Translations under genes and position numbers: made by a program | Part shown: in pieces, positions 1 to 59,631 of the stretch | Numbering within the stretch: the first letter of the stretch is position 1 | Layout of the letters: each line of letters opens with the position of its first letter | IMG/VR virus record: IMGVR_UViG_3300042991_000725 | Coordinates: 1 to 59,631 of that record | Source: a virus | Taxonomy: Duplodnaviria; Heunggongvirae; Uroviricota; Caudoviricetes | Length of the DNA stretch: 59,631 nucleotides | Strand: one strand, 5' to 3' | Notes under the pieces: model-generated | Databases searched by the model: none | What the model was told of the DNA's origin: nothing | What the model saw: the letters and a program-made list of their open reading frames with translations, nothing else

Positions 1-330
1 GGTTATGACGCAGCAAAAACAGCCGCGCAAGCTGGCGACGCAATGACGCTTATTGCAGGTTATGACGCAGCAAAAACAGCCGCGCAAGCTGGCGACGCAA
101 TGACGCTTATTGCAGGTTATGACGCAGCAAAAACAGCCGCGCAAGCTGGCGACGCAATGACGCTTATTGCAGGTTATGACGCAGCAAAAACAGCCGCGCA
201 AGCTGGCGACGCAATGACGCTTATTGCGGGTTATGACGCAGCAAAAACAGCCGCGCAAGCTGGCGACGCAATGACGCTTACCGTAGGTTATGACGCAGCA
301 AAAACAGCCTCGCAAGCTGGCGACGAAATG
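1..330 (+). repeat. 57-bp tandem repeat (19-aa unit GYDAAKTAAQAGDAMTLIA), about 5.8 copies, truncated at window start
   Basis: Units begin at 1, 58, 115, 172, 229 and 286; the first four are nearly identical in DNA, the last two diverge. Confidence 0.97.
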
Positions 331-501
331 GACTTGGTAGATTCCCCAAACTCAAAGGCAATTGCTCTAATCAAAGTCGGTGCGCCAAAAGTTGTTGCTT
401 CTGCAGACGGGAAAACTCTCACTCTTAAGACTGCAGGAGATGTAACTATTGCCACGCTTACTACAGCAGACAGTCTTACTTGGACATTAACGGTGGTATA
501 A
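1..501 (+). CDS. 3' part of a repeat-containing virion structural protein (5' end outside window)
   Basis: Open frame from base 1 to TAA at 501; 19-aa repeats then a beta-rich tail; sits directly upstream of neck genes. Confidence 0.75.
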   Translation, partial: GYDAAKTAAQAGDAMTLIAGYDAAKTAAQAGDAMTLIAGYDAAKTAAQAGDAMTLIAGYDAAKTAAQAGDAMTLIAGYDAAKTAAQAGDAMTLTVGYDAAKTASQAGDEMDLVDSPNSKAIALIKVGAPKVVASADGKTLTLKTAGDVTIATLTTADSLTWTLTVV

Positions 502-1506
502 ATGAGTGTAAATACTACAAAACCCAATGCGCTTGCATTTGTTAGTGGCGGTCTATACAATGACGTTGCCGCACTGGATGCTGCCGACTATACAACAACA
601 GAAGCCTCAAGAAACACAGATATGGCGGCTGCTGTAGTGCAAAATGCTTACGCCTATATTACAAGGGGGGTGTCAAGAACCGGCACATTGTCTGGTGGAG
701 GGTCTTCTCCATCTACTCCGACGATTTCTATAGATTCGTCTACCGGGACTGTAACTATAACAGGGACTGATGCTGGGACAACAAATACCCTGTATTACAA
801 GTCGGCGTCTACTGCTGCGTGGACGAGTGGCGGGACCAGAACTGGCAACGGAATAATAGCAAGGCCGTCTGGGTTGTCTAATTATACCGCCTATTATTTT
901 GTTGTAGTTTCTGTATTGGGGAACTGTTCGTCTATGGTTTCAAATTTGGTTACATATTCAATTACTACATGTACATTGCCAAGTGCTGGTACGTATGTGA
1001 CCGACGAAATTGTTGAAACATATCAGGATGCTATTGATGCGCTTATTTCAGATATGGGGAGAACAGTTACTTTGAACATGCTGCCATCTGTTATTAAGTG
1101 TCCAAATTGTATATTGGAGAGAGTGGGACAAAAATGGAAGTCGCTTGGCAGATACAACCCTTCAAATCCTAATCCAGTTGGGGGGGCTCTTAATAAAATA
1201 TTTGTAGAGGGTGTGTGTCCGGTATGCAGTGGGTCTGCTACCATTGCCACAGTACAGACTCACGAACTTAAAGGATTGATACAATGGGGTCCAAAAGAAA
1301 TTGAGTCCGATATTGAAGGGCGGAATTTAATCAATATTTGTAGAGTCAAGTGTCTGCAGTCGTGTCATGAATCTTACATAATGAAGTGTATTGAAGCTGT
1401 TGTTGATGGGATCAGGGTCAAGCTTTGGAAGGTTCCGTCTAAACGGGGGATTAGAGATATTCGTTATATCAACAGTTATTGGGAACGTATAGACAACAAT
1501 GGCTAG
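502..1506 (+). CDS. Head-completion/neck protein with N-terminal FN3/Ig-like domain and CxxC...CxxC insert
   Basis: Thr/Ser-rich segment with PSGLSNYTAYYFVVVSV (FN3-like); C-terminal head-closure-like region with KCPNC and CPVC; gene position. Confidence 0.55.
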   Translation: MSVNTTKPNALAFVSGGLYNDVAALDAADYTTTEASRNTDMAAAVVQNAYAYITRGVSRTGTLSGGGSSPSTPTISIDSSTGTVTITGTDAGTTNTLYYKSASTAAWTSGGTRTGNGIIARPSGLSNYTAYYFVVVSVLGNCSSMVSNLVTYSITTCTLPSAGTYVTDEIVETYQDAIDALISDMGRTVTLNMLPSVIKCPNCILERVGQKWKSLGRYNPSNPNPVGGALNKIFVEGVCPVCSGSATIATVQTHELKGLIQWGPKEIESDIEGRNLINICRVKCLQSCHESYIMKCIEAVVDGIRVKLWKVPSKRGIRDIRYINSYWERIDNNG

Positions 1507-2167
1507 ACCAAAAACTGTTTTTGGGAGTGTCAAGCTTATAAACCGAAGTAAGTTGCGCAAAATATTGACTGATGAACAGGCTAGAAAGATTTTGTCAGTT
1601 TTGGTTCGTGATATTATAGATTGGGAAATTGAATTGAAACCGTATATACTTGGGCTGGTTCAAAGATCTACCGGATATGAGTGGATAGCCACAGAAGAAG
1701 GGATTGGCCAATTGGGTCTTGAGCCAGATATAGACGCACAAGATGTTGTTGGCAATATTATCAAACAGGACAAAATTACTGTAACTATGAACAACACAAA
1801 GGCGGTTATGCATTGGGGGGATTACAGTATATTGTATGGCCCGTTGACTATTCATAATCTAACTAGAGGCGACCAGCTCGGCAAAGACGTTTCGTGGGTG
1901 AAGTGGGTGGACGAAGGAGACATTAATATCAGCGGTTATCATGTTGGAAAGAATGTTTATTATGGAGCAAGACCCGCTGGACGCGCAGAGCTTGGTTATA
2001 TCATGGGTAAGGGCGGGTTTTGGAAGATTAGGCCAAGGCAATTTATTACGGAAACAATACAACACAGCATTGACAGAATAAGATATAAAATGAAAATCAT
2101 TATTAATGCTTACTGGCGTTCTGTCGTAGGTGGTAGAGCTGCACGTATAGCTTTGACGGGGAGATAA
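1499..2167 (+). CDS. Putative neck/tail-completion protein (HK97 gp10-like position)
   Basis: Basic C-terminus (IRPRQFITETI) and position between head-closure and terminator-like genes. Confidence 0.45.
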   Translation: MARPKTVFGSVKLINRSKLRKILTDEQARKILSVLVRDIIDWEIELKPYILGLVQRSTGYEWIATEEGIGQLGLEPDIDAQDVVGNIIKQDKITVTMNNTKAVMHWGDYSILYGPLTIHNLTRGDQLGKDVSWVKWVDEGDINISGYHVGKNVYYGARPAGRAELGYIMGKGGFWKIRPRQFITETIQHSIDRIRYKMKIIINAYWRSVVGGRAARIALTGR

Positions 2168-3042
2168 TGGCCACTATAAAACTGACAAATCAGATTTTGT
2201 ATAATCTTCAAGTTTATCTGGATAGGATGTTTTTGGAAAATGGCTATTATTATCCAGTTTCTCGCGGAGAGCTTCGTGGGACTTTGGATATGAGCCAACT
2301 TGAAGGGCAAACTGGCCTTAGCGAATATGACGATTATGCTGTATGGCAAAGTGCATTTAAACCTTGGGTTTATGAGGGTGGCGTCGATACCCCGTCTGGT
2401 CAGGCGGCAATTATGGCTCCATCGGGAGTATGGATAGATGATGTTTTTACAGATACAGGGTTGCATTACGATTATAACGGCGGCCGTGTTATTTTCGATG
2501 CTGCATTGGACGGCGATGAAACTGTTCAAATAGCAGGAATGACATTTAAGCAAATCTATGTGAATTTTCCAGAAACAGATCTTAGCTTATTGGATAAGAC
2601 ACAGCTAAAGAATCAAGACAATGTAAGCGATTTGGTTACATATCCATCTTCTCATCAGATTCAGCCTCCTGCTGTTTATATTGATTGGTTTGGAGACTGG
2701 ACACAGCCTTATCAGCTCGGTGGTGGGCTACAGCATGTTCAGAAGCTTTATCTGCACGTTTTTGCTGAGGATATGTTTATAGTTAATGATATTCTAGACA
2801 TCTTAATGAACAAGCGTCATACTGGGTTCACCATGGCCAATTGGAACACCATTCCTGAGCGTTTTGATGTATATGGTGATTTGGCAAGTACTTATAAAGA
2901 ATATTCGTATTTGCAGACCAATTATGCATACAAAAAGCTATATTTTGACAATGTTGCAATAAAAAAGATTTCTATCGATGGCCCATTAAAGAGGGCTTTG
3001 GTCGAAATGGAAACGCTGGCTTATGTGGCGTCTGCAGAATAG
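2167..3042 (+). CDS. Putative tail terminator/completion protein
   Basis: Directly upstream of tail tube gene; PPAVYID...QLGGG...LHVFA pattern typical of tail terminators. Confidence 0.5.
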   Translation: MATIKLTNQILYNLQVYLDRMFLENGYYYPVSRGELRGTLDMSQLEGQTGLSEYDDYAVWQSAFKPWVYEGGVDTPSGQAAIMAPSGVWIDDVFTDTGLHYDYNGGRVIFDAALDGDETVQIAGMTFKQIYVNFPETDLSLLDKTQLKNQDNVSDLVTYPSSHQIQPPAVYIDWFGDWTQPYQLGGGLQHVQKLYLHVFAEDMFIVNDILDILMNKRHTGFTMANWNTIPERFDVYGDLASTYKEYSYLQTNYAYKKLYFDNVAIKKISIDGPLKRALVEMETLAYVASAE

Positions 3043-3057
3043 AAAGGGTTCTTTTTA

Positions 3058-3069
3058 GGTGTATATTAG
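3058..3069 (+). promoter_or_regulatory. Candidate late promoter motif GGTGTATATTAG
   Basis: Intergenic, upstream of the tail tube gene; identical 12-mer in the intergenic gap at 14056. Confidence 0.5.
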
Positions 3070-3165
3070 AATAGAAGTTCTTGTACTTTGTAGTTCATAG
3101 TGTTAAGTTGAAAAGAACACAATTTTTTAGAATTATCTTAAAAGTAATTTATAGGAGGAGTTATA

Positions 3166-4275
3166 ATGGCGACTAATTCACGTTGTTTTTATGCGATCGA
3201 GTCAGTCAATATCGCCAGCTATGTGAAAGGGGCGAATCCGACAGGGTCTCAGATTTATGCCCCTCGTGGCGTGCAGTCGGCCTCAATAGACACTACATTC
3301 AATCTGGATCAAGTATTTGAGCTTGGTCAGTTGAGTCTTTATGATCAGCCGGAGCTTCAACCTGATGTAAGCGTTTCTGTGACGAAGGTTCTTGACGGCA
3401 CAATGCCTATTTATTTCATGGCAACAGACACAACCAAAAACTCTCTCAATGATTGTAATTCTAATAGACAAAGCCTTCTTTGGATGAACATATATCCTGA
3501 CACTCAGTCGGCGGCGTCTGGTACACAGCTTCAGTCTGTTATGTGTTCGGGCGTATATCTGGCTGATATTAGCTATACTTTCCCGGTAGACGGCAACTTT
3601 ACTGAAGAGCTGACGTTCGTTGGAAATGATAAATTCTGGTATGGAAAGAATATCGCTAATGGCAACGAGCCCGGAACTTATTCGTTTACGGTCCCTGCCG
3701 GCGATTTCGACAACACTGACGATGCGACTGTTATTGGTTCTGGCGTACAGCGCAGAGAGAATCTTAAGACTGAACAGTGCACATTCCCAACAATTATCCC
3801 GGGTATGACAGCGGTCAATGCGGCTACTACGCACACTGCGGCACAAGCAGCATTTGATGAGCATGTCCAGTCTATTTCGGTTTCGTGCAGCCTTGGCCGC
3901 GAAGACATCTTCCAGCTCGGTCAGAAATTGGCGTTCTACAAGTACATGACGTTCCCGATTGAAGTTACCACAACCTTTGAGTGTATTACTTCTGAGGCTG
4001 ATCAGATTAGCGCCGACTCTGCTTATGACAACTTGACGAATGAAACCATCAAGATCATTACCGATGATGGCTTCTGCATTGATTTGAGCAACAAGAACAA
4101 GCTGACCAGTGTTGCACTTGGTGGTGGAGATACTGGCGGCGGTAACTCAAGTACTACTTATACGTTCCGTAACTTCAACGACTTGCTTATATATCCTGTT
4201 GATGCCGATGGCGTTAGACAGACAGTGGCTGCGCACTCTTATAATACGATTGTTCAAAACGGCACTGTAGCGTGA
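3166..4275 (+). CDS. Major tail tube protein
   Basis: Strong SD (AGGAGGAG); beta-rich FELGQL and FQLGQK internal duplicate motifs; position before chaperones and TMP. Confidence 0.8.
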   Translation: MATNSRCFYAIESVNIASYVKGANPTGSQIYAPRGVQSASIDTTFNLDQVFELGQLSLYDQPELQPDVSVSVTKVLDGTMPIYFMATDTTKNSLNDCNSNRQSLLWMNIYPDTQSAASGTQLQSVMCSGVYLADISYTFPVDGNFTEELTFVGNDKFWYGKNIANGNEPGTYSFTVPAGDFDNTDDATVIGSGVQRRENLKTEQCTFPTIIPGMTAVNAATTHTAAQAAFDEHVQSISVSCSLGREDIFQLGQKLAFYKYMTFPIEVTTTFECITSEADQISADSAYDNLTNETIKIITDDGFCIDLSNKNKLTSVALGGGDTGGGNSSTTYTFRNFNDLLIYPVDADGVRQTVAAHSYNTIVQNGTVA

Positions 4276-4326
4276 CATAGTCGCGGTGGAAGAACCCTAT
4301 TGTTTTAATCTTTTTGTGAGGCGTAT

Positions 4327-5382
4327 ATGGGCGAAGATGGAAGTAGAGTTATCAATGCTCTCTTGGTTGGACAAATACCATTCGAAGTCAACCATGAGGG
4401 CTTTTTTTTTAGATTACTTAGTGCAAAAGACAGGGGAGTAATTAATCAAAAACTTGAGTTGGTGAAGAAGACGTTGAAGACGCAAGGGGCCATGTCTGAA
4501 GAGGAAATGCTTGTAGAGAATGTCAGGCGTGCCCTGTGGAGCGACTTGAAGGAAAGACAGTTTCAAGAACTTCCGAAGAAATTAGAGCAAATGAAGAAGT
4601 CAATAACATCTACTGGTGAGTTTTATGCCAGACGTGAACGTAGGATGATAGAGCGGTTGATAGCAAAGGCCGAAGAGACATTTGGCGAGATAAGTAAAGA
4701 CAGAGAATTGTATACTGCTCATTCGATAGAACGCTTTGTAGAAACGGAGAGAATAAAGCTTATTGCTGCCTATGCGATATATACAGGCGACAGACGCTAC
4801 TATAAATCTGAAGCTGAGGTAATATATGACGAGTTGACCGAAAATATAATAAAGAATATAAATGAAATATTGGGGATCTTTACTGTTGCGTCGATTCGCA
4901 ACGTTGCCAGAGATTCTTTTTGGTTTACAATGTATCTGAACGGGGGGAAGACTGCAGAGGGTGTTTGGGGGAAACCCACCATAGAACTGTCAGACGAGCA
5001 AATTCTTCTGCTTTATTGGACTAGGCAGTATGAAGCCATTTATAATGATACAGACTGTCCTCCAGATTTTGTTATAAATAATGATGAACAGTTAGATAAG
5101 TGGCTTGAGCAGCGCAAAGAAAAGAACGAGGTTGAGAAGAGGAAGGGCAAATACCCTGTGACAAAAAAGGCCAATATGAAAGTCGGCGCAACTCCATTTG
5201 ATCGTAGTGAAGTGTTTATTATGGCTGACAAAGATAAGGCTGGCGACATATATAAAATGAATGATAGGGCTATGCGTATTAGGATAGGAGGAGAGCAGAA
5301 AAAAATAGCCGAAAAAGGAACTCTTTCTGAATATGATTTGCGTGTAAAGGGCGGTCCAAAGGTAGAAATAATTAGTAAATAA
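4327..5382 (+). CDS. Putative tail assembly chaperone (long form)
   Basis: Helical, charged, between tail tube and TMP; N-terminal half resembles 5694..6416. Confidence 0.55.
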   Translation: MGEDGSRVINALLVGQIPFEVNHEGFFFRLLSAKDRGVINQKLELVKKTLKTQGAMSEEEMLVENVRRALWSDLKERQFQELPKKLEQMKKSITSTGEFYARRERRMIERLIAKAEETFGEISKDRELYTAHSIERFVETERIKLIAAYAIYTGDRRYYKSEAEVIYDELTENIIKNINEILGIFTVASIRNVARDSFWFTMYLNGGKTAEGVWGKPTIELSDEQILLLYWTRQYEAIYNDTDCPPDFVINNDEQLDKWLEQRKEKNEVEKRKGKYPVTKKANMKVGATPFDRSEVFIMADKDKAGDIYKMNDRAMRIRIGGEQKKIAEKGTLSEYDLRVKGGPKVEIISK

Positions 5383-5392
5383 TTCTTGGGAG

Positions 5393-5704
5393 GTGTTTAT
5401 GGATGATAAGAACGATTTGAATTTTGTGTTACAAAAAGCTATTAAGTCGATGTATGTGGATATTCTTAATGTGTGTGAAGATGTTTTTATAAATGAAATT
5501 GGGGCAGACAAGGAGAGGTGGGACAGAGTAAGGTCAAGGATTTTCGATATAGGGAATAATACGGCGAGGCGAGTCGGAGTTGTTGTTAATTGTTGCGATG
5601 TAAAACCAAAAATGACGCGGCAGACTTTTGTAAACGTGGATGGAAAATTAGTCAAGGTTCAAAACGGAACTGCTATTACAAGGGAGACTAAGGATGGAAA
5701 ATAA
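5393..5704 (+). CDS. Hypothetical protein
   Basis: ORF with SD GGAGG, tightly packed in operon. Confidence 0.7.
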   Translation: MFMDDKNDLNFVLQKAIKSMYVDILNVCEDVFINEIGADKERWDRVRSRIFDIGNNTARRVGVVVNCCDVKPKMTRQTFVNVDGKLVKVQNGTAITRETKDGK

Positions 5705-6416
5705 GACTGACAAGGTTATCGAGGTGCAAGGGAAGAAGTATCTGCTTCGCGGAATCAGTGGTAAGCTTATGGATGAGGCTTCGCGTGTAGAAAAAATCAC
5801 ATTTTCAAACGCCTTACGAGAAGGGGCATTGACCGTAGATGAGGCCACAAAGATTTTAAAGGACAGGAAGATTGTTGATTCTGATTCTGATTTTGAATAT
5901 ACCCAGAAGCTTTTAGAGATAAGTAAGCTTACTATTGAGCTTTCCAATGCCTCCGACACCATAAAGCCAGACATTTTTGCCAAGATTAGTAATGTTAGAA
6001 CAAGTCTAAATGAATACAATTTAAAAATATACAAACTGTTAAGCAACACGGCCGAACATATGGCAAAAGACGCCGCTGATGCATATCTTGCTTCTAAGAT
6101 TATTTGTGACGAAAAAGGTGTCGTTATTTTCAAGGATATTGAAGATTTAAAGACTAGGGCTGAGATTGAACCGTTGTCTTTAGTTTTTATGGATTCTCTT
6201 TATTTTATCAAGAATATACCAAAAGACTTTGAAGCTGAATATCCCGAAAACAAGTTAATGAAAGAGGCCGGTTTTGTTCTTGATCAAGAGGCAGAGCAGT
6301 GGACAAAGCCCGGCGTGCAGCTTGCAGATGTCCCGGCTGTAGGTGTTGAGGTGAAAGCGAAGCGAGGTCGTAAACGCAAGGTAGATATTGAAAATTCCAG
6401 TAATACGGAGAATTAG
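5694..6416 (+). CDS. Putative tail assembly chaperone
   Basis: Helical protein immediately upstream of TMP; apparent paralog of 4327..5382. Confidence 0.55.
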   Translation: MENKTDKVIEVQGKKYLLRGISGKLMDEASRVEKITFSNALREGALTVDEATKILKDRKIVDSDSDFEYTQKLLEISKLTIELSNASDTIKPDIFAKISNVRTSLNEYNLKIYKLLSNTAEHMAKDAADAYLASKIICDEKGVVIFKDIEDLKTRAEIEPLSLVFMDSLYFIKNIPKDFEAEYPENKLMKEAGFVLDQEAEQWTKPGVQLADVPAVGVEVKAKRGRKRKVDIENSSNTEN

Positions 6417-6432
6417 TCCGTAAGGAGTATTT

Positions 6433-9400
6433 ATGGCTTTTGGCGGCAATATTTTAGATATGCTCATTGTAGGGAAGGCTGACCATCAGTCTTTTTATAG
6501 TGAGGGGCTAAGGGCTGGCCAGACGGCCCAAAAAGGTATTAATAAGGGCATGGCGAGTGCCGCAGGTGCCGCTGACAATTCTATTGTTCCTATGAACAAG
6601 CAGTATAGAGACTTGGCTGTTGGTGCGAAAAGAGCCGAAGATGCCACTATGAGTTTTGCAGATTCTCTAAAAATAGTTGGTCGGCGTCTTGTCATATATA
6701 CTGTTGCTGTCCAAGCTATAAACGCGCTTACTAATTCGATCACTGCCAGCGTAGGGGCAATGAAAGAATTTGAAACTGAAATGTTAAAAGTTACGAAAGT
6801 CATGTCTATAAGCAAAGAAGAGGCGTTGAGTCTTGGCAAGGAAATTATGAAGTCGGCTGATGATTACGCTGTAAGTGTGGGTACGGCATCTAAGGCTGCT
6901 CAGGTTTGGGCTCAGCAGGGCTTTAGTGCGACAGAGACTGCGAGATTAACAGCTGAATCTCTCAAATTGACGAAAATATCTACACTTGATGCTGCCGAAG
7001 CCACTGAAGTTTTAACCGCAATAATGCAGCAGTTTAATATCCCTGTTAATAAACTTTCTGTTTCTATCGACGTGATGAACGAAGTGGCGGATCAGTTTGC
7101 AGTTACCGAAGAAGACATGGCTGAAGCTTTGCGTCGGGGTGGTTCTGCAGCTGTTGCAGCCGGTGTTAATTTTGAACAATATTTGGCTATGGTAACGGCT
7201 GCGCAGGAGCAAACACGACTTGGTGGCAAGATTATTGGTAACGCGCTCAAGTCTATTTCGGCGAAAGTCTATAGGCCGAAAGCGATTGATGTTCTTGAAC
7301 AAATTGCCGAGGTCCAAGTGTCTCTTGGCGATGGCAAGTTACGCCCTGTATTTAATATTTTATCGGACTTGGCATCTAAGTGGGATGAATTTACAGATAT
7401 CCAACGTCAAAACATAAGTAATACGGTTGCTGGAATCCACCAATATAATGTATTTAATGCATTGCTTCAGAATTTTGCAAAAACACAAGAAGTACTTAGT
7501 GCTGCAACCGGGGCTTCTGGTTCTGCACAAAGAGAGTTGAATAAAGTTACTACAGATCTTACTTCAAAATGGGAGAGGCTAAAGAATTCTTTGTATGAAT
7601 TCGCCGTTTCTGTTGGTGAAAGTGGATTGCTCACAATTATTAAAAGCATGGTTGATGGCCTCACTGCATTAACAAAAACAATCACTGCCCTTGATGTCGA
7701 TAAGTTGCTTTTGATTACATCAGTTGGAGGATTGGCGGTTCGTTTTGGAGGAAGGTTTTTAGCTCCGGTTACTAAAGCTACGCCAGCGGCTTATGGGAGT
7801 CTTGCCCCGAAGCAGAGTGGCTCATTTTTCCAAGCAGTAGCTTTTGAGCGTTCGGCAATGGCCAAACAGGGTGCTCATGGCAATATTTATTCAGCAACTA
7901 GGGGCTCTTCTGGCATTTCTGGTGTTCGTAAGGTAAGCAGTTATGCTGGTGGCAATATTATATTTAATGGTGCAGAGCATGTAAGTTCGGCGGGTGGTAT
8001 TGTAGATGCCGTTACAACTAGAAAATTGGGTTTGGCCAAGTTTGACAGTGCGGCTGCAGGGAAAGGTGCTGATATTACATCACTTATTAGAACGTCTGAT
8101 ATTCAGGCCGCATATAAAGTTGTGGGAATAAAGAAGGGGATATTGTCTGCATTAGACGATGAGTCTATGGCTGTTATCAAAGTTAACAAACAATTGCAGT
8201 CGTATCAAAAGCGTATTACTGACGGCTATTCCGAAATAGAATCTTTGACCAAGCTTGCTGTTAAAAAAGAAGAACAAATTGCGTCTTATCAAGACAGGGT
8301 TGCATATATAAAAAGTAAGCCGATGAGAACATTTAGAGAAGAGTCTCAGATAAAAGAGGATATGGGTAGGGCTATAACTCGTAAAAAAGAACTTGAAGCT
8401 GGCAATTTAAGGACCGCGGTATTAAATAAGCAGATTCCTATTCTTGAACAAGAGCAGTCTTCTATAAAAGAGAAAATTACCAATGAGACTGTTAAGAATA
8501 CCCAAAAGAGGGTAAAAAATGAATTTAGGCTGGCGGAGAAAGAATCTGTTGCTGCCAACAAAGCCGTTACTGAACAGCATAAGTTTGAAGATCAGCGTAT
8601 TCGCGAACAATTTAAAGCAGCGAAGATGAATGCATCGTTTATGGCCGATAGGCAGGTTGCTGTTAATCGAGCGTCTGTGGCCACATTGCCATATACGCCG
8701 TCTCCATATAGTTTTCAAGGGATGGCCTATAATGCGACTAATCGCTTAGACAAATCAATTGGATACAGACCGTCCAATACATATAGTGGCAGATTTGAGC
8801 GTAGATTTGGATCTTCAGTGGCTGGTGGGCTTGGTGGTGTTGGCGGATTTTTAGGCAGACACCCCATGTATGGCGTTGGCCAATTGGCCGGTTGGACTGG
8901 TAGAACTGCCGGAAATGTTGTTGGCGGTGCCGCATCAAGAGTAGGCTCTGTTCTTGGGCGTGGCGCAGGTGCCGTTGGAGCATCTGCTAGGGAGTTTTCA
9001 AAATTTAATTTACGTGGTGGATTAAACAAGTTGGGCATCGAGGGTGTTGGATTAAGAAGACAAGTATCTAGCCCCGGTCTAGCCATTGGCGGGACTATCG
9101 CTGCCTTTACTGCCGCTGAAAAAATAACAGACTATGCTAATGAGTCGGCTCCTGAATTAAAAGTTCTTGGAACGGCTGCGACTGCTGCCGCTACTGCATT
9201 TTCTCTAACTTTGAACCCGGCTATAGGCTTGTTGGCCGGCGCCGCCGTTCTTGCTGGTGATCAAATTATCAAGATGATTGATAAGCGTGAAAAGGTAGAC
9301 ACTACCGTATATGATGTTGGCAAAAAGAAGGCCAAAGAAATACAGATAAAGCGTTCCAAGGATATACAAGAAGCAATTGCTGGGGTAACTGGAGGCAAGG

Positions 9401-11289
9401 TATTTAATGAAGTCCTAAGAATGACTGATAAGAAAAAGCGTGATAAGCAACTAATGGAATTTTTCTCTTATAAGGCAGATGAATTGTTCGGAGCACGTGG
9501 CGAAAAGGTTGGGTTGAATCTTGGTGATGAGAAAACTCTTTTGGGTGCCGAAACCGGTGCGGCTGTTGCCTTAGAGTCTTTAAGAACGTCATTTATAAAA
9601 CAGGCAATGGTCTCTATTGGCGGATCAGCAGAGACTGCTATCAAACGCAGAGATATAGCTGACTTAGAAGAGGCTGCTCTTAAATTTGAAAATGCAGCTA
9701 AATCGCTAGATAGGTCTCTTGATGCGGAATCTTCATATTTAGATGCTATTTCAAATGCTATAGAGACTGCGTCTGATGAAGGGTTGCGCGACCTTTTTGC
9801 TAGAACACAAGAAGCTATGAATAGAACTTCTGGCATGACTGTAGAGCAAATAAACAATCAGATTGTGGCATTGCGCAATTATGATAGGTTTATTAGCAAA
9901 CCCGAGTCTATCGCCACGGGTGTGGATAAGTCAGTCATTACAGATTTTGGGAAATTAACTGGAGATCCGAGACTTTCTGATATTGTAGAAGTTATGAGTG
10001 CTATTAAATCAAACGCCTCGGATAATACCATAAAAGATTTGCTAGGTTATTTAGAAAAGGCGGGAGCTGAAGCTTCTAATTTGTTCTTTTATACGGATAA
10101 TGAGAAAGAAGCATTAACAACCAATGCCCAGCGTATGGAGTATATGGTAGAGCTGGCAAAGAGACTAACCGATGAAGCAAGAAAGAAGCTTGAAACAGAC
10201 AAATCTGTCTTGAAAACCAACGAGCTTAATAAGGCCGCAGAGTTTGAAAGAGCCAAAATACAAATAGAAATGAGGCAGACTATTGAGGGAACGGCTCAAG
10301 AAATAGACAGGTCTTTAGCGCAGCACAATCAGGCGCTTGAACAGGAGTATGAGCAAATTGCGTTAAAGCGTCAGTCTATTGAACTTGATAAACAGTCTAT
10401 AGGCATAAGGCGTGATTATGGAGAGATCGGCGACAATATTCTAAAGGCCGAGGCCGAAAGACAGAGTGCAATTCATGGACTTAATATAGCTCAAAAGAAT
10501 GCTGATCAAAACTCTAGGCAAGAGTTAGACAATATTCAGGCTAAGCTTGGTTTTGAAAATGAAGTTTTAAAAAATCTAAATAGACAAAAGCAGGCCATTG
10601 ATCCCGCTTTTGCCAGATTGCTCGATCCTGCAATCAATGCCAAGGGAGCTGAAATTGCAAAGCTGGAGGGAGAGAAGATTTTAGCTATTGAAAAACAAAA
10701 AGCTAATTTGGTACTAAATACAGGACGCATAATGCTTACTATTGAGCAGCATGCGCTTGCGATTGCAAAGGCTAGAGAAGAGAGCATGCACAAGATGATG
10801 AGTGAGGCCGAACAGTTTGCTGACATGTCCAATAAAGAACGTGCAGAAACTGTAAGGAATCTAAGATTTATTCAAGCATACACCAAAGCAACTCCAGAAC
10901 AAAAAAGATTATTGGTGGCTGGAGCTGCAGGCAAAGAAAAGTCACTATTGAGCACCATTAGGTCTTTTGGATCGGTTGTTCCCGGAGCCGGTGCCGCCGA
11001 GCTTCCTCTTGTTGAGAGGCTTGGTGGATTTAGGGCCGGAGAGTTGGCCAATAGAGCAGCTCAAAACGTAGAAGGGCTGCGCAATTCTGTTGGTAATGCC
11101 GTATCTAATGTTACGAACAATACGCCCACTGTCATCTTTAATGTCAATGGTGTAGAAAATCTGACAGGATATTTAAAAGCTGATATTCTTATTTCTTTAT
11201 TTAGGAATGCGGCAGATAATTTGCCTGTCGGAATGAAGGCTCCATTTATTAGCATTGCAGACGCTTTAAAAAATTCCACCACTCAGTAG
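6433..11289 (+). CDS. Tail tape measure protein (TP901-like core)
   Basis: 1618 aa, Ala/Gly/Lys-rich helical; core motifs FETEMLKVTKV, AEALRRGGSAA, GNALKSI, AGIHQYNVFNALL. Confidence 0.95.
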   Translation: MAFGGNILDMLIVGKADHQSFYSEGLRAGQTAQKGINKGMASAAGAADNSIVPMNKQYRDLAVGAKRAEDATMSFADSLKIVGRRLVIYTVAVQAINALTNSITASVGAMKEFETEMLKVTKVMSISKEEALSLGKEIMKSADDYAVSVGTASKAAQVWAQQGFSATETARLTAESLKLTKISTLDAAEATEVLTAIMQQFNIPVNKLSVSIDVMNEVADQFAVTEEDMAEALRRGGSAAVAAGVNFEQYLAMVTAAQEQTRLGGKIIGNALKSISAKVYRPKAIDVLEQIAEVQVSLGDGKLRPVFNILSDLASKWDEFTDIQRQNISNTVAGIHQYNVFNALLQNFAKTQEVLSAATGASGSAQRELNKVTTDLTSKWERLKNSLYEFAVSVGESGLLTIIKSMVDGLTALTKTITALDVDKLLLITSVGGLAVRFGGRFLAPVTKATPAAYGSLAPKQSGSFFQAVAFERSAMAKQGAHGNIYSATRGSSGISGVRKVSSYAGGNIIFNGAEHVSSAGGIVDAVTTRKLGLAKFDSAAAGKGADITSLIRTSDIQAAYKVVGIKKGILSALDDESMAVIKVNKQLQSYQKRITDGYSEIESLTKLAVKKEEQIASYQDRVAYIKSKPMRTFREESQIKEDMGRAITRKKELEAGNLRTAVLNKQIPILEQEQSSIKEKITNETVKNTQKRVKNEFRLAEKESVAANKAVTEQHKFEDQRIREQFKAAKMNASFMADRQVAVNRASVATLPYTPSPYSFQGMAYNATNRLDKSIGYRPSNTYSGRFERRFGSSVAGGLGGVGGFLGRHPMYGVGQLAGWTGRTAGNVVGGAASRVGSVLGRGAGAVGASAREFSKFNLRGGLNKLGIEGVGLRRQVSSPGLAIGGTIAAFTAAEKITDYANESAPELKVLGTAATAAATAFSLTLNPAIGLLAGAAVLAGDQIIKMIDKREKVDTTVYDVGKKKAKEIQIKRSKDIQEAIAGVTGGKVFNEVLRMTDKKKRDKQLMEFFSYKADELFGARGEKVGLNLGDEKTLLGAETGAAVALESLRTSFIKQAMVSIGGSAETAIKRRDIADLEEAALKFENAAKSLDRSLDAESSYLDAISNAIETASDEGLRDLFARTQEAMNRTSGMTVEQINNQIVALRNYDRFISKPESIATGVDKSVITDFGKLTGDPRLSDIVEVMSAIKSNASDNTIKDLLGYLEKAGAEASNLFFYTDNEKEALTTNAQRMEYMVELAKRLTDEARKKLETDKSVLKTNELNKAAEFERAKIQIEMRQTIEGTAQEIDRSLAQHNQALEQEYEQIALKRQSIELDKQSIGIRRDYGEIGDNILKAEAERQSAIHGLNIAQKNADQNSRQELDNIQAKLGFENEVLKNLNRQKQAIDPAFARLLDPAINAKGAEIAKLEGEKILAIEKQKANLVLNTGRIMLTIEQHALAIAKAREESMHKMMSEAEQFADMSNKERAETVRNLRFIQAYTKATPEQKRLLVAGAAGKEKSLLSTIRSFGSVVPGAGAAELPLVERLGGFRAGELANRAAQNVEGLRNSVGNAVSNVTNNTPTVIFNVNGVENLTGYLKADILISLFRNAADNLPVGMKAPFISIADALKNSTTQ

Positions 11290-11303
11290 GATAAGACCAC
11301 AAA

Positions 11304-11735
11304 ATGGCAACTGATATAGCAAAAGGTAATTTAACAGCTTGGTGGCGATTTGGAGAGAGCTCTTGGGACGGCACTCCGGCTCAAGTTCTTGATTTATCAG
11401 GTTATGGGAAACATGGTACAGCTGTAGGAAGTTTAACGACTATTAATTCTGGCAAAGTTGCTTCGTATTCTGCCGACTTCACTGATGCGACTACAAAATA
11501 TGTTGATAATTTAGCTGTTCATTTAGACACTTTATCATCCTGGACAGTGCATGCCAGCGGATTGTTTGAATTGGGAAGAGCTTTTTTAGGGACTCCTGTG
11601 AACGACTTAAATGGTCAAATAGATGAATTTAGAGTCCAGAAAGGGATAGCTGTTTGGACTTCAAATTTTGCTCCGCCGATTGGCGAGTACCATATTCCAG
11701 ACGTTTATGGAGAATCTGTTTATGGCTGGTTATAA
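11304..11735 (+). CDS. LamG/concanavalin-like domain virion protein (internally shortened)
   Basis: LTAWWRF...DLSGYGKHGT start and LNGQIDEFRVQKG...WTSNFAPP end are LamG-type; central strands seem to be missing. Confidence 0.7.
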   Translation: MATDIAKGNLTAWWRFGESSWDGTPAQVLDLSGYGKHGTAVGSLTTINSGKVASYSADFTDATTKYVDNLAVHLDTLSSWTVHASGLFELGRAFLGTPVNDLNGQIDEFRVQKGIAVWTSNFAPPIGEYHIPDVYGESVYGWL

Positions 11736-12357
11736 AACAGACAGTTTTTATGGATATGTTGGGACCAAAGAAGAGGTTGAATCAACCATTTATGGGTCCA
11801 GCCAAGGTGGAGAATACAAAAGTGACTCCATTTATGGTTATGCAAAAGGAGCATTATTAGAATCTTTCTATGGATTCACAAGAGCTAAAATAGAATCTAG
11901 TATTTATGGAGTGTTAGAGGGTAGCTCGTCTGCAGAAGTCAGTATTCATGCTCTCATCCCTTTAGTCGCCGAAGGCGTTGTTGTAGAGTCTTTGAACGGG
12001 AATATTTATGGATTCACTGGGTTAACATTGCCCGGTTCATCGGTTAAGATAGCGGGTGTGTATGGATACGCTGGCAGTATAGCGCAATCGGCATCGGAAC
12101 AAGTTTATGGTCATGCCAAGATGAATACACACTTGACAGACAGCGTTTATGGCATTGCTGAAGTTTCAACATACAGTGTTTCTGAAGGTATTTATGGTTA
12201 TACTATCAACTATATAGATTTAAATGAACAAGTTTATGGTGTAGCATTCAATGATCAAGAAAATGTTGTGTCTGTTTATGGATGGACTAGAGCTGGATTC
12301 CAATTATTAACAGATGAGTTCTGGGCATATACAAGGGGATATACCAATTTAAGGTAG
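11722..12357 (+). CDS. [S/Q/G]-[IVF]-Y-G repeat protein; possibly the frameshifted continuation of 11304..11735
   Basis: 12 xYG motifs at roughly 11-17 aa spacing; same motif begins in the last residues of the upstream ORF. Confidence 0.7.
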   Translation: MAGYKTDSFYGYVGTKEEVESTIYGSSQGGEYKSDSIYGYAKGALLESFYGFTRAKIESSIYGVLEGSSSAEVSIHALIPLVAEGVVVESLNGNIYGFTGLTLPGSSVKIAGVYGYAGSIAQSASEQVYGHAKMNTHLTDSVYGIAEVSTYSVSEGIYGYTINYIDLNEQVYGVAFNDQENVVSVYGWTRAGFQLLTDEFWAYTRGYTNLR

Positions 12358-12363
12358 AAAATT

Positions 12364-14019
12364 ATGGCTTACCAGCTTACATATAATTTGTCTAATATTC
12401 TAACTGCTGCTCAAATTAATGACATAGACGGTGGCACCACCACTTTTAAAGCCAATAAAGGATGGGTTTTTGATCCCACCCCTCTTATTACAATGGAAGA
12501 CACGTGGGAGCGTCAGCCCAACGAAGATAAAATAAGACGTAAAGTGACTATGACATTAAAGGGGACATTATTGAGCGTCGATGACAGCACAGAAGACGCC
12601 AATGGTCTTTCGAATGCTCCTAATTTAGAAAACATCTATTTAAAAAAGAAATTGTTGGTAAATGCTTTTGCTTATGACCGTGGTGAACTTACTCTTGAAA
12701 CGGTGGGGGGGGATGTAATATTTACTCATAAGCCAGTGATTAACAGCATTAGTTTTGAAGAAGGTGTATGGGTTAATAGAATTGATTTCACAATAGCACT
12801 TGAGGCCGAGTCTGATTATACAGACCAACGCATTTCTTCTGGCTCCGAATCAATCGACGTTACTTTTAATGCTGAGAATGACACACTGGAAGTGAATAGG
12901 ACAATTAGCGCCACCGGTATGGTTTATAGATATGGCAGTGACCCTGACGAGAAAATTGAGGCTGTTGATAATGCTAGAGTTTGGGTCTTGTCTAAGATAG
13001 ACGGAAGTGATATAGATGATGTTACGAATACAACCACCTTAAATACATTCTTGGCGAAGTATCGCAATACCACGCTGTCTGGCTCTGCATTATGGAACAC
13101 GGCGCATATACCGGACACTATTTTTCCGGATGCCGAATACTCTACCACCGTAGCAAATTCATTCAGTGAAAGTCGTGATGACTATGCTGGCACCTATCAG
13201 ATTCAGCTCAATTATGTCAAATGTAAAGTTAAGGCTATCGTTGAGGTTAATTATGACACGAACAAGGATTCTAAAGATCAGAAGACGGTAATAACTATAA
13301 ATGGAACAGTGGTAGGATTGGGTATTGATGGGGCTACAAAGTATACCAACGCAGTTATCGAGTATAACAAGCTTATTGGCGCGTCGAATCTAGAAGGCGG
13401 GACAATTTCTATTCCTGTCGATAACTTTCAGACTCCCAAAGATTTGTCTAAATACAACACAAGCAGCGGTAATACCGGATGGACATTACCTTCCAATTTG
13501 ACCAATGCGTCACTTACTAATTGGAGCAGGGGAATAGATGAGAAAAGGGGCACTATAACTTTTTCGTTCACTTTTGATGACAGTTACAAGATTTACAACA
13601 ACAAATACGCTGTAGACCAGTTTGATATAACTAGGCTAAATCCTGCAAGAAAGATCGCTATTATTGACATTCCTTACAGGCAGGCCGGCGCTGTCGTCCA
13701 GGATCTTAAAACGAAGAATATCAAGGAAATGTCCTTAAATATAACAGGCACGGTGCTTAAAATAGATATCAATGGCAACACGGTGGAATTTAATCCGACT
13801 GAGGCTATGTTTAACGACATTTTACTTAGTGTTATTGAGGGTGGACTATTTTCTTCATCTTATCAGAACCAATTAAAAGCCGACCTTATTACGAATGTCA
13901 GCAATGCAAACAATTTGAGTTCGATACTGTCTACTACTACGCTGACTGATGACACGCATGGTTTCGATCCTATTAGAAGGACATTTTCTATAAATCGGAC
14001 CTACAAATATAACGGATAG
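12364..14019 (+). CDS. Putative distal tail/tail-tip protein
   Basis: 551 aa beta-rich, Thr/Asn-rich, downstream of TMP. Confidence 0.5.
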   Translation: MAYQLTYNLSNILTAAQINDIDGGTTTFKANKGWVFDPTPLITMEDTWERQPNEDKIRRKVTMTLKGTLLSVDDSTEDANGLSNAPNLENIYLKKKLLVNAFAYDRGELTLETVGGDVIFTHKPVINSISFEEGVWVNRIDFTIALEAESDYTDQRISSGSESIDVTFNAENDTLEVNRTISATGMVYRYGSDPDEKIEAVDNARVWVLSKIDGSDIDDVTNTTTLNTFLAKYRNTTLSGSALWNTAHIPDTIFPDAEYSTTVANSFSESRDDYAGTYQIQLNYVKCKVKAIVEVNYDTNKDSKDQKTVITINGTVVGLGIDGATKYTNAVIEYNKLIGASNLEGGTISIPVDNFQTPKDLSKYNTSSGNTGWTLPSNLTNASLTNWSRGIDEKRGTITFSFTFDDSYKIYNNKYAVDQFDITRLNPARKIAIIDIPYRQAGAVVQDLKTKNIKEMSLNITGTVLKIDINGNTVEFNPTEAMFNDILLSVIEGGLFSSSYQNQLKADLITNVSNANNLSSILSTTTLTDDTHGFDPIRRTFSINRTYKYNG

Positions 14020-14055
14020 GAAAATAGTCTTAGTTATTGGCACAGCAGTGTTTTC

Positions 14056-14067
14056 GGTGTATATTAG
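14056..14067 (+). promoter_or_regulatory. Candidate late promoter motif GGTGTATATTAG (second copy)
   Basis: Exact repeat of 3058..3069 in an intergenic gap upstream of structural genes. Confidence 0.5.
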
Positions 14068-14151
14068 TACAGGGAGATTGTGTAGGACGGTTCTGTATTT
14101 TGTGGACGTAGATTTATGTAAATTGTTGATTGGTAGGTATATAGATGAATC

Positions 14152-14289
14152 ATGCTTAAGAGAACTTATTTAACCGAAGAACAAATAGTAGATATTAAGG
14201 ATTTACTTAACAATGATTTTGTTACTTCCGCTTATGTTATTGATAAATATAAGGCGATATTAAAAAAGTCAAAGAAAATTAAATTTTGA
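14152..14289 (+). CDS. Small hypothetical protein (45 aa)
   Basis: Manually translated MLKRTYLTEEQIVDIKDLL...; fills intergenic gap. Confidence 0.4.
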   Translation: MLKRTYLTEEQIVDIKDLLNNDFVTSAYVIDKYKAILKKSKKIKF

Positions 14290-14295
14290 ATTTCG

Positions 14296-14916
14296 ATGGA
14301 GGGATATATGAGCAGCTTAGTATTTTGTCATCCGGCCCATCTAGTTGAGGGTGATGAGTATCCGGTTATAAGTGCCGCAGGCTCCGGAACATTCGCGTGC
14401 CTTGCGAGTTTTGGAGCCGGAGGTTTTGGGTTTTCAATTGCAGTGAATTCGTACCAAGATAACAACTACGTTTCGTCAGCAGATGGGCAGACAGAATATC
14501 CGGGAGGAGCCGCGTCTGGCGCTTTGCCTAATTTGAAATATGACGATGCTACTCACGCTTACGTAGCTAATGAATCGTCTGGGACGTTGTTGCAAAGTAT
14601 TGCTGTAGGCGAAGCCACTCTTAAAATTATTGCTGACGGTTTCGGCGCATCTGTTCTCACACAAAATGTTTCACTCCGAGCTTCTGATCGCACCAGTTCC
14701 AATAATGATCCGTCCGGTATTACTGTTCAAGCATTTGAAATTATAGACGGCGGCACTGGTGATACTTCTTGGACGAATATCCATGGCACTACAGACCTTG
14801 ATTTTGCCGATCAAACAGCAGCATCTTCGCACAATTTTTATATGGGGATAAGTGTGCGCCCGGTCAGTCTCGGCTCGAAGGAATATCTATATACTTTTGC
14901 TTTGGAAGCGATTTGA
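14296..14916 (+). CDS. Putative virion structural protein
   Basis: Gly/Ser/Ala-rich beta protein in tail module. Confidence 0.55.
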   Translation: MEGYMSSLVFCHPAHLVEGDEYPVISAAGSGTFACLASFGAGGFGFSIAVNSYQDNNYVSSADGQTEYPGGAASGALPNLKYDDATHAYVANESSGTLLQSIAVGEATLKIIADGFGASVLTQNVSLRASDRTSSNNDPSGITVQAFEIIDGGTGDTSWTNIHGTTDLDFADQTAASSHNFYMGISVRPVSLGSKEYLYTFALEAI

Positions 14917-14966
14917 CGAGCCCTTGTCCATCAACAAGTTGCGCAAACAACAGGAGATTATAAAAG

Positions 14967-15173
14967 ATGAAAAAACTCAAAGTAGTTATTGGTAATTGGT
15001 CCAAGCGTTTAGTCGGCGAAGCTGTTTCTAGCAAAAAGACGGTAGTTGCTGCCACAGGCATTTATTTTATGGCGGCTCTCTACCCGATTCTCGCTTTCAG
15101 TTTGATTGTTGTCTGGATGGTTTGTCAAACTCTTGTTGATATTGCGAAAATGAAGTATGGACAAGATCAGTAA
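14967..15173 (+). CDS. Small membrane protein, holin-like
   Basis: 68 aa; basic N-terminus, SKKTVVA motif, two hydrophobic segments, charged C-terminus. Confidence 0.45.
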   Translation: MKKLKVVIGNWSKRLVGEAVSSKKTVVAATGIYFMAALYPILAFSLIVVWMVCQTLVDIAKMKYGQDQ

Positions 15174-15345
15174 AGTCTTAGATATAGCAGTTGATAGGAT
15201 GATAAAAGAAGAGGCATTTTTGTTTGGTTTTATTCATGAGTTAAATGTGCATGGCGTAGTCAGGAAGGAGAAAAAAGATGGCAGAAAAGAATTACGAAAA
15301 ATTATTAAAACTACAGAAACTGGTGACAGAAAGACCTACGCATGA
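15157..15345 (+). CDS. Hypothetical protein
   Basis: Short ORF overlapping both neighbours. Confidence 0.4.
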   Translation: MDKISKVLDIAVDRMIKEEAFLFGFIHELNVHGVVRKEKKDGRKELRKIIKTTETGDRKTYA

Positions 15346-15715
15346 TACGTATTGGGAAGTTAAACTTAAGTCTGGTCATCAAGTTTTTGATTATATAGAT
15401 TCAAAAGAAAAAGCGGCTTGGCTTAGGCTCGCAGATTACATTAAAAACAGCGGCGATTCCATAGTTGGGATGAGCTTTCGGTTAAAAAAGAAAGTGACAA
15501 CCCTCCCGGATAATGGTGCCGCTTATTTTTTTATTAACAAGCTCATATCTCCTGGCCTAAAAAATACCTTCCATTTTTATGGTGTCGGGTCAACAAAAGA
15601 TAGAGATTTCCTTCGTATTATGATAACGTTTGTTTGCGAGAACGGTTCGTCATATAGGGAAAATAGAGCAAGGGAAAAATGCGGTTTCGGTCTTATTTTC
15701 AACCCGGTGGAGTAA
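15278..15715 (+). CDS. Hypothetical protein
   Basis: SD AGGAG; 145 aa ORF. Confidence 0.7.
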   Translation: MAEKNYEKLLKLQKLVTERPTHDTYWEVKLKSGHQVFDYIDSKEKAAWLRLADYIKNSGDSIVGMSFRLKKKVTTLPDNGAAYFFINKLISPGLKNTFHFYGVGSTKDRDFLRIMITFVCENGSSYRENRAREKCGFGLIFNPVE

Positions 15716-15718
15716 AAT

Positions 15719-18700
15719 ATGGCTGTCCCTACCAAATACAATCTTGATAGCACAGGGCATTTGTGGGGCAACTCTAATGTCGGGGCTATCGATATGAGTC
15801 TTGGTCTCAATAGTACTCCAAGCTCTATTAATATCACTTTGTATGATAGCGATAAGGCTGGCGAGGTTTTTGAAAAACCATCTGCGGGTTCTAATGTTTC
15901 CTTAAAATGGAATGGCCTTACTTTTTATGGAATGCTTACAGACTACCAAAAAAGCACTGGTATGGGCGGCATGCCATATAAGGTTATTCTCAATGACGCT
16001 CGTGAATTGATGCGACACATCGTTCTTGTCCTTGAGCAAAATGGCAACATGTTTCTAAAGGAATCTATACGCACAGCTGTTTCTGAGCAGCTCGTCAAGT
16101 CTTACGATCCCGCGAGTGAAGACTATGAGAATGAGCTTAATTCCATTACAGAGGAATTTGAAGAATTGTTCCCCGGAATATCGTTCGATTCTTATCCTTT
16201 ACAGCTGGTTTATGTAGGAAGTAAGTGGTGGAATAAAATTAAAGCTAAAATTAACAACATGACTGTTTATGTTAATCAGACACCACTCAAGTTTATTTTG
16301 TCTGATGAAGACTGGCCGTCTACTTTGATTTATGATTATTTTGAAATAAACTCGCCGTCTATTACTTTGTGCGACTTATTTGACGATTTATCTAGGCGTT
16401 GTGGGTTTGATTGGTATATAGACAGTTCTGTAGATTATGTCGCTGGAACAGCCATACCTATTAGAAATATTGACAGAAGGCAGGCTCCTACACAACTTAC
16501 ATACACAACTTCGTCTGGAGGCATCGTTGTATCACCGAGCCCTGCCGTTACTGGTAGTATCGAATCTTTTGATGAAGGTGAGACATTTATCAATGAAGGC
16601 ACCGGCATGGTATTATTTGGTGGTAGACAGCGCAACATTTCTAAATTAATATTGAAGGGCCATTTGTATGACATATTGACTCCGGGCGGCGTAGGTGGTA
16701 TTTATGCTGATAGTCAAGTCGGGGTTTCGGCATTGCTCGCACTGCCGGGAGTCAAAATGGTGCTTGAGGAAGAAAATCATAAGGCGGTTAGAGCACTATT
16801 AGCGAAATTTGCAGTCAATCTGTCTTATCTTACGGACACAGATGCTGACTCGTATGATAATTTAAAAGGGTTTTATTTACCCAGCATGGCCGAATTGCAG
16901 GCCGCGTTATCTTCGGAGAATACGTGGGTCCAATATGTGATATCACATAGTGCTGCGTTCCAGGCCGCCTTCCCTACCGCCTATTTTCTGTATCAAAAAA
17001 CTGGATGTGCCACATTAACTTTGGCAGTAGCCCTCAAGAGGATTAACAGAAGCATTATGCCAGTGACACATTCATATAAGCAGCATGGCATAATGAATGA
17101 GGATGAAAAAACATTATATCCCGGTTACAAATATTGGATTTTATATTTCGATAAGGATTTGAATCAAACCACGCTTTATAAGGCTGAAAATAATCCGGGA
17201 GCATCCAGTAAAATTCAATACACCGACTATACACTACCCACAGACGCTGTTGTTATTGGTTCGGCGGCAGGCTATTATCCATTTAAAGATTTAGCTAAGG
17301 CAGAAGGCAGATTATTGCTCACTGACGCACAAGTCAATTTACTTGAACATAGGGATATGCCGTTCCTTTCTCTTATTTGTGATGAAGTTCGTAGTCTTGC
17401 TGAACAATATGCGGAAACGGCATTTGCTATTGACCCAAGCGAGTCCAGCGTAATGGGTCTTGGCATGGAAACATTCTTTAATGGTGATTTTCTCGGCTCC
17501 ACAATGTATACAAAACCAGCATCTGTCACTATGAGACCGGCGGTGCAAAATAAAAAGCTGATTAGGGATTCTGGTTGGTGGAGAAAGAATGCGGTGAGTT
17601 CAGATTATAATATGACAGGGAATACTATTGAATGGTTGCATTTTTCAGAGCCTACAGACAGCAATACATATAGTCCAGATTTGAATAATCGTATTTGTCA
17701 ATATTTTGAAGATAGTTCTGGTATGTTGCCATCATTAGCTGTTCATAAGGATGTTGATCTCGGAGCTATAGAAGAGGTGCAGTCGGACGTCCAATATATA
17801 CACAATATTAACACAGAGCGTAGCGTTGCGTATAAGGCATATGAATTTGATACTATTGCGGTTCCGAACGATGTCAAGGCTCAATTTTTCGATTGGGATC
17901 GTAATTTTATGTTTATTGGTGAGGTCGGGTCTAATTCTGTCGAAAGAAACAAGCGTACTGTTTATTGGATAGGTCAGAAAAAGAGTATTGGAGATATCGC
18001 AGAAAGTCAGTACCAAATTCATTCGTCAATGTCAGAGTCTGTTATTTACTCTTTTGATCTTAATAGCGAGAGCCCGGAGTGGGTATTTGTTAAGGATTTT
18101 GAGGCATCTGTGGCTAAAATGACTCTTTCTCAAATCAATCAACTTGTAAAGATACAGGGCAAATTTTCTAGGCCCGACAAAGGAGCATTGACTGAGGCGC
18201 AAGTCACTTTTTATGGCGATATATATTGTAGAGCGTCTGTGGCTGCTCCATTCTTTATCCTTCTTGTAGACAAGCCTGTTACTCCAAAGTCCAATGTTTC
18301 TAATATGAAATATGCCGATTTGTTTGCAATAGCCGCCGGGCTTGACGCAGGAGATATTGCCAACGTATTAACAAAGAGAGGGCGTATTGATGACAGGGTC
18401 GTTATGGATGCGGCCAATATAGACAAGCAGAGAAAATTGGCAGACACAGAATTAATGAGTGTACTCGCGGAGATGTGCAAGGGTGTAGATAAATCGCTTG
18501 TCCCAGACTATATATATCTTCCTGTTGAGCTGCCGACAAAATATGGCCCATATGTAACTACAGGACTTGGCACGCAGCCCAATGGCACCGTAGATTATGT
18601 GGCTGACGATAGCTTTGTTCCGGATAATTACGGCAGTGAAACGGCCCTTAGTATAATTATGAAGGAAAAGGCCGACTCCGTGGCATTTCAAGATAAGATT

Positions 18701-19102
18701 CAATATTCATATACTATCAAAGTCGCCGGTACTCCCGAACTTAGTCTGGGTGCCAAATTTGCGAATAATGCGCTCAATTCAAACATCACTGGCATGAGCG
18801 TCAGTGTCGGTGAAGATGGCTGGCGGACCACATACACTATTGAGAGCAGGAAGCGTCAACATAGCGCATTCAGTGATTCGACTGTAGAAAAAGCAAATGT
18901 TATTAGTGGTTTGTTGACAGACGCCGAACGTCAGGTCGCGCAGATGAAGACACTGAAAGAATTTAATCGTGTCAAGCAACGCATTCAGCAAAATGACGCA
19001 ATGAATCGAGTGCGTGAGGAAGATAAGAGGCAACAGTTTATTGATAAATTATTCAAGATCAAAAATGGGTTTACTGCCAAAAACATTCAAATAGAGGCTT
19101 AA
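15719..19102 (+). CDS. Large tail-tip/hub (Tal-like) protein
   Basis: 1127 aa; hub-like N-terminus (L+DLFDDLSRRCGFDWYID) and C-terminal ITGMSVSVGEDGWRTTYT plus coiled coil. Confidence 0.6.
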   Translation: MAVPTKYNLDSTGHLWGNSNVGAIDMSLGLNSTPSSINITLYDSDKAGEVFEKPSAGSNVSLKWNGLTFYGMLTDYQKSTGMGGMPYKVILNDARELMRHIVLVLEQNGNMFLKESIRTAVSEQLVKSYDPASEDYENELNSITEEFEELFPGISFDSYPLQLVYVGSKWWNKIKAKINNMTVYVNQTPLKFILSDEDWPSTLIYDYFEINSPSITLCDLFDDLSRRCGFDWYIDSSVDYVAGTAIPIRNIDRRQAPTQLTYTTSSGGIVVSPSPAVTGSIESFDEGETFINEGTGMVLFGGRQRNISKLILKGHLYDILTPGGVGGIYADSQVGVSALLALPGVKMVLEEENHKAVRALLAKFAVNLSYLTDTDADSYDNLKGFYLPSMAELQAALSSENTWVQYVISHSAAFQAAFPTAYFLYQKTGCATLTLAVALKRINRSIMPVTHSYKQHGIMNEDEKTLYPGYKYWILYFDKDLNQTTLYKAENNPGASSKIQYTDYTLPTDAVVIGSAAGYYPFKDLAKAEGRLLLTDAQVNLLEHRDMPFLSLICDEVRSLAEQYAETAFAIDPSESSVMGLGMETFFNGDFLGSTMYTKPASVTMRPAVQNKKLIRDSGWWRKNAVSSDYNMTGNTIEWLHFSEPTDSNTYSPDLNNRICQYFEDSSGMLPSLAVHKDVDLGAIEEVQSDVQYIHNINTERSVAYKAYEFDTIAVPNDVKAQFFDWDRNFMFIGEVGSNSVERNKRTVYWIGQKKSIGDIAESQYQIHSSMSESVIYSFDLNSESPEWVFVKDFEASVAKMTLSQINQLVKIQGKFSRPDKGALTEAQVTFYGDIYCRASVAAPFFILLVDKPVTPKSNVSNMKYADLFAIAAGLDAGDIANVLTKRGRIDDRVVMDAANIDKQRKLADTELMSVLAEMCKGVDKSLVPDYIYLPVELPTKYGPYVTTGLGTQPNGTVDYVADDSFVPDNYGSETALSIIMKEKADSVAFQDKIQYSYTIKVAGTPELSLGAKFANNALNSNITGMSVSVGEDGWRTTYTIESRKRQHSAFSDSTVEKANVISGLLTDAERQVAQMKTLKEFNRVKQRIQQNDAMNRVREEDKRQQFIDKLFKIKNGFTAKNIQIEA

Positions 19103-19103
19103 T

Positions 19104-19817
19104 ATGGGCGCAAATATATTTGATGAAACGATCCAATTAGAAGATAGCGCTTATACGAAACATGGCGGCGATACCATTATGGGTTCTGACATAGGAGATG
19201 AAGTCGCAAATGACGACTGTTATTTATCCACTTATCACATGTCTTTGTCTGATTTTTTTGTGCCATTCAAGGGAGAGGATATTGTAACAGCGTATGATGC
19301 AAGCACAAGCACTGAATATGAGACATATGCTGATATTACTCCGGTAGCTCCGGGCGATGTAACCGACCCCTCAGTCAAAGATTTATTGCCATTTGGAAGA
19401 CACGACCATAATAGTGATGGTCACATTACAGTCAAATCAACTACTTATGGATTATTAAATAATACAGGCGGGAAGGCTCCTCATGGCGACTTTGACATAA
19501 TGACCGTCAGGGGTATTGCCCTGCGCGTTCCATTAATGGTTGCCGGATGGGGCTGGACGAATAATGGGGCCAGTACATTCAGCACATACGATGAAAAATT
19601 ACCCGGTTCTGCCGGTTGGAAAATAGCACCATTAGACCTTAGATTTAATGAGGAAAGATGGGTGTGGGAGGCTGGAGGAGCAAATTCGCTAACAGATCAT
19701 TATCATCTCAAGGCGACTGATGGTGGAGCTGCCTATTCCGTCTTGTACCCTGCAGCCTCTGGAGAAGTTTCTGAGTCTGAGATTGTTCATATTATCCCTG
19801 CTGATTTGGTGGAATAA
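19104..19817 (+). CDS. Putative tail protein
   Basis: Translationally coupled between hub and receptor-binding gene. Confidence 0.5.
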   Translation: MGANIFDETIQLEDSAYTKHGGDTIMGSDIGDEVANDDCYLSTYHMSLSDFFVPFKGEDIVTAYDASTSTEYETYADITPVAPGDVTDPSVKDLLPFGRHDHNSDGHITVKSTTYGLLNNTGGKAPHGDFDIMTVRGIALRVPLMVAGWGWTNNGASTFSTYDEKLPGSAGWKIAPLDLRFNEERWVWEAGGANSLTDHYHLKATDGGAAYSVLYPAASGEVSESEIVHIIPADLVE

Positions 19818-22800
19818 TGGCTATTAGCAAAGGCCCCACCGTAAAACCCCTCGATTTAATTCCGTCATTTTCATATTATCCAGATCGAATTTCGCCTTTC
19901 AGGAAACATAAGAAATATTTGTGGCACCCGATGTATGACGAAAAATCAGATATACTTATTGGTTACATTCCCTATTTGGCGGATTTTATCAATCATTTTA
20001 TATCTAATTATCCATCTATTTATAAACCATATACTGATTTGTATGGCGGCTATCCTTCTGGGTCTCATAAACATGTCCACGGTTTTGATTCTACTGGGAA
20101 ACTTTATGCTGCTGGCGAGTGCTATATCGGCAAATGCACATTTGACGGAGCGTCTTCTGCTTGGGTTACTAAGGTGGGTAGTAGTATAGGAACCATAGCA
20201 TTTGATGAAAGCGAATGGATCAAGGATGGAATCCCTTCTATCCCTAATTTTACGGCTACCGTCACATCTGTTGTTGGGGCTGCAATCGCTGTTACAATTG
20301 ATTCGACTGTGTATAACACTACACTGTCTGGCAGTTTTACTTACGGCACGTATTTCACAATTCCGATTAGCGCTTCTGCAATCGTCGGTAATTCGGCAAC
20401 TGTTACCATTAATCCAATAGCGTCTGCATTCCCTGGGGGGGGTAAGAAAATCCCAGCCTATAATGCGCTGAAAAACGATTTAACCAAATTTGCTCCGACA
20501 TATGTTAGTGGCCCGACTTCTTTTGTTTGTAGGCCTGGACACAATATAATCAAAGTGTCTGATATTGGACCCGTTTTTAAAAATTCGTTAAATGTCAATC
20601 GCAATTTTCCATGTACATATTTTTACGCATATACTTCCGGGGCGGTTTTTCTTGGCGAATTTGATGCAATAAAATCGCATGTTACTCATTATACAGGACT
20701 ATTGCAAGGAGCATTTGGGAATGAAGACACCTATCCTGTTGTAAGTTATTCAAAATATGGCGAACGAGATTGGTTAACATATTCCTTTGACGAGAAAAAG
20801 TTCAAAGATTTGTTGCAAAGTCAGTATGCAAAAAAATATATAGATATGAGTTTTGACGACGCCAAGAAATATTCTTCTTTTGGCGATACTCAAACAATGT
20901 CGATCCAATTCCCCAGATACGACGCCACTGGAAAATTGTTAAACAATCCAATTTTTGACGCTACCGGCAAGCAGATCGGTGGTGTTAGTCTTGTAAAAAA
21001 TCAACCATTGTATGATGCCGCATTGATTAGCCAGAGAGAATTTTTGTCGATTGTTGTTGACGACGAGATAAAACAATTAGACGTTTCGTTGTCTATAATT
21101 AAAGGCGAAGCGGTCTATAGTAATAATGGACAAAAATTGGCGATTGAGCCAGACCATTTGTTGTATAACCCCAGGACAACCAGCATTTGGGCAAATGATT
21201 CGAACTCTGTATTTAGGACAGAGGCGTTTTTGGGTATTAAGGATGGATATGTCCATTCTTTAAGTGGCTCTACGGCTACTGGACTACCGAGAGCTGTGTT
21301 ATCTAACAACAAAAAATTTGTCATGTCTTATTTAGGGGCCGTTTCTTATAAGTATGCCGATCCTAGTGTTTTCAATAAAATCTCAGATATTGTAGATTAT
21401 TTAGACACATGCATAACTGTTGTTGGTTGGGATCTAACATATGACGAGGTCGGTAGCATAGTTTACTGTATATTAAAACCTGACGGACTTTATTTTCCAT
21501 TGCCGTCCAACTTGGTTATAGACAAGCAATTTGGACACCCCAAAGTTACAATAAGCGCGTCTTCATCGTTCCCTCATATATTCTCTTATTCTTACTCAAC
21601 ATCCGGGACACCATACGAAACTGAATGGAAAGTTATAGGAGATATTTCTTATAGCAAGATAGAATTGACGGATGGAGAGACTGTTGCTAAAAATATCTTT
21701 TTATCTCAACAACTGACGAGTCCGGCATATTTTGTTGCTGTAATAACCGAGGGGCATTTGCTAGTTTATATAACTTCGCAGGTCAATCAAACAGAAAATT
21801 TTTTGGATGCATTTGGGGTGCCCAAAAAAATTGGAGTTTCGTCGCCTACCGCTACACATAATTTCTCTATAAAAATACCAGATACGCTTGCTGGATTTAA
21901 TACGATAAGAACGGCTAAGCTTAGAACCACGGCAGATCAATATAGTGGTAAATTAATGGGTTTCCCTAGTGTTGCTGTTTACGATGACAAACTAAGACTC
22001 TTTAATTTATCATACAATTTTAAGTCTGTCACTATTGATAGAAATTGTTACATAAGAATTGTCCCTATAATGTCAAACCTTTTTTCCGGGAATTTGCTAA
22101 ACCAAGCATCTGAAGAGAGCCGAAGTTTCAACAAATATTTTGTCAATCCGTATAAAATCTTAGATGCAAGGAAGCTGCTTGCTGCCGAATCTGCTTTGGA
22201 TTCTAACAATATTTTCTCTCTTGGTATAAAGAAAGGTTTTGATATAGACAGCCATACAAATTCGGTTATTTATAGAACACGCATAGAAGAAGAGGCAGAA
22301 GATGGGACCGTTTTTGATATTATTAATTATCAGCAACAAACAAAAAAAACGTACAATATAGATTCTGCGATATCTATTGTGTATGATCATATAGTATTGC
22401 TCGGCAATTATATTTATTTTTCGCCAACTTGGTCTTCTGGAATATTGACAGATGCTCAACCTTGGACCGTAGGTAATAGTTTGACCAATATTCTTACAAC
22501 TTCTTGGGACATAGACAACGGAAAGTTTTATGCATATATCTTACGTGGTAGCGCATTTCTACAATCTGGGGGAGAATATGTTAATTTCCAAATAACTGCT
22601 GTGTCTACTCAATATTTGAAATGCAACCCTCAAGGTGCTTATGATGTTTCTATTTTACAAGCCGGGGATAAAATTGCCATATTTAAAAAACAGCAAGTTT
22701 TACCAGAAGAAACAAATGCTGTTAAACTCCCATCTTATACCCGCTCCATAACAGAAGACGACACTTATTTTTATATATTATATCGACCAGCTATTGGTTT

Positions 22801-24199
22801 GAATCAGGCAAGAGTAAAGATTGTTACAAAATCAAAATTTATCAATGGCGACACTGATTATCTTTATGCTGATATAGATATTAGTAGTCATGCATCGGCG
22901 ACCGCATGGGCCTTATTTAACTCGTTTGTTTATGATGAGGCCAATGATTGTTTGTGGCTCGGCTTTGATAGTAATGCTACAGGTCATTACACATTATTAA
23001 AACTCGACAAGTCTACCCTGGCGATATTGGCTACTATAGTCAACCAAGATCTTGCTGGTCTATTAAAATTTCTCCCTATTTTTACAGATGATAGCGGTTA
23101 CGTGTATTTTATGAAGAAGAAGTATGATGCTTCTACTGGTAGCGATTCCGGGGTATACAACGATTACTTGGTATCCGAATCGGAATCATATTTGGTTGCC
23201 GGGGCAGGGGTGCCAGGACTAACTATCTCATATTTGTTGGGATATAGTGGGATAGATTATGACGAAACGACTGCCGAATATGAAGAAATAGCCGTTTCTG
23301 GAGGAATAGCAAGAGACGTTGTTGACAATCCCCCTCTTTATACCGAAGAATCTACTGATTATTTCCATTTTTATTTTACAACAAAAAATCCTTCTTCGGC
23401 TTTGTATAATTACTACAGGGTTCGTTGGGCGTTGCCTCAACAGTCGGTGTTTAATAGGAAGCCGCACATCGAGTTTGTAAAAGCGTTGCTTTCTGATGGC
23501 TCTTTGGGCAATTGGCCAGACTCATTGAACGATTATCCTTACTCTAACAGCGTTGTTTCTAATGTTGTTACTTTAAATAGTCAATATAACGGAAGTGCTG
23601 GCTATATCAGCCCATACATTGTTTGTGACTTGTCTTTTGTTGTAGACCCTATATCTAAAGTTTCTGCCATTTATAATGGGGAAACAACAAAGGATTATAT
23701 GACCGATTTTGATACAACTGGGAAATACGTATATGCACCATCTTATTACGGTAGTGTTGTTGGACCTCTAGGGCACAAGATGGTTTATGTGAGTACGGCG
23801 AATTTGGAGATAAACAATGCCGTAACCAAAGTGTATGGTCAAACACTCTATAGCAGTTCAGCTCATTCGTTCGCATACGGTAGCTCGCCTTTGGTTTGGT
23901 ACAATCTGGCTCCTACATCTTTTAATAGTGCTGCGCTGGTAGTTGATTGGGCACAAACACTCTCTACCGTTGACACTGTCAACAAAACAATAACGATAGT
24001 TCTGCACAAAGCCGTCACTACTTACGTCCCAGTTTCATATCATCCTTATTGGACCATCTCTGGTGTTGTAGATTCTTATATTAATTATGCTACAATACCG
24101 CTTGAGGAATCTGATATGGGGAATAATGCCTTATTATATCTTGTAGACTCTTATTTGAATTCGGTAATGCCTGCTGGCTACTGGTATGGTGGCATTTAA
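19817..24199 (+). CDS. Large putative receptor-binding/tail fibre protein
   Basis: 1460 aa, Tyr/Ser/Asp-rich beta composition, last gene of the tail module. Confidence 0.55.
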   Translation: MAISKGPTVKPLDLIPSFSYYPDRISPFRKHKKYLWHPMYDEKSDILIGYIPYLADFINHFISNYPSIYKPYTDLYGGYPSGSHKHVHGFDSTGKLYAAGECYIGKCTFDGASSAWVTKVGSSIGTIAFDESEWIKDGIPSIPNFTATVTSVVGAAIAVTIDSTVYNTTLSGSFTYGTYFTIPISASAIVGNSATVTINPIASAFPGGGKKIPAYNALKNDLTKFAPTYVSGPTSFVCRPGHNIIKVSDIGPVFKNSLNVNRNFPCTYFYAYTSGAVFLGEFDAIKSHVTHYTGLLQGAFGNEDTYPVVSYSKYGERDWLTYSFDEKKFKDLLQSQYAKKYIDMSFDDAKKYSSFGDTQTMSIQFPRYDATGKLLNNPIFDATGKQIGGVSLVKNQPLYDAALISQREFLSIVVDDEIKQLDVSLSIIKGEAVYSNNGQKLAIEPDHLLYNPRTTSIWANDSNSVFRTEAFLGIKDGYVHSLSGSTATGLPRAVLSNNKKFVMSYLGAVSYKYADPSVFNKISDIVDYLDTCITVVGWDLTYDEVGSIVYCILKPDGLYFPLPSNLVIDKQFGHPKVTISASSSFPHIFSYSYSTSGTPYETEWKVIGDISYSKIELTDGETVAKNIFLSQQLTSPAYFVAVITEGHLLVYITSQVNQTENFLDAFGVPKKIGVSSPTATHNFSIKIPDTLAGFNTIRTAKLRTTADQYSGKLMGFPSVAVYDDKLRLFNLSYNFKSVTIDRNCYIRIVPIMSNLFSGNLLNQASEESRSFNKYFVNPYKILDARKLLAAESALDSNNIFSLGIKKGFDIDSHTNSVIYRTRIEEEAEDGTVFDIINYQQQTKKTYNIDSAISIVYDHIVLLGNYIYFSPTWSSGILTDAQPWTVGNSLTNILTTSWDIDNGKFYAYILRGSAFLQSGGEYVNFQITAVSTQYLKCNPQGAYDVSILQAGDKIAIFKKQQVLPEETNAVKLPSYTRSITEDDTYFYILYRPAIGLNQARVKIVTKSKFINGDTDYLYADIDISSHASATAWALFNSFVYDEANDCLWLGFDSNATGHYTLLKLDKSTLAILATIVNQDLAGLLKFLPIFTDDSGYVYFMKKKYDASTGSDSGVYNDYLVSESESYLVAGAGVPGLTISYLLGYSGIDYDETTAEYEEIAVSGGIARDVVDNPPLYTEESTDYFHFYFTTKNPSSALYNYYRVRWALPQQSVFNRKPHIEFVKALLSDGSLGNWPDSLNDYPYSNSVVSNVVTLNSQYNGSAGYISPYIVCDLSFVVDPISKVSAIYNGETTKDYMTDFDTTGKYVYAPSYYGSVVGPLGHKMVYVSTANLEINNAVTKVYGQTLYSSSAHSFAYGSSPLVWYNLAPTSFNSAALVVDWAQTLSTVDTVNKTITIVLHKAVTTYVPVSYHPYWTISGVVDSYINYATIPLEESDMGNNALLYLVDSYLNSVMPAGYWYGGI

Positions 24200-24277
24200 T
24201 TTCCATTTTTCAACAGTAAAATCCTTCAATTTATATCTATATACATAGAACTGGTTGATGCTATAGAATCATTTTTT

Positions 24278-24496
24278 ATGAGAGTAGCCATGAAAGACCC
24301 AATTTTTAAGTTCAAGAAGACAATGACTGGCGATGAAGAAACTATCACAATAAACATAACCCTATCTATATCAGCTATTTCGGTAGTTTTTGGCATGTCG
24401 CTTTTGGCCATTTTATTGACATCAATTTTTACTTCAAATTCTTGTCAGTCAACAACTAATGGGGCAATTATAGTTAAGCAGACAGAGGCGATGTAG
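24278..24496 (+). CDS. Small membrane protein
   Basis: One long hydrophobic segment (ITLSISAISVVFGMSLLAILLTSIF). Confidence 0.5.
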   Translation: MRVAMKDPIFKFKKTMTGDEETITINITLSISAISVVFGMSLLAILLTSIFTSNSCQSTTNGAIIVKQTEAM

Positions 24497-24499
24497 CAT

Positions 24500-24958
24500 A
24501 TGTCGAAAATAGAGAGAAATAGACATCTGACTTATCTTGTTCTTGTGAATAGACGCGGCATTAGTGCACTTCCCAAGGACTTTCATAAGCTTCCGTTATT
24601 TAAGCGTCAATATAAGCAAATAATGACAGTAATAGGCGTAGTTACGCGTAGCCAGTACAAGGGCACTCCCTATCACGAAGAAGCGTTAAAACGGGCCATA
24701 ATCAACAATAAACTGTGTCTTTGGAAGGGGTTTAAGGAGATAGGGCTGTTTCATTGGATGGTGCAAAAGGAGCATGACCAAATAGACAAGGAGAATTTGC
24801 CAAAAGACTCTGGAGAAAAGATCAATATTGAACCAGTTAAGCCACAAGACATTAGAACGGAAATTGAAAAGTCAACAGCAAAAAAGCAAACTTTTAATCT
24901 ATTTGAGTGTGAACAAACTATATTAGGGGAACAAAATGCCAAAGCGCGGAAGACCTAA
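24500..24958 (+). CDS. Hypothetical protein
   Basis: 152 aa ORF overlapping recA start. Confidence 0.6.
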   Translation: MSKIERNRHLTYLVLVNRRGISALPKDFHKLPLFKRQYKQIMTVIGVVTRSQYKGTPYHEEALKRAIINNKLCLWKGFKEIGLFHWMVQKEHDQIDKENLPKDSGEKINIEPVKPQDIRTEIEKSTAKKQTFNLFECEQTILGEQNAKARKT

Positions 24959-26054
24959 AAAGATAGAGAAGAGCCCAGAAGTTGTAGAAACAAGTCCTGT
25001 AGAACAGACAGAAGTTGTTACTCCACAAAATGTTACGCCATGTTCCAAAGAAACAAAGAAGCAGACAGATGCTATAGAGTCGAAAATAAAGAATGATTTT
25101 GGCAATGTACTTGTCAGCTTCAGGGAGTATGCGGAACGGCCAGACTATATCATCAGAACAATTCCTGCCGCCGACATACTTCTGAATGGTGGGCTAAGAA
25201 CTGGTCGCCATATGCTTATTAGTGGTAAGCCGTCTGTTGGCAAGACTACACTCAGTCTGTATTTCGCCAAAAAAGCATACGAGCAATACGGTTGCCCTAT
25301 TTATTACTTTAAGGTTGAAGGCCGGTTAGATAAAGGTCTTGTTAAGTCAATTGGCATTACAGAGGATTATAAGTTCAGTATTATAGAAAGTACACAGGAT
25401 CGCATTTTATTTTCCAAAGATTATTTACAGATGCTTATTGATATGATGAAGGGGATTAGGTCTGGATTCTACATTTTCGATTCGCTGTCAATGCTACTCC
25501 CGCAAGACGAGTACGAAGGCGGAATGAGTGGCTCCACTATGATGCAACTTGGAAGAGATGCCGCCAAATTTTTCCGTACTGCTTGCAATCTAGTTTACCC
25601 GACAAATTCGACCATTATTTTTATTGTTCACGAAATGGCAATCAGATCGACTGGGATGCCGGGAGCACCTACTTCTGGCGAGGGTGGCGGCAATGCTGTT
25701 AAGTTTGAAAATGATTTGCATTTAAGTTGTTGGACTGGCGACAAGTATAAGGATAGCGAGACTGGGTACGTTTTCGGACATGATATTCATGCAAAAATAA
25801 AGAAAATTTCTTGGGCCTCTACCATGTGGAGTGAGTTTGTAGTGCCTATCCGTTACGGCAAAGGTATTGATGAAGAGCGGTCTATTCTTGATAGTGCACA
25901 GCAATTTGGCATCATCAATAGAAGCGGAGCCAGCTACAGCTATAATGGTGAAAAGCTTGGTCATGGATTGGAAAATACTATAAATGTTTTAAGAGAAAAT
26001 ACAAAAATACGCGACGGTATTAAAGAGAAAATTTCAGCAATGGCATTCGGATAA
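24936..26054 (+). CDS. recA: RecA/UvsX-like recombinase
   Basis: Walker A GKPSVGKTT, KVEGRL catalytic Glu, Walker B IFDSL, GGGNAVKF, G.GID, GASYSY; N-terminal KRGRP extension. Confidence 0.92.
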   Translation: MPKRGRPKKIEKSPEVVETSPVEQTEVVTPQNVTPCSKETKKQTDAIESKIKNDFGNVLVSFREYAERPDYIIRTIPAADILLNGGLRTGRHMLISGKPSVGKTTLSLYFAKKAYEQYGCPIYYFKVEGRLDKGLVKSIGITEDYKFSIIESTQDRILFSKDYLQMLIDMMKGIRSGFYIFDSLSMLLPQDEYEGGMSGSTMMQLGRDAAKFFRTACNLVYPTNSTIIFIVHEMAIRSTGMPGAPTSGEGGGNAVKFENDLHLSCWTGDKYKDSETGYVFGHDIHAKIKKISWASTMWSEFVVPIRYGKGIDEERSILDSAQQFGIINRSGASYSYNGEKLGHGLENTINVLRENTKIRDGIKEKISAMAFG

Positions 26055-26254
26055 TGGTCAACGAAAACCCGTTTATATTCAATAGAAAGAAGTATGATAG
26101 TGTAATAGTTGGTGTGTGCAAGTATTGTAATAGGAGGACATATACAGCAACTGAAATTTGCAAACGCTGTTTTGTTGAGTTTGCGTTGGAAGGAAAATAT
26201 GCAGTGGACCACCGAGAGAGGCCAGCGAATAAATCTGAAACTGACCAAACATAG
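26054..26254 (+). CDS. Small Cys-rich hypothetical protein
   Basis: CxxC...CxxC (CKYC, CKRC). Confidence 0.45.
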   Translation: MVNENPFIFNRKKYDSVIVGVCKYCNRRTYTATEICKRCFVEFALEGKYAVDHRERPANKSETDQT

Positions 26255-26609
26255 CATACATAGGAGCAATAGACAGGACAATATTCTTGCGAAACTTAAG
26301 AAACTTTTTCCGTATGATATATTTTATGAAGAAGTAAGAATTCCAGAGACTAGATTGTCTATAGATATATTGTCTCCTTCTTTGCGTGTGGCTGTTGAGG
26401 TGGATTCGGAACTCCATGAAAAGTACAACAAACATTACCACAAAGACTATCATTCTTTTTTGCGAGTGTATAAAAACGATACGCTTAAAAATAAATTATG
26501 CGCCATCAATGGGTTAAAATTAATTAGACTTGATAGGGACGAATATTCTAACGACCAGCTTGCTTCATTAATTTTAATAAAGGAACAGAAGCATGAGCAT
26601 ACAGTCTGA
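26199..26609 (+). CDS. Vsr/DUF559-like PD-(D/E)xK endonuclease
   Basis: EEVRIP...IDI...AVEVDSELH...NDTLKNKLC...LKLIRL. Confidence 0.8.
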   Translation: MQWTTERGQRINLKLTKHSIHRSNRQDNILAKLKKLFPYDIFYEEVRIPETRLSIDILSPSLRVAVEVDSELHEKYNKHYHKDYHSFLRVYKNDTLKNKLCAINGLKLIRLDRDEYSNDQLASLILIKEQKHEHTV

Positions 26610-27390
26610 CGAAATTGTTGCAAGATGGAGTGCATTTATAGAGCTTATTGATAATGTGAAGAATTGTAAGAGCAAGGATAAGTGCAAGTTGTGTGGGAAT
26701 ATGGTGTTCGGTACTGGTCCGTTAAATGCGGAGCTTGTTATTGTTGGAGAAGCAGCGGGGGAAACCGAAGAAATTCTTGGTATCCCGTTCGTTGGTCTTG
26801 CCGGTCTTATGTTGACAAAGATGTTGGCGGCGATAGGTATAGATAGAACGTCTGTTTATATCTGTAATACTGTCAAGGGGCGACCACCAGAGGACAGAAA
26901 GCCAACCTCCGAAGAACTATCTTCATGCAGACATTTCCTCATTGACCAAATAGCCATTGTCAGGCCGAAGGTTATTCTTTGTCTTGGAGAAACTGCGGCA
27001 CAAGCAATCTTGAGTTGTCAGGAAAAAGTGACAGCGTTGCGCGGAAAGGTTATTGACTGGAGCGAGAATGCTAAGACGAAAGTGATTGTCACATATCATC
27101 CTATTTATTTATGCAAGAAGCCGTCTGCCAAGGGCGAGGCAATGAAAGACTTACTCCTTCTCAAATCTGTTCTTGATCAATTGAACCAGGCCCCTGTTGT
27201 TAATGAAACTGTCGCTGTAGAGGCTGTTACCACTTGTGATACATGTGCAGGGAGAACTGTTAAAATTCGCGGATTGTACCCAAAAGATCCAGAGGTGGAA
27301 GTCTGTCCTACGTGTATGAGAGATCGCATTCATCGTACTGTTAGTATGTTGGTGCCGTTAAAGGTGCAAACGAAGGTCATTAATGTTTAA
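26593..27390 (+). CDS. udg: Uracil-DNA glycosylase family 4 with C-terminal Zn-ribbon-like extension
   Basis: VFGTG...VGEAAG.TE...PFVG.AG..L, NTVKGRPP, VTYHP; C-terminal CDTC...CPTC. Confidence 0.92.
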   Translation: MSIQSDEIVARWSAFIELIDNVKNCKSKDKCKLCGNMVFGTGPLNAELVIVGEAAGETEEILGIPFVGLAGLMLTKMLAAIGIDRTSVYICNTVKGRPPEDRKPTSEELSSCRHFLIDQIAIVRPKVILCLGETAAQAILSCQEKVTALRGKVIDWSENAKTKVIVTYHPIYLCKKPSAKGEAMKDLLLLKSVLDQLNQAPVVNETVAVEAVTTCDTCAGRTVKIRGLYPKDPEVEVCPTCMRDRIHRTVSMLVPLKVQTKVINV

Positions 27391-27556
27391 AGACGATATT
27401 ATTCGTTTCCGTATTTGGAACAAGGATTCCAACTATATTAACTATAAAGATTTACGTTTTTCAATGGGAATTAATGATGAAATTATAAATTTTCGAAAAT
27501 GGGGGTTCAAGTTTAAGACAATTGAAAACGTGTATGAAGGAGCGAATAATGGCTGA
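27383..27556 (+). CDS. Small protein with YopX-like N-terminus
   Basis: Manual translation MFKDDIIRFRIWNKD...; fills gap with ATG/stop overlaps. Confidence 0.4.
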   Translation: MFKDDIIRFRIWNKDSNYINYKDLRFSMGINDEIINFRKWGFKFKTIENVYEGANNG

Positions 27557-27965
27557 ACATAAAAGTCCAAAAGAATTACTTGAAATGTTAAATCTTGATA
27601 ATGTAGCTACAGACGAAAGGGCTGCAGAGATTTTAAAGGCAAAGGCCGACGAAATTGAGCGTTGGAGCATTGAAGACTTGGGCATAGCTTCAGCTGTTAT
27701 CTGCCGCCATGCTCTTGTGGTTAAATTGGAACACAATAAGTCGATGGCTAGGCGCGATTATTTTATATATAAAAAAGAGCGATCTAAGGTTTCTGGATTA
27801 GATGACGAAGTAGACTCCTTCAGTCTCAAGATTACTGAGGAAAGCCAAAAGCGCACATTGCTTTATAATATGTCAGAGCATCTTCTTGAATACGCCAACG
27901 TTCTTAAAAAGCTGTATGACCGCAAGTCTTATGAACATTCTATGCACAATAGGGTGCAATCGTGA
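27549..27965 (+). CDS. Coiled-coil protein, possibly UvsY-like recombination mediator
   Basis: 138 aa all-helical; SD AAGGAG; near recA. Confidence 0.35.
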   Translation: MAEHKSPKELLEMLNLDNVATDERAAEILKAKADEIERWSIEDLGIASAVICRHALVVKLEHNKSMARRDYFIYKKERSKVSGLDDEVDSFSLKITEESQKRTLLYNMSEHLLEYANVLKKLYDRKSYEHSMHNRVQS

Positions 27966-28429
27966 CTAAATTTTACTATAGCGTAGTTATGAGCGGAGTA
28001 ACAATAGGTGTTCTATTCTGCTCGGCCTGTTATCTTTTATTTAATTCCAAGCATCCATATTCAACACATTCTGCAATTATATGTATTTTAGTAGGCATTT
28101 TGCAATGCTTCAAGGTTTTCAGAGAGGCCATAACCATATGCGCGTTTGAAAATGTTGTAGATCAAAATAAAAACAAAAATATTGCAGCGCGTGCATTGTG
28201 TAATATTGAAAAAATAGCCATTAATATTAGTGGAAATATAGACGACAGTTGGCAAACGTTTGACCTTGTTAATGACGCTGAAGAGCTTGCTAATTGGCAC
28301 CCCATCATTCTGAAAGAAATAGCGTCTAATCCTAAGAAATTCTTCAAAAATGCTATTGTAACAATGTCGTTGGTGAAAAAGTTTGAGCATTTGGAAAATA
28401 ACGGCGGAACTAAAAATGGTGAAATATGA
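27962..28429 (+). CDS. Membrane protein
   Basis: Two N-terminal hydrophobic segments. Confidence 0.6.
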   Translation: MTKFYYSVVMSGVTIGVLFCSACYLLFNSKHPYSTHSAIICILVGILQCFKVFREAITICAFENVVDQNKNKNIAARALCNIEKIAINISGNIDDSWQTFDLVNDAEELANWHPIILKEIASNPKKFFKNAIVTMSLVKKFEHLENNGGTKNGEI

Positions 28430-29715
28430 TTGCAGGGAAGACTATTTGTATTGTTGGGCTTGGATACGTTGGACTTCCGTTGGCTTTGGCGTTCGGCAAA
28501 CACATTAAAACCATAGGATTTGATGTTTCCGAATCCAAGATTGCTTTTTATAAAAGTGCTATTGATCCTACAGGGGAAGTTGACGCAAAAGCATTTAAAG
28601 ATTCTGTTAATTCAACTTTTACTACAGACGAACGAAGAATAGGCGATGCCGACTTTATTGTTGTCGCTGTACCGACACCTGCAGATGGCGTCAATCCTCC
28701 AGATTTAAGTTATGTTGAGAAGGCGACAGCGGCTGTTGGCAGGAATATGAAGGCCGGGGCTATTGTTATTTATGAATCTACTGTTTATCCGGGAGTTACG
28801 GACGATATATGTGCGCCCATTTTAGAAAAAGAATCCAAAATGAGACGTGGGTCTGGATTCAAGCTTGGATATTCTCCAGAACGCATCAATCCCGGCGATA
28901 AGAATCATTCATTGGAAAACGTTGTTAAGATTGTTAGTGGAGAAGATCAAGAAACCCTTAATACTATTGCTTCACTCTATTCTTTGGTGGTTAGGGCGGG
29001 AGTGTATAAGGCGCCAAGCATAAAAATTGCAGAAGCCGCCAAGGTTATTGAAAATATACAGCGAGATATTAACATTGCACTTATGAATGAATTATCTATT
29101 ATTTTCCATAGAATTGGAATAGATACTGTGGATGTGCTTGAAGCCGCAGGGACCAAATGGAACTTTTTGCCATTCCGTCCGGGCTATGTTGGCGGTCATT
29201 GCATAAGTCAAGATCCTTACTATCTCTCCTATAAGTCTAAATCGCTAGGATATTACCCACACATTATTCTTGCAGGGAGACGTATCAATAATGGAATGGG
29301 AAAATATATAGCTGAACAAACAGTCAAGAGAATGATTGAGTTTAATCGGAATATAAAAGGGGGAAGGGTTCTTGTTTTAGGCATAACATTTAAAGAAAAC
29401 TGTAAAGACTTAAGAAATTCTAAGGTATATGACACGATAAAAGAGCTTGAAAGTTATGGAATCGAGGTGAGTGTTTATGATCCGGTTGCCGATCCAGAGG
29501 AAGTAACAAGGGAGTATGGAATAAATGCAGTATCGTTGGACACTGTTAAAAATATTGAGGCCGTCATAGCGGCAGTTTCTCATAAAGAAATTATCAATAT
29601 AAATCTTTGTGAACTACGCAAAAGGGCTATCGGCATTATTCCATTCATAGATGTAAAATCTTGTTTTGATAGGGAAAAGTTGGGGTCACTCGGCTTTGAC
29701 GTTTGGAGATTATAA
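28426..29715 (+). CDS. UDP-N-acetylhexosamine (nucleotide-sugar) dehydrogenase, WbpO/TviB-like
   Basis: GLGYVG Rossmann motif, VAVPTP, ESTVYPG, YSPERINPG, AEAAKVIEN, catalytic GGHCI, TFKENC.D.RNSK. Confidence 0.95.
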   Translation: MIAGKTICIVGLGYVGLPLALAFGKHIKTIGFDVSESKIAFYKSAIDPTGEVDAKAFKDSVNSTFTTDERRIGDADFIVVAVPTPADGVNPPDLSYVEKATAAVGRNMKAGAIVIYESTVYPGVTDDICAPILEKESKMRRGSGFKLGYSPERINPGDKNHSLENVVKIVSGEDQETLNTIASLYSLVVRAGVYKAPSIKIAEAAKVIENIQRDINIALMNELSIIFHRIGIDTVDVLEAAGTKWNFLPFRPGYVGGHCISQDPYYLSYKSKSLGYYPHIILAGRRINNGMGKYIAEQTVKRMIEFNRNIKGGRVLVLGITFKENCKDLRNSKVYDTIKELESYGIEVSVYDPVADPEEVTREYGINAVSLDTVKNIEAVIAAVSHKEIININLCELRKRAIGIIPFIDVKSCFDREKLGSLGFDVWRL

Positions 29716-29888
29716 TGGATGAAATTGACGGATACAAATATAGAATCTGTATTTGTTGGAGGGTGGCGGCTGGATGCAGTCATGCTTGTATTGAGCTATG
29801 CAGCGATAAGCAAAGAGAGGCATGTAAAGAGGCACAGAAGGCTGACAATAATGCTATCGGCATGGATAAACCAAGGGAGGAGCTATGA
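29703..29888 (+). CDS. Small Cys-rich hypothetical protein
   Basis: ORF bridging neighbours with start/stop overlaps. Confidence 0.4.
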   Translation: MEIIMDEIDGYKYRICICWRVAAGCSHACIELCSDKQREACKEAQKADNNAIGMDKPREEL

Positions 29889-30433
29889 CACCATTACAGA
29901 AGATAGAATCGGGTATTGTGGATGGCAATATGTTTCTTGTAGCAGAAGGGTACTCCGATTTGACCGGGGATAAAATTGAAGTCAGGGATACAATGACCAC
30001 ATCTGATAACAGCGCTTTTAAGCAAATTCTTTCTGTTATAAACGACTATAATGGCGGAAAGCTTATACAATTGACTATCGGAAGTGCCCCAGGGAACCAA
30101 GATACAGAAGGCATTAAACCTCCAGCGAAGCGTGGTCGTCCACCTAAGAACAAGGCTATAACTGCTGTTGCGTTGAACGAAACTGCTTCAAATGCAAATA
30201 GCGGCATTGTTGTAGCGCAAGATCAACCTGCGCCAGTTGCTAACAACGACAAGCCCAAGACTGTAGGTGATGTTTTGGATAAGCTCGACTTTAAGGGAGT
30301 GTCTAGCACGGAGCCACGTCCGCCTCCACGATACCCAAAGACCCAATGCAACATTTGCGAACAGATGTTTGAAAACAAATATAGCTCTGCGAGTTGCCCT
30401 TCTTGTCTCCAGGGTAGGGGGAAGAGGTCATGA
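29885..30433 (+). CDS. Hypothetical protein with AT-hook-like motif and C-terminal Zn ribbon
   Basis: KRGRPPK; CNIC...CPSC. Confidence 0.7.
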   Translation: MTPLQKIESGIVDGNMFLVAEGYSDLTGDKIEVRDTMTTSDNSAFKQILSVINDYNGGKLIQLTIGSAPGNQDTEGIKPPAKRGRPPKNKAITAVALNETASNANSGIVVAQDQPAPVANNDKPKTVGDVLDKLDFKGVSSTEPRPPPRYPKTQCNICEQMFENKYSSASCPSCLQGRGKRS

Positions 30434-31962
30434 AGTTTAAGTACCTTGATTTAACAGATATGGAGCTTGAAAAAGCATTTTTGGGTTGTTGTGCTAAACG
30501 CCCAGATTTGATTTTTGATGTGGAAGGAATCATCAGGCCGGAAGATTTAACAGAAGCAAATTCGGTCATATTCGGCATAATGCATACGCTTGTTGTTGAT
30601 AAAGAGTACAAGAAAATAGATTCTGTAAGCATTATTAATTATGCGAAAGAGGCAAAGCTTAGAGACTCCATTGGTGAAACGAAGTATGTTAGCGAAATTT
30701 GTTCGTCTGATGTTGAACCAAGTAATTGCATGAAGTATGCCGTAAAAATAAAGCAGTTGAGCGCCAAGCGTATTTTGAAGGAAAAGTTGGAAGGCGCTGC
30801 AGCAACTATCTTAAATGATGAAACTACTGTTTTATCTACGCTTGGCAATGTAGAAAAAGAGATTTTTGATTTTACCTCAATCATTAGTAGTGAGAACAAG
30901 ATAAAGAAACTTGGTGCTGGAGCTTTAGAACTTATCACAAAACTGGCAAATGAAAAGAGGGAGACTATAGGTTTGCCAACATCGTTTAAGTTACTTGACA
31001 AAGCCGTTGGTGGTTTGTTTAGGAGGCCATCTGTAAACGTTTTCGCTAGTAGGTCGAAGGGAGGTAAGTCGTTTGCTGCTATGAACTTATGTCACGATCA
31101 AGCCAAAAGAAATGTACCAGTCCTCCTCCTTGACAGCGAATTGTCCGAAGAGGACCAACAAATTCGACTTGTTAGTTTGGAATCTGCCGTTCCTTCTTAT
31201 CAATTGGAGACAGGCCGTTGGTGCGGAGAAGTTGCATATAAGGATATGGCTATTGATTCGGCAAAAGCTTTAGCAGAACTTCCTCTGTATCGTGTCGGCA
31301 TTAGTGGAGAACCTATTGACGCCGCACTATCTTATATTCGCCAATTCTTAAACAGGATTGTTGGTAGGCGCCCTGATGGCCAATATAACGATTGTGTCAT
31401 CTTTTACGACTATCTTAAAATAACCGATGTGAAAGACATAACCAAGAGTGTAGAAGAGCATCAGGCCATTGGCTTCATGATGCAGAAGTTGAGAAATTTG
31501 GCATTAAGATATAACGTATCTATTAACGTCATGGTTCAAAGTAATCGTGCCGGACTCAAGAATTTTGACGAAGGGTCAGTCGCTCTTAGCGATAGACTTT
31601 CATGGTTGTGCACGAGTCTTTCCATGCTTGTCAAAAAGAGTCCAGAGGAAATCAGTCAATATGGGGCACAGCTTGGCCACAGGAAAATGTACGTTATACT
31701 ATCCCACCACGGCGAAGGTCTTGAGCCGGGAGATTTCATCCATCTCAAGGACGATTTGAGACGTGCTAAAATCGAAGAGATAAAGCTTGAGAGTGAAGTC
31801 CAGCAAAATGTCAAAAAAATGATAGATGAAAAAGAAAATTCAAGAGCTAAAAATAAACAACGAGCCAAGAGTGTTAACGAACAATCTACTAAGGAGTTTA
31901 TTGATGAAGACCTTGCCAATAGATCTCTCGGAAGCATCGTTGAAGAAGCTGAAGAGCGCTAA
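30430..31962 (+). CDS. dnaB: Replicative DNA helicase
   Basis: N-terminal DnaB domain (ELEKAFLG), GLPTSF..LD, Walker A RSKGGKS, DSELS, FYDYL, Q.NR. Confidence 0.93.
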   Translation: MKFKYLDLTDMELEKAFLGCCAKRPDLIFDVEGIIRPEDLTEANSVIFGIMHTLVVDKEYKKIDSVSIINYAKEAKLRDSIGETKYVSEICSSDVEPSNCMKYAVKIKQLSAKRILKEKLEGAAATILNDETTVLSTLGNVEKEIFDFTSIISSENKIKKLGAGALELITKLANEKRETIGLPTSFKLLDKAVGGLFRRPSVNVFASRSKGGKSFAAMNLCHDQAKRNVPVLLLDSELSEEDQQIRLVSLESAVPSYQLETGRWCGEVAYKDMAIDSAKALAELPLYRVGISGEPIDAALSYIRQFLNRIVGRRPDGQYNDCVIFYDYLKITDVKDITKSVEEHQAIGFMMQKLRNLALRYNVSINVMVQSNRAGLKNFDEGSVALSDRLSWLCTSLSMLVKKSPEEISQYGAQLGHRKMYVILSHHGEGLEPGDFIHLKDDLRRAKIEEIKLESEVQQNVKKMIDEKENSRAKNKQRAKSVNEQSTKEFIDEDLANRSLGSIVEEAEER

Positions 31963-31978
31963 ATCTAAGCAGTGCAAA

Positions 31979-32107
31979 ATGTTTAAGTATTACGGGTTTT
32001 TATTGTCTAACGAACTTGACAATTCAAAAATAGCAGAGTTGTTGGCTACTCGTGAAATAATAGACGGTGACATCAAAGATATAGATGCGGAACTTTTGAA
32101 AAGATAA
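31979..32107 (+). CDS. Small hypothetical protein
   Basis: Short ORF filling the dnaB-primase gap. Confidence 0.35.
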   Translation: MFKYYGFLLSNELDNSKIAELLATREIIDGDIKDIDAELLKR

Positions 32108-32110
32108 AAG

Positions 32111-33193
32111 ATGGTTATGGTTGACAATAGTCGCACAAAACGGCTTATTGGATATGCCACAGACAATATAACCGTTGTTATGGATTCTTTGGGCATAGAC
32201 TATGCAGATCGTGGAACGTATTATAATAGCAGTTGTTATGTGCATGGCGGCGATAATGGAACCGCCTTTAGTTGGTCTAAGGATTTTGGGTGTTGGAAAT
32301 GTTTTACGCACGGGTGCGATGATGAATTCGGGCATAACGTTGTTGGTCTTGTTGCCGGCGTTAATAAAGCGGGAAGAGATTCGGCTATTGGGTTTTTATA
32401 CAAATTGTTTTCTGACGAATCGGGGGAGTTGTCTGTACCTAAAGATTATGTCGGCATTAAAAGAGACAGGGCATTTTGTCAAACTAATCTTTTTTTAAAT
32501 GTAGAAGACTTGAATTCTTTGACACATTCTATCTATTTTGAACATCGTGGGTTTCATAGTGATGTTTTGGCCAAATACAGAGTGGGCGAATGTCGGGCTG
32601 GATGGAAAGGCGGACTCAATGGGACTACGAAAACTGCTAACGGCGAAGATTGGCATGGGCTATACAGACCTAGGGCTGTTATTCCTATATTTGATATTGA
32701 TAATAATTTTGTTGGATGGAATGCGCGTACATTAGGAGGGGAAAAAACAAAGTGGCTCCCTCCTCCTGGATTTAAGCGCAACTTGAATTTATTCAATATT
32801 AATTATGCAAAGGATGCGATTAAGGAAACTGGGATAGCGATACTATGCGAGGGTTGTCTCGATGTGCTCAAATTGGTCCAAAATGGTTTTGCAAATGTCG
32901 TTGGTCTTTTTGGTGTATCTATGTCTGAGGCACAGCGCAACTTGCTTATTAAATGTGGCGCAAATGCTATAATAGTAGCGCTTGATAATGACGAGAATAG
33001 GGCCGGGAATTTTGGTGCTGAACGAATAATGTCACGAAATTCGACCTATTTTGATGTCACGAATTTGACAAATTACTTGCCTAAAAAAGATTTTGGCGAG
33101 ATGACCGACTTTGAAACCAGGTCTTTTTATTATTATAAGATTAAACCGGCTATGGAGAAAATTGATGGAAGACAACAAGCTAAACAAATGTAG
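32111..33193 (+). CDS. dnaG: DNA primase (Zn finger + Toprim)
   Basis: C.VH...WKCFTHGC Zn finger; RAVIPI.D...G...R; Toprim CEGCLDV and VALDND..AG. Confidence 0.93.
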   Translation: MVMVDNSRTKRLIGYATDNITVVMDSLGIDYADRGTYYNSSCYVHGGDNGTAFSWSKDFGCWKCFTHGCDDEFGHNVVGLVAGVNKAGRDSAIGFLYKLFSDESGELSVPKDYVGIKRDRAFCQTNLFLNVEDLNSLTHSIYFEHRGFHSDVLAKYRVGECRAGWKGGLNGTTKTANGEDWHGLYRPRAVIPIFDIDNNFVGWNARTLGGEKTKWLPPPGFKRNLNLFNINYAKDAIKETGIAILCEGCLDVLKLVQNGFANVVGLFGVSMSEAQRNLLIKCGANAIIVALDNDENRAGNFGAERIMSRNSTYFDVTNLTNYLPKKDFGEMTDFETRSFYYYKIKPAMEKIDGRQQAKQM

Positions 33194-33821
33194 GCCATTT
33201 ATTGTCGGCGTGTCTGGAAAGAAGAGGTCCGGCAAGTCAACGTTTGCTGACATGATTGTTGATGAGTGTGCTAAAAAAGATCTTTGTTGTGTCCGCATGT
33301 CATTTGCCGATATGCTCAAGGAAACTATTCAAGGCGTTTTTGGTATTAATGAAGAGTTGCTCTGGGGCGATGATGACAAGAAATCTCTTTTGTGTAATGT
33401 TGTGTGGTCTGACAATATCAAAAAGATGTTCCCAAAATATAAAAATAAACATAGCAATATGACAGTGCGTGAACTTCTTCAATTTTTAGGCACAGATGTA
33501 TTCAGATTGCTATTTGGAGAGAATGTATGGAAAGACGCTTTATTTAGAAAGGTCGCAGAAGATAGTAGTATACAGGTGATTATTCTAGACGATTGCAGAT
33601 TTAATGACGAATGCGACAAAATAATAGAACTTGAAGGAATACTCATCAGGCTTAGGCGTGGAGAGGATTCCAAGGACAGCCATGAGAGCGAAACGGCTTT
33701 GGACAATTATAATTGGAAGAATCATAGTTGTTTGGTGATTGATAAAAACGCTTCTATAGAAGAATATAAAAAGATTGCCCATAAAATAGTTGAAGATGAT
33801 ATCGAAAGGAAAGTCAAATGA
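33165..33821 (+). CDS. Deoxynucleoside monophosphate kinase
   Basis: GVSGKKRSGKST P-loop, SFAD.LK, RELLQFLGTD..R, DDCRFNDE, HESE. Confidence 0.9.
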   Translation: MEDNKLNKCRPFIVGVSGKKRSGKSTFADMIVDECAKKDLCCVRMSFADMLKETIQGVFGINEELLWGDDDKKSLLCNVVWSDNIKKMFPKYKNKHSNMTVRELLQFLGTDVFRLLFGENVWKDALFRKVAEDSSIQVIILDDCRFNDECDKIIELEGILIRLRRGEDSKDSHESETALDNYNWKNHSCLVIDKNASIEEYKKIAHKIVEDDIERKVK

Positions 33822-34687
33822 AATGTGAGATGTTGTCGGCATCTAGAGCGGAGTTATTTAGGCGATGTATGTTTGGCTATTTCGTCAAGTATTATTATAA
33901 TGGTTTGGGGCGGGACGATACTACGGCGCTGGATATAGGGACTACAGTTCATGAATGTTTCGAATATATTGGCAAGCATCAAACTGATGTGGTAGATAGA
34001 GACAGTCATAAGCCGATAGTTGATGTCAACGATCTGGTCCTAGAGATTTTCCAAACAACAGAGTATTTTACAAAAAACAAATTAGATGTTAAAGATTTGC
34101 CAAACAACCACATCTATTGCGAGTGCAACACTATAGTCAATAGGTACTTAGATAGTAAGGACTGTGTGTTGTACGACGAAATCTATATAAAAGATGGGCA
34201 ACCCGTTGTGGAGCAAGAGTTTAAGTTAAAAATCGAAGGCTGTGGTCTCAACCAGCCACTGGAAATAACAGGCTTTATGGATATAGCTTTGAAGGTGAAT
34301 AGCGACACCTTGATCATAAACGATTACAAGTCAAGCAAATCTGTAATGCAGTATGATGACATAATTAACAATATACAGCTCAAGATGTACTTCGTTGCCG
34401 CAAAACATATATTCCCTGAAATCAAACACTTCATTATGAGGCTTGATTACTGTAAATTGGGCAAAAATCGTATAGTTACATTCGATAGGGATTATCCATT
34501 GGAAGTAGAATTATTCGGGATTTCCAACAGCATAAAACGCCAAACCGTATCTAATATATATAGAGAGCCGGGATGGTATTGTGACCGCATGTGCATTGGA
34601 AGGGAGCATTGTTATCAGTTGTGGAATTCATTAAAGAAATCTGGTTTGATGAGGGATGAACTCTATGGAAGAGGAACGACAGTTTAA
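33818..34687 (+). CDS. PD-(D/E)xK exonuclease, Cas4/AddB-like with Fe-S Cys ligands
   Basis: LSAS....RRC, GTTVH, GFMDI...DYKS, QLKMY, C-terminal CDRMC...C. Confidence 0.88.
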   Translation: MKCEMLSASRAELFRRCMFGYFVKYYYNGLGRDDTTALDIGTTVHECFEYIGKHQTDVVDRDSHKPIVDVNDLVLEIFQTTEYFTKNKLDVKDLPNNHIYCECNTIVNRYLDSKDCVLYDEIYIKDGQPVVEQEFKLKIEGCGLNQPLEITGFMDIALKVNSDTLIINDYKSSKSVMQYDDIINNIQLKMYFVAAKHIFPEIKHFIMRLDYCKLGKNRIVTFDRDYPLEVELFGISNSIKRQTVSNIYREPGWYCDRMCIGREHCYQLWNSLKKSGLMRDELYGRGTTV

Positions 34688-35432
34688 ATGTAACGCTAAG
34701 CATAATTGTTGTAATTGCAAAGTTTGTGAAACTACTGTATTGGCAGGTAGAGACGGGCACCTTTACATAGACGGTGGCGGCCCTGTCTGTATTTTATGCA
34801 AGTCTTGTAGAAAGTATTATTTGAAAGACCTTGTGCAGGTGAGTAATGAAATAAAGAAGAATCTTGCGCTATTACATGTTGTTTTTGACGACGGGCTTAC
34901 CTTACGACAGCTAATGCTCGGATTTAGTCAACTGGCTGTTGATTTTAACTTCATGCATTCAAATTGTCTCACAGGGATTTTCAACAAAATGTTGTCCATC
35001 CCCAAAAATGAATATAGAACAGAGATTCAGGAAAATTGCTATATAGGTTTTGATACGGAACTTGTTGTTACTAACTTAAAGAAAACAAATACATTAGATA
35101 TTCATCGTTATGCTTATGTAAAATGTCTTGAGCGTTCTGTCGATACAATAGAAAATTATAAACTCACAGATATTATAGATATGAGAGTCCATCTTTCAAA
35201 GATTGCTCCTTTGGTATTTGAATACGATCAACTTGATGAAGACGGAATACCGATTAGAAAAGAAAAGATGAAAGTCACATTGTTGTGGAAAATGTTAGAG
35301 ATATTGAGTGCTATAAGATTTATGTTCGTTAATCTTGAATCTCCTAATGCAGATATGATGACTGAAACAATCAGGGAATATCAAAATATGGTTTTGAAGC
35401 CGCTGATTAACAGAACAATGATGATCAATTGA
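34656..35432 (+). CDS. Cys-rich hypothetical protein
   Basis: N-terminal CCNCKVC and CILCKSC. Confidence 0.6.
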   Translation: MNSMEEERQFKCNAKHNCCNCKVCETTVLAGRDGHLYIDGGGPVCILCKSCRKYYLKDLVQVSNEIKKNLALLHVVFDDGLTLRQLMLGFSQLAVDFNFMHSNCLTGIFNKMLSIPKNEYRTEIQENCYIGFDTELVVTNLKKTNTLDIHRYAYVKCLERSVDTIENYKLTDIIDMRVHLSKIAPLVFEYDQLDEDGIPIRKEKMKVTLLWKMLEILSAIRFMFVNLESPNADMMTETIREYQNMVLKPLINRTMMIN

Positions 35433-35438
35433 GGAACT

Positions 35439-37274
35439 ATGTCTTATATAAGTCTTCATAATCACAGCCATTACAGCATACTTGATAGCTTGATAAGAGT
35501 TGATCAACTATTGGGCATTGCAGATGAGTATAAGATGGAAGCCGTAGCAATTACAGACCACGGCAATTGTTTTGGGCATAATGAGTTTTGGAAATTGCAT
35601 ACTGATAAAAAGGGTAAATTCAAGAACGTCAAACCGATCTTTGGTTGCGAAATTTATGTTGAAGATGGTATAGACAAGTTGACGCATATGATCCTGTTAG
35701 CCAAAAACAACAATGGTCTGCAAAATCTTTACTCTATAGTCTCTGATTCAAATAGAAATTTCAAGAAAAATCCACGTACTACCATACCTATATTAAATCA
35801 GTATGGCAAAGATCTTATATGCATGTCTGCCTGCATTGGCGGCTATACAGCTCGTCCGTTTATTAAAAATGACGAAGCGGAAGGTATGCGCAGGATAGAC
35901 GAGCTATTGAATATCTTTAAGGATGATTTCTATCTGGAAGTGCAGGACGAAAACACAAAGTATTACAATAGCAACGATTACAGCGAAGATAGCATTAGGA
36001 GCTACATGAAGGAATCTACTGCTGATTTAGATAGGCAAGAGATAGAGATGCCCGAACAAGTGCTTATAAAAAAGATATATAGAGAAATTGGGAAGCGGAA
36101 GTCCATTCCTGTTGTTTGTTCGTCTGACCCCCATTATGTCAAGCCTGGGGATGCGTTGTGCCATGACATCCTCTTATGTATCCGTTCACATTCTGTCATT
36201 ACTGATGATAAGAGGACGAAAGAGAATCCAAAAGGCAGACGATTCGCTTTCCCGTGCCATAATTTTTATTTCAAAAACGAAAAATATATGTTGTCAAGAT
36301 TCACGAAAGAAGAGGTTGAGAACACGCACAGAATTGCCAAAATGTGCAATGCAACCATAGAAAAGCGCAAAACATATCCTAAATATAAATTTGTTCCAAG
36401 TGGAGAAACCTCTGTATCATACACAAAGTCTCTGCTCAACTCCGGATGGAAAAGACTGAAGATCGATTTGAAGTCTAATAAAGACGAATATAAGAAAAGA
36501 TTGCATCATGAGTTCGAAGTTTTGGCCAAGTATGACCTGTTGGACTATTTCCTTGTTCTTAAAGACATTGTCAATTTTTGTGAATCTAAGGATATCGATT
36601 CTGGACCGGGGCGCGGATCGGCCGCAGGGTCGTTGCTTTTGTACATTCTCGGCATCACTAAGGTCGATCCAATCAAACACGAATTAATGTTTGGCAGATT
36701 CTTTAATGAAGCCAGAATGAGCAAAGACGCCGGTTCTGGTCTCGATGTGGACATGGACTTTCAGCGCGACAGGCGGGACGAAGTTTTTGCTTATATTAAA
36801 GAAAGATTTGGACAAGATTGCGTCGCTCCAATTATGACAATAGGCACACTCGACTCCAAGTCTGCCGTTAAAGCTGTTGGCCGAGCCTTGGGCCTCAATT
36901 ATGATGATGTCAACAGAATAACCAAAGAATGTTTCCCAAATCATTACGAGGATTTGGCAGACGCAATAAAACAAGAAAATAAATTGCGCCAAGAATACAA
37001 GAAAAACAAAAGACTTTTTGAGCTTGCGCGTATGGTGGAGGGTAACGCCAGCAGTCGTGGCACTCATGCTTGCGGGATTATTATTAACGATAAGCCGCTT
37101 GGTCGTGAATTCCCTCTATGTTGGGATCCAGAAAAGCAGCATCTAATTTCTGGTATTGTCGGCAAAGACATTGACGGACTGGGGTTTACAAAGATTGATA
37201 TTTTAGGATTGTCTTGTCTAAGCATTATCAAAGACACCATCAAAATGATTAAGGATGATTGCCGTGGCAACTAA
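35439..37274 (+). CDS. dnaE: DNA polymerase III alpha subunit, N-terminal half (PHP + palm/catalytic core)
   Basis: HNHSHYS, TDHGN, GCEIY, GRGSAAGS, catalytic DVDMDF, HACG, KIDILGL; stops 22 aa after KIDILGL. Confidence 0.96.
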   Translation: MSYISLHNHSHYSILDSLIRVDQLLGIADEYKMEAVAITDHGNCFGHNEFWKLHTDKKGKFKNVKPIFGCEIYVEDGIDKLTHMILLAKNNNGLQNLYSIVSDSNRNFKKNPRTTIPILNQYGKDLICMSACIGGYTARPFIKNDEAEGMRRIDELLNIFKDDFYLEVQDENTKYYNSNDYSEDSIRSYMKESTADLDRQEIEMPEQVLIKKIYREIGKRKSIPVVCSSDPHYVKPGDALCHDILLCIRSHSVITDDKRTKENPKGRRFAFPCHNFYFKNEKYMLSRFTKEEVENTHRIAKMCNATIEKRKTYPKYKFVPSGETSVSYTKSLLNSGWKRLKIDLKSNKDEYKKRLHHEFEVLAKYDLLDYFLVLKDIVNFCESKDIDSGPGRGSAAGSLLLYILGITKVDPIKHELMFGRFFNEARMSKDAGSGLDVDMDFQRDRRDEVFAYIKERFGQDCVAPIMTIGTLDSKSAVKAVGRALGLNYDDVNRITKECFPNHYEDLADAIKQENKLRQEYKKNKRLFELARMVEGNASSRGTHACGIIINDKPLGREFPLCWDPEKQHLISGIVGKDIDGLGFTKIDILGLSCLSIIKDTIKMIKDDCRGN

Positions 37275-37728
37275 TATAAAAAATCGGCCAATATCAAAAA
37301 TAAGTTGGGAGTTCTGCTGGAATGCGGCGGAAACATTGGCTGATGACATTTCCAAGATAGAACCGGACGCTACTACTATTATTGGTATTATGCGTGGTGG
37401 TATTATTTTTTCTGCCATGCTTCAATATTATTTGGGTTTTTGTGATGTTAAATCATTTGATGTAGACGATCATAATTTGGTTATTTCCACATATGGTGAC
37501 GGTTATCATGGTGGACTTGTAAGTGATGAATTTTATGGCCGCAATATTCTATTGGTTGACGATATTTCAGATACCGGGACCACATTAAATCGGGCTTCAG
37601 CTATTCTTTCACGGTACTGTACGACGATTAAAACCTGTACAATATTCATTAATAACAATACCAAGAAGTTCCCCGATTATTATTTTGGGAAAACGAATGA
37701 TTGGATTTTATATCCTTGGGAGAAATAA
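37255..37728 (+). CDS. Type I (purine) phosphoribosyltransferase
   Basis: IIGIMRGG, PRPP motif LLVDDISDTGTTL, W..YPWE. Confidence 0.9.
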   Translation: MIAVATNIKNRPISKISWEFCWNAAETLADDISKIEPDATTIIGIMRGGIIFSAMLQYYLGFCDVKSFDVDDHNLVISTYGDGYHGGLVSDEFYGRNILLVDDISDTGTTLNRASAILSRYCTTIKTCTIFINNNTKKFPDYYFGKTNDWILYPWEK

Positions 37729-38669
37729 TGGATAGAGAATTGTACTACAAGGACGTTTTACTTCTTCCTAATTACTCAATTGTAGAATCGAGAAACGACA
37801 TAAAAACAACGGTTTTTCTCGGTAGTATGACGTTTGAACTTCCGGTAGTCGCGGCGAATATGCGAAGTGTTATTTCTGAAGACCTTGCTGTTGAAATGGC
37901 TACAAAGAGATATTTCTATATTATGCACAGATTTGGTGTTGATAATATTAAGTTTTGCAGAATGATGGGAGAACGAAAGCTGTATACTTCTATTTCTGTT
38001 GGTGTCAACCAGGAAAGCAAGAGCATTATTAGTGAGCTTGCGGCCAAGAAAATTTATCCTTCTTATGTCTGCATTGACATTGCCCATGGATACGCCGTGA
38101 AGATGCGTGATATGATTGTTTTTATAAAACATGTATTGCCTAAATCATTTATTATTGCCGGAAATGTTTGTACGTCGAATGCCGTTACCGCTTTAGATGA
38201 ATGGGGGGCCGATGCAATTAAGGTGGGCACGAGTGGAGGTAGGGTATGTTCTACGAAGACCGCTACAGGATTCGCTAGACCGCAATTTTCGGCAGTATTG
38301 GAATGCTCAAAAGCAACATCAAAGCCTGTTATCGCAGATGGAGGAGTAGCTGAAATAGGAGACATAAATAAAGCTTTGTGTGCTGGCGCAAGCATGGTAA
38401 TGTGTGGGAATCTTTTTTCGTCATGTGAGGAAAGTCCGGGTGACACATTTACATTTAATGGTATTAGATACAAGTCTTTTTACGGCAGTGCGTCTGAACA
38501 TATGAGCGGCAAGAAGGAATATATCGAAGGGTTCCGTATTGATCAACCAGTAAAAGGTTCTATTTGGGATGTTTATAAACGTATTAACGACGGAGTGCGT
38601 AGTGCAGTTAGTTATGCTGGCGGCACTAATCTTGGTGTTTTTAAGAATGTGAGATGGGTAACTATTTAA
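37728..38669 (+). CDS. guaC: GMP reductase
   Basis: PVVAANM, IDIAHG, IIAGNV, KVG..GG.VCST, IADGG, FYGSAS, YIEG; no CBS domain. Confidence 0.88.
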   Translation: MDRELYYKDVLLLPNYSIVESRNDIKTTVFLGSMTFELPVVAANMRSVISEDLAVEMATKRYFYIMHRFGVDNIKFCRMMGERKLYTSISVGVNQESKSIISELAAKKIYPSYVCIDIAHGYAVKMRDMIVFIKHVLPKSFIIAGNVCTSNAVTALDEWGADAIKVGTSGGRVCSTKTATGFARPQFSAVLECSKATSKPVIADGGVAEIGDINKALCAGASMVMCGNLFSSCEESPGDTFTFNGIRYKSFYGSASEHMSGKKEYIEGFRIDQPVKGSIWDVYKRINDGVRSAVSYAGGTNLGVFKNVRWVTI

Positions 38670-38670
38670 C

Positions 38671-38883
38671 ATGACAACACTTATTATAGATAAAACTGGA
38701 AAATATGAAACTGAATATTCCACCATTCAGTCTGATGAATTTGAAGATTTTATTGGCATTTGGATGGATGATGTTATCGTTGCCGGATGCTTCCTTTATT
38801 TTATGCGGGGGTGGAGTGAATCAAGTGTTAGAGAGTATGTGAAAGAGATGAATTGGAAAATTGAAAGTGAGGTGAAGTCATGA
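38671..38883 (+). CDS. Hypothetical protein
   Basis: 70 aa ORF. Confidence 0.55.
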   Translation: MTTLIIDKTGKYETEYSTIQSDEFEDFIGIWMDDVIVAGCFLYFMRGWSESSVREYVKEMNWKIESEVKS

Positions 38884-38937
38884 AAGTTTATATTGTTACT
38901 AAGGGCCATTATAGTGACTTTGACAAGGGGGGAAACA

Positions 38938-39399
38938 ATGGATGATAATAAGATTTATAATTTTTTTGTAGTAGAAAAATATTTTCAAGAAAAGCGGTGG
39001 GACGTTTTAGCCATGCTTATTAAGGTGATTCTAAAAAAATTCAAGACAGAGGTCAATGTTTCCGCTTACTCTTATTTAAATCCAGAAGACAATTCTAATA
39101 GAGTTAATATAGATATAGAAACTGGCTCATTAAACAAAAGTGCCGAATACGAAGACGGCGATTCATCTGCTGGTTGTAATGGTCGTTTTGTTTTTTTTGA
39201 TTATTATATAGGACAATTGGTTTTAGTCAAAGATTCAGATGTTACTGGAGAAATAACAGAGCTTAAGCTTAACGCTATAGATAAATATTATGGTGTAACA
39301 AGTTATAAAAATACGAATGAATTCGTCGGATTTTTTAAGAAGGAAGAAATAGAGTTAATAGAGGATGATAGTGAAGATGGAGCAAGGAGCAGAAAGTGA
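38938..39399 (+). CDS. Hypothetical protein
   Basis: SD AAGGGGGG before ATG at 38938. Confidence 0.6.
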   Translation: MDDNKIYNFFVVEKYFQEKRWDVLAMLIKVILKKFKTEVNVSAYSYLNPEDNSNRVNIDIETGSLNKSAEYEDGDSSAGCNGRFVFFDYYIGQLVLVKDSDVTGEITELKLNAIDKYYGVTSYKNTNEFVGFFKKEEIELIEDDSEDGARSRK

Positions 39400-39911
39400 A
39401 CACTTACTTCATAGCAGATACCCATTTTGGCCACGCCAATATAATTTTGTATGAGAATAGGCCGTTCCACGATTGTTACGAAATGGACCTTGCGCTAATA
39501 AACAATTGGAACGATAAGGTTGGCCGTCTTGATAAGGTATTTTGTTTGGGCGACTTTGCCCTTTCTAATAAAGGATTTACTACTTTTGTATGCGCTAAAT
39601 TGAACGGCATAAAAAGCCTTATTATGGGCAATCATGACTGCCGATCAGCGTCTTGGTATATAGATGTTGGATTTGATGAAGTTTATAAATATCCGATTAT
39701 TTATCATGATTTTTACATTTTGTCTCACGAGCCTGTTTATTTAAATAATCACATGCCTTATGTGAACATACACGGACATTTGCATAGCAGGAAAATGGAT
39801 AATAAGAAGTATGTTAATGTGTCAGTAGAGAATGTCGAATACGCTCCTGTTGATTTTGATGCTATAAATAACACATTCAATCCTAACGTCGGGATAAACA
39901 TTGGACACTAA
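39396..39911 (+). CDS. Calcineurin-like metallophosphoesterase
   Basis: ADTHFGH, LGDF, GNHD, LSHEP, HGHLH. Confidence 0.93.
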   Translation: MNTYFIADTHFGHANIILYENRPFHDCYEMDLALINNWNDKVGRLDKVFCLGDFALSNKGFTTFVCAKLNGIKSLIMGNHDCRSASWYIDVGFDEVYKYPIIYHDFYILSHEPVYLNNHMPYVNIHGHLHSRKMDNKKYVNVSVENVEYAPVDFDAINNTFNPNVGINIGH

Positions 39912-40284
39912 AAACCATATTCTTGTCGATCTTGATGGCACTCTCGCTTATTACGACGGGCCGTCAGGCGGCGAAGTTGGCAGACCCATTCAATGTATGG
40001 TAGAAAGAGTGCGAAGTGTCCTAGATAACGGTGGAAATGTTAAAATCTTTACAGCTCGTGCAGCCGAAGGCGATCCTATGTATACAGAAGAAGAGAGGCA
40101 GCTGCGGTTGCAGAAAATTGAAGAATGGTGTTTAAAGACATTCGGGAAGAAGATAGAAATTACGGCGACAAAAACACAATATGCAACGGAGATTTGGGAT
40201 GACCGTGCGGTAGCTGTGGAGTCTAATACTGGAAGGATGAAATCCTTTTTTAAGGAAGATAAAAATGCAAAGGCCCGTTCTTAA
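39901..40284 (+). CDS. HAD-superfamily hydrolase (PNKP phosphatase-like)
   Basis: VDLDGTLA, FTAR, K...WDDRAV. Confidence 0.85.
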   Translation: MDTKNHILVDLDGTLAYYDGPSGGEVGRPIQCMVERVRSVLDNGGNVKIFTARAAEGDPMYTEEERQLRLQKIEEWCLKTFGKKIEITATKTQYATEIWDDRAVAVESNTGRMKSFFKEDKNAKARS

Positions 40285-41323
40285 GTTGAGAGAGATCATT
40301 TATGAAATTACCAGCTATTGTCAGAATGGCTGTGAATATTGTGGATCGAAAGAATACAGGGACATTGAAACAGACGAGAATCACATCAAGAGAATTATTG
40401 ATGCAATTGCCGACTATCCGCCAGAGGCTATAGACGTTTCTGGTGGCGACCCATTGGAAGTCTCTTATGACACACACAAATATTTAGTTGCTGAAATGAA
40501 TTCTCGTGGAGTTTGTTGCAAAATTCTCGTTAATCCGCTTTCGTTCAAACGAAACGAATACAACAACATAACCGACTTGTATAGCGTAGTAGGATGTTCT
40601 ATAAACAATGAAGCCGAATTAGCTGCTGCTGAGATGGTTAAGAAGATCGAAAAAACTATCATAACTAATTTCAATATGAGTAACATTTTTATGTTTGATG
40701 CAATATGCCAATATGTTGAGCATCGTTCTTTGGTGTGGCAAATCCAGCATACGATGTATCGTGACAAAGATAACAAGTCTGCTATTTATAATAGTGATGG
40801 AGCCATCAATTACTTGAGAGGAAAAATCGGCACGGCTATCAAATCCGGTATTCGTATTGTTGTTGCAGATAATGCAAATTGCGGATTGTGTGGTGCTGGA
40901 ACTTCATCTATAGGTATCAGGGCTAGTGGCGATATTGTTCCGTGTTTATCCATGGTGTCTTGGAACGACGAACCGTTTATTATAGGCAATGTTCTGGATT
41001 CTGGGTTGCTGTCCTTATGGCGTACAGGATTTGATAAATATAGATTCCATAGCTTTAGGTGCTGCAAGGATCATTGTGGCAATAGAACGATGGTGCCGTC
41101 GGTAGAACCTATTGAGTTTAATATTGAAAAAATACCAAACGCTAAGGAACGGGAACCTGTTACTCCGTCGTATCCACAGCCATGGATAGTCCAGCCTTAT
41201 AGAGTGCAGAGAGACCTCACGGTTTCGACATATGCTGTTTTTGATAGTAGAGATTATTATGGGAAAAATCCATCAGACTACAACCAAGACACCGGAGGCA
41301 AAAGTCATGAAGGTGAAGAATAG
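40265..41323 (+). CDS. Radical SAM/SPASM protein, splicease (PlpX/TIGR03913)-like, with Pro/Tyr-rich C-terminal tail
   Basis: YEIT..CQNGCEYCGS, SGGDPL, WQIQ, CGAGTSSIGI.ASGDIVPCLS, IGNV, C-terminal CCKDHC. Confidence 0.88.
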   Translation: MQRPVLKLREIIYEITSYCQNGCEYCGSKEYRDIETDENHIKRIIDAIADYPPEAIDVSGGDPLEVSYDTHKYLVAEMNSRGVCCKILVNPLSFKRNEYNNITDLYSVVGCSINNEAELAAAEMVKKIEKTIITNFNMSNIFMFDAICQYVEHRSLVWQIQHTMYRDKDNKSAIYNSDGAINYLRGKIGTAIKSGIRIVVADNANCGLCGAGTSSIGIRASGDIVPCLSMVSWNDEPFIIGNVLDSGLLSLWRTGFDKYRFHSFRCCKDHCGNRTMVPSVEPIEFNIEKIPNAKEREPVTPSYPQPWIVQPYRVQRDLTVSTYAVFDSRDYYGKNPSDYNQDTGGKSHEGEE

Positions 41324-41654
41324 GAGTGAAAATGTCGTAGATGTTCGAATTGAATCAATCGAGTCTGCTCTCAAATATTTGGGCAATATTAAAGTACCAG
41401 AAGGCAGCAAGGCGCGAGTTGAGTATACTGCCAAGACTAATTGCAAGAAGTGTTTTGGTACTGGCAAATTTGGTATAATGCTTGACAATAATAACGAGGT
41501 TTGTTGGTGTGATTGTTTGAGAAGGGGTGCCATACAAACCATTCCGCCAGAAGTTAAGTCCGATACCGTTCCTAACGCAGATGGGTCTATTGATCTGCCG
41601 GACATCAAAACAGAGGCCGAATTAAATAAGGAGGGATTCAGTGCCAAGATATGA
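41307..41654 (+). CDS. Hypothetical protein with DnaJ-like CxxCxGxG
   Basis: CKKCFGTG...CWCDC. Confidence 0.6.
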   Translation: MKVKNRSENVVDVRIESIESALKYLGNIKVPEGSKARVEYTAKTNCKKCFGTGKFGIMLDNNNEVCWCDCLRRGAIQTIPPEVKSDTVPNADGSIDLPDIKTEAELNKEGFSAKI

Positions 41655-41955
41655 CTATGTTTGCCCTAAATGTAACAACCGCGAAGAATATGTTCACAGC
41701 ATGAAGAAAAGGCCGAAGTTCTTATGCTCGGAGTGTAATGTTGCGATGGAGAAGCAGATAGGTATTGGGATAGCCACTAATGTAAAGAAGCATAAATTTT
41801 TTGGAGATTGGTACGAAAAGAATTTTCATAAGGATATCGCCGAAGGGACTGCGGACAAGATGAAACTTACAAAGGAACGATTGGACAAACATCGGTCGAA
41901 TGCGCATAAAATCCATAACCATAAAGAGAAGGAGATTAAATCACATGGCATTTAA
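41641..41955 (+). CDS. FmdB-family zinc-ribbon protein
   Basis: MPRYDYVCPKC...CSEC. Confidence 0.8.
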   Translation: MPRYDYVCPKCNNREEYVHSMKKRPKFLCSECNVAMEKQIGIGIATNVKKHKFFGDWYEKNFHKDIAEGTADKMKLTKERLDKHRSNAHKIHNHKEKEIKSHGI

Positions 41956-42493
41956 GAGAACAACTACAGCGGAGGCGGCTAGATGGCAACGTGGGGACAA
42001 GATTGTATATATTGGAAAGGCTGAATATCTTTGTTCGAAGGTTGTCGATAAGGCCAATTGTCCACGTAGTGATATTGAAAACCTAAGGCAGTGCGGGACT
42101 TGCATTTATGCAGCCGATTTGAATCCAAACGCCGTTTATCATGTAGACAGTGTTGTTTTAAAAGATAATAATGACCACAACGACAATTGTTTTTGCCGTT
42201 TATGCTCTGCTCCTGTGAAAATTAAGCTTAAAGAATTCCCTAAGTTGTCTATTGAAACCATAAAGTTTAGGCACGCCGATGCGAAGGTCAGTGTCGGAGA
42301 AGTCGCTCCTGTTGTCCAGGGTAAAAAGAAGCGTGGCCGTCCTCGCAAAAACGATGTTGTTGTTAAAAGCGAAGAGTCGGTTGTTGTTATTAGCGAGAGT
42401 AAAAAAATAGTCAAGGAGGAATACAACAGGCTACTTGAAGAGCGCAAGCGGTTGGATGACCGTATTGCAGTATTGGAAGCGCAGTTGGAATAA
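41945..42493 (+). CDS. Cys-rich protein with AT-hook-like motif and C-terminal coiled coil
   Basis: Several Cys pairs; KKRGRPRK. Confidence 0.65.
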   Translation: MAFKRTTTAEAARWQRGDKIVYIGKAEYLCSKVVDKANCPRSDIENLRQCGTCIYAADLNPNAVYHVDSVVLKDNNDHNDNCFCRLCSAPVKIKLKEFPKLSIETIKFRHADAKVSVGEVAPVVQGKKKRGRPRKNDVVVKSEESVVVISESKKIVKEEYNRLLEERKRLDDRIAVLEAQLE

Positions 42494-42503
42494 ATTGAAG
42501 CGC

Positions 42504-42595
42504 GGCGTAGCGGCGAAAGCTGATTGGACACATCAATGCACCGAGGCCATGTGTTATGCTCTAGAAAGCGAGATTAGAGGCTTCTGCCTACGCCA
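42504..42595 (+). ncRNA. Candidate structured RNA / cis-regulatory element upstream of dnaE C-terminal gene
   Basis: Perfect closing stem GGCGTAG/CTACGCC, GAAA-tetraloop hairpin, further internal stems; about 55% GC by hand count in an AT-rich genome; SD follows immediately. Confidence 0.45.
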
Positions 42596-42610
42596 TTTTA
42601 AGGATAGACT

Positions 42611-44116
42611 ATGAAGGATTTTTCTGACGAAGTCATTATTAACGACCCGGAAGTGTATAAGTTGATTAGCCGTGGCGAAACTGGCCTTGTTTTCCAGTTG
42701 AATTCACCCATTGGCAAGAAGTACAGCAAATTGGTCAAGCCACAGAACATTGAAGAACTATCAATGCTTGTTGCGTTGACTCGCCCTAACGTACTGAATG
42801 CCGGATTAGATAAAGATTTTATATCGGTGCGTAATGGCGAACGTCAACCAATATATCCAGATCCAAGATTAGAAAAGATATTAGGTCAAACATATGGCAT
42901 TTCTTTGTATCAAGAACAAATTATAACATTGGGCAAAGAGGTCGCAGGATTCAGTGAAGTAGAGGCTGATTGGTTAAGACATGCTATGGGCAAAAAAGAT
43001 AGAGATGTTATGAAAAAACTACGAAGAAAGTTTTTGGAGGGTGGTATCAAAAACAAATATTCGCTTATAAGCCTTATGACTATTTGGCGCAAATACATTA
43101 AAGCTGCATCTTCGTATGTTTTCAATAAAAGTCACGCTACAGTATACGCTTACAACTCTGCGCGTACTGCATACTTCTGTGCCCATTATCCACTAGAATT
43201 TATTTGCTCCAATCTTATTCATTCTGACGGTGATTTAGAAGAAATAAAAAAGATAATCAATGTTGCCGCATCGTTTGGCATTTCAATTAAGCTGCCGAAC
43301 ATAAAGAAATCCGGCATAGACTTTACAATTGATAAAACCGCCAATTCTATTTTGTTTGGATTGAAGCACATTAAGGGTATAGGCAAATCGGTTCTTCCCA
43401 AAATAAAGAATATTGTTAACTACGTGGGGATCGACAAGCTTTTAGTGTATGAGGCGTTTCATTCTACAATAAATAAGACTGTTATGAATGCGCTGATTTT
43501 TAGTGGGGCTTTCGATTGTTTAGACAGCAACAGGTGCCGCAATTCCAACGCATACAATTTGCTCCTTGAATTCAGTGAGCGCGAAGGAAATATTATGTTA
43601 GACATGTGGCATGACAGCTCTTCTGTACGGAGTTTGGTTAATGGATTTGTTGAGCATTGCAAGATGACGCATGACGTTAACAAAAACAGGATGGTCAAAA
43701 TTATAGAGTTACAGAATAGATTAAATGCTTTTTATGAGCTTAAGGAAAATTTCAACGAGATCATACTTAAAGAACGCGGATGTCTTGGTATTTCCTTAAC
43801 TGGCTGTGAAACAGATACTTATGATATAGACTGCAATTTGTGCCTTGATTTGAAAACAAGGGCAAATCGTGATACTATAAGGCTTTGTGTTCTTATTGAT
43901 GATGTCCGCTCTATCAAAACAAAGAAGGGCGATATGATGGCTTTTATAAGGGGGTTTGATTCATCTGGAAGCGTTGATTTCGTTTTTTTCCCACAACTAT
44001 GGGGGGAGTATAAGGATAGATTCGTAAAGGGGTCAATATTATACATTACTGGTACTGTAGAAAAGTCTCGTGGCGAAAATGTTATAGCCAATAAGATTAG
44101 GATAGTTAAAAAATAA
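42611..44116 (+). CDS. dnaE: DNA polymerase III alpha subunit, C-terminal half (fingers, HhH, OB fold)
   Basis: NDPEVY.LI..GET..VFQL.S, ALTRP, YQEQI, AD.LR.AMGKK, YVFNKSHA, YPLEF, GLKHIKGIG, KTKKGDMMAF. Confidence 0.96.
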   Translation: MKDFSDEVIINDPEVYKLISRGETGLVFQLNSPIGKKYSKLVKPQNIEELSMLVALTRPNVLNAGLDKDFISVRNGERQPIYPDPRLEKILGQTYGISLYQEQIITLGKEVAGFSEVEADWLRHAMGKKDRDVMKKLRRKFLEGGIKNKYSLISLMTIWRKYIKAASSYVFNKSHATVYAYNSARTAYFCAHYPLEFICSNLIHSDGDLEEIKKIINVAASFGISIKLPNIKKSGIDFTIDKTANSILFGLKHIKGIGKSVLPKIKNIVNYVGIDKLLVYEAFHSTINKTVMNALIFSGAFDCLDSNRCRNSNAYNLLLEFSEREGNIMLDMWHDSSSVRSLVNGFVEHCKMTHDVNKNRMVKIIELQNRLNAFYELKENFNEIILKERGCLGISLTGCETDTYDIDCNLCLDLKTRANRDTIRLCVLIDDVRSIKTKKGDMMAFIRGFDSSGSVDFVFFPQLWGEYKDRFVKGSILYITGTVEKSRGENVIANKIRIVKK

Positions 44117-44193
44117 TTTTTACGACAGTATTGCAACGCCTATTCTATCTATATAATTGTGGAGTTAACATCACTGTCAAGGAGGATTTTCGC

Positions 44194-44538
44194 ATGGGCG
44201 ATGAAAATGCTATTATTCTGAAGGGGCGAGTGGCTGGCGGTGTTTTTTTGAATGACGCTAATGGCACTTCGGTTATCAATTTTATCTTGGTCACAAATAG
44301 AATCTATAAGAAGAAGAATGGGGAGAAGGTAGATGAGGCTACCTATGTGCCCATTGAAGCCTGGGGAGTGGTTGCGGAAGATGCCCATAAGGTTCTTGAG
44401 AATAAAAAAACGGTGCTCATTAATGGCAGGCTTAAGCAGGACCGCTGGAAGGATAAAGAGGGCAACGATAGGTCGAAACTCAAGGTCGTTATAGAGAACT
44501 TCAAGGTTATCGATAGGGTCTATCATGAAGGTGAATGA
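44194..44538 (+). CDS. ssb: Single-stranded DNA-binding protein (OB fold, no acidic tail)
   Basis: N..ILKGR, VINFILVTNR.Y, IEAWG..AE, GRL.QD.W.DK.G..RS. Confidence 0.93.
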   Translation: MGDENAIILKGRVAGGVFLNDANGTSVINFILVTNRIYKKKNGEKVDEATYVPIEAWGVVAEDAHKVLENKKTVLINGRLKQDRWKDKEGNDRSKLKVVIENFKVIDRVYHEGE

Positions 44539-44728
44539 AAACTTTATAACTCTAAATGGAGCAGAAGGGCAGATGGCCCTGAATATTTCATGTATAGAAG
44601 CTATTATCGCTAAGTCTCCTTCGTCCGCAGTCATTGTCTCTACAAGTGGCAATAAGGTGATGTTGCAGATGTCGTTTGCCGAAGTAATGGCGGCTATGAC
44701 ACAAGGAGATGGTTGTGGGAAAAAATAG
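44525..44728 (+). CDS. Small hypothetical protein
   Basis: ORF overlapping both neighbours. Confidence 0.6.
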   Translation: MKVNENFITLNGAEGQMALNISCIEAIIAKSPSSAVIVSTSGNKVMLQMSFAEVMAAMTQGDGCGKK

Positions 44729-46391
44729 AAAAATAAAGCTGTTGTTTAGCAACGAGGGGAGCTGTCTTGAAACCGGCTTTTCTAAAATTGGCCGGGAAAT
44801 GATGTATATTCTTCATGATATGGGTTGTTATGATATTGTTGAACTTGCAAGTTATGTCGGTGAAGGTGATAAGCGTATTGAAAAATTCCCTTGGCGTATT
44901 TATCCAGTAGTGCCCCCCAGAGGGACATCTGCCTACAAACAGTACGAAAGGCAGTTTAAAGTTGCACAATTTGGCGCATTGCGTTTTAATAGCGTTATGG
45001 TCATTGAAAAAGTGGATTTTTGCGTGGACATTCGTGATTTTTGGATGTTGAACCATATTTTCCAGAGTCCGTATCGTAATAATTTCCGATTTGTTATTCG
45101 TCCTCCAGTAGATGGTGAGCCGCAAGATGAAGAATGGATACATTGTTTTAAGACTGCGGATGTTGTTTTTTCGCATAGTCGGTGGGGTAAGAAAATTCTT
45201 GAATCAGAAGGGGTTAAGGTAGATGGCATTCTCTATGGGTGTATCAATTCTGATAATTTTAAACCCTTGAATAAAATAGAGATGCGTAAGAAATACAAGC
45301 TTCAGCCAGATCTTAAGATTATTCTTAGCGTTATGCGCAATCAAGCCAGAAAACAGTTTCCAGAGTTGCTCCAAGCATATGCGTTGTTTAAGAAGAAGTA
45401 TCCAGAAACTTTTGAGCACTCTGTACTTTTGCTCCACACTTCATATCCGGATACAATGGGATGGGATCTGCCCCAACTTTTGCGAAGATATGGTCTTGTT
45501 TCCGATGTTATTTTTACCAATTATTGTTTGGAGTGTGGCAAGCCTTCAGTAACATTTCTGCAAAAGGATTATCACAGGAATAATAAAAATATTTGTTTCC
45601 ATTGTGATAAATACAGCGCAGTCTTCCCAAGTACAAATAGGGGAGTAAGCGAACAGGAATTGAACGAGATATATAATCTGGCAGATCTTTATGTTCAATT
45701 GGCTGGTGGAGAGGGGTCTGGCCTTCCAGCTATAGAAGCTAAAGCCACAGGCCTTCCCGTTATTTGTTGTCCATACAGTGCTATGGAAGATCACGTGCTC
45801 GATCCGGGCGGTATCGGGTTGAAGATTAAAGGCTACTATGTTGACTGGCCACAAATGATCAATAGGGTCTTGCCAGACATTGAAGACTTGGCAGCCAAAT
45901 TTGATTGGTTCTTTAAGTTGTCCAAAGAAGAGCGCATTGCAGTAGGCAAGCCGGGTATTGATTTTGTAAAGAACAACTATAATTACAAGTTGATCACTCA
46001 ACGATTCCACGAAGTGCTCCAGAACACTCCATTGCTTGATAGATCACAGACTTGGGATGCACCAATGCTTGATTTATCGGCATATAAGAGTGTGAATGAA
46101 AAAGACGAACGGCCAGATATAGACAATTATTCATTTGTCGAGTACTTATACAAGCGTATATTTAATCGTCAGCCCGAAAAGTATGGAATGATGAAAGAGT
46201 ATTTGGACGCACTCAATACCGGCAAAATGAAACGGTCTCAAATAGCACTTCAGTTAAAGCATGTTGCTGAACTTATGTGTAAATTGGAAATGCTTAGGGT
46301 GGGTGCTATTAAGAGTCCATCGAATATTAATAAGGACTTAGACGATATCGCTGAAATAGCCCAAAAACACAAGGTTATTAAAATTTTATAG
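44709..46391 (+). CDS. GT-B (family 4-like) glycosyltransferase with Zn-finger insert and DUF4214-like C-terminus
   Basis: TGFSKIG, MRNQ.RKQ, LNEIYN.ADLYV....GEGSGLP.IEA.A.G.PVI; CLEC...CFHC; FVEYLYKRIFNRQPE. Confidence 0.9.
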   Translation: MVVGKNRKIKLLFSNEGSCLETGFSKIGREMMYILHDMGCYDIVELASYVGEGDKRIEKFPWRIYPVVPPRGTSAYKQYERQFKVAQFGALRFNSVMVIEKVDFCVDIRDFWMLNHIFQSPYRNNFRFVIRPPVDGEPQDEEWIHCFKTADVVFSHSRWGKKILESEGVKVDGILYGCINSDNFKPLNKIEMRKKYKLQPDLKIILSVMRNQARKQFPELLQAYALFKKKYPETFEHSVLLLHTSYPDTMGWDLPQLLRRYGLVSDVIFTNYCLECGKPSVTFLQKDYHRNNKNICFHCDKYSAVFPSTNRGVSEQELNEIYNLADLYVQLAGGEGSGLPAIEAKATGLPVICCPYSAMEDHVLDPGGIGLKIKGYYVDWPQMINRVLPDIEDLAAKFDWFFKLSKEERIAVGKPGIDFVKNNYNYKLITQRFHEVLQNTPLLDRSQTWDAPMLDLSAYKSVNEKDERPDIDNYSFVEYLYKRIFNRQPEKYGMMKEYLDALNTGKMKRSQIALQLKHVAELMCKLEMLRVGAIKSPSNINKDLDDIAEIAQKHKVIKIL

Positions 46392-46400
46392 GAGGCAACT

Positions 46401-46676
46401 GTGTATAAAAAATTAAATATAGATCCATCACAAGTGAAAGAGATGTATGAAAAGCAGCTTATGAGTTGTGAGGCTATTGCTAAAAAGCTTGGTTGTACCA
46501 AGTCTACTATTTTTAGGATTCTTTGCAGAGCAGGAGTACAACGGCGCACTTATAACAAAGCACAACTTGCCTATCTTATGCATCACACACCGCAGCACAC
46601 TGGCGTACCAATGACCGCTGTTACAAAAGAAAAGATACGAGTCGGTCTAAAACTTTGGAAGGAGATGAATTTATGA
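46401..46676 (+). CDS. HTH protein with NUMOD3-like tail
   Basis: SCEAIAKKLGCTKSTI HTH; HTGVPMTAVTKEKI. Confidence 0.65.
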   Translation: MYKKLNIDPSQVKEMYEKQLMSCEAIAKKLGCTKSTIFRILCRAGVQRRTYNKAQLAYLMHHTPQHTGVPMTAVTKEKIRVGLKLWKEMNL

Positions 46677-47446
46677 ATAAGAGTGAAAGAAGCATTGTGG
46701 TCAAACAGATTTTGAAGTACTCCAAGTTTACGGAAGAACAGCTTGAACCAGAGCCGGACAAGAAGTTGCTTAATATGCTCAATGATTTGATGGCCGATGA
46801 AGCGACAGCAGCTACCGTTCTTGGGACCGCAGGAGTTGACGAGTCTGACATGAAGGCTGTTGCAGAAGTCAGTTATGGATGCACTATAGATTTTAATGCA
46901 ATGCTTCCAGAGGCCGCATTTATTAAAGACAGGGGCCAGATATTTGTACGCCTTAAAGACCTTTATGATTTAGCTTATACCAAGATCGGGATTAAGAACT
47001 TGGATTCTATTGTCATACAGAGTCCTACTAAAGAGAATGGCGGAGTGGCTGTTTTGACTGTCAGAGTCGCATTTAATGATGGCACTTCTGTTGCTTGTTC
47101 TGCTGATGCGCATCCAGGGAATATTAATGAGCAATTCAAGAAGTACCCTACTGCGATCGCAGAGAGTCGAGCTTTGAGCAGGGTGCTAATCAAGAAGATG
47201 AACATCAAGTACAATGCCATTGAAGAGACTGACGCGGCGACTCCAGATATTTCTGACAATCCAATTGTTGATAGCCAAAAGGTTGTACTAGACAAATTGC
47301 TTGGTGATCGTCAAATAACGTGGGAAACATGTCGCAAAGAAATACTAGATAGCGTTTATGATGGGGTAGAAGTCGATGATTTAAAACATAAGGATGTAAT
47401 CGCATTGTTCGAAGCAATACAGAAAATTAAAATCAACAAGGGATAG
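46673..47446 (+). CDS. Rad52/Sak-like single-strand annealing protein
   Basis: FVRLKDL..LA, VRVAF.DG....SADA...N......P.AIAESRAL.R.L. Confidence 0.6.
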   Translation: MNKSERSIVVKQILKYSKFTEEQLEPEPDKKLLNMLNDLMADEATAATVLGTAGVDESDMKAVAEVSYGCTIDFNAMLPEAAFIKDRGQIFVRLKDLYDLAYTKIGIKNLDSIVIQSPTKENGGVAVLTVRVAFNDGTSVACSADAHPGNINEQFKKYPTAIAESRALSRVLIKKMNIKYNAIEETDAATPDISDNPIVDSQKVVLDKLLGDRQITWETCRKEILDSVYDGVEVDDLKHKDVIALFEAIQKIKINKG

Positions 47447-47451
47447 AAAGA

Positions 47452-47922
47452 ATGAAGAAAAATACAAAGAAACGTATTGCTAAAAATGTTAAAAACAATG
47501 CTGACAATTTTCGTGTTAATCTTGAATATATTGATGGTCATAGGTGGGACATTTTATCCTATCTTATTAAATCAATCCTTTATAATTATGGAATATCTAA
47601 ACATATAGAGTTTAAAGAAACTGTTGGTTCAAATCACAATAAAAATATAGAATTTTATATAAAAAACATCGATGGAAATCCTGTTTTTAAACGATTTAGT
47701 CGCACAAACGAAACAGATAGTGAAGAAGTTTGTTGTAGGAAGCATTGTGAAAAATCTTTGGGCAAGGCGGCTTTAGAAGATCTTATTGGTGTTATAAGAT
47801 GTTCTATATGTGGGAATATCAGGTGCCAGAAGTCTCAAGATTGCTCACTAGATTGTGATGTTGACAAATATCCTCATAATATCAATAATTTATTCAAAGA
47901 TGGAATTGATAATAAGGACTGA
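47452..47922 (+). CDS. Hypothetical protein with C-terminal Cys cluster
   Basis: CCRKHC, CSICG..RC....DC...C. Confidence 0.6.
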   Translation: MKKNTKKRIAKNVKNNADNFRVNLEYIDGHRWDILSYLIKSILYNYGISKHIEFKETVGSNHNKNIEFYIKNIDGNPVFKRFSRTNETDSEEVCCRKHCEKSLGKAALEDLIGVIRCSICGNIRCQKSQDCSLDCDVDKYPHNINNLFKDGIDNKD

Positions 47923-48020
47923 AATGTTAAAGAATACAGAGGAAAATGTGGGAGCCTATCCTATTGAAAGTTAGGGGCTTGATTTATTGGTAAAAATTCA
48001 TCTATTTACGGAGTTAAATA

Positions 48021-48503
48021 ATGGAAGAGATAAAAATGGGAAATGGAAAACCTGTTGTGTTTCAAAATGGCATTAATTTTTATAGAGCAAATAAGTCTGG
48101 AACCGGCTCGGCTTGTCAGATGAGCATGTTTTTTCGTACACAAAAAGAACGCGAAGGAGTTGAGAGTCTTGATGGTTGCATTTTTATAGAAATGGCAAAA
48201 CAGTTAAGCGGAGAAAAGAAATTCGATTGGGATAAGAAGTTAATGGTGGCCTTCGGCATCAATGATATTGTATTCATTTGGGATTTTATACTATCTAAAG
48301 ATGTTGAGCGTAAAACCATGCATAAATATAACAACAACATTACGAACATTGGCCTCAAGCGCATGGAAGATGGAGCTATATATCTATCACTTAATAAAAA
48401 GGTTGGCGAAAATAACGTAAATATTGGCATCCCTATTAGCAAGGGCGAAATGCGATTGCTTGATACATTCTTCCATGTCTTCTTGGAGAAATATTATGCC
48501 TAA
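48021..48503 (+). CDS. Whirly-like ssDNA-binding protein
   Basis: IFIEMA...FDWDKK...FGINDI and NIGIPISKGEMRLL parallel plant Whirly motifs LLQFAP...YDWSRKQVFSLSVTEI and NIYIPVTKAEF (from memory). Confidence 0.6.
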   Translation: MEEIKMGNGKPVVFQNGINFYRANKSGTGSACQMSMFFRTQKEREGVESLDGCIFIEMAKQLSGEKKFDWDKKLMVAFGINDIVFIWDFILSKDVERKTMHKYNNNITNIGLKRMEDGAIYLSLNKKVGENNVNIGIPISKGEMRLLDTFFHVFLEKYYA

Positions 48504-49272
48504 GAAATTGCTGTATCCGATAGAGCGATACATAGATAATACGTGGCTCAAGCTTGATGATACAGGATTTGAAGAGTGGGTTGATAAATCTATTGGCATT
48601 AAGTTCAATAGTCTGTGTGTTAGGCCAGACAAGGTTGCCTTTGTGGCAAAGAAAATGAAGGACAATATAATAAAGAATGAACCGCATGCTACAAGCTTGT
48701 GCTCCTGTGTATGCACCGTCATTAATTTCCCGACTGAACCTATAAAAACTTCATCCGATGTCGGCAAAGACATTCAGTCTGGATTAGATGAACTTGGCAA
48801 AGTTATACAGAGTTTCCAATCATGCGACGATATTGTCGGTATTAAAATTGATTATGTGGCACGGATTGACAATTTGTTGAGTGGGAATTTTAAGGCATAT
48901 CATGAAGAAATCTCTCAATTCGCCGACCGTTGTATCGGCCTGTCGAATATTTGTGACATTGAATCTCGCGTTATTATTGAAAGCTCATTTATCAAAGATC
49001 TTAATCTTATGCTTGTTGCAGCAGGTATTTTGAAAGTCTCAAAGATCGATATGCTTAAAAGCAATACCGGATATGTTTCGCAAGACATTATAAAAGAAGA
49101 TAAGCTCGCCAAATATAAACAGTTGATTAATTGCAGGATAGATATGCCCATTAAGGTAGCTGGTGGTATCTCTATCATTGAAGACGCAATCGCCCTTATT
49201 GACGTTGGTGTTGATATTATTGGCACTAGCAAGGGGTTGGAGATTGTTGATGCCTACAAAAAGCAAAGTTAA
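48496..49272 (+). CDS. deoC: Deoxyribose-phosphate aldolase
   Basis: VINFP, RVIIES, Schiff-base Lys in LKSNTG, IKVAGGI, IGTS. Confidence 0.88.
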   Translation: MPKKLLYPIERYIDNTWLKLDDTGFEEWVDKSIGIKFNSLCVRPDKVAFVAKKMKDNIIKNEPHATSLCSCVCTVINFPTEPIKTSSDVGKDIQSGLDELGKVIQSFQSCDDIVGIKIDYVARIDNLLSGNFKAYHEEISQFADRCIGLSNICDIESRVIIESSFIKDLNLMLVAAGILKVSKIDMLKSNTGYVSQDIIKEDKLAKYKQLINCRIDMPIKVAGGISIIEDAIALIDVGVDIIGTSKGLEIVDAYKKQS

Positions 49273-49365
49273 ACCGTTGTCGGTTAATGACATATTTAAT
49301 TGGTTTCCGTGGCTAACGACAAGTCAGGCTAAAGATTTTTTGAAGAAAATAAAGAAGAGACAGAT

Positions 49366-49578
49366 ATGACTAATCCAAATTGCGACAGGGTCGAAAATGC
49401 TATGCTTATAGCGGTTTGTATATCTATTGCCGTATCTATTTTTCTAGCTATAGCAGTGACTAGATTTTTTGTTAATGAAGCATGGCGTAATGAATTAGTT
49501 GGAAAGAATGTTGCAGAATACAATCACACTACTGGAGAATTTAAATTTATTATAGAAAAGAAGGGAGCTGGAAAATGA
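49366..49578 (+). CDS. Small membrane protein
   Basis: Single TM helix; ends KKGAGK at conserved junction. Confidence 0.65.
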   Translation: MTNPNCDRVENAMLIAVCISIAVSIFLAIAVTRFFVNEAWRNELVGKNVAEYNHTTGEFKFIIEKKGAGK

Positions 49579-49919
49579 GCGGGATACCCGACATGCTAGC
49601 GGAAGACATGCTAAAAGAGATTGACCGGCAACGTGCAGAAATCTCCCGTCTCAAGGAGGAGTCGGAGAACAAGGACGATTTGCGGCTGTGGTCGGAGGAA
49701 GCAATCCTTGAGTTTCTGGAACGTAGAGCGAAAGAGTGCGACAGGAGAGATTTATGCAGTTGCACTCCAACTGAACTATCTTATTGCGCCACGAGAAAAG
49801 CCGTGGCAGAACTCAAGACCAAGTTATTGGAACATGTCCGGCTTAAGGGGGAGTTGGAGAAGGTGAAGGCAGAGTTTTCCGCATATCGTGAGATGGTGGA
49901 GGAAGAAATCGAACCATAA
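49575..49919 (+). CDS. Accessory coiled-coil protein
   Basis: Starts at junction motif; EISRLKEE and VRLKGELEK. Confidence 0.65.
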   Translation: MSGIPDMLAEDMLKEIDRQRAEISRLKEESENKDDLRLWSEEAILEFLERRAKECDRRDLCSCTPTELSYCATRKAVAELKTKLLEHVRLKGELEKVKAEFSAYREMVEEEIEP

Positions 49920-49931
49920 GGAGGCCGGAAA

Positions 49932-50216
49932 ATGAACGAATGTCAATGTGGACCCGCGTGTCATGAAAATGGAAAGTGTCCTATCGCAGAGGCTCAGGAT
50001 GAAGTCTCCCGCCTCAAGGCAGAGTTGGAATATGAGATCGAGCGAAATGTTAATAATGTTTGGATGGCCGATATGGAGATTGCTCGTCTCACGACGGAGT
50101 TGGAAAAGGCGATTGGATACCTCCGTGAAGGCAAGAGAAAATTTGCACCAACCACAACAAATAGCGAGGTAGATTGTTTTCTCGTAAAATACGAAAAGAA
50201 GGGAGTTGGAAAATGA
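49932..50216 (+). CDS. Accessory coiled-coil protein
   Basis: Junction motifs at both ends; EVSRLKAELE, EIARLTTELEK. Confidence 0.65.
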   Translation: MNECQCGPACHENGKCPIAEAQDEVSRLKAELEYEIERNVNNVWMADMEIARLTTELEKAIGYLREGKRKFAPTTTNSEVDCFLVKYEKKGVGK

Positions 50217-50278
50217 ACTTTACTGAAATTGTTCCGCACTTACAGGAGCGCGGGTTCGCTATGTGAAGGCATTACTCA

Positions 50279-50719
50279 ATGAAATTAAACGCTAACAAAG
50301 AGTTACACTGGCTTTGGAAATCAAATAAAGACCTTTCCATGCCAATTGTAGTTGAAAAACATGCCCTTAATGTGAGCGGATATTATCGCCATCCGCAACC
50401 AGAAGAACGTATTTATGATGACCTAGACTTTGTTGTTCCCAAAAACACCGGGGTTATTGTTGTTGATTTCGATGATTTAGACAATGCTAAAAGCGCTTTG
50501 GCCCATGAATTCAGACATCACTGGCAGATGTACAACCATATAAATCTTTGCTCGACTGGATGGGCCTATGTTTATAATCTTACAAACAACTATGAAGAAT
50601 CAATAAGGAGGTTCTTTTATAGCTGCGACTTCGAGATGGATGCTTACAAGTACACATGCGAGGTCGCGTCAAGCGAACTGACCGACTATTGGGCAGGTTT
50701 GTTAGAGATGAGAATATAG
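50279..50719 (+). CDS. HExxH (zincin-like) protein
   Basis: LAHEFRHHWQ...EMDAY. Confidence 0.7.
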   Translation: MKLNANKELHWLWKSNKDLSMPIVVEKHALNVSGYYRHPQPEERIYDDLDFVVPKNTGVIVVDFDDLDNAKSALAHEFRHHWQMYNHINLCSTGWAYVYNLTNNYEESIRRFFYSCDFEMDAYKYTCEVASSELTDYWAGLLEMRI

Positions 50720-51045
50720 AAAGGTGTTGTTATGTTGCAGGAACAAAACAAATTTATGATTTTATGGTCGAACAGAAACAAATAATTCTTTTGAGGCTTA
50801 TGGAAATGCAATGCCGACTAGGACCATCAAATTGTCGTTCTTGTGAATTTAGAAGTGAATGCGATATTTATATTGAAATAAAAAATTGTCACAAAATTCT
50901 TAATAAATGGAACAAAAGTTCAGATAGTTGGGATTTATATAGTCGCGTTTCTCTTCTTGTGAGTTGTCATCTGAAACTGTCAGAAACGGCTGGAAATTTG
51001 ATAGCTGCGAATATAAAAAAACAAAAGGAGGATACCCGTGGCTAA
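50656..51045 (+). CDS. Hypothetical protein (true start probably further downstream)
   Basis: ORF with CRSC..C motif. Confidence 0.4.
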   Translation: MRGRVKRTDRLLGRFVRDENIERCCYVAGTKQIYDFMVEQKQIILLRLMEMQCRLGPSNCRSCEFRSECDIYIEIKNCHKILNKWNKSSDSWDLYSRVSLLVSCHLKLSETAGNLIAANIKKQKEDTRG

Positions 51046-51292
51046 AGGTGGAGCAGACTATGAGAAATTCAAGAATGGCGAAAAATTGTCTATGCGTCAA
51101 GCTATCCGCGCACATTGTTTCCAGTGTATGGGATTTTATGGCGACGGAGTCTTTGATTGCAAGAATGTCAAGAGTTGCCCACTTTATCCATTCATGCCAT
51201 ATAACGAGAGCAGGGTAAGGAAGGTTAGGGTGATGAGTGATGAAGCTAAGGCGCAGTTTGTAGAGCGCGTACAAGCGGCTAGGAGGGAATAG
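51038..51292 (+). CDS. Small Cys-rich phage protein
   Basis: AIRAHCFQC.G...C....CPLYPF. Confidence 0.65.
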   Translation: MAKGGADYEKFKNGEKLSMRQAIRAHCFQCMGFYGDGVFDCKNVKSCPLYPFMPYNESRVRKVRVMSDEAKAQFVERVQAARRE

Positions 51293-51296
51293 TGTC

Positions 51297-51782
51297 ATGG
51301 ACGTATACAAGAGGTATGCCAACAGAGACAGGGACTTCCCTAAGCGTCGTGGGCACTGTAGGTACTGCGGCAAGTATGCAAGGCTTGTGTATTGTTCGCC
51401 CAAGTGTAAGATGGAGGTTGACATTAGGTGTGGGTGGTATGCGGATGACTACATATTTAAGAGGGATAAAGGAGTGTGTCATAGATGCGGGTTGGACACG
51501 CTTGCTGTGAGTGCAGAGTTACACAGATTAAATAGAGTGCAAAAAACGCCTTCTTGGCTATCCACCTATACAACATGGAGCGATTTTATTGTCAGTGGAG
51601 GATTCCCAAGGCTATGGCATGAGAAGCTATGGAGGGGCCATCATATCAAACCGATTTATTTAGGTGGCGGATGTTGCGGGATTGAAAACTACGAAACGTT
51701 GTGTTGGCTATGTCATAACAAGGAGCATGAGAGCAGAGAAAATCAGAAAGGGATGGGTGTGGCTAAAGGAGGACTAAAATGA
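51297..51782 (+). CDS. HNH endonuclease
   Basis: RDKGVC..CG, HHIKP...GGG....N..TLC..CH..EH. Confidence 0.88.
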   Translation: MDVYKRYANRDRDFPKRRGHCRYCGKYARLVYCSPKCKMEVDIRCGWYADDYIFKRDKGVCHRCGLDTLAVSAELHRLNRVQKTPSWLSTYTTWSDFIVSGGFPRLWHEKLWRGHHIKPIYLGGGCCGIENYETLCWLCHNKEHESRENQKGMGVAKGGLK

Positions 51783-52282
51783 TTTATGGAAATGATTTAG
51801 TTAAGTCGGTTGTAATTTACCTATCTGGTGCCATCGAGTCTGTAAGTGATGGTGGAACGGAATGGAGGCGTATTCTAAGGCCCATGTTAGAAGAAAAGGG
51901 GTATATTGTAATTGACCCAACAGACAAAGTCGTCCATGGTCTTATTCATGAAGATAAAAACAAGCTTTGCCAACTAAAGGTTTCGGATAAATGGGAAGAG
52001 TTCCATTCTATTATGAGAGAGATTGTTAAATGGGATTTGAGAGGGGTTGACAAGAGCGATATTGTTTTTGTTTATTTGCCTTCACCTACTACTCATATTA
52101 TAGGCACATGGCACGAGTGTGTTCTTGGATCAATTGAACGCAAGAAGATTTATCTTGTTCTTGGTAGTGGCAAAGTTGCAGACTTGAATAGCTGGCTACT
52201 TTACATCGTAGGCTACAAAAACATCTATAGTAATTTCGAAGATGCCATACATGCAATAGGCGTTGACTTCCCACAAGCCTAA
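51779..52282 (+). CDS. Nucleoside 2-deoxyribosyltransferase-like protein
   Basis: IYLSGAI, WR, IDP, DLR.VDKSD, GT..E. Confidence 0.82.
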   Translation: MIYGNDLVKSVVIYLSGAIESVSDGGTEWRRILRPMLEEKGYIVIDPTDKVVHGLIHEDKNKLCQLKVSDKWEEFHSIMREIVKWDLRGVDKSDIVFVYLPSPTTHIIGTWHECVLGSIERKKIYLVLGSGKVADLNSWLLYIVGYKNIYSNFEDAIHAIGVDFPQA

Positions 52283-52332
52283 AGCCTTGCCAAAACGGTG
52301 TATATATTATTATATCTCAAAGGAGGGGGTTT

Positions 52333-52818
52333 ATGAGCACTATACTCGTATCTTTCGTTACTTTTATCTTAATTATTGGCGTATATGTATGTTATGTAGA
52401 ATCACATGGAAATTCTGATAACAGTGTAATAAATCCAGAAAAAGAAGCTAAACAAATAAAAAAATGGTTTGAGCTGATTTACGGTCAATCATTTTTCTCT
52501 TCTTATGGAGATTATTACGGTTCTCCTAAAAGCGGTCACAAAATAATGGGCCAATTCAAGGGCAATACAAGCATCATTTATCTGCAGAACGCTTATCGCA
52601 ATGGATCTGCAATCATTGTGGCTAGAATAAAGGGTGTGTATAACAAAGATTACAAAGAAATGGTTAGTTTGGGCCATGGTATTATAAACGACATTGCGTA
52701 CTTTGACGATGCCTTACCGATAACCACTGTCAAGAGCACTCCTACAAGGGCTGCAATTCAATTAACTATAAACAATATGCCGTTTAGAATCGAAGTTAAC
52801 GTGGGCAAGCGACACTAG
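52333..52818 (+). CDS. Signal-anchored hypothetical protein
   Basis: SD AGGAGG; N-terminal hydrophobic helix. Confidence 0.7.
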   Translation: MSTILVSFVTFILIIGVYVCYVESHGNSDNSVINPEKEAKQIKKWFELIYGQSFFSSYGDYYGSPKSGHKIMGQFKGNTSIIYLQNAYRNGSAIIVARIKGVYNKDYKEMVSLGHGIINDIAYFDDALPITTVKSTPTRAAIQLTINNMPFRIEVNVGKRH

Positions 52819-53341
52819 GGCCAAGATTCATTCTGCCAAGGGAATCTTGGTATCTTTTTAACATTATTTTGGCATATGCGTCAGCTTGCCATTCTACATT
52901 TCTACCTGTTATCTGCCCTGTTTTCCTGAAATAATGAAACAATTCGTGCATCACTATAAACACAATCCCTTCTGCCATAGTATTTAATGTCAAATTGTCG
53001 GTCGTTTCAAGCCAACACTTGCCGCCAATCACGTGCTCCTTCGAGTCTCTAAACAGCTTGATTATGGCGTTTCGTTCGTCTTCCTTGTAATATATAGGGG
53101 CATTTTTAATCGCAAATTCCATTGGATAAGGCCCTGGAACCTGACAAGAGATTCGGTAGGATTTTCGTTGTCTGGTCGGATAGTGGCATCGGCCATAGAT
53201 CCCACCTAATTTGCCCCTGCCTAAACTGATATTTATATATTCTATTTTGTCCAAATCTTCACCCATAACCTCTGTCATTATCCAAGAGGTAGCAATAATA
53301 GACTCTTCATCTTTTATGCGCTTGTCGATTTTCCATTTCAT
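52796..53341 (-). CDS. SprT-like HExxH metalloprotein
   Basis: YGRC...; VMHELFHY...E..AD.YA. Confidence 0.7.
   Translation of the reverse strand: MKWKIDKRIKDEESIIATSWIMTEVMGEDLDKIEYINISLGRGKLGGIYGRCHYPTRQRKSYRISCQVPGPYPMEFAIKNAPIYYKEDERNAIIKLFRDSKEHVIGGKCWLETTDNLTLNTMAEGIVFIVMHELFHYFRKTGQITGRNVEWQADAYAKIMLKRYQDSLGRMNLGPSVACPR
52821..52860 (+). terminator. Candidate intrinsic terminator ending the + strand block
   Basis: CCAAGATTC/GAATCTTGG 9-bp stem, 12-nt loop, then TATCTTTTTA, 2 nt after the last + strand stop. Confidence 0.5.
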
Positions 53342-53429
53342 TTTTTTTGCCTTCTTGTAATTGGGACAAGGAATACAATAGCTCCTTTAAATACATAGTC
53401 CATCAACTATATCGAGACAACTTAACCTC

Positions 53430-53720
53430 TTATACCACAACACCTTGCACATACTCGGCCAACCATTCGTCGTACTTCGCCAGTGCACTCGTCCCGAGGG
53501 GTTCCCTCATAGGGGCCCGGATGAGAGCCTTGTATTCGTTCAGACGTGCGGTATTCCACAGGATGAATCCAAGCATACATACTCCGAGGTAGTCCTTCTT
53601 ATCCCTCTCCATCATCTCGTCCGGAGTACATCCGTGGGCCTTGGCATAAAGAATATACCTTGGGTTGTCGTATCCCGGCATGGCCTTCCTCCTATCCAAT
53701 AGTTTTTGTTGCGAAGTCAA
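53430..53720 (-). CDS. Hypothetical protein
   Basis: ORF; higher GC than flanks. Confidence 0.55.
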   Translation of the reverse strand: MTSQQKLLDRRKAMPGYDNPRYILYAKAHGCTPDEMMERDKKDYLGVCMLGFILWNTARLNEYKALIRAPMREPLGTSALAKYDEWLAEYVQGVVV

Positions 53721-53800
53721 TCCAATCCCATAATTGACCTCTTTCTAAATTGTACCAAAAACTAACAATAGCTTTTGGCACGGGTTAGAGAACTCTCGCT

Positions 53801-53980
53801 TCACTCTGGTCCCTTGGGAGTCAAAACAAAATCCGGGACCACTCCATGCTCGTCGTAATAATTCAACAGTTTCAAAAACAGCGATTCGCGTTCTTTCCCC
53901 GCTTGAGGGCACGCCAGAATAGCCGCATCCAATTTCATATCGATTGCATGCCGGAGGCTGTCAGGAACAATTGCTATCAT
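53801..53980 (-). CDS. Small accessory protein
   Basis: ATG inside junction motif. Confidence 0.55.
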   Translation of the reverse strand: MIAIVPDSLRHAIDMKLDAAILACPQAGKERESLFLKLLNYYDEHGVVPDFVLTPKGPE

Positions 53981-54483
53981 TTTCCACCCTCCTTCCACCG
54001 GCCGACCAGTCTCCGGTCACACCCCCATAAAATTTCAATTTTCCCATCTCTTTCTAAAAGTCGCATTGCGTCGGCATAGGACGAGCGCCCGTTGGAATCC
54101 AATTTGTCCCCGCAGAGGCACGCTTTATTTATTGTTTTGATCAATGCCTCCTGATACTTTTCCAATTCCAATTTGAGCCGGGCAATCTCGTTTTCCAAAT
54201 CAGAAACACACCTGCAATTACTTACAGATTCACATATTTCGATCATTTTTTTTGTTTCCTTTTCGATTTTTCGTTTTGGGTGACAAGCGGAGTCGCACCC
54301 GCGCCAGGCCAAAACCTCCTTGGTTGCGATACCAATGGCCAAGATAAAATTACAAATCAACTTGGCGAGAATAAAGTCTGGAATGTTACATTCGCTTTCA
54401 ATGCCGTTCCGGTTTATTAGTTCCATCAGCCCATTTTCAAACCTCGCCAGTTTGGGAACTATCGAAATCTCTTTTTCTCTCAT
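53977..54483 (-). CDS. Accessory protein with EIARLKLELEK module
   Basis: Junction motifs at both ends. Confidence 0.65.
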   Translation of the reverse strand: MREKEISIVPKLARFENGLMELINRNGIESECNIPDFILAKLICNFILAIGIATKEVLAWRGCDSACHPKRKIEKETKKMIEICESVSNCRCVSDLENEIARLKLELEKYQEALIKTINKACLCGDKLDSNGRSSYADAMRLLERDGKIEILWGCDRRLVGRWKEGGK

Positions 54484-54632
54484 TTCCCGGCCTCCTTATT
54501 TTCCAATTCTTCTTCCAGGTCAGCAACGCGACTTTGTAAAACGCACAATGGGCACTCTAGATATATTCCGTCCTGTCGTTCAAGACGAATTACAATGCAA
54601 TCCACGTATTCACATGTCAGCATGTCACTCAT
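54480..54632 (-). CDS. Small accessory protein (50 aa, ends KEAGK)
   Basis: Manual translation MSDMLTCEYVDC...ELENKEAGK; junction motifs at both ends. Confidence 0.6.
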   Translation of the reverse strand: MSDMLTCEYVDCIVIRLERQDGIYLECPLCVLQSRVADLEEELENKEAGK

Positions 54633-54781
54633 TTTCCGGTCTCCTTGTCAATAATTTTTTGGACAAATTCACAACATTTTAATTCCTTCACTGTCCACTT
54701 TGTCCTGTCAGTTTGATTAAGAGCCAGTTCAAGAAGCTGAATAAACTCTTTAGTAAGATTATTAGGTATTGTAATTTTCAT
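54629..54781 (-). CDS. Small accessory protein (50 aa, ends KETGK)
   Basis: Manual translation MKITIPNNL...IIDKETGK. Confidence 0.55.
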   Translation of the reverse strand: MKITIPNNLTKEFIQLLELALNQTDRTKWTVKELKCCEFVQKIIDKETGK

Positions 54782-55002
54782 ACAGAACCCTCCTTTTTGC
54801 ATTTTTGAAGAATCTGATAACCATCACAGTCAGGATCATTAGCATTGTTAGTTTCAGACCATGCATCCCAAACATCTCCGAGCAGCCTTCTTAATCGTAC
54901 AATATCTTTCTCAAGTTTATTCCTTTCACCTTTTACACGGAACAACTCTCCTTCTAAATGAATTATCTCTTGATTCTGACTTATAATAGACGGTTTTTTC
55001 AT
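54778..55002 (-). CDS. Small coiled-coil accessory protein
   Basis: ORF with SD GGAGG. Confidence 0.55.
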   Translation of the reverse strand: MKKPSIISQNQEIIHLEGELFRVKGERNKLEKDIVRLRRLLGDVWDAWSETNNANDPDCDGYQILQKCKKEGSV

Positions 55003-55041
55003 TTATTTATCCTCCTACCAAGCTGAAAGACATCATGTTTT

Positions 55042-55320
55042 TCATCTGTAGTTATTTTTTCTCCTCTCCCATTCATCACATCTACCATAAGGTTCTACGC
55101 TCCGACAATAGTGCCAATCAAGCCAAGCTTGTGTGCCTTTCCCTTTCTTATGAGACCTCACACCTTTCCACCATTCTTCGTTAAGAGCGCAAACCGATTT
55201 CATAGTAAATCCCACAATACAATATCCTTCCCAAGTCTCAGGATTCCATGGTTCAAAACACTTAGTGCAATTATGACAACCATCCTGACAACAATAAGAT
55301 TTGGGTAAAATTTCATTCAT
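55042..55320 (-). CDS. Cys/Trp-rich accessory protein
   Basis: CCQDGCHNCTKC...YGRCDEW. Confidence 0.55.
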   Translation of the reverse strand: MNEILPKSYCCQDGCHNCTKCFEPWNPETWEGYCIVGFTMKSVCALNEEWWKGVRSHKKGKGTQAWLDWHYCRSVEPYGRCDEWERRKNNYR

Positions 55321-55438
55321 TATATCACCCACGAGAAACATCCCCATGAATTCCCCGCGGCTGACTCATACTGCGACCACCAGAACGGAAACACCCATAT
55401 GGTGCATCCGAGAAGATGAAACTTGATATTCCAATTTC

Positions 55439-55639
55439 TCATTTCCCGACCTCCTTATTAAAGAGTTGCATTTTAAGATAATTCACTTCTGTTTTTCACC
55501 TACGTTTCCAGTAACGACTTTCTCCTTTCTCCTCCTCCAACTCCTCTTTGAGTCCCTCAATCTCCAACTTAAGTTCGCAAGTGTGGCACATGCGTGCAAG
55601 ATTTCCGTGCTGACACTCATTGCTCTTCTTCTCGCTCAT
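55439..55639 (-). pseudogene. Accessory cassette gene with in-frame TGA at 55498-55496
   Basis: MSEKKSNECQHG...RYWKRR*KTEVNYLKMQLFNKEVGK*; frame continues past the TGA to the typical KExGK junction. Confidence 0.45.
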
Positions 55640-56172
55640 TTCCCGCCCCCTTTATGATTAATTTCAATATTGATTTGTTGTAAAATATCATCAATTATTT
55701 TTTTCGTTTTTCTGAATCCGATCTTGTGTTTTTTCGCTATATATTCCAATGCGCGTTTATGATGAAATCTATCCACGAAAATATTGTGATAAGACTCTGG
55801 GACTGAACTAAGCACTGTTTTGATAGACATACTGGTTTCTGTTTCTGTCATTATCACCAACGGAGTCCTGTAGTCAATTTTTACGGTTCTGTCATTTTGT
55901 AGCTCTATATTTAAATTGTTGTTACTGTTTTCTTTATACGCCTCTTGCAACATTTTATTCTTTGCGGCTTTGTACAAATAACCCGCAAATGATTTATTGG
56001 CTTTTAACTTTGATGTATTGTATTTGCTGACAACTTCCAATACACCAACACTAACGAGGTCATCTATAATCTGATATCTGACTCCAAAACTTACCGCGCA
56101 TCCTATTATCCCCGGCTTCAGTTTTTCTAAAATAGATAACAAGTCGTTATCAATTGTTTGTGTCGGACACAT
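55636..56172 (-). CDS. Sigma-70 (ECF-like) RNA polymerase sigma factor
   Basis: Region 2-like DDLVSVG...KY....SFAGYLY...KN.ML; region 4-like HTH LEYIAKKHKIG. Confidence 0.75.
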   Translation of the reverse strand: MCPTQTIDNDLLSILEKLKPGIIGCAVSFGVRYQIIDDLVSVGVLEVVSKYNTSKLKANKSFAGYLYKAAKNKMLQEAYKENSNNNLNIELQNDRTVKIDYRTPLVIMTETETSMSIKTVLSSVPESYHNIFVDRFHHKRALEYIAKKHKIGFRKTKKIIDDILQQINIEINHKGGGK

Positions 56173-57169
56173 TATCTTCGCTCCTTCTGTGATCTATGGT
56201 CCCTATCGGCAGTATATTTAATTGCATAGAGTTGTTGGTTTTAATAAGCATATAGCGTTTACCATTCAATGTAAGCTGCCTCCCTCTGCTACCTATACAG
56301 AGAAGACCACGACGAATAAGGAATGGCTCAACATTTTCTAATATTTCTTTTCTACTTACATTAGTATAGGCTGATATTGTGTTGATGGACGCACCCACAG
56401 CCGACTCGTTAAGATATTCAAGAATCTTATATTCGCAGTGCCTAAGTCCGTCGTCATTGTATCCCATGGAATCTAATATATTTTTTGTTTCAACTATGCC
56501 TACCATTTCATACTTCAATGCGGCCGCACTTGTTTCTATAAAATCGTACCATTGATTGAGTTGTCTCGGATTGCGAGTTATTGTCGCCAGCAATTCCATT
56601 GCGCCATCTGTTAAAATTCCGTTTTTGTCGATAAGTTTTATCATCTTCTTATAATCATTTACTGTATAATCTTCAAGCTTTATTTCTATGAGTCTACTGA
56701 TAATCGGCTGAGGTATTTTGTTAGGATCGGTTGTTGCAAATATAACTGTTAAAAATTTTGTAGGCATAAACTCTTTAACAATCTCGCCATCGAAATTCGT
56801 AATTAAAATATACGGATATTCGAAGAAAGATAACATGCCGTCATAAATTTGTTTCGGAAGTGCATGAGCTTCTTCCATAAAAACCACATTATACTTATTT
56901 TCATCATAATTGACAAGAATGCGTCTAAAATCATCTATAGAATTAATCGCCGTACAATTGACATACATATATTTGGCATCAAGCTCATTGGATATAATTT
57001 CGGCTAAAGTCGTTTTACCTGTTCCGGCTGGACCTGTCAGCAACATGGACTTTAACGGCTTCTTTGTCTCTTCAAAACAATCAACCATGCGCCGTATCGC
57101 GGTCTTTGCTCTCTCGTTACCTATAAACTCTTCAAGCTTCGTCGGTCTATATGCCATGAGCACCTCCAC
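56150..57169 (-). CDS. ruvB: Holliday junction branch-migration ATPase RuvB
   Basis: RPTKLEEFIG, LLTGPAGTGKTTLA, FMEEAHAL, ATT, SRL, RNPR, VEPFLI..G......RGR. Confidence 0.92.
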   Translation of the reverse strand: MEVLMAYRPTKLEEFIGNERAKTAIRRMVDCFEETKKPLKSMLLTGPAGTGKTTLAEIISNELDAKYMYVNCTAINSIDDFRRILVNYDENKYNVVFMEEAHALPKQIYDGMLSFFEYPYILITNFDGEIVKEFMPTKFLTVIFATTDPNKIPQPIISRLIEIKLEDYTVNDYKKMIKLIDKNGILTDGAMELLATITRNPRQLNQWYDFIETSAAALKYEMVGIVETKNILDSMGYNDDGLRHCEYKILEYLNESAVGASINTISAYTNVSRKEILENVEPFLIRRGLLCIGSRGRQLTLNGKRYMLIKTNNSMQLNILPIGTIDHRRSEDNVSDTNN

Positions 57170-57173
57170 AAAG

Positions 57174-57632
57174 TTATCTTAACAACTTCCATTTCACAGT
57201 AACTATTCCGTGTCGTTTATTCAAACCAAGCTCGTTCCATAATCCATCAGATAAATCAATTCCTGCTTTATTTCTGGCCCTTCCCCACGCCTTCGGCAGA
57301 CGTTTTCCGCTTTCTGCTAATGGTCTGTTTCCATTTTTCCAATAGGGGTCACGAATGCTATGTGGCCCCACATCTAAAACCTTGCAGATTACAGTCTGTT
57401 TATTGGATATAACAGCCACCATGCTGCCCAATACACAACGACTTGGTAGTGCAACAAATATATCATGAGGCTTGATAATATGCCCGGACGCTGTTTGTTT
57501 CCCAACTAGTCCAATGCGAGTCGCTTTAACTTTGTGCCATCCAGAAGCATCGTTTACCTGTCTATCCCAACCTCCAGAGTTTAATGATGCACATACAATC
57601 ATTGCAAAACTAAACGCTATCATTGTTTTCAT
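57174..57632 (-). CDS. Signal-peptide RlpA/3D-like double-psi beta-barrel protein (putative lytic transglycosylase)
   Basis: Hydrophobic N-terminus; TASG, FVALP, V.DVGP, IDLS. Confidence 0.7.
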   Translation of the reverse strand: MKTMIAFSFAMIVCASLNSGGWDRQVNDASGWHKVKATRIGLVGKQTASGHIIKPHDIFVALPSRCVLGSMVAVISNKQTVICKVLDVGPHSIRDPYWKNGNRPLAESGKRLPKAWGRARNKAGIDLSDGLWNELGLNKRHGIVTVKWKLLR

Positions 57633-57825
57633 AAATAGTTCTCCAGCTTAATCTCCACTCTTTCTTGAATGCATGGCCGACAACATACAGTCTGTTCTTG
57701 CCCACAAGATATTTGATGATCGGAGCTGCATCTTTAACTATGTCATTTTCAAGCAATAATCCTGCCGTAAAATATGGGGCTTCTATCCTGCACAACTCTT
57801 GCTTCCCTAATAATTTTTCTTTCAT
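57610..57825 (-). CDS. Hypothetical protein
   Basis: RIEAPYFTAG...AAPII.Y..G. Confidence 0.6.
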   Translation of the reverse strand: MKEKLLGKQELCRIEAPYFTAGLLLENDIVKDAAPIIKYLVGKNRLYVVGHAFKKEWRLSWRTIYENNDSV

Positions 57826-57837
57826 TTCACCCTCTAT

Positions 57838-58014
57838 TCATGGCCAAAGGACAGCGAAAACACCCCTAAGATTCTCTTCTTCTAGTTTCCCAACTTGTAC
57901 AACACGCACTTCATTAAAACCGTTGCCTTCCCTGTCTATGGACAGAGCCACATTAATATTTCCATATTTTTTATTTATTGCATTTAATTTCTTAACGAGT
58001 TTGCTAATCTCCAT
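57838..58014 (-). CDS. Small hypothetical protein (58 aa)
   Basis: Manual translation MEISKLVKKLNAI...DREGNGFN. Confidence 0.55.
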   Translation of the reverse strand: MEISKLVKKLNAINKKYGNINVALSIDREGNGFNEVRVVQVGKLEEENLRGVFAVLWP

Positions 58015-58104
58015 ATAGAATTCCTTTTATGTCATTTGTCCTATATTGTTGGATCAACCCTATCTCTTTCTTGTTTATATAATATAAGTCGTTAGTTCCC
58101 ATAA

Positions 58105-58401
58105 TCAGCCCTTTTTTTTGCCGTTTTTGACTCTATTAAAAATATCTTCAAACTTTTCTTTTTGACAATCAAAGCAATCTGAAATAAAACCCGAGTCTTC
58201 TTCACTCAACTCTGCTTTCTTCACCACATATGTAAACATAGAGTCCATAAACTTCATATTGTGTTCGTGTATGAACGAAACTGCTGCATGAATTCTATTT
58301 TCTATACGTCTAAATTTATTTTCTATTTTCTTCCCAACATAATAGCCGATGCCAAATCCAAACATTGCGCCTCCAGCAACGCCTATTATTCCATCAATCA
58401 T
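58105..58401 (-). CDS. Membrane-anchored hypothetical protein
   Basis: MIDGIIGVAGGAMFGFGIGYYVG TM segment. Confidence 0.6.
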   Translation of the reverse strand: MIDGIIGVAGGAMFGFGIGYYVGKKIENKFRRIENRIHAAVSFIHEHNMKFMDSMFTYVVKKAELSEEDSGFISDCFDCQKEKFEDIFNRVKNGKKKG

Positions 58402-58768
58402 TCTGTTTCCCCTGACTGGGATAGTCATCCATGCTGTATTCGGGCGCGGGTCTACCAACAACTGTTTCATAGCCATGCTCATCAATGTGGCAATAAACGC
58501 CATCGGCGCGAACGTATACATTCTCTTCTTTTCCAATCGGCAAAATGAAACTTCTTTCTCTCCGTACATCGTTCCACAAAGCTGCAAGGCAGTCGATAGC
58601 CAAATTTGTTATAACACGCTTAGCCTCAGTCACATATTTAACCGGCCCAACACAGCCACATTTGCTACAAACGATGGAGCGCACAATCCCACGCTCATCT
58701 TCATCCATTTCTGGTTCGCTACCACAAAACGGACAAGACAATAGTTTTCTCACGACATTATCCTCCAA
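58394..58768 (-). CDS. Lar-family restriction alleviation-like protein
   Basis: LLSCPFCGS...IVCSKCG...A.....WN. Confidence 0.78.
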   Translation of the reverse strand: MEDNVVRKLLSCPFCGSEPEMDEDERGIVRSIVCSKCGCVGPVKYVTEAKRVITNLAIDCLAALWNDVRRERSFILPIGKEENVYVRADGVYCHIDEHGYETVVGRPAPEYSMDDYPSQGKQND

Positions 58769-58773
58769 TTAAA

Positions 58774-59121
58774 TTAATCATGCCAAGCATCCTGACATGT
58801 GCCACACTTGACATCACTGCCTAGTATCTTGCCCATCTTTTCTTCCGTCTTGGCTTTAAATTCAGCCCCAGTCTCGCTGTCGCCAATAGAGGCCCAAGAC
58901 GCTCCGACACCAATGCGTTCGCTGTCATAATTATATTCAAGAATAAGCCCTGTTCCTTCAATCTTCTTTTCTAAGAAACGTTGTAGATCAAAATCTTCCG
59001 AATCTACATCTTTCATTTGTCCTCTCAAAATATTTTTGAAATCCTCTACGTTAGTGTATATACCATAAATCAAAAACGAACTCGTGCTGCTGTTGGATAC
59101 GAAACCTGTACGAATTTTCAT
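58774..59121 (-). CDS. MKIRxGFVSNSSxSSF-family phage protein
   Basis: N-terminus MKIRTGFVSNSSTSSFLIYG; SD GGAG. Confidence 0.85.
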   Translation of the reverse strand: MKIRTGFVSNSSTSSFLIYGIYTNVEDFKNILRGQMKDVDSEDFDLQRFLEKKIEGTGLILEYNYDSERIGVGASWASIGDSETGAEFKAKTEEKMGKILGSDVKCGTCQDAWHD

Positions 59122-59132
59122 GATTTCTCCAT

Positions 59133-59390
59133 TCAAATGTTAAATATTGAGCATAAGCGACAATTTGCTAAAAGTCTCTGTCTGAAATTTCTGAATAAAT
59201 CACTATACCAGATGTCGTGGAATAATTCACAGTTCTGTTATTTATCCAAATGATTTTCCCTCCAATGTTATAAATTGGACAATCTCGGCAATTTTGTCAT
59301 TTTCATATGTTCTACACTTTGTTTGTATAAATATCTAAGTCTATTTTCAGACAAATTAATCTTTGACCTATTCATGTCTTTATGAACCCA
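59133..59390 (-). pseudogene. Relic HNH C-terminus plus degenerate second SPASM C-terminus
   Basis: Same frame as upstream gene: WVHKDMNRSK...LYKQSVEH* then HWRE...*QNCELFHDIWYSDLFRNFRQRLLANCRLCSIFNI*. Confidence 0.5.
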
Positions 59391-59631
59391 TTAAATATTG
59401 ATATTTTCAAATAACAAACATTTCCTACATCCAGACGGATAACAAGTATTTATAGATATATTCCGATATTTTGATAATTTTTCAGAGAACCACACATCCT
59501 TCAAAAAATCTTTACAATTCAATACGTCTATGCCTTCCGCCCATTCGCCTTCTCCAGCCGCGAAACTACACGGAAAATATTTCCCAAAAACATCAATATA
59601 ACAAGAACTTATGCCAAAACTCTCACAGCTT
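59391..59631 (-). CDS. Radical SAM protein, SPASM-domain C-terminus (5' part outside window)
   Basis: Manual translation SCESFGISSCYIDVFGKYFPCSF...NCKDFLKDVWFS...CRKC. Confidence 0.8.
   Translation of the reverse strand, partial: SCESFGISSCYIDVFGKYFPCSFAAGEGEWAEGIDVLNCKDFLKDVWFSEKLSKYRNISINTCYPSGCRKCLLFENINI

Follow-up and report, generated by a model that had tools for sequence, protein, structure and literature searches.

The stretch of DNA analysed here (the window, 59,631 nucleotides) belongs to a virus of the class Caudoviricetes, IMG/VR record IMGVR_UViG_3300042991_000725. In its replication module, between both halves of a split DNA polymerase, lies the gene of a radical SAM (rSAM) enzyme, P0001, with the following parts:

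40265..41323, plus strand: radical SAM/SPASM-twitch enzyme gene, 352-residue open reading frame (Pfam, AF2, Foldseek).
40319..40342, plus strand: radical SAM cluster motif CxxxCxxC, C19/C23/C26, residues 19–26 (alignments).
40889..41077, plus strand: SPASM-type, twitch-like auxiliary-cluster domain, residues 209–271 (conservation, Pfam SPASM, BtrN).
41078..41320, plus strand: disordered Pro/Tyr-rich C-terminal tail, residues 272–352, alignable to homologs at motifs only.
41189..41206, plus strand: degenerate copy of the family tail motif, VQPYRV (Y312), aligned to the near-invariant Tyr and Val columns.
41222..41239, plus strand: canonical copy of the family tail motif, VSTYAV (Y323), followed by F-D-S.
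41255..41263, plus strand: YYG, residues 331–333, not a family motif.

The product of this reading frame is a compact radical SAM enzyme with its catalytic part in residues 1–271. The CxxxCxxC motif is placed in a partial TIM barrel, its three cysteines are invariant in family alignments of 56 and 71 sequences and, since it starts at residue 19, there is no room ahead of it for an N-terminal RRE domain. Pfam returned Fer4_12 at 24.2 bits (cut-off 22), Radical_SAM at 22.4 bits and SPASM at 30.2 bits (cut-off 21.5), the last covering the Cys-rich auxiliary domain at residues 209–271, for which BtrN was the top PDB sequence match. The only conserved cysteines of this domain in the family alignment are C209, C227, C266, C267 and C271, and such a set of five fits, and would suffice for, one auxiliary cluster of the twitch-like kind. 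The AF2 model is confident over the core (pLDDT >90), and radical SAM folds headed the Foldseek search of the PDB, with PqqE first (E 1.4e-10) and SuiB, SkfB and CteB also at the top; adding ChlB and EpeE, several of the nearest solved folds belong to peptide maturases. Viperin and MoaA were also matched, and to these the fold is about equally close. In BFVD only distant phage radical SAM proteins were found, at no more than 20% identity to P0001.

A preliminary description of this DNA had taken the segments WQIQ and CGAG..IGI...GD..PC.S as marks of the TIGR03913 family, which it equated with PlpX. Both segments are indeed present (residues 158–161 and 209–229), and W158, Q161, C209, A211, G212, G217, G222, P226, C227 and S229 are invariant across the family. 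The string CGAG...GD..PC is the generic start of SPASM/twitch domains (Cx9-15Gx4C), and no test tied either segment to TIGR03913.

The family comprises about 254 clusters at 50% identity (E ≤ 1e-30). A tblastn search with the enzyme gave no match in 50,697 GenBank phage records, and only two small MAG contigs matched among 185,579 species genomes, while 17 loci were found in IMG/VR, 13 of them on contigs of 79–372 kb. From these searches the family appears essentially restricted to uncultivated large phages. It was verified that 191 of 198 members carry, in the same reading frame as the catalytic domain, one to seven C-terminal copies of the core motif [VTI]-x-[VLM]-Y-[G/A]-V, an architecture in which the putative substrate would be fused to the enzyme. 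The fuller consensus, P-x-[VTI]-x-[VLM]-Y-[G/A]-V-x-[P/T]-P, describes short hydrophobic strands, with a Tyr-to-Tyr spacing that peaks at 10–13 residues. The seven members without the motif are all short or truncated, one of them (P0090) cut by an IS605/TnpB insertion; P0048 is genuinely tailless, and a search for split forms found no small motif-bearing reading frame near it.

Enrichment of the motif in the tails is pronounced: 115 tails contain 276 instances of Y[GA]V (2.38 per 100 residues), and the cores contain three (0.01 per 100 residues). Among 376 Y[GAS] tail sites, the following residue is Gly in 185, Ala in 156 and Ser in 35, and Val stands at the second position in 293. Past the last Cys cluster the tails are not alignable outside the motifs, and in 20 close pairs the motif positions were 80% identical versus 52% for the rest of the tail, with Gly and Ala interchanging and entire repeat units being gained or lost; by this measure, constraint acts more strongly on the motif than on the remaining tail. 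Additionally, among four further phage genomes, complete or nearly so, two had the radical SAM gene itself as the reading frame richest in Y[GA]V, and the other reading frames of these four genomes held at most two copies.

In the tail of the enzyme studied here, the preliminary description had flagged Y-R-V, Y-A-V and YYG. The two Y-x-V triads (residues 312–314 and 323–325) are copies of the motif that is kept in about 96% of family tails. That the tail is special in some way, as the description's idea of self-modification implied, has strong though indirect backing. Scored for fit to a matrix derived from the tail motif of the family (the context score), VQPYRV reached +2.0 versus a background 95th percentile of -4.55, and VSTYAV reached +3.6; Y312 sits 11 residues ahead of Y323, in line with the family spacing, and YAVF is the most frequent form of the last motif among family tails. 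YYG is also present, yet it takes no part in the family motif, its context scores of -20.0 and -8.1 lying inside the background.

The same description had proposed a splicease of the PlpX type that excises tyramine at xYG, acting on its own tail and/or on a YG-rich virion-module protein. The genes concerned lie among the tail genes, about 28 kb from the radical SAM gene:

6433..11289, plus strand: tape measure protein, landmark of the tail module (phrog_4211, E 3.1e-70).
11304..11735, plus strand: 143-residue reading frame ending in VYG-ES-VYG-WL, with weak matches to phage tail/baseplate families.
11722..12357, plus strand (alternative start 11707): orphan tail-module protein with 12 [IVF]YG repeats, spaced 12–15 residues apart.

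The placement in a virion module holds, since the YG gene is the second downstream of the tape measure gene. The count of 14 xYG motifs is real as a sum of 12 and 2, but it is split over two reading frames, with two VYG within the last ten codons of the upstream frame and twelve [IVF]YG in the frame 11707/11722–12357. A +1 frameshift fusing the two is conceivable but an unnecessary assumption, as a GGAG lies 9 nt upstream of the ATG at 11722. The density of [IVF]YG is far over chance; the genome holds 226 YG in 103,549 reading-frame residues, and the next richest reading frame in the whole 154-kb genome has five. The latter (74443–75066, minus strand, outside the window) encodes a pentapeptide-repeat protein and was rejected as a second YG protein, being unrelated. 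No tandem repeat was found at the DNA level in the YG gene, which suggests that the repeats are old and preserved at the protein level. No homolog of the YG protein was found by tblastn in GenBank phages, in an index of 5.8 billion proteins at near and longer lengths, or by similarity search in five radical SAM-bearing IMG/VR genomes, and a search in IMG/VR with the downstream 551-residue protein returned no relatives of the tail module. Pfam and NCBIfam, including the YG and cell-wall-binding repeat models, gave nothing at E ≤ 1, and a low-confidence Atlas model (pLDDT 0.54) resembles a pertactin-type beta-helix (TM 0.56 by query). The YG protein is probably structural.

The splicease proposal draws on the ability of these enzymes to act on XYG, even in whole proteins and without a leader (PMC11414181), on the presence of Y-G in about half of the family tail motif copies, and on the similarity in spacing between the YG repeats and the tail motif. 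Against it, TIGR03913 scored 16.7 bits on P0001 versus a cut-off of 591.75, with only residues 11–88 aligned, and the nif11-type maturase models TIGR04064 (14.1 versus 518.7) and TIGR04103 (14.2 versus 725) failed similarly, so that every model of a splicease-candidate family fell short. The five conserved cysteines, versus seven in a full SPASM domain, point to one auxiliary cluster, and the motif seems to depart from the XYG pattern, as Ala is nearly as frequent as Gly after the tyrosine and Val at the second position is the best-conserved neighbour. A splicease needs an activating PqqD-like Y protein or a substrate leader helix (PMC11414181); no recurrent neighbour in the 17 loci could supply the former, and there is no N-terminal extension on the enzyme. 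With these scores, five conserved cysteines and no conserved partner gene found, membership in the PlpX family is not supported. The claim that the enzyme modifies the YG protein fares no better, since the latter is an orphan, its repeats have a context score of -13.6, near the background of -15.3 +/- 6.3 and versus +11.9 for tail sites, and no YG-rich counterpart accompanies the enzyme in four of the five radical SAM-bearing genomes, in which, scanned whole over all reading frames, no frame held more than four [ILVMF]YG. A splicease of the PlpX type acting on either protein is accordingly very improbable. We judge the YG protein to be an unrelated orphan outside the radical SAM system; its pairing with a supposed splicease is a coincidence in one genome and should not be propagated.

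The tail motif itself leads to another reading, in which the tail would be a substrate fused to the very enzyme that modifies it, in a family restricted to viruses. Drawn from comparative evidence, this reading is proposed tentatively, at slightly less than an even chance, and it is favoured for the enrichment, prevalence and constraint of the motif, the lack of a partner gene and of an RRE, the peptide-maturase folds and the restriction to viruses. SAM would be cleaved, and the resulting 5'-deoxyadenosyl radical would take a hydrogen from the Y-[G/A]-V triad of the tail, either in cis or from one copy of the protein to another. Each repeat would be expected to receive one modification, in parallel with multi-core RiPP precursors and the fused borosin methyltransferase-precursors. 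Of the possible chemistries, a Tyr-to-Val(+2) carbon–carbon crosslink of the triceptide type would best fit a trio of aromatic, small and beta-branched residues; epimerisation, as in YydG/EpeE, or excision of tyramine in the manner of spliceases might take its place.

Structure prediction bears on this reading from both sides. A complex of the core (residues 1–282) with the tail (residues 283–352) was predicted with a score of 0.56, graded as weak support (runs at 0.56, 0.76 and 0.46, with at least 58% of contacts in common and a partner pLDDT of at least 40), while the best control reached 0.02. Of 80 solved complexes, 58 attain the pass mark applied, as do 2 of 110 mismatched pairs, and scores of 0.60 or less are found in only seven of the 80 solved complexes and in both passing mismatches; moreover, the two chains are contiguous in one polypeptide, so that contacts near residue 283 could account for the score. 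In AF2 models of P0001 and of the four-motif homolog P0012 the motifs were not docked confidently (tail pLDDT 43–66 and 47–58, respectively). A stoichiometric self-substrate is also unusual for an enzyme, which counts against a fused substrate, as does the fact that the tail of this phage holds only one canonical and one degenerate copy.

The same observations admit a rather unlikely alternative, although one to be weighed seriously, in which the motifs serve as docking or oligomerisation strands, either joining a partner from host or phage through beta-augmentation or assembling with one another, and the core acts on an unlinked substrate, for example RNA, a metabolite or a protein of the host. 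Each motif is a hydrophobic strand of six residues with Pro on its flanks, set in a disordered region, AF2 renders the motifs as undocked low-confidence hairpins, and no conserved neighbour gene indicates a phage substrate. Some tails extend further, those of P0012, P0014, P0026, P0069 and P0088 terminating in a Zn-ribbon-like CxxC segment and four tails in an SSB-like acidic DDLPF tip, both of which fit a docking role; in P0012 the CxxC segment folds confidently in AF2, so that the motif region there resembles an interdomain linker. However, an invariant Tyr, a small residue after it, Val at the second position, variable copy number and fixed spacing form the pattern of a multi-core radical SAM substrate, the enzyme has no other substrate-recognition domain, several of its nearest solved folds are peptide maturases, and the core–tail score, though weak, is well over the controls.

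The gene neighbourhood, in turn, has to be weighed against a fused substrate, as radical SAM neighbours are frequently nucleotide-metabolism genes. Alongside P0001 are encoded a phosphoribosyltransferase, an IMPDH/GMP-reductase-like protein, a metallophosphoesterase and a 127-residue protein (PHROG "phosphoheptose isomerase", with a HAD-like DxDGT start by eye), and elsewhere in the window a dNMP kinase, a UDG-family protein, a UDP-glucose dehydrogenase and a glycosyltransferase; homologs lie near NUDIX, dUTPase, HD and dGTPase-like genes. Together with the split DNA polymerase, the viperin and MoaA fold matches, and the weak pVip HMM matches that PADLOC gave on the N-terminal core only (26–39 bits), these surroundings, a nucleotide-metabolism island, could suit a nucleotide- or DNA-modifying enzyme like viperin, MoaA or the thymidine-hypermodification radical SAM proteins, with the tail as an accessory. 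Such a function is nevertheless improbable. In an all-against-all BLASTP of reading frames within 3 kb of the enzyme, no neighbour family recurred across the 17 loci; HAD-like, metallophosphoesterase and HD neighbours had seemed to recur but failed this test. No small neighbour conserved as a candidate precursor was found. P0001 has no tblastn match in GenBank phages, the known DNA-hypermodification enzyme M6 gp53 resembles spore photoproduct lyase and carries its Cys motif at residue 125 (PMC8989533), and the conserved tail motif would be left unexplained.

This may be the first radical SAM family to carry its own multi-core substrate as a C-terminal tail, and the modified Tyr/Val tail could be an effector made by the virus, perhaps a segment that resists proteases or acts as an inhibitor in infection; we regard this possibility as somewhat doubtful. 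Radical SAM peptide maturases normally require a separate precursor and a leader-recognition element; should the fused-substrate reading hold, an enzyme of about 280 residues with a tethered six-residue motif would thus represent minimal leader-free radical protein modification, useful for protein engineering, and phages would make their own post-translationally modified proteins. As the family is populous, with no members in cultured phages and hardly any in cellular genomes, what it does falls into a blind spot of phage biology. The literature search returned nothing relevant on phage radical SAM enzymes with a fused Tyr-motif tail, on phage spliceases or on TIGR03913.

Several known systems resemble the proposed one in part. 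The spliceases PlpX, PcpX and RhaX of the spliceotide RiPPs share with it a radical SAM core, a SPASM-type domain and an action, putative in P0001, on repeatable Tyr-centred short motifs, and they can modify proteins without a leader (PMC11414181). P0001 differs from them in falling more than 500 bits short on the candidate HMMs, in having about five conserved cysteines instead of the full SPASM set, in lacking a Y protein or leader helix, in a motif of Y-[G/A]-V with hydrophobic residues at -1 and -3 instead of X-Y-G, in the fusion of the putative substrate to the enzyme and in the confinement of its family to viruses. PqqE and MftC, the maturases of PQQ and mycofactocin, also target the Tyr of a short peptide, MftC joining Val to Tyr, and PqqE is the top fold match; unlike P0001, to which identity is about 15%, they depend on PqqD-type RRE partners and on two auxiliary clusters and act at a single site near the peptide C-terminus. 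The peptide epimerases YydG/EpeE are similarly compact (about 320 residues), with a radical SAM core, one auxiliary cluster and an additional conserved Cys, and their targets are Val/Ile residues within short hydrophobic stretches; EpeE is among the fold matches, although with a TM-score of only about 0.40, and it is bacterial, has a separate peptide substrate and performs a mass-neutral epimerisation.

The triceptide 3-CyFE radical SAM/SPASM enzymes, such as XyeB, act on repeated aromatic-X-X motifs and join the aromatic ring to the C-beta of the third residue. A repeat of this type is found in the family tails, with both ends of the triad conserved. Triceptide cyclophane synthases have an RRE, a two-cluster SPASM domain and separate precursor peptides, whereas P0001 has no RRE, five conserved cysteines and no conserved small neighbouring reading frame, and no HMM relation to them was seen; the Tyr-x-Val triad is not known as a triceptide motif. 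Finally, although the borosins OphMA/dbOphMA are fungal and bacterial and rely on a SAM methyltransferase instead of radical SAM chemistry, and autocatalysis in P0001 is proposed from its sequence, they present the same order of parts, with a catalytic domain followed by a C-terminal substrate segment, putative in P0001, and with neither a separate precursor nor a recognition element.

The radical SAM (rSAM) enzyme encoded in the window would represent an apparently undescribed family of the rSAM peptide maturase type. The WQIQ and CGAG..IGI...GD..PC.S motifs announced in the preliminary description were indeed present in the ORF, which is organized as follows.

40265-41323, plus strand: rSAM ORF, 352 aa
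aa 19-26: CxxxCxxC motif
aa 158-161: WQIQ motif
aa 209-229: CGAG..IGI...GD..PC.S motif
aa 272-352: Pro/Tyr-rich tail, with Y-R-V at 312-314, Y-A-V at 323-325 and Y-Y-G at 331-333

In an alignment of 56 homologs, C19, C23, C26, C209, C227 and C267 were invariant and C266 and C271 nearly so. The five cysteines beyond the catalytic core are enough for one auxiliary cluster, so the domain is twitch-like rather than a full SPASM, and, since the first Cys motif begins at residue 19, there is no N-terminal RRE. Pfam matched SPASM (30.2 bits), Fer4_12 and Radical_SAM, and BtrN was the best sequence match to the C-terminal part among solved structures. The AF2 model was confident over aa 1-280 and disordered past aa 280, its closest folds being PqqE, SuiB, SkfB, CteB, ChlB, anSME and EpeE, with viperin and MoaA about as near. 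NCBIfam models gave only weak partial matches, the top one being TIGR04133 (31.6 bits versus a cut-off of 425), and nif11-type maturase models scored about 14 bits. The proposed membership in TIGR03913 did not survive the HMM check, which returned 16.7 bits versus 591.75 in an alignment limited to aa 11-88. No confirmation that TIGR03913 corresponds to the PlpX family was found in the literature; whichever family it stands for, every splicease candidate model failed.

A word-indexed search recovered 141 homologs with identities of 35-50%, many of which lie on contigs ranging from 80 to 370 kb, and an exhaustive HMM search yielded 254 cluster representatives at E <= 1e-30. IMG/VR contained 17 rSAM loci, and 13 of these lie on viral contigs 79-372 kb long. 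None of 50,697 GenBank phage records matched the rSAM, and in a set of 185,579 species genomes the only matches came from two small MAG contigs. Literature searches found no description of the family or of a substrate-fused rSAM.

Beyond the last Cys cluster the tails of these proteins are unalignable, yet nearly all of them carry a repeated motif with the consensus P-x-[VTI]-x-[VLM]-Y-[G/A]-V-x-[P/T]-P. Y[GA]V occurred 276 times in 115 tails (2.38 per 100 aa) versus three times in the cores. When a domain anchor was used to set the tails, one or more copies were present in 191 of 198 members; the other seven are short or truncated. There are one to seven copies per tail, with Tyr-to-Tyr spacing peaking at 10-13 residues. 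In 20 close pairs, identity was 80% at motif positions versus 52% in the remaining tail, and closely related pairs showed swaps between G and A as well as gain or loss of entire repeat units. Among four other phage genomes taken whole, two had the rSAM as their ORF richest in Y[GA]V, and no ORF besides the rSAM had more than two copies. The window protein carries VQPYRV (Y312) and VSTYAV-FDS (Y323), spaced by 11 residues; the feature is comparatively degenerate in this member. Both exceeded the 95th percentile of the genome background on a context matrix; hence the Y-R-V and Y-A-V previously noted in this tail belong to a genuine family-wide feature, while YYG fell below that percentile.

In one subfamily (P0010, P0018, P0041, P0061, P0062, P0070 and P0076) one copy of the motif is fixed as the variant G-T-Y-[VIM]-Y-A-C-P-G-[DG]-W, in which Cys replaces Val at +2. 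An IS605-family element (TnpB and Y1 transposase) lies in the 3′ end of the homolog gene P0090 (locus L008:3886-5605), with loss of the tail; the tailless members examined had no separate ORF bearing the motif. The main rival explanation is that the motifs are docking or oligomerisation elements and that the core acts on another substrate. A docking role would fit a Zn-ribbon-like CxxC segment at the extreme tail end of five members (P0012, P0014, P0026, P0069 and P0088), confidently folded by AF2 in P0012 (pLDDT 86-91), and an SSB-like acidic DDLPF tip ending four tails (P0030, P0072, P0108 and P0127).

The preliminary description had paired a splicease with a YG-repeat virion protein, which is the least likely of the explanations considered. 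The 14 xYG motifs are real, but they are divided between two ORFs.

11304-11735: upstream ORF, 143 aa, with two VYG in its final ten codons, ending VYG-ES-VYG-WL-stop
11707/11722-12357: YG ORF, with 12 [IVF]YG
74443-75066 of the same genome, outside the window, minus strand: pentapeptide-repeat protein with A-N-L-S-x repeats, the only other ORF with multiple [ILVMF]YG

The two former ORFs have a 14-nt overlap. One protein with 14 repeats would result from a +1 shift at TTA-TAA-A, and a GGAG 9 nt 5′ of the ATG at 11722 permits ordinary coupled initiation. The YG density far exceeds chance, the runner-up in the 154-kb genome, the pentapeptide-repeat protein, having five; there was no tandem repeat at the DNA level. 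The gene lies two genes downstream of the tape measure protein (phrog_4211, E 3e-70), and a low-confidence Atlas model of its product showed a weak likeness to a pertactin-type beta-helix. No homologs were found in any search run. Five rSAM-bearing IMG/VR genomes gave no match to the YG protein; in the four scanned whole, no ORF had more than four [ILVMF]YG, and the few with four were unrelated repeat proteins. On the tail-motif matrix the YG repeat context scored -13.6, compared with a genome background of -15.3 +/- 6.3 and a mean of +11.9 for true tail sites. We conclude that the YG protein is a lineage-specific structural tail protein whose repeats are unlinked to the rSAM.

The rSAM gene is one of about ten genes, spanning 5.3 kb, that lie between the two parts of an apparently split DNA polymerase; the two polymerase ORFs match consecutive stretches of one profile. 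The other four genes listed here lie in the replication module.

26593-27390: UDG-family protein
28426-29715: UDP-glucose dehydrogenase
33111-33821: dNMP kinase
35439-37274: DNA polymerase part, matching phrog_405 (polymerase profile) positions 42-617
42611-44116: DNA polymerase part, matching phrog_405 positions 626-1065
44709-46391: GT1 glycosyltransferase with DUF4214

Taken as a set, the UDG-family protein, UDP-glucose dehydrogenase, dNMP kinase and GT1 suggest that the DNA bases are modified and possibly glycosylated. The insert also encodes a metallophosphoesterase and a 127-aa protein labeled 'phosphoheptose isomerase' by PHROGs, with a HAD-like DxDGT start by eye. At 37255-38669, a phosphoribosyltransferase adjoins an IMPDH/GMP-reductase-family protein (205 bits), and the two may form a phage purine-salvage or purine-conversion pair. 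At other loci the rSAM neighbors are differing small early genes, and all-against-all BLASTP of ORFs within 3 kb at 17 loci revealed no recurrent family besides the rSAM itself. Nucleotide or DNA modification by the rSAM is suggested only by these variable neighbors. The known phage DNA-hypermodification rSAM is of another, SPL-like lineage (PMC8989533).

Self-modification is the reading that we favor: a compact peptide-maturase-like rSAM, with neither recognition domain nor partner gene, has attached to it a Tyr-centred motif that is repeated and under constraint, and the tail would be its own substrate, with one modification per repeat. Core-versus-tail complex prediction scored 0.56 (runs 0.56, 0.76 and 0.46; 'weak support'), the best control reaching 0.02, and the runs had at least 58% of contacts in common and a partner pLDDT of at least 40. 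Of the solved complexes, 58 of 80 reached the pass mark, as did 2 of 110 mismatches; scores no higher than 0.60 were seen for only 7 of those 80 and for both passing mismatches. Little weight is placed on this score because both chains are contiguous in nature. The tail motifs were not docked in AF2 models.

Regarding chemistry, the invariant Tyr, the small +1 residue (G about as often as A) and the Val at +2 would match a crosslink between Tyr and Val across three residues more closely than X-Y-G splicing. An epimerase of the YydG/EpeE type would also suit the small size, the one auxiliary cluster and the conserved Cys left spare. Spliceases, which act at XYG, require a Y protein or leader helix (PMC11414181), whereas the rSAM described here has neither. 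The proposed fused enzyme-substrate architecture is like that of the borosins, with rSAM chemistry instead.

Follow-up and report, generated by a model that had tools for sequence, protein, structure and literature searches.

A DnaE-type DNA polymerase III alpha encoded by two genes without an intein, on either side of a cargo-filled gap, in a tailed phage genome

According to the summary in PMC2677866, the nrdA-a/mobE/nrdA-b genes of Aeromonas phage Aeh1 and the split gp43 (B-family) of Aeromonas phage 25 are described as intein-less fractured genes, the function of which is restored by non-covalent assembly. Pol III alpha is itself carried by two genes in the cyanobacterial split-intein DnaE (Ssp, Npu) and in the DnaE fractured genes of Dassa et al. 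2009 (PMC2677866), which are cut at sites other than the one reported here (the cyanobacterial one at FNKSH) and in which split-intein halves splice the protein. For the split B-family polymerase of phage PhiKZ, a stable 1:1 complex of DNAP-N and DNAP-C was shown (bioRxiv 2026, PMC13648687). Group 2.2 jumbo phages possess, in addition to a B-family replicase, a minimal split Pol III alpha without PHP and the further domains; its break falls inside the nucleotidyltransferase core, and its two pieces come from loci distant from each other (Iyer et al. 2021, PMC7824862). The same cut as here, at the same residues, is present in gp20/gp19/gp18 of the cultured Rossellomorea phage phiT1 (GenBank PV767480.1), in which each piece bears the annotation DNA polymerase III subunit alpha; phiT1 differs in its 150-nt gap with one 49-aa ORF and in its genome of 52.8 kb, and no paper on it was found by full-text literature search.

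The window, i.e. the whole analysed stretch of 59,631 nt (positions 1 to 59,631 of IMG/VR record IMGVR_UViG_3300042991_000725), belongs to a phage genome of 154 kb, which is closed, carries terminal repeats and is rated complete by CheckV. The sole recognisable DNA polymerase of this phage is a DnaE-type Pol III alpha, which is not a single chain and is encoded as two ORFs on the + strand with 5,336 nt between them. In profile searches of the whole genome, PF07733 and PF17657 were each matched once, and PolA and PolB were matched nowhere in the 154 kb. Both ORFs lie exactly where the initial annotation had placed a split Pol III alpha: the N-half (35439..37274, 611 aa) comprises PHP, palm, thumb and the first fingers helix (residues 591-607), and the C-half (42611..44116, 501 aa) comprises the rest of the fingers with a continuous FNKSH, HhH and an OB fold. 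As in the group 2.2 jumbo phages, the C-family catalytic module is thus carried by two proteins (PMC7824862), but a full-length DnaE with PHP, HhH and OB is encoded here. Like PhiKZ DNAP-N/DNAP-C, it would be a phage replicase of two polypeptides; the PhiKZ enzyme belongs to the B-family, has an unrelated fold and was demonstrated experimentally, whereas the present one belongs to the C-family and its assembly is predicted.

In the N-half, PHP was matched at residues 6-170 (PF02811, 1.9e-40) and PF07733 at residues 341-590, up to profile position 260 of 260 (5e-67). All nine PHP metal ligands (H7, H9, D16, H41, E71, H83, C132, D230 and H232) are present, and the catalytic Asp triad of the palm is complete (D436, D438 and D587), aligns with those of E. 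coli and Taq alpha and is invariant in 16 sequences; ligands and triad alike are invariant across relatives. The C-half begins with M-K-D-F-S and has its own SD sequence, AAGGA, at 42600-42604, 6 nt upstream of the ATG. Its match to PF17657 (fingers) starts at profile position 25 (137 bits), followed by HHH_6 (PF14579, 48.6 bits) and the OB fold (PF01336, 36.2 bits), all three above their cut-offs; FNKSH is unbroken at residues 171-175, within YVFNKSH, and the C-half motifs show no variation across 26 stand-alone C-halves. The intact key motifs, the separate SD sequence and the uninterrupted YVFNKSH, all of which had been claimed from the sequence at the outset, were therefore borne out. A simple pattern scan of the C-half for the Qxx[LMIF]x[FLM]-type beta-clamp-binding motif, which is short and degenerate, gave no match.

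The cut is clean. The N-half covers positions 42-617 of phrog_405 and the C-half positions 626-1065, so that the halves abut with zero overlap and the C-half resumes at the next block, as had been proposed. By alignment with solved structures, N-half residue 605 and C-half residue 9 correspond to 573 and 590 in E. coli alpha and to 637 and 646 in Taq alpha, respectively, which places the cut at approximately 579/582 in E. coli alpha numbering, with nothing missing or duplicated and only 5-6 unmatched residues on each side. The cut site is located one helix inside the fingers domain and not, as the initial annotation had it, at the palm-fingers loop.

Covalent rejoining of the halves, whether at the protein level (trans-splicing), by splicing of the RNA or by a programmed excision of the 5.3-kb insert from the DNA, has its precedent in the split-intein DnaE of cyanobacteria and in fractured genes (PMC2677866), and some relatives do carry an intein elsewhere in their stand-alone C-halves (PF14890; long offsets). 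In this phage it is very improbable: the 5-6 unmatched residues at the cut compare with the roughly 100 plus 35 that split-intein halves require, no Rfam family, introns included, was matched at E<=1 over 34000-46000, no direct repeats bracket the insert (the only 14-21-mer pairs were at chance level and placed elsewhere), no recombinase was matched among the gap ORFs, and the gap is filled by ordinary, conserved genes. The distinction drawn earlier from split-intein DnaE was likewise upheld, since FNKSH is continuous, the cut is elsewhere, and neither intein parts at the cut nor the +1 nucleophile was found. A dead intein acting as a clasp between the halves was also considered and ruled out, the tails being too short. 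The absence of splicing devices is a direct observation, as are the anatomy described above and the conservation of the cut described below.

The two halves, when co-folded (N-half 1-611 with C-half 1-330), gave an ipSAE of 0.79 against 0.00 for the best control; of 80 solved complexes 58 came up to this mark, as did 2 of 110 mismatched pairs. Agreement between the runs was at least 97% of contacts, with a partner pLDDT of at least 79. This check, proposed along with the initial annotation, came out in favour of association, and the score may nevertheless stem from solved single-chain DnaE structures retained by the model and so reflect likeness rather than binding. The predicted contacts were those of the C-terminal helix of the N-half (591-607) with C-half helices at about 172-204, and of the palm loop 389-426 with C-half 172-182. 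These contacts bear on the possibility that the products act apart, in which case the N-half could be, for example, a PHP exonuclease or a minimal polymerase, and the C-half could bind DNA or the clamp on its own. Separate action might be suspected from the distance of up to 13.7 kb between the halves in some relatives, and from the distantly encoded pieces of the minimal Pol III alpha (Iyer et al. 2021, PMC7824862). We consider it very unlikely, because the N-half ends in a helix that is structurally part of the fingers and is predicted to pack into the C-half, and because both halves are present wherever a locus is long enough for a verdict. In DnaE structures (2HNH, 2HPI) the fingers contribute the side of the active site that binds dNTP, which a palm on its own lacks.

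Both half genes sit in one co-directional, tightly packed gene array within a conserved replication module on the + strand. The module starts with a DnaB-like replicative helicase (30430..31962; PF00772, PF03796, phrog_19), which is followed by a DnaG-type primase (32111..33193; Toprim_2, DNAG_N, phrog_47), a dNMP kinase (33111..33821; PF21448, phrog_139) and a PD-(D/E)XK exonuclease (33818..34687; PF12705, phrog_69); an SSB gene (44131..44538; PF00436 and synteny) comes after the C-half in every related locus. Scans for promoters and terminators gave no excess over shuffled expectation and are hence uninformative on transcription units. In the phage genome, profile searches gave zero matches to DnaQ (PF00929) and the beta-clamp (PF02768), and a clamp loader gene was not found, which would suit a dead relic in a phage replicated by the host Pol III. 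Such a relic is highly unlikely, since the two long open frames retain every catalytic and metal-binding residue, the split persists among relatives of no more than 30-53% identity, in the setting of a complete phage replication module, and the large clade concerned is mostly split. The two-gene arrangement, as judged from these sequences, is real and probably working.

The cut is not peculiar to this phage, as was found when the relatives were surveyed. Megablast of the 10-kb region against GenBank phages gave zero matches, and an IMG/VR scan with the N-half as single query gave four distant loci only. The identical cut was observed at about 80 other loci examined. Of the 150 nearest representatives of 50%-identity clusters, 63 consist of a C-half alone that begins at the cut. 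In IMG/VR, 71 of 80 loci are split by 426-4,978 nt and a further three by 10.6-13.7 kb; taken together, the gaps range from 0.15 to 13.7 kb. The loci L006 (53%/44% identity), L007, L008, L009, L010 and L015 have the same cut and the same synteny (DnaB-primase-dNMP kinase-PDDEXK ... SSB, with a glycosyltransferase after SSB in several). Between the window and L006, with 44-53% protein identity, synonymous sites are saturated. In the tree most of a large clade is split; two trees each need 6-8 well-supported state changes, where support values of the quick and FastTree kind call for some caution, and frameshifts or gene-calling errors could account for some of the isolated split calls in bacterial-like sequences. 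On these comparisons the split is a widespread lineage trait common to hundreds of related phages, with at least 583 loci in IMG/VR, and the copy here is one of them. The gap cargo changes between loci and includes proofreaders, endonucleases, purine-salvage enzymes, and glycosyl- and methyltransferases; it is usually a DnaQ-like exonuclease, which occupies the gap in the larger sister clade, and once, in L015, an HNH_3+AP2 homing endonuclease.

The locus is best read as an intein-less "fractured gene". Compared with Aeh1 and phage 25, it is alike in that an essential replication or nucleotide enzyme is encoded by two co-oriented genes at one locus with free-standing genes between and no intein, in the non-covalent assembly proposed here, and in the homing endonuclease in the gap of the relative L015. 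It is unlike them in that the polymerase is of the C-family, in that the gap holds 10-11 cargo genes without an endonuclease match, and in that the cut is a fixed feature of a very large lineage and not confined to a few isolates. The gap endonuclease of fractured genes (Dassa et al. 2009, PMC2677866) was matched by none of the gap ORFs of the window and is present in L015.

We infer, with a probability of roughly 0.85, that the replicative C-family polymerase consists of two polypeptides that assemble non-covalently into an active enzyme, and that it arose by an old gene fracture, the gap of which carries changing cargo. Non-covalent assembly is the only reading that fits the anatomy, given the 5-6 unmatched residues per side, the lack of an intron match and of repeats, the intact motifs and the conserved cut; this part of the initial annotation is supported by anatomy and conservation, as a prediction. 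The PHP proofreading site, the palm bearing the catalytic Asp triad, the thumb and the initial helix of the fingers would come from the 611-aa subunit; the 501-aa subunit would add the remaining fingers, which form the dNTP/template side and contain FNKSH, together with the HhH module for DNA binding and the OB fold. Helix 591-607 of the N-half would slot into the C-half helices as in an unbroken DnaE and, together with the contact of the palm loop, serve as the glue. The gene may have been fractured long ago at a site tolerant of a chain break, probably when a free-standing gene, for instance one for a homing endonuclease, invaded it, after which the gap would have become a bay for changing cargo. 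A bacterial-type replicative polymerase is thereby suggested to tolerate an interruption of the chain after the first helix of the fingers, and a large group of uncultured phages, most of them aquatic, to have long replicated with a split enzyme. A full-text literature search, with most subscription journals outside its coverage, found no description of this palm/fingers split. The split could serve as a natural design for two-piece DnaE enzymes, as a testable C-family case of non-covalent reconstitution and as a marker by which a big lineage of phages can be recognised.

The gap (37275-42610) holds 10 solid co-directional ORFs in 5,336 nt plus one doubtful ORF, in agreement with the ten-gene, 5.3-kb insert described at first. 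Eight of the genes form an extra cargo block of 4.4 kb (37255-41654). It starts with a purine (xanthine/hypoxanthine-guanine type) phosphoribosyltransferase (37255..37728; PF00156, with best NCBIfam matches to XPRT/HGPRT below cut-offs), followed by a GMP reductase (37701..38669; NF003966, 374 bits against a cut-off of 344; PF00478); these two are the only clear nucleotide-metabolism genes in the gap, so that the claim of such genes at the break holds for this pair only. Next come ORFs of 70 aa (38671..38883) and 168 aa (38893..39399) without family match, a metallophosphoesterase (39396..39911; phrog_547 at 1.9e-46, Metallophos_2 weak), a 127-aa ORF (39901..40284; phrog_1238, E 3.9e-11, no Pfam match), a radical SAM/SPASM enzyme (40265..41323; SPASM, Fer4_12, Radical_SAM) and a 140-aa ORF without family match (41232..41654). 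As had been stated before, no recombinase or homing endonuclease was matched among the gap ORFs, nor was an intein, about five of these ORFs being without any family match. The block is known from a single contig, on which its junctions are supported only by ORFs that overlap and by a uniform base composition, and the PRT-GMPR pair occurs in L017 as a cassette located away from dnaE, from which it might be supposed that the block was introduced by the assembly, the true gap being similar to that of L006 (1.4 kb). An artefact is hardly credible, since the PRT start overlaps the N-half end by 20 nt, GC content and GC skew are continuous over both junctions, cargo-filled gaps of 5-14 kb exist in relatives, and the contig is a closed genome with terminal repeats. 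The window is of value as a well-documented, cargo-rich example and not as a unique discovery, and the gap illustrates how a fractured essential gene can turn into a stable landing site for auxiliary genes.

The remaining cargo is shared with the nearest relative. A 104-aa FmdB-like zinc-ribbon protein (41641..41955; TIGR02605, 38 bits against a cut-off of 31) is 48% identical to a gap gene of L006, and a zinc-ribbon gap gene is common to the window, L006, L008 and L015, those of L008 and L015 matching Zn_ribbon_8. A 197-aa Cys-rich protein with a C-terminal AT-hook (41900..42493) has a counterpart of 210 aa in the L006 gap. It is conceivable, though rather doubtful, that the cut is used and not merely tolerated, the gap being a conserved 'cargo bay' from which the zinc-ribbon and AT-hook proteins join the replicase as extra subunits, which would bind the halves, staple them together or anchor them on DNA, with the DnaQ-like proofreader in the bay of the sister clade; the phage C-family holoenzyme would then be modular, with three or four chains. 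The doubtful 59-aa TTG ORF (42435..42614), which has no family match, ends the gap with its stop overlapping the start of the C-half (ATGA).

The split of the DNA polymerase III alpha subunit (DnaE) into two ORFs is a real feature of the window and, judged from the sequence, the two pieces are probably functional. The N-half (611 aa, 35439-37274) contained the PHP domain and the PF07733 palm/thumb, which was matched to the last profile position, and the C-half (501 aa, 42611-44116) entered the PF17657 fingers at profile position 25 and continued with HHH_6 and an OB fold. Positions 42-617 and 626-1065 of phrog_405, the full-length phage family, were covered by the N-half and the C-half, respectively, and the two non-overlapping ORFs of the initial annotation were thus borne out by the domain profiles. 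In the alignment to solved structures, N-half residue 605 corresponded to E. coli alpha 573 and C-half residue 9 to 590, and the Taq alpha equivalents at the cut were residues 637 (N-half side) and 646 (C-half side); the cut was therefore placed at about E. coli 579/582. By the established DnaE structures (PDB 2HNH and 2HPI), this position is about 20 residues, or one helix, inside the fingers domain, so that the initially annotated break near the palm/fingers border stood but its exact placing in the palm-fingers loop did not. The strand with the third catalytic aspartate lies shortly before the cut. All nine PHP metal ligands and D436/D438/D587 were present in the N-half and conserved among relatives, and FNKSH, where the split intein of cyanobacterial DnaE is located, was uninterrupted in the C-half; both the intact key motifs and the continuous intein site had been claimed before. 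The start of the next gene overlapped the N-half stop by 20 nt, and the C-half had its own SD, as annotated, with AAGGA 6 nt upstream of its ATG. Among full-length proteins, those most similar to the N-half were DnaE proteins of 1,050-1,070 aa (36-37% identity), assigned, where the source was named, to Patescibacteria/CPR bins (Levybacteria, Paceibacterota, Saccharimonadales, Jorgensenbacteria), which could hint at host range or gene origin.

The parent virus record (154,404 bp, direct terminal repeats), of which the window is the opening 59.6 kb, was rated complete, and nearly all window genes up to about 52.8 kb were carried on the + strand. The replication module contained RecA (24936-26054), a UDG-family protein (26593-27390), DnaB helicase (30430-31962), DnaG primase (32111-33193), dNMP kinase (33111-33821), a PD-(D/E)XK nuclease (33818-34687) and a 258-aa ORF without family match, followed by the DnaE pieces, SSB (44131-44538) and a GT4 glycosyltransferase. 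The UDG-family protein was a stand-alone member of its superfamily (PF03167, 1.4e-32) and also matched the segment resembling UDG in phrog_17, a phage PolA family. PF07733 and PF17657 were each matched once in the phage genome and no A- or B-family polymerase was found by profile search of the complete 154,404 bp, so the split DnaE is the sole recognisable polymerase of the phage.

Only 5-6 residues on either side of the cut were not explained by DnaE itself, and split-intein halves were ruled out there because such tails are far too short. No Rfam family was found at E<=1 across the 12-kb stretch, and no repeats bracketing the insert were found. Searches of the gap ORFs against Pfam, PHROGs and NCBIfam yielded no recombinase, homing endonuclease or intein, and about five of these ORFs matched nothing. 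The lack of intein, intron, recombinase and homing nuclease reported initially was confirmed within this scope. Association of the halves was estimated by co-folding N-half residues 1-611 with C-half residues 1-330, with an alignment supplied for each, in three runs and three controls. The ipSAE was 0.79 in all three runs and 0.00 in the best control; in the calibration set, 58 of 80 solved complexes and 2 of 110 mismatched pairs attained the mark. The runs had at least 97% of contacts in common and partner pLDDT was at least 79. N-half helix 591-607 was predicted to lie on C-half helices 172-204. Palm loop 389-426 was placed on C-half residues 172-182, and this predicted geometry is that of unbroken DnaE. 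Because intact DnaE structures have been solved, the model may be reproducing them, and the high score for the proposed pairing is thus read as likeness rather than binding: the modelled pieces still resemble two parts of one fold. The best mechanism is the initially proposed one, in which the two subunits would assemble non-covalently into an intein-less C-family replicase.

The closest relative, L006 (an 11-kb metagenome contig), had the module and cut of the window, with N-half and C-half identities of 53% and 44%, respectively. Five further comparison loci (L007, L008, L009, L010 and L015) were 30-35% identical to the window, yet were cut at the matching aligned position, and shared the order DnaB-primase-dNMP kinase-PDDEXK ... 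SSB, with a glycosyltransferase 3' of SSB in several of them. The cut was identical in the cultured Rossellomorea phage phiT1, in which a 150-nt gap held a 49-aa ORF and each piece had been given the annotation Pol III alpha. With the C-half as query, 1.84 billion cluster representatives were searched exhaustively with HMMER, and the best 150 matches were classified as stand-alone C-halves beginning at the cut (63), full-length (56) and ambiguous or partial (31). Among 80 IMG/VR loci recruited with a profile of stand-alone C-halves, a sample biased toward split forms, 71 were split and 6 were fused. In the other 3, more than 9 kb separated the two halves, and the gaps, of 10.6, 11.8 and 13.7 kb, were full of co-directional ORFs. 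The split is therefore common among relatives, as a widespread lineage trait, and the window is a cargo-rich member of this arrangement, not a singular event.

Trees were built on the C-half region in 100-row and 56-row versions. Split state was strongly clustered: the 100-row tree needed 16 changes, where shuffled labels needed 33, and the 56-row tree needed 8, where shuffled labels needed 17.5; a well-supported 33-row clade was split in 32 rows, and at least 6-8 changes were forced by well-supported branches. The window and L006 formed a firm pair of their own. After rooting on bacterial-like sequences, the earliest phage-group branches were split. An old fission with several later re-fusions would fit these trees, as would repeated fission at a single permissive site.

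The window gap (37275-42610; 5,336 nt) was the longest of 78 measured split loci (308 to 5,336 nt, median 880) and shorter than the three of 10.6-13.7 kb, and its GC content and skew were those of the flanks. It contained genes for a purine phosphoribosyltransferase (PRT), a GMP reductase (GMPR; above the NCBIfam equivalog cut-off), a metallophosphoesterase, a 127-aa phrog_1238 protein, a radical SAM/SPASM enzyme, an FmdB-like zinc-ribbon protein and a Cys-rich AT-hook protein, together with ORFs of 70, 168 and 140 aa with function unassigned and a doubtful one of 59 aa. PRT was also directly upstream of GMPR, away from any dnaE, in an unrelated viral contig (L017:7500-8945; 30% and 33% identity, respectively, to the pair in the window), so the pair is a movable purine-salvage cassette. 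The survey of insert content in relatives revealed a DnaQ-like exonuclease in 71 of 78 split loci, often with an ORF of about 60 aa, replaced by a zinc-ribbon gene in the window, L006, L008 and L015. The 1.4-kb gap of L006 held zinc-ribbon (48% identical to that of the window), DUF7695 and Cys-rich AT-hook genes, that of locus L093 a glycosyltransferase and three methyltransferases, and in another contig a thymidine kinase was immediately upstream of the C-half. The cargo changes among loci, and genes have therefore been gained and lost repeatedly in the gap. The L015 gap additionally encoded a homing endonuclease of typical free-standing form (HNH_3+AP2); its presence in this one lineage fits the published model in which homing-endonuclease invasion fractures genes (PMC2677866).

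The closest described cases are two intein-less fractured phage genes, Aeh1 nrdA and the gp43 gene that is split in Aeromonas phage 25, together with the split-intein 'fractured genes'; three of the latter are DnaE loci, with the cut at different sites from here (PMC2677866). A 1:1 complex was demonstrated for the split B-family polymerase of PhiKZ (PMC13648687). The split Pol III alpha of jumbo phages described by Iyer et al. differs from that of the window in being minimal, lacking PHP and accompanying PolB (PMC7824862), and in viral replicase surveys the C-family polymerase of a phage is taken to be one protein (PMC3201878, PMC4889955). No description of a palm/fingers DnaE split was found in the literature search. 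The window gene is an intein-less fractured replicase gene, here of the C family.

Several variants were observed among the relatives. The L008 N-half (L008:7105-9692) had lost five of the metal ligands in PHP, with K, S, S, S and K found where the window has positions 7, 16, 41, 83 and 232, and had a DnaQ-like exonuclease gene directly upstream, whereas the window kept all ligands and had no DnaQ gene, which looks like the known PHP/DnaQ trade-off. L080 (IMGVR_UViG_3300033149_006567, about 5300-9000) was fused at the palm/fingers site, but its N-terminal DnaE matches were broken into two stretches (5303-6145 and 8152-8961) on either side of a gene homologous to the metallophosphoesterase of the window (6558-7076); it seems to be cut elsewhere, between PHP and palm. 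Five stand-alone C-halves of 755-813 aa (P0179, P0198, P0205, P0268 and P0272) were interrupted near C-half residue 60-70 by an intein (PF14890) or by an insert of 250-300 residues, and in some lineages the intein-less cut is therefore accompanied by a true intein at another position. A sub-lineage with 5-14-kb gaps (L106, L107, L108 and L093; records G003, G002, G001 and G004, respectively) had N-halves of 772-791 aa and C-halves of 584-650 aa; its N-halves matched the palm profile in two stretches, which points to an additional insert of about 80-90 aa. Many C-halves of the DnaQ-gap clade, as at L009:10001-10100, had about 25 extra N-terminal residues with Cys before the homologous start (offset about +21 to +28), which may serve for docking or may result from a miscalled start codon. 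In Bacillus phage vB_BceM_WH1 (L013; LC597490.1 194353-198551), dnaE was annotated as three CDSs (gp235, gp236 and gp237) with unannotated gaps of 0.4-0.7 kb, probably an interruption of a different kind, such as introns or inteins.

Follow-up and report, generated by a model that had tools for sequence, protein, structure and literature searches.

How phage genomes become mosaic is debated between targeted exchange at short boundary sequences and random illegitimate joins that are filtered by selection (PMC3233612). On the targeted side stand the Susskind-Botstein modular model and the boundary "linkers" of lambdoid phages (summarised in PMC3233612), short conserved gene-boundary sequences that are proposed targets of homologous recombination, such that module boundaries would coincide with gene boundaries. 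In the T4-type phages RB49 and phi1, promoter-early stem-loops (PeSLs; Arbiol et al. 2010, PMC2839356) are short repeats that separate small ORFan genes where the genomes of these large lytic phages are plastic; they span the upstream stop to the Shine-Dalgarno sequence (SD) and start of the next gene, and are proposed homologous-exchange substrates for the insertion, deletion, or swap of single genes without a dedicated recombinase. Integrons join promoterless single-gene units, all in one orientation, through a repeated element. In translational coupling, the stop of one gene overlaps the start of the next (e.g., ATGA), and the synthetic bicistronic design of Mutalik et al. (2013) reportedly uses a leader ORF that ends in an SD plus an overlapping stop/start.

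Here, we describe a short repeated element, hereafter the connector, in a large, uncultivated Caudoviricetes phage (IMG/VR record IMGVR_UViG_3300042991_000725; the window is the whole 59,631-nucleotide stretch of DNA that was analysed). The initial annotation had noticed a 19-bp junction motif at eight sites on both strands, and exact matches to the AARGRRNNNGGRAAATGA pattern lie at 49561, 49918, and 50199 (+) and at 53977, 54480, 54629, 55439, and 55636 (-), against 0.00 expected in dinucleotide shuffles; in the form AAGGAG-NNN-GGRAAATGA, eight copies occur in 49.5-55.7 kb of the window with 0 expected. The plus-strand coordinates of the initial annotation were right and its minus-strand ones a base low; the conserved core is 18 nt long (-14 to +4), with similarity over ~24-39 nt in some pairs. 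The copies in the window, together with a decayed copy and a variant junction, are as follows.

49561 to 49578, plus strand: connector AAGGGAGCTGGAAAATGA, ends a 70-aa membrane-like gene (tail KKGAGK) and starts a 114-aa gene.
49918 to 49935, plus strand: connector AAGGAGGCCGGAAAATGA, starts a 94-aa gene; the TAA of the upstream gene overlaps its 5' end, inside the motif and in a different frame.
50199 to 50216, plus strand: connector AAGGGAGTTGGAAAATGA, ends the 94-aa gene (tail KKGVGK) and opens a 17-codon stub.
53977 to 53994, minus strand: connector AAGGAGGGTGGAAAATGA, ends a 168-aa gene (tail KEGGK) and starts a 59-aa gene.
54243 to 54261, minus strand: decayed connector AAGGAAACAAAAAAAATGA, read from its sequence as an A8 run with spacing one A longer than standard.
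54480 to 54497, minus strand: connector AAGGAGGCCGGGAAATGA, ends a 50-aa gene (tail KEAGK) and starts the 168-aa ORF.
54629 to 54646, minus strand: connector AAGGAGACCGGAAAATGA, ends a 50/57-aa gene (tail KETGK) and starts the 50-aa Cys plus coiled-coil gene.
54778 to 54795, minus strand: variant junction AAGGAGGGTTCTGTATGA, connector geometry with another spacer; upstream tail KEGSV.
55439 to 55456, minus strand: connector AAGGAGGTCGGGAAATGA, without a real upstream gene; starts a 40-aa ORF (55320-55442).
55636 to 55653, minus strand: connector AAAGGGGGCGGGAAATGA, ends a sigma-70-region-2-like 178-aa gene (tail HKGGGK) and starts a 47-aa gene.

The complete 154-kb phage genome carries 13 copies, each of them a gene start, and the five outside the window are all minus-strand copies, at genome positions 65390, 74372, 75012, 75278, and 105433; copies share the orientation of their genes and occupy three neighbourhoods on both strands. 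A weight matrix built from 12 sites (105433 was left out of it) recovered 13 sites of at least 23 bits genome-wide, with the next best at 17 bits and noise at no more than 13, and leave-one-out scores were at least 21 bits for those 12. The consensus is AAGGAGGCCGGAAAATGA, often with TAA just before and GYGA just after; its information is sharp-edged and confined to -14 to +6, and G-5 and G-4 are nearly invariant. Only 13 of ~230 gene starts bear it: ~228 called starts have GGAG-like sites with varied spacers, ~215 of them non-connector, and these, among them the ~30 other ATGA-overlapping junctions of the phage, have spacers unlike the connector's. As coupling needs no fixed spacer, the repeated sequence is the unusual part.

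ATGA is present in 13/13 copies; the SD sits in the last codons of the preceding ORF, whose stop overlaps the next start, a geometry identical to that of ATGA coupling and the bicistronic design. The connector TGA closes a real upstream gene at 8/13 copies; at 1/13, the upstream gene stops slightly earlier, at the TAA, and at 4/13 the upstream frame is a mini-ORF only or an out-of-frame gene. The overlap of the next ATG with the TGA had been claimed for most window copies and is true at all eight, and the listed K-[E/G]-x-G-K tails KKGAGK, KKGVGK, KEGGK, KEAGK, KETGK, and KGGGK end real genes, while KEVGK ends a 10-codon mini-ORF.

Folding of -50 to +30 at the 13 sites gave no shared hairpin, with mean SD accessibility close to that of control genes, and an Rfam search with the connector gave no match; hence, the connector would act as a linear sequence. 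No inverted-repeat structure was found at the junctions, and a promoter scan of the region found no more candidates than in shuffles and none at junctions. PeSLs, in contrast, contain a sigma-70-like early promoter (-35/-10, AT-rich upstream), for which 18 nt leave no room, and a terminator/attenuator stem-loop, i.e., they supply transcription signals where the connector would couple translation. A restriction-site role for CCGG/GGCC was considered and rejected, counts being as expected.

Searches for the connector motif in IMG/VR returned single matches only, as did prokaryote genomes among the first 120 stretches listed, and 880 kb of unrelated contigs held one loose match; five distant relatives (G001-G005) have one exact copy each, without enrichment. 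As far as these searches reach, the connector appears private to this phage. Relatives were sought in IMG/VR, metagenome contigs, 5.8 billion proteins, and INPHARED, using as queries the clamp-loader/RuvB-like gene, Pol III alpha, the sigma-like gene, an 89-aa cassette, and the 94-aa and 168-aa proteins. The closest core protein had 47% identity, with no nearer relative found, and no cassette homologue emerged from any of the four collections, of which the metagenome contigs were scanned with a pattern so general that it missed even the two 45-47% relatives. The closest relative sits on a 27.9-kb contig.

The genes joined by the connector are small, and those around the plus-strand copies, with one orphan ORF on the minus strand, are given below.

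49575 to 49919, plus strand: 114-aa ORFan of GC 0.50, in which RLKxE(L/S)E coiled-coil segments occur twice.
49932 to 50216, plus strand: 94-aa ORFan; its N terminus bears a Cys cluster, and E[IV]xRL[KT]xELE segments occur twice; a homologue search found none.
50213 to 50266, plus strand: 17-codon stub, opened by the connector ATG.
50279 to 50719, plus strand: 146-aa HExxH protein with its own weak SD, full length against 232 homologues of ~135-155 aa.
55439 to 55471, minus strand: orphan 10-codon mini-ORF MQLFNKEVGK.

The stub, which had been reported at 50213 and is confirmed, is a scar or a leader mini-ORF. A single TGA separates it from the 146-aa gene, whose frame it shares; an origin as the broken N-terminus of that gene was rejected, as the 232 homologues align only from read-through residue 23-30. 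The mini-ORF MQLFNKEVGK is either what remains of a gene tail that came along with the connector, or a leader ORF, and both it and the orphan mini-ORF MDKEILEVRREHYKEAAK (followed by a stop) resemble the leader ORFs of the bicistronic design. A frameshifted gene at 55442 was also considered and dropped: the 40-aa ORF (55320-55442, -) ends in TAATG, which couples it to the 92-aa Cys-rich gene at 55042-55320 and makes a frameshift unnecessary.

About half of the connector-headed genes are divergent members of a single family, whose products are small proteins with a Cys cluster and coiled coils. Seven connector-started genes have a Cys cluster plus an E-I-x-R-L-K-x-E-L-E coiled-coil signature, and among 231 proteins the looser pattern finds seven such genes, the signature having been set post hoc from the same data. 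The other six of the 13 encode a pentapeptide-repeat protein, the 59-aa, 66-aa, 40-aa, and 90-aa proteins, and the stub. The cassettes had been called unrelated and often GC-richer; the former is right in part, given the seven genes with the signature and one duplicate (85.7% nucleotide identity) at genome position 75 kb, and the latter is upheld for connector-started genes (GC 0.445 vs 0.393, p=2e-4; GC3 0.478 vs 0.385). Comparison of cassette proteins with Pfam, PHROGs, and the ESM Atlas returned nothing beyond "helical hairpin, viral hypothetical".

Traces of rearrangement lie at or near several copies. The 273-bp one-gene cassette at 53977..54249 (-) is duplicated 21 kb away at genome positions 75009-75281 (79% amino acid identity), and the homologous stretch extends from the left connector's AAAATGA to the right connector's ATGA, stopping there on both sides; this is the sole intragenomic duplication detectable, and both its ends lie at connector copies. 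At 54246, 79 upstream codons run on in frame into the duplicated gene, a fusion that yields the 168-aa ORF and that we attribute to the extra A in the decayed connector. A direct repeat flanks a block on the plus strand.

49555 to 49578 and 50193 to 50216, plus strand: 24-nt direct repeat, 23/24 identical, flanking the 114-aa plus 94-aa block.

This pair has a private AAGGGAG variant and encloses a GC-rich block (49579-50192); the idea that every block has its own private connector pair was rejected, being true of 49561/50199 only, with the other nearest-neighbour relations mixed. The left and right flanks of the connector occur in different pairings from copy to copy: 49897-49935 has one-sided extra similarity to 54480-54517 upstream (where the EEEIEP tail of the 114-aa ORFan is related, in a shifted frame, to the EEELENKEAGK tail), 54632 and 65390 have ATGAGTGACA in common downstream, 55639 and 74372 have ATGAGCGAGA, and either base at position -8 (A or G) is found with either downstream type. 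Orphan gene tails precede 55442, 74372, and 75278, and the stub follows 50213, leaving four scars outside the motif. Homology that ends at the boundary, as defines a boundary linker, is seen for the one duplicate and the 24-nt repeat, while the four scars are 30-60 nt off. Together, the genome's own rearrangements suggest gene copying, insertion, and fusion at or near (within ~60 nt of) the connector.

Our leading reading, in which we place about as much trust as doubt, is that the 18-nt element is a lineage-specific portable stop/SD/start adaptor that also serves as a short-homology recombination joint. It combines a strong SD, a fixed 7-nt spacer, the downstream start codon, and a TGA overlapping the ATG; the TGA closes the upstream frame and the TAA, where present, a second frame. 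Its everyday role is probably termination-reinitiation (translational) coupling, owing to which a small gene lacking a promoter would still be translated after insertion into an operon, and the connector would belong mainly to the downstream gene and move along with it. Since 13 near-identical, gene-oriented copies occupy three neighbourhoods on both strands, they could act as short-homology joints, and exchange at or near them may have duplicated, inserted, deleted, and fused cassettes by general recombination or annealing. A profile search of the complete genome with PF00589 and PF00239 found no tyrosine or serine recombinase; genes for a RecA-like recombinase and a RuvB-like protein are present.

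The initial annotation had likewise proposed integrase-free shuffling through homologous linkers. The discrete repeat, the lack of a site-specific recombinase, the RecA-like gene, the connector-ended duplication, the 24-nt flanking repeat, and the reassorted flanks support this in part, while the distance of the scars and the paralogy of half the genes weigh against it. Eighteen bases are short for RecA-type exchange, scars 30-60 nt off are explained as well by illegitimate joins with selection that keeps the ribosome site intact as by targeted exchange, and one clean duplication event was seen. The likeness to "an integron without attC" proved to be analogy only: the phage has no IntI-type integrase, attC-like imperfect palindrome or hairpin, attI, or Pc, nor a dedicated promoter, and some breakpoints fall outside the repeat. 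A bolder version, to which we give little credence, makes the connector a plug-and-play adaptor (two-frame stops, SD, start, optional leader ORF) that captures foreign small genes; cassette circles from connector-to-connector exchange would re-integrate, integrase-free, at any connector on either strand, and now and then a slippery A-AAA-TGA would let neighbouring proteins fuse by -1 read-through, the 168-aa ORF being a fixed case.

Three alternatives to the adaptor-and-joint reading were weighed. A less probable one, still deserving attention, is that the motif is a start region inherited within a family of diverged paralogues, spread by ordinary duplication and passed passively to neighbours, with no role in recombination. 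RL[KT]xE[LS]E is confined to connector-started genes, weak similarity links p94, p89, p65, p47, and p50 above shuffles (z 4.6-5.9), and one recent duplicate is present; as about half of the genes are paralogues, duplication with an inherited start region may explain part of the repetition. The six downstream genes outside the family and the flank reassortment do not fit, and the non-SD spacer is 80-100% identical even though coding sequences have diverged past BLAST detection, which requires selection or recent exchange.

In T4, RegA acts at start regions and RegB at GGAG. A similar role here, with GGCCGGRAAAUGAGYGA as a translational operator or RNase target bound or cleaved by an RNA-binding factor, of phage or host origin, through which the 13 small genes are co-regulated, and with purifying selection rather than recombination keeping copies alike, seems unlikely. 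Such a site would account for the sharp motif edges, for the start codon overlapped by every copy, and for the constancy of G-5 and G-4 where other phage genes tolerate any spacer (a near-invariant GG being explicable only by shared ancestry or a binding factor), and site number and motif length resemble a RegA-type regulon. However, the genome has no RegA (PF01818) or RegB (PF10715) homologue, no candidate regulator emerged (though an unrelated one is conceivable), and the GC bias, connector-ended duplication, flanking repeats, and orphan tails are left unexplained. Finally, AAGGAGG and ATGA overlaps are common in phage operons, but chance or a generic SD consensus of host or phage, the latter an objection foreseen in the initial annotation, is very improbable and was rejected on the zero copies expected, the few starts bearing the motif, the differing spacers at other starts and coupled junctions, the gap in matrix scores, and the singletons from large collections.

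Read as adaptor and joint, the connector differs from lambdoid linkers, which are defined by comparing phages, in being one 18-mer with 13 copies in a single genome that doubles as a ribosome site; for PeSLs, exchange is supported by comparing genomes and by detected mini-circles, whereas the evidence here comes from within one genome. The case is thus an experimental lead rather than a demonstration. Clear natural examples of boundary sequences are few, and this phage offers a minimal one, a small instance of the "linker" idea in which anything landing at the connector would be expressed at once because the connector is also a ribosome site and a stop/start overlap. Traces of both targeted and illegitimate exchange lie around it. 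The small genes that it marks are compositionally foreign and probably candidates for host takeover or anti-defence, and the connector may provide a simple handle for finding such cargo.

The 18-nt stop/SD/start element that joins small genes in this phage (AAGGAG-NNN-GGRAAATGA type; hereafter the connector) matched AARGRRNNNGGRAAATGA exactly at eight places in the window, all within 49,561-55,653 and with none expected from 100 dinucleotide shuffles, which bears out the initial annotation's report of a junction motif repeated on both strands. Of the eight, three were plus-strand and five minus-strand copies, all sense-oriented with local genes, and in every copy the ATG was a gene start overlapping the TGA directly after it. 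The record is complete (154,404 bp with direct terminal repeats, 39.8% GC; the window is its first 59.6 kb), and the connector region is the meeting point of a plus-strand gene block (to 52.8 kb) and a minus-strand block (from 52.8 kb) made up for the most part of small ORFans. Replication genes included a two-piece Pol III alpha, a DnaB-like helicase, a clamp-loader/RuvB-like ATPase, and a RecA-like protein; the Pol III alpha pieces (phrog_405; window 35439-37274 and 42611-44116) lie 5.3 kb apart.

A weight matrix derived from 12 of the copies, which themselves scored at least 21 bits leave-one-out, yielded 13 sites genome-wide at 23-32 bits, with the runner-up at 17 bits and noise at no more than 13 bits (the maximum of shuffled genomes). 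The scan added the following copies, in coordinates of the full record:

Genome 65390, minus strand, connector
Genome 74372, minus strand, connector
Genome 75012, minus strand, connector
Genome 75278, minus strand, connector
Genome 105433, minus strand, connector

Information content was confined to -14 to +4 overall; subsets of copies showed a weaker signal out to +6 or +10. The K-E-x-G-K tail of upstream genes is encoded by the motif itself (AAG GAG RNY GGR AAA TGA), and six of the seven C-terminal tails that had been listed as lying inside the motif do terminate real genes, but KEVGK is the tail of a 10-codon mini-ORF, and the gene upstream of the 49918 connector terminates at a TAA in a different frame. 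Since the tail-encoding sequence stays conserved at connectors with no translated upstream gene, the constraint is on nucleotides. Separately, window 44782-44799 holds AAATTGGCCGGGAAATGA, an exact match to the connector's 3' twelve bases that lacks the SD and lies inside a 558-aa glycosyltransferase gene, whose reading frame takes the ATG as codon 29; such a match may be a coincidence, a relic, or a start within the gene.

The connector is not the generic ribosome site of this genome, as ~228 genes (crude gene call) carry GGAG-like sites at their starts with spacers of every kind, and ~30 further ATGA/GTGA-overlap junctions with an internal SD have sequences unrelated to it. It is also rare elsewhere: the exact 18-mer occurred 20 times in 2.9 million viral contigs, each time as a singleton, and five viral records with one exact copy each (distantly related or unrelated) showed no motif enrichment. 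A slightly looser pattern gave singletons only among the first 120 stretches listed from a 596-Gb prokaryote collection, against seven matches within 26 kb in this phage. Unrelated metagenome loci totalling 880 kb held one loose match.

In its simplest functional reading, the connector would be a standard translation-coupling adaptor (stop or stops, SD, 7-nt spacer, start), which would let promoterless genes be expressed at any landing place; no promoter signal was found at connector junctions. Coupling needs no single repeated spacer, however, and the repetition therefore requires a further cause. Our preferred reading, which we hold at about even confidence, is a recent common origin of the copies plus exchange among them.

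Exchange is favored, first, by a duplicated cassette (a small gene headed by a connector): window 53977-54249 (minus strand) and genome 75009-75281 are 85.7% identical, with homology running from the left connector's AAAATGA to exactly the right connector's ATGA and unrelated sequence outside. In the window duplicate, the left connector now reads AAGGAAACAAAAAAAATGA, a decayed form whose one extra A relative to standard spacing fuses a 79-codon upstream ORF in frame with the duplicated gene. The resulting 168-aa ORF has an A8/T8 homopolymer (window 54246-54253) exactly at its fused junction, and dropping one base from this run would give back two separate coupled genes, so the fusion may be genuine or a sequencing error in the homopolymer. 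Second, a 24-nt repeat (23 of 24 identical), which contains a private AAGGGAG connector variant, stands on both sides of the GC-rich two-gene block 49579-50192. Third, flanks reassort. Outside the core, copies resemble each other on one side only, and differently for each pair (named here by their ATGs): 39 nt upstream in 49932 and 54483, 33 nt in 54483 and 65390, ten identical bases downstream of 54632 and 65390, and another ten common to 55639 and 74372. The A or G at position -8 occurs in all four possible pairings with the two downstream types, a pattern expected from crossovers inside the core.

Other traces fit connector boundaries less closely. Gene tails lacking their genes precede connectors 55442, 74372, and 75278, a 17-codon stub follows 50213, and some breakpoints of these orphan-piece scars fall 30-60 nt off the motif rather than inside it. 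The stub is in frame with the next gene via one TGA (a HExxH protein, window 50279-50719), but was rejected as that gene's broken N-terminus since homologues (232 of ~135-155 aa in a 1.84-billion-protein library) align only from an internal ATG. Another orphan piece lies outside the window, at genome 74022-75580: a 23-nt direct repeat (22 of 23), the MDKEILEV start of a small gene, brackets a 1.2-kb block (74130-75306) whose contents are an 89-aa gene, a gene for a 189-aa pentapeptide-repeat protein, and a 66-aa gene; the left repeat copy now opens an 18-codon mini-ORF running into a connector.

Pfam and PHROGs leave nearly all joined genes as ORFans; in or beside the array, the following are exceptions:

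HNH endonuclease
Nucleoside-deoxyribosyltransferase-like protein
Small sigma-70-region-2 protein
Genome 74443-75012, pentapeptide-repeat protein

The HNH endonuclease (PF01844) shares a GC-richer block (0.46; window 51038-51782) with an 84-aa gene. On either side, at 51038-51052 and 51759-51773, stands a direct repeat of 15 nt, GTGGCTAAAGG(T/A)GGA, that includes the next gene's SD; taking the block out would leave a neat stop-SD-start junction. The repeat's position suggests an inserted free-standing homing-endonuclease module, the 15-nt repeat itself being near chance level. The 178-aa sigma-70-region-2 protein (window 55636-56172; PF04542, E=1.6e-5) overlaps the end of the clamp-loader/RuvB-like gene and had zero homologues in a 5.8-billion-protein search. 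Two small HExxH proteins, at 50279-50719 (ALAHEFRHHW; possibly a minimal metallopeptidase) and 52796-53341 (VMHELFHYF), matched no Pfam or PHROG family. For cassette proteins, no homologues were found in 5.8 billion proteins, IMG/VR, or INPHARED; relatives sought in the same collections nowhere exceeded 47% core-protein identity, and a single metagenome scan returned distant RuvB-like loci only.

Genes started by the motif were GC-richer than the rest, as had been noted (GC 0.445 vs 0.393, Mann-Whitney p=2e-4; GC3 0.478 vs 0.385), while several upstream genes that take their final five codons from the motif are AT-rich residents, so the connector seems to belong to, and travel along with, the downstream gene. 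These genes had been described as unrelated, but not all of them are: seven of 231 predicted proteins fit a looser form of RL[KT]xE[LS]E, a signature confined to genes starting at a connector and mostly preceded by a Cys cluster. Several pairs scored above shuffles (z = 4.6-5.9), but the signature was chosen post hoc and coiled coils inflate such scores, and the signature-bearing genes are thus a probable, not proven, family.

This paralogy and the off-motif scars temper the exchange reading, and with it the originally proposed integrase-free shuffling through homologous linkers, which the connector-bounded duplicate, the flanking repeat, the reassorting flanks, and the lack of any encoded tyrosine or serine recombinase otherwise support. 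Passive inheritance of the spacer within such a paralogue family appears rather unlikely. A shared regulator site is slightly less probable still, and no RegA or RegB homologue was found in the genome. Connector sites share no hairpin and match no Rfam family, and CCGG and GGCC counts do not depart from expectation.

With neither a tyrosine/serine recombinase nor a shared hairpin, the array is not an integron, and the comparison to one lacking attC is only an analogy. Among described systems, the PeSL of T4-type phages comes closest, its defining parts being a promoter and a stem-loop (PMC2839356); the connector has neither and resembles a PeSL in working while not being one. It agrees with the old boundary-sequence model (summarized in PMC3233612), and its orphan mini-ORFs resemble leader ORFs of engineered bicistronic designs. 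The connector is here a new sequence variant, its support coming from within this genome.

Finally, connectors on opposite strands (49561-50216, plus; 53977-55653, minus) make up inverted repeats of 18-20 nt with 89-94% complementarity. Were two of them to exchange, the convergent junction would flip with all genes still correctly coupled, and such inversion offers a route for cassettes to switch strand.
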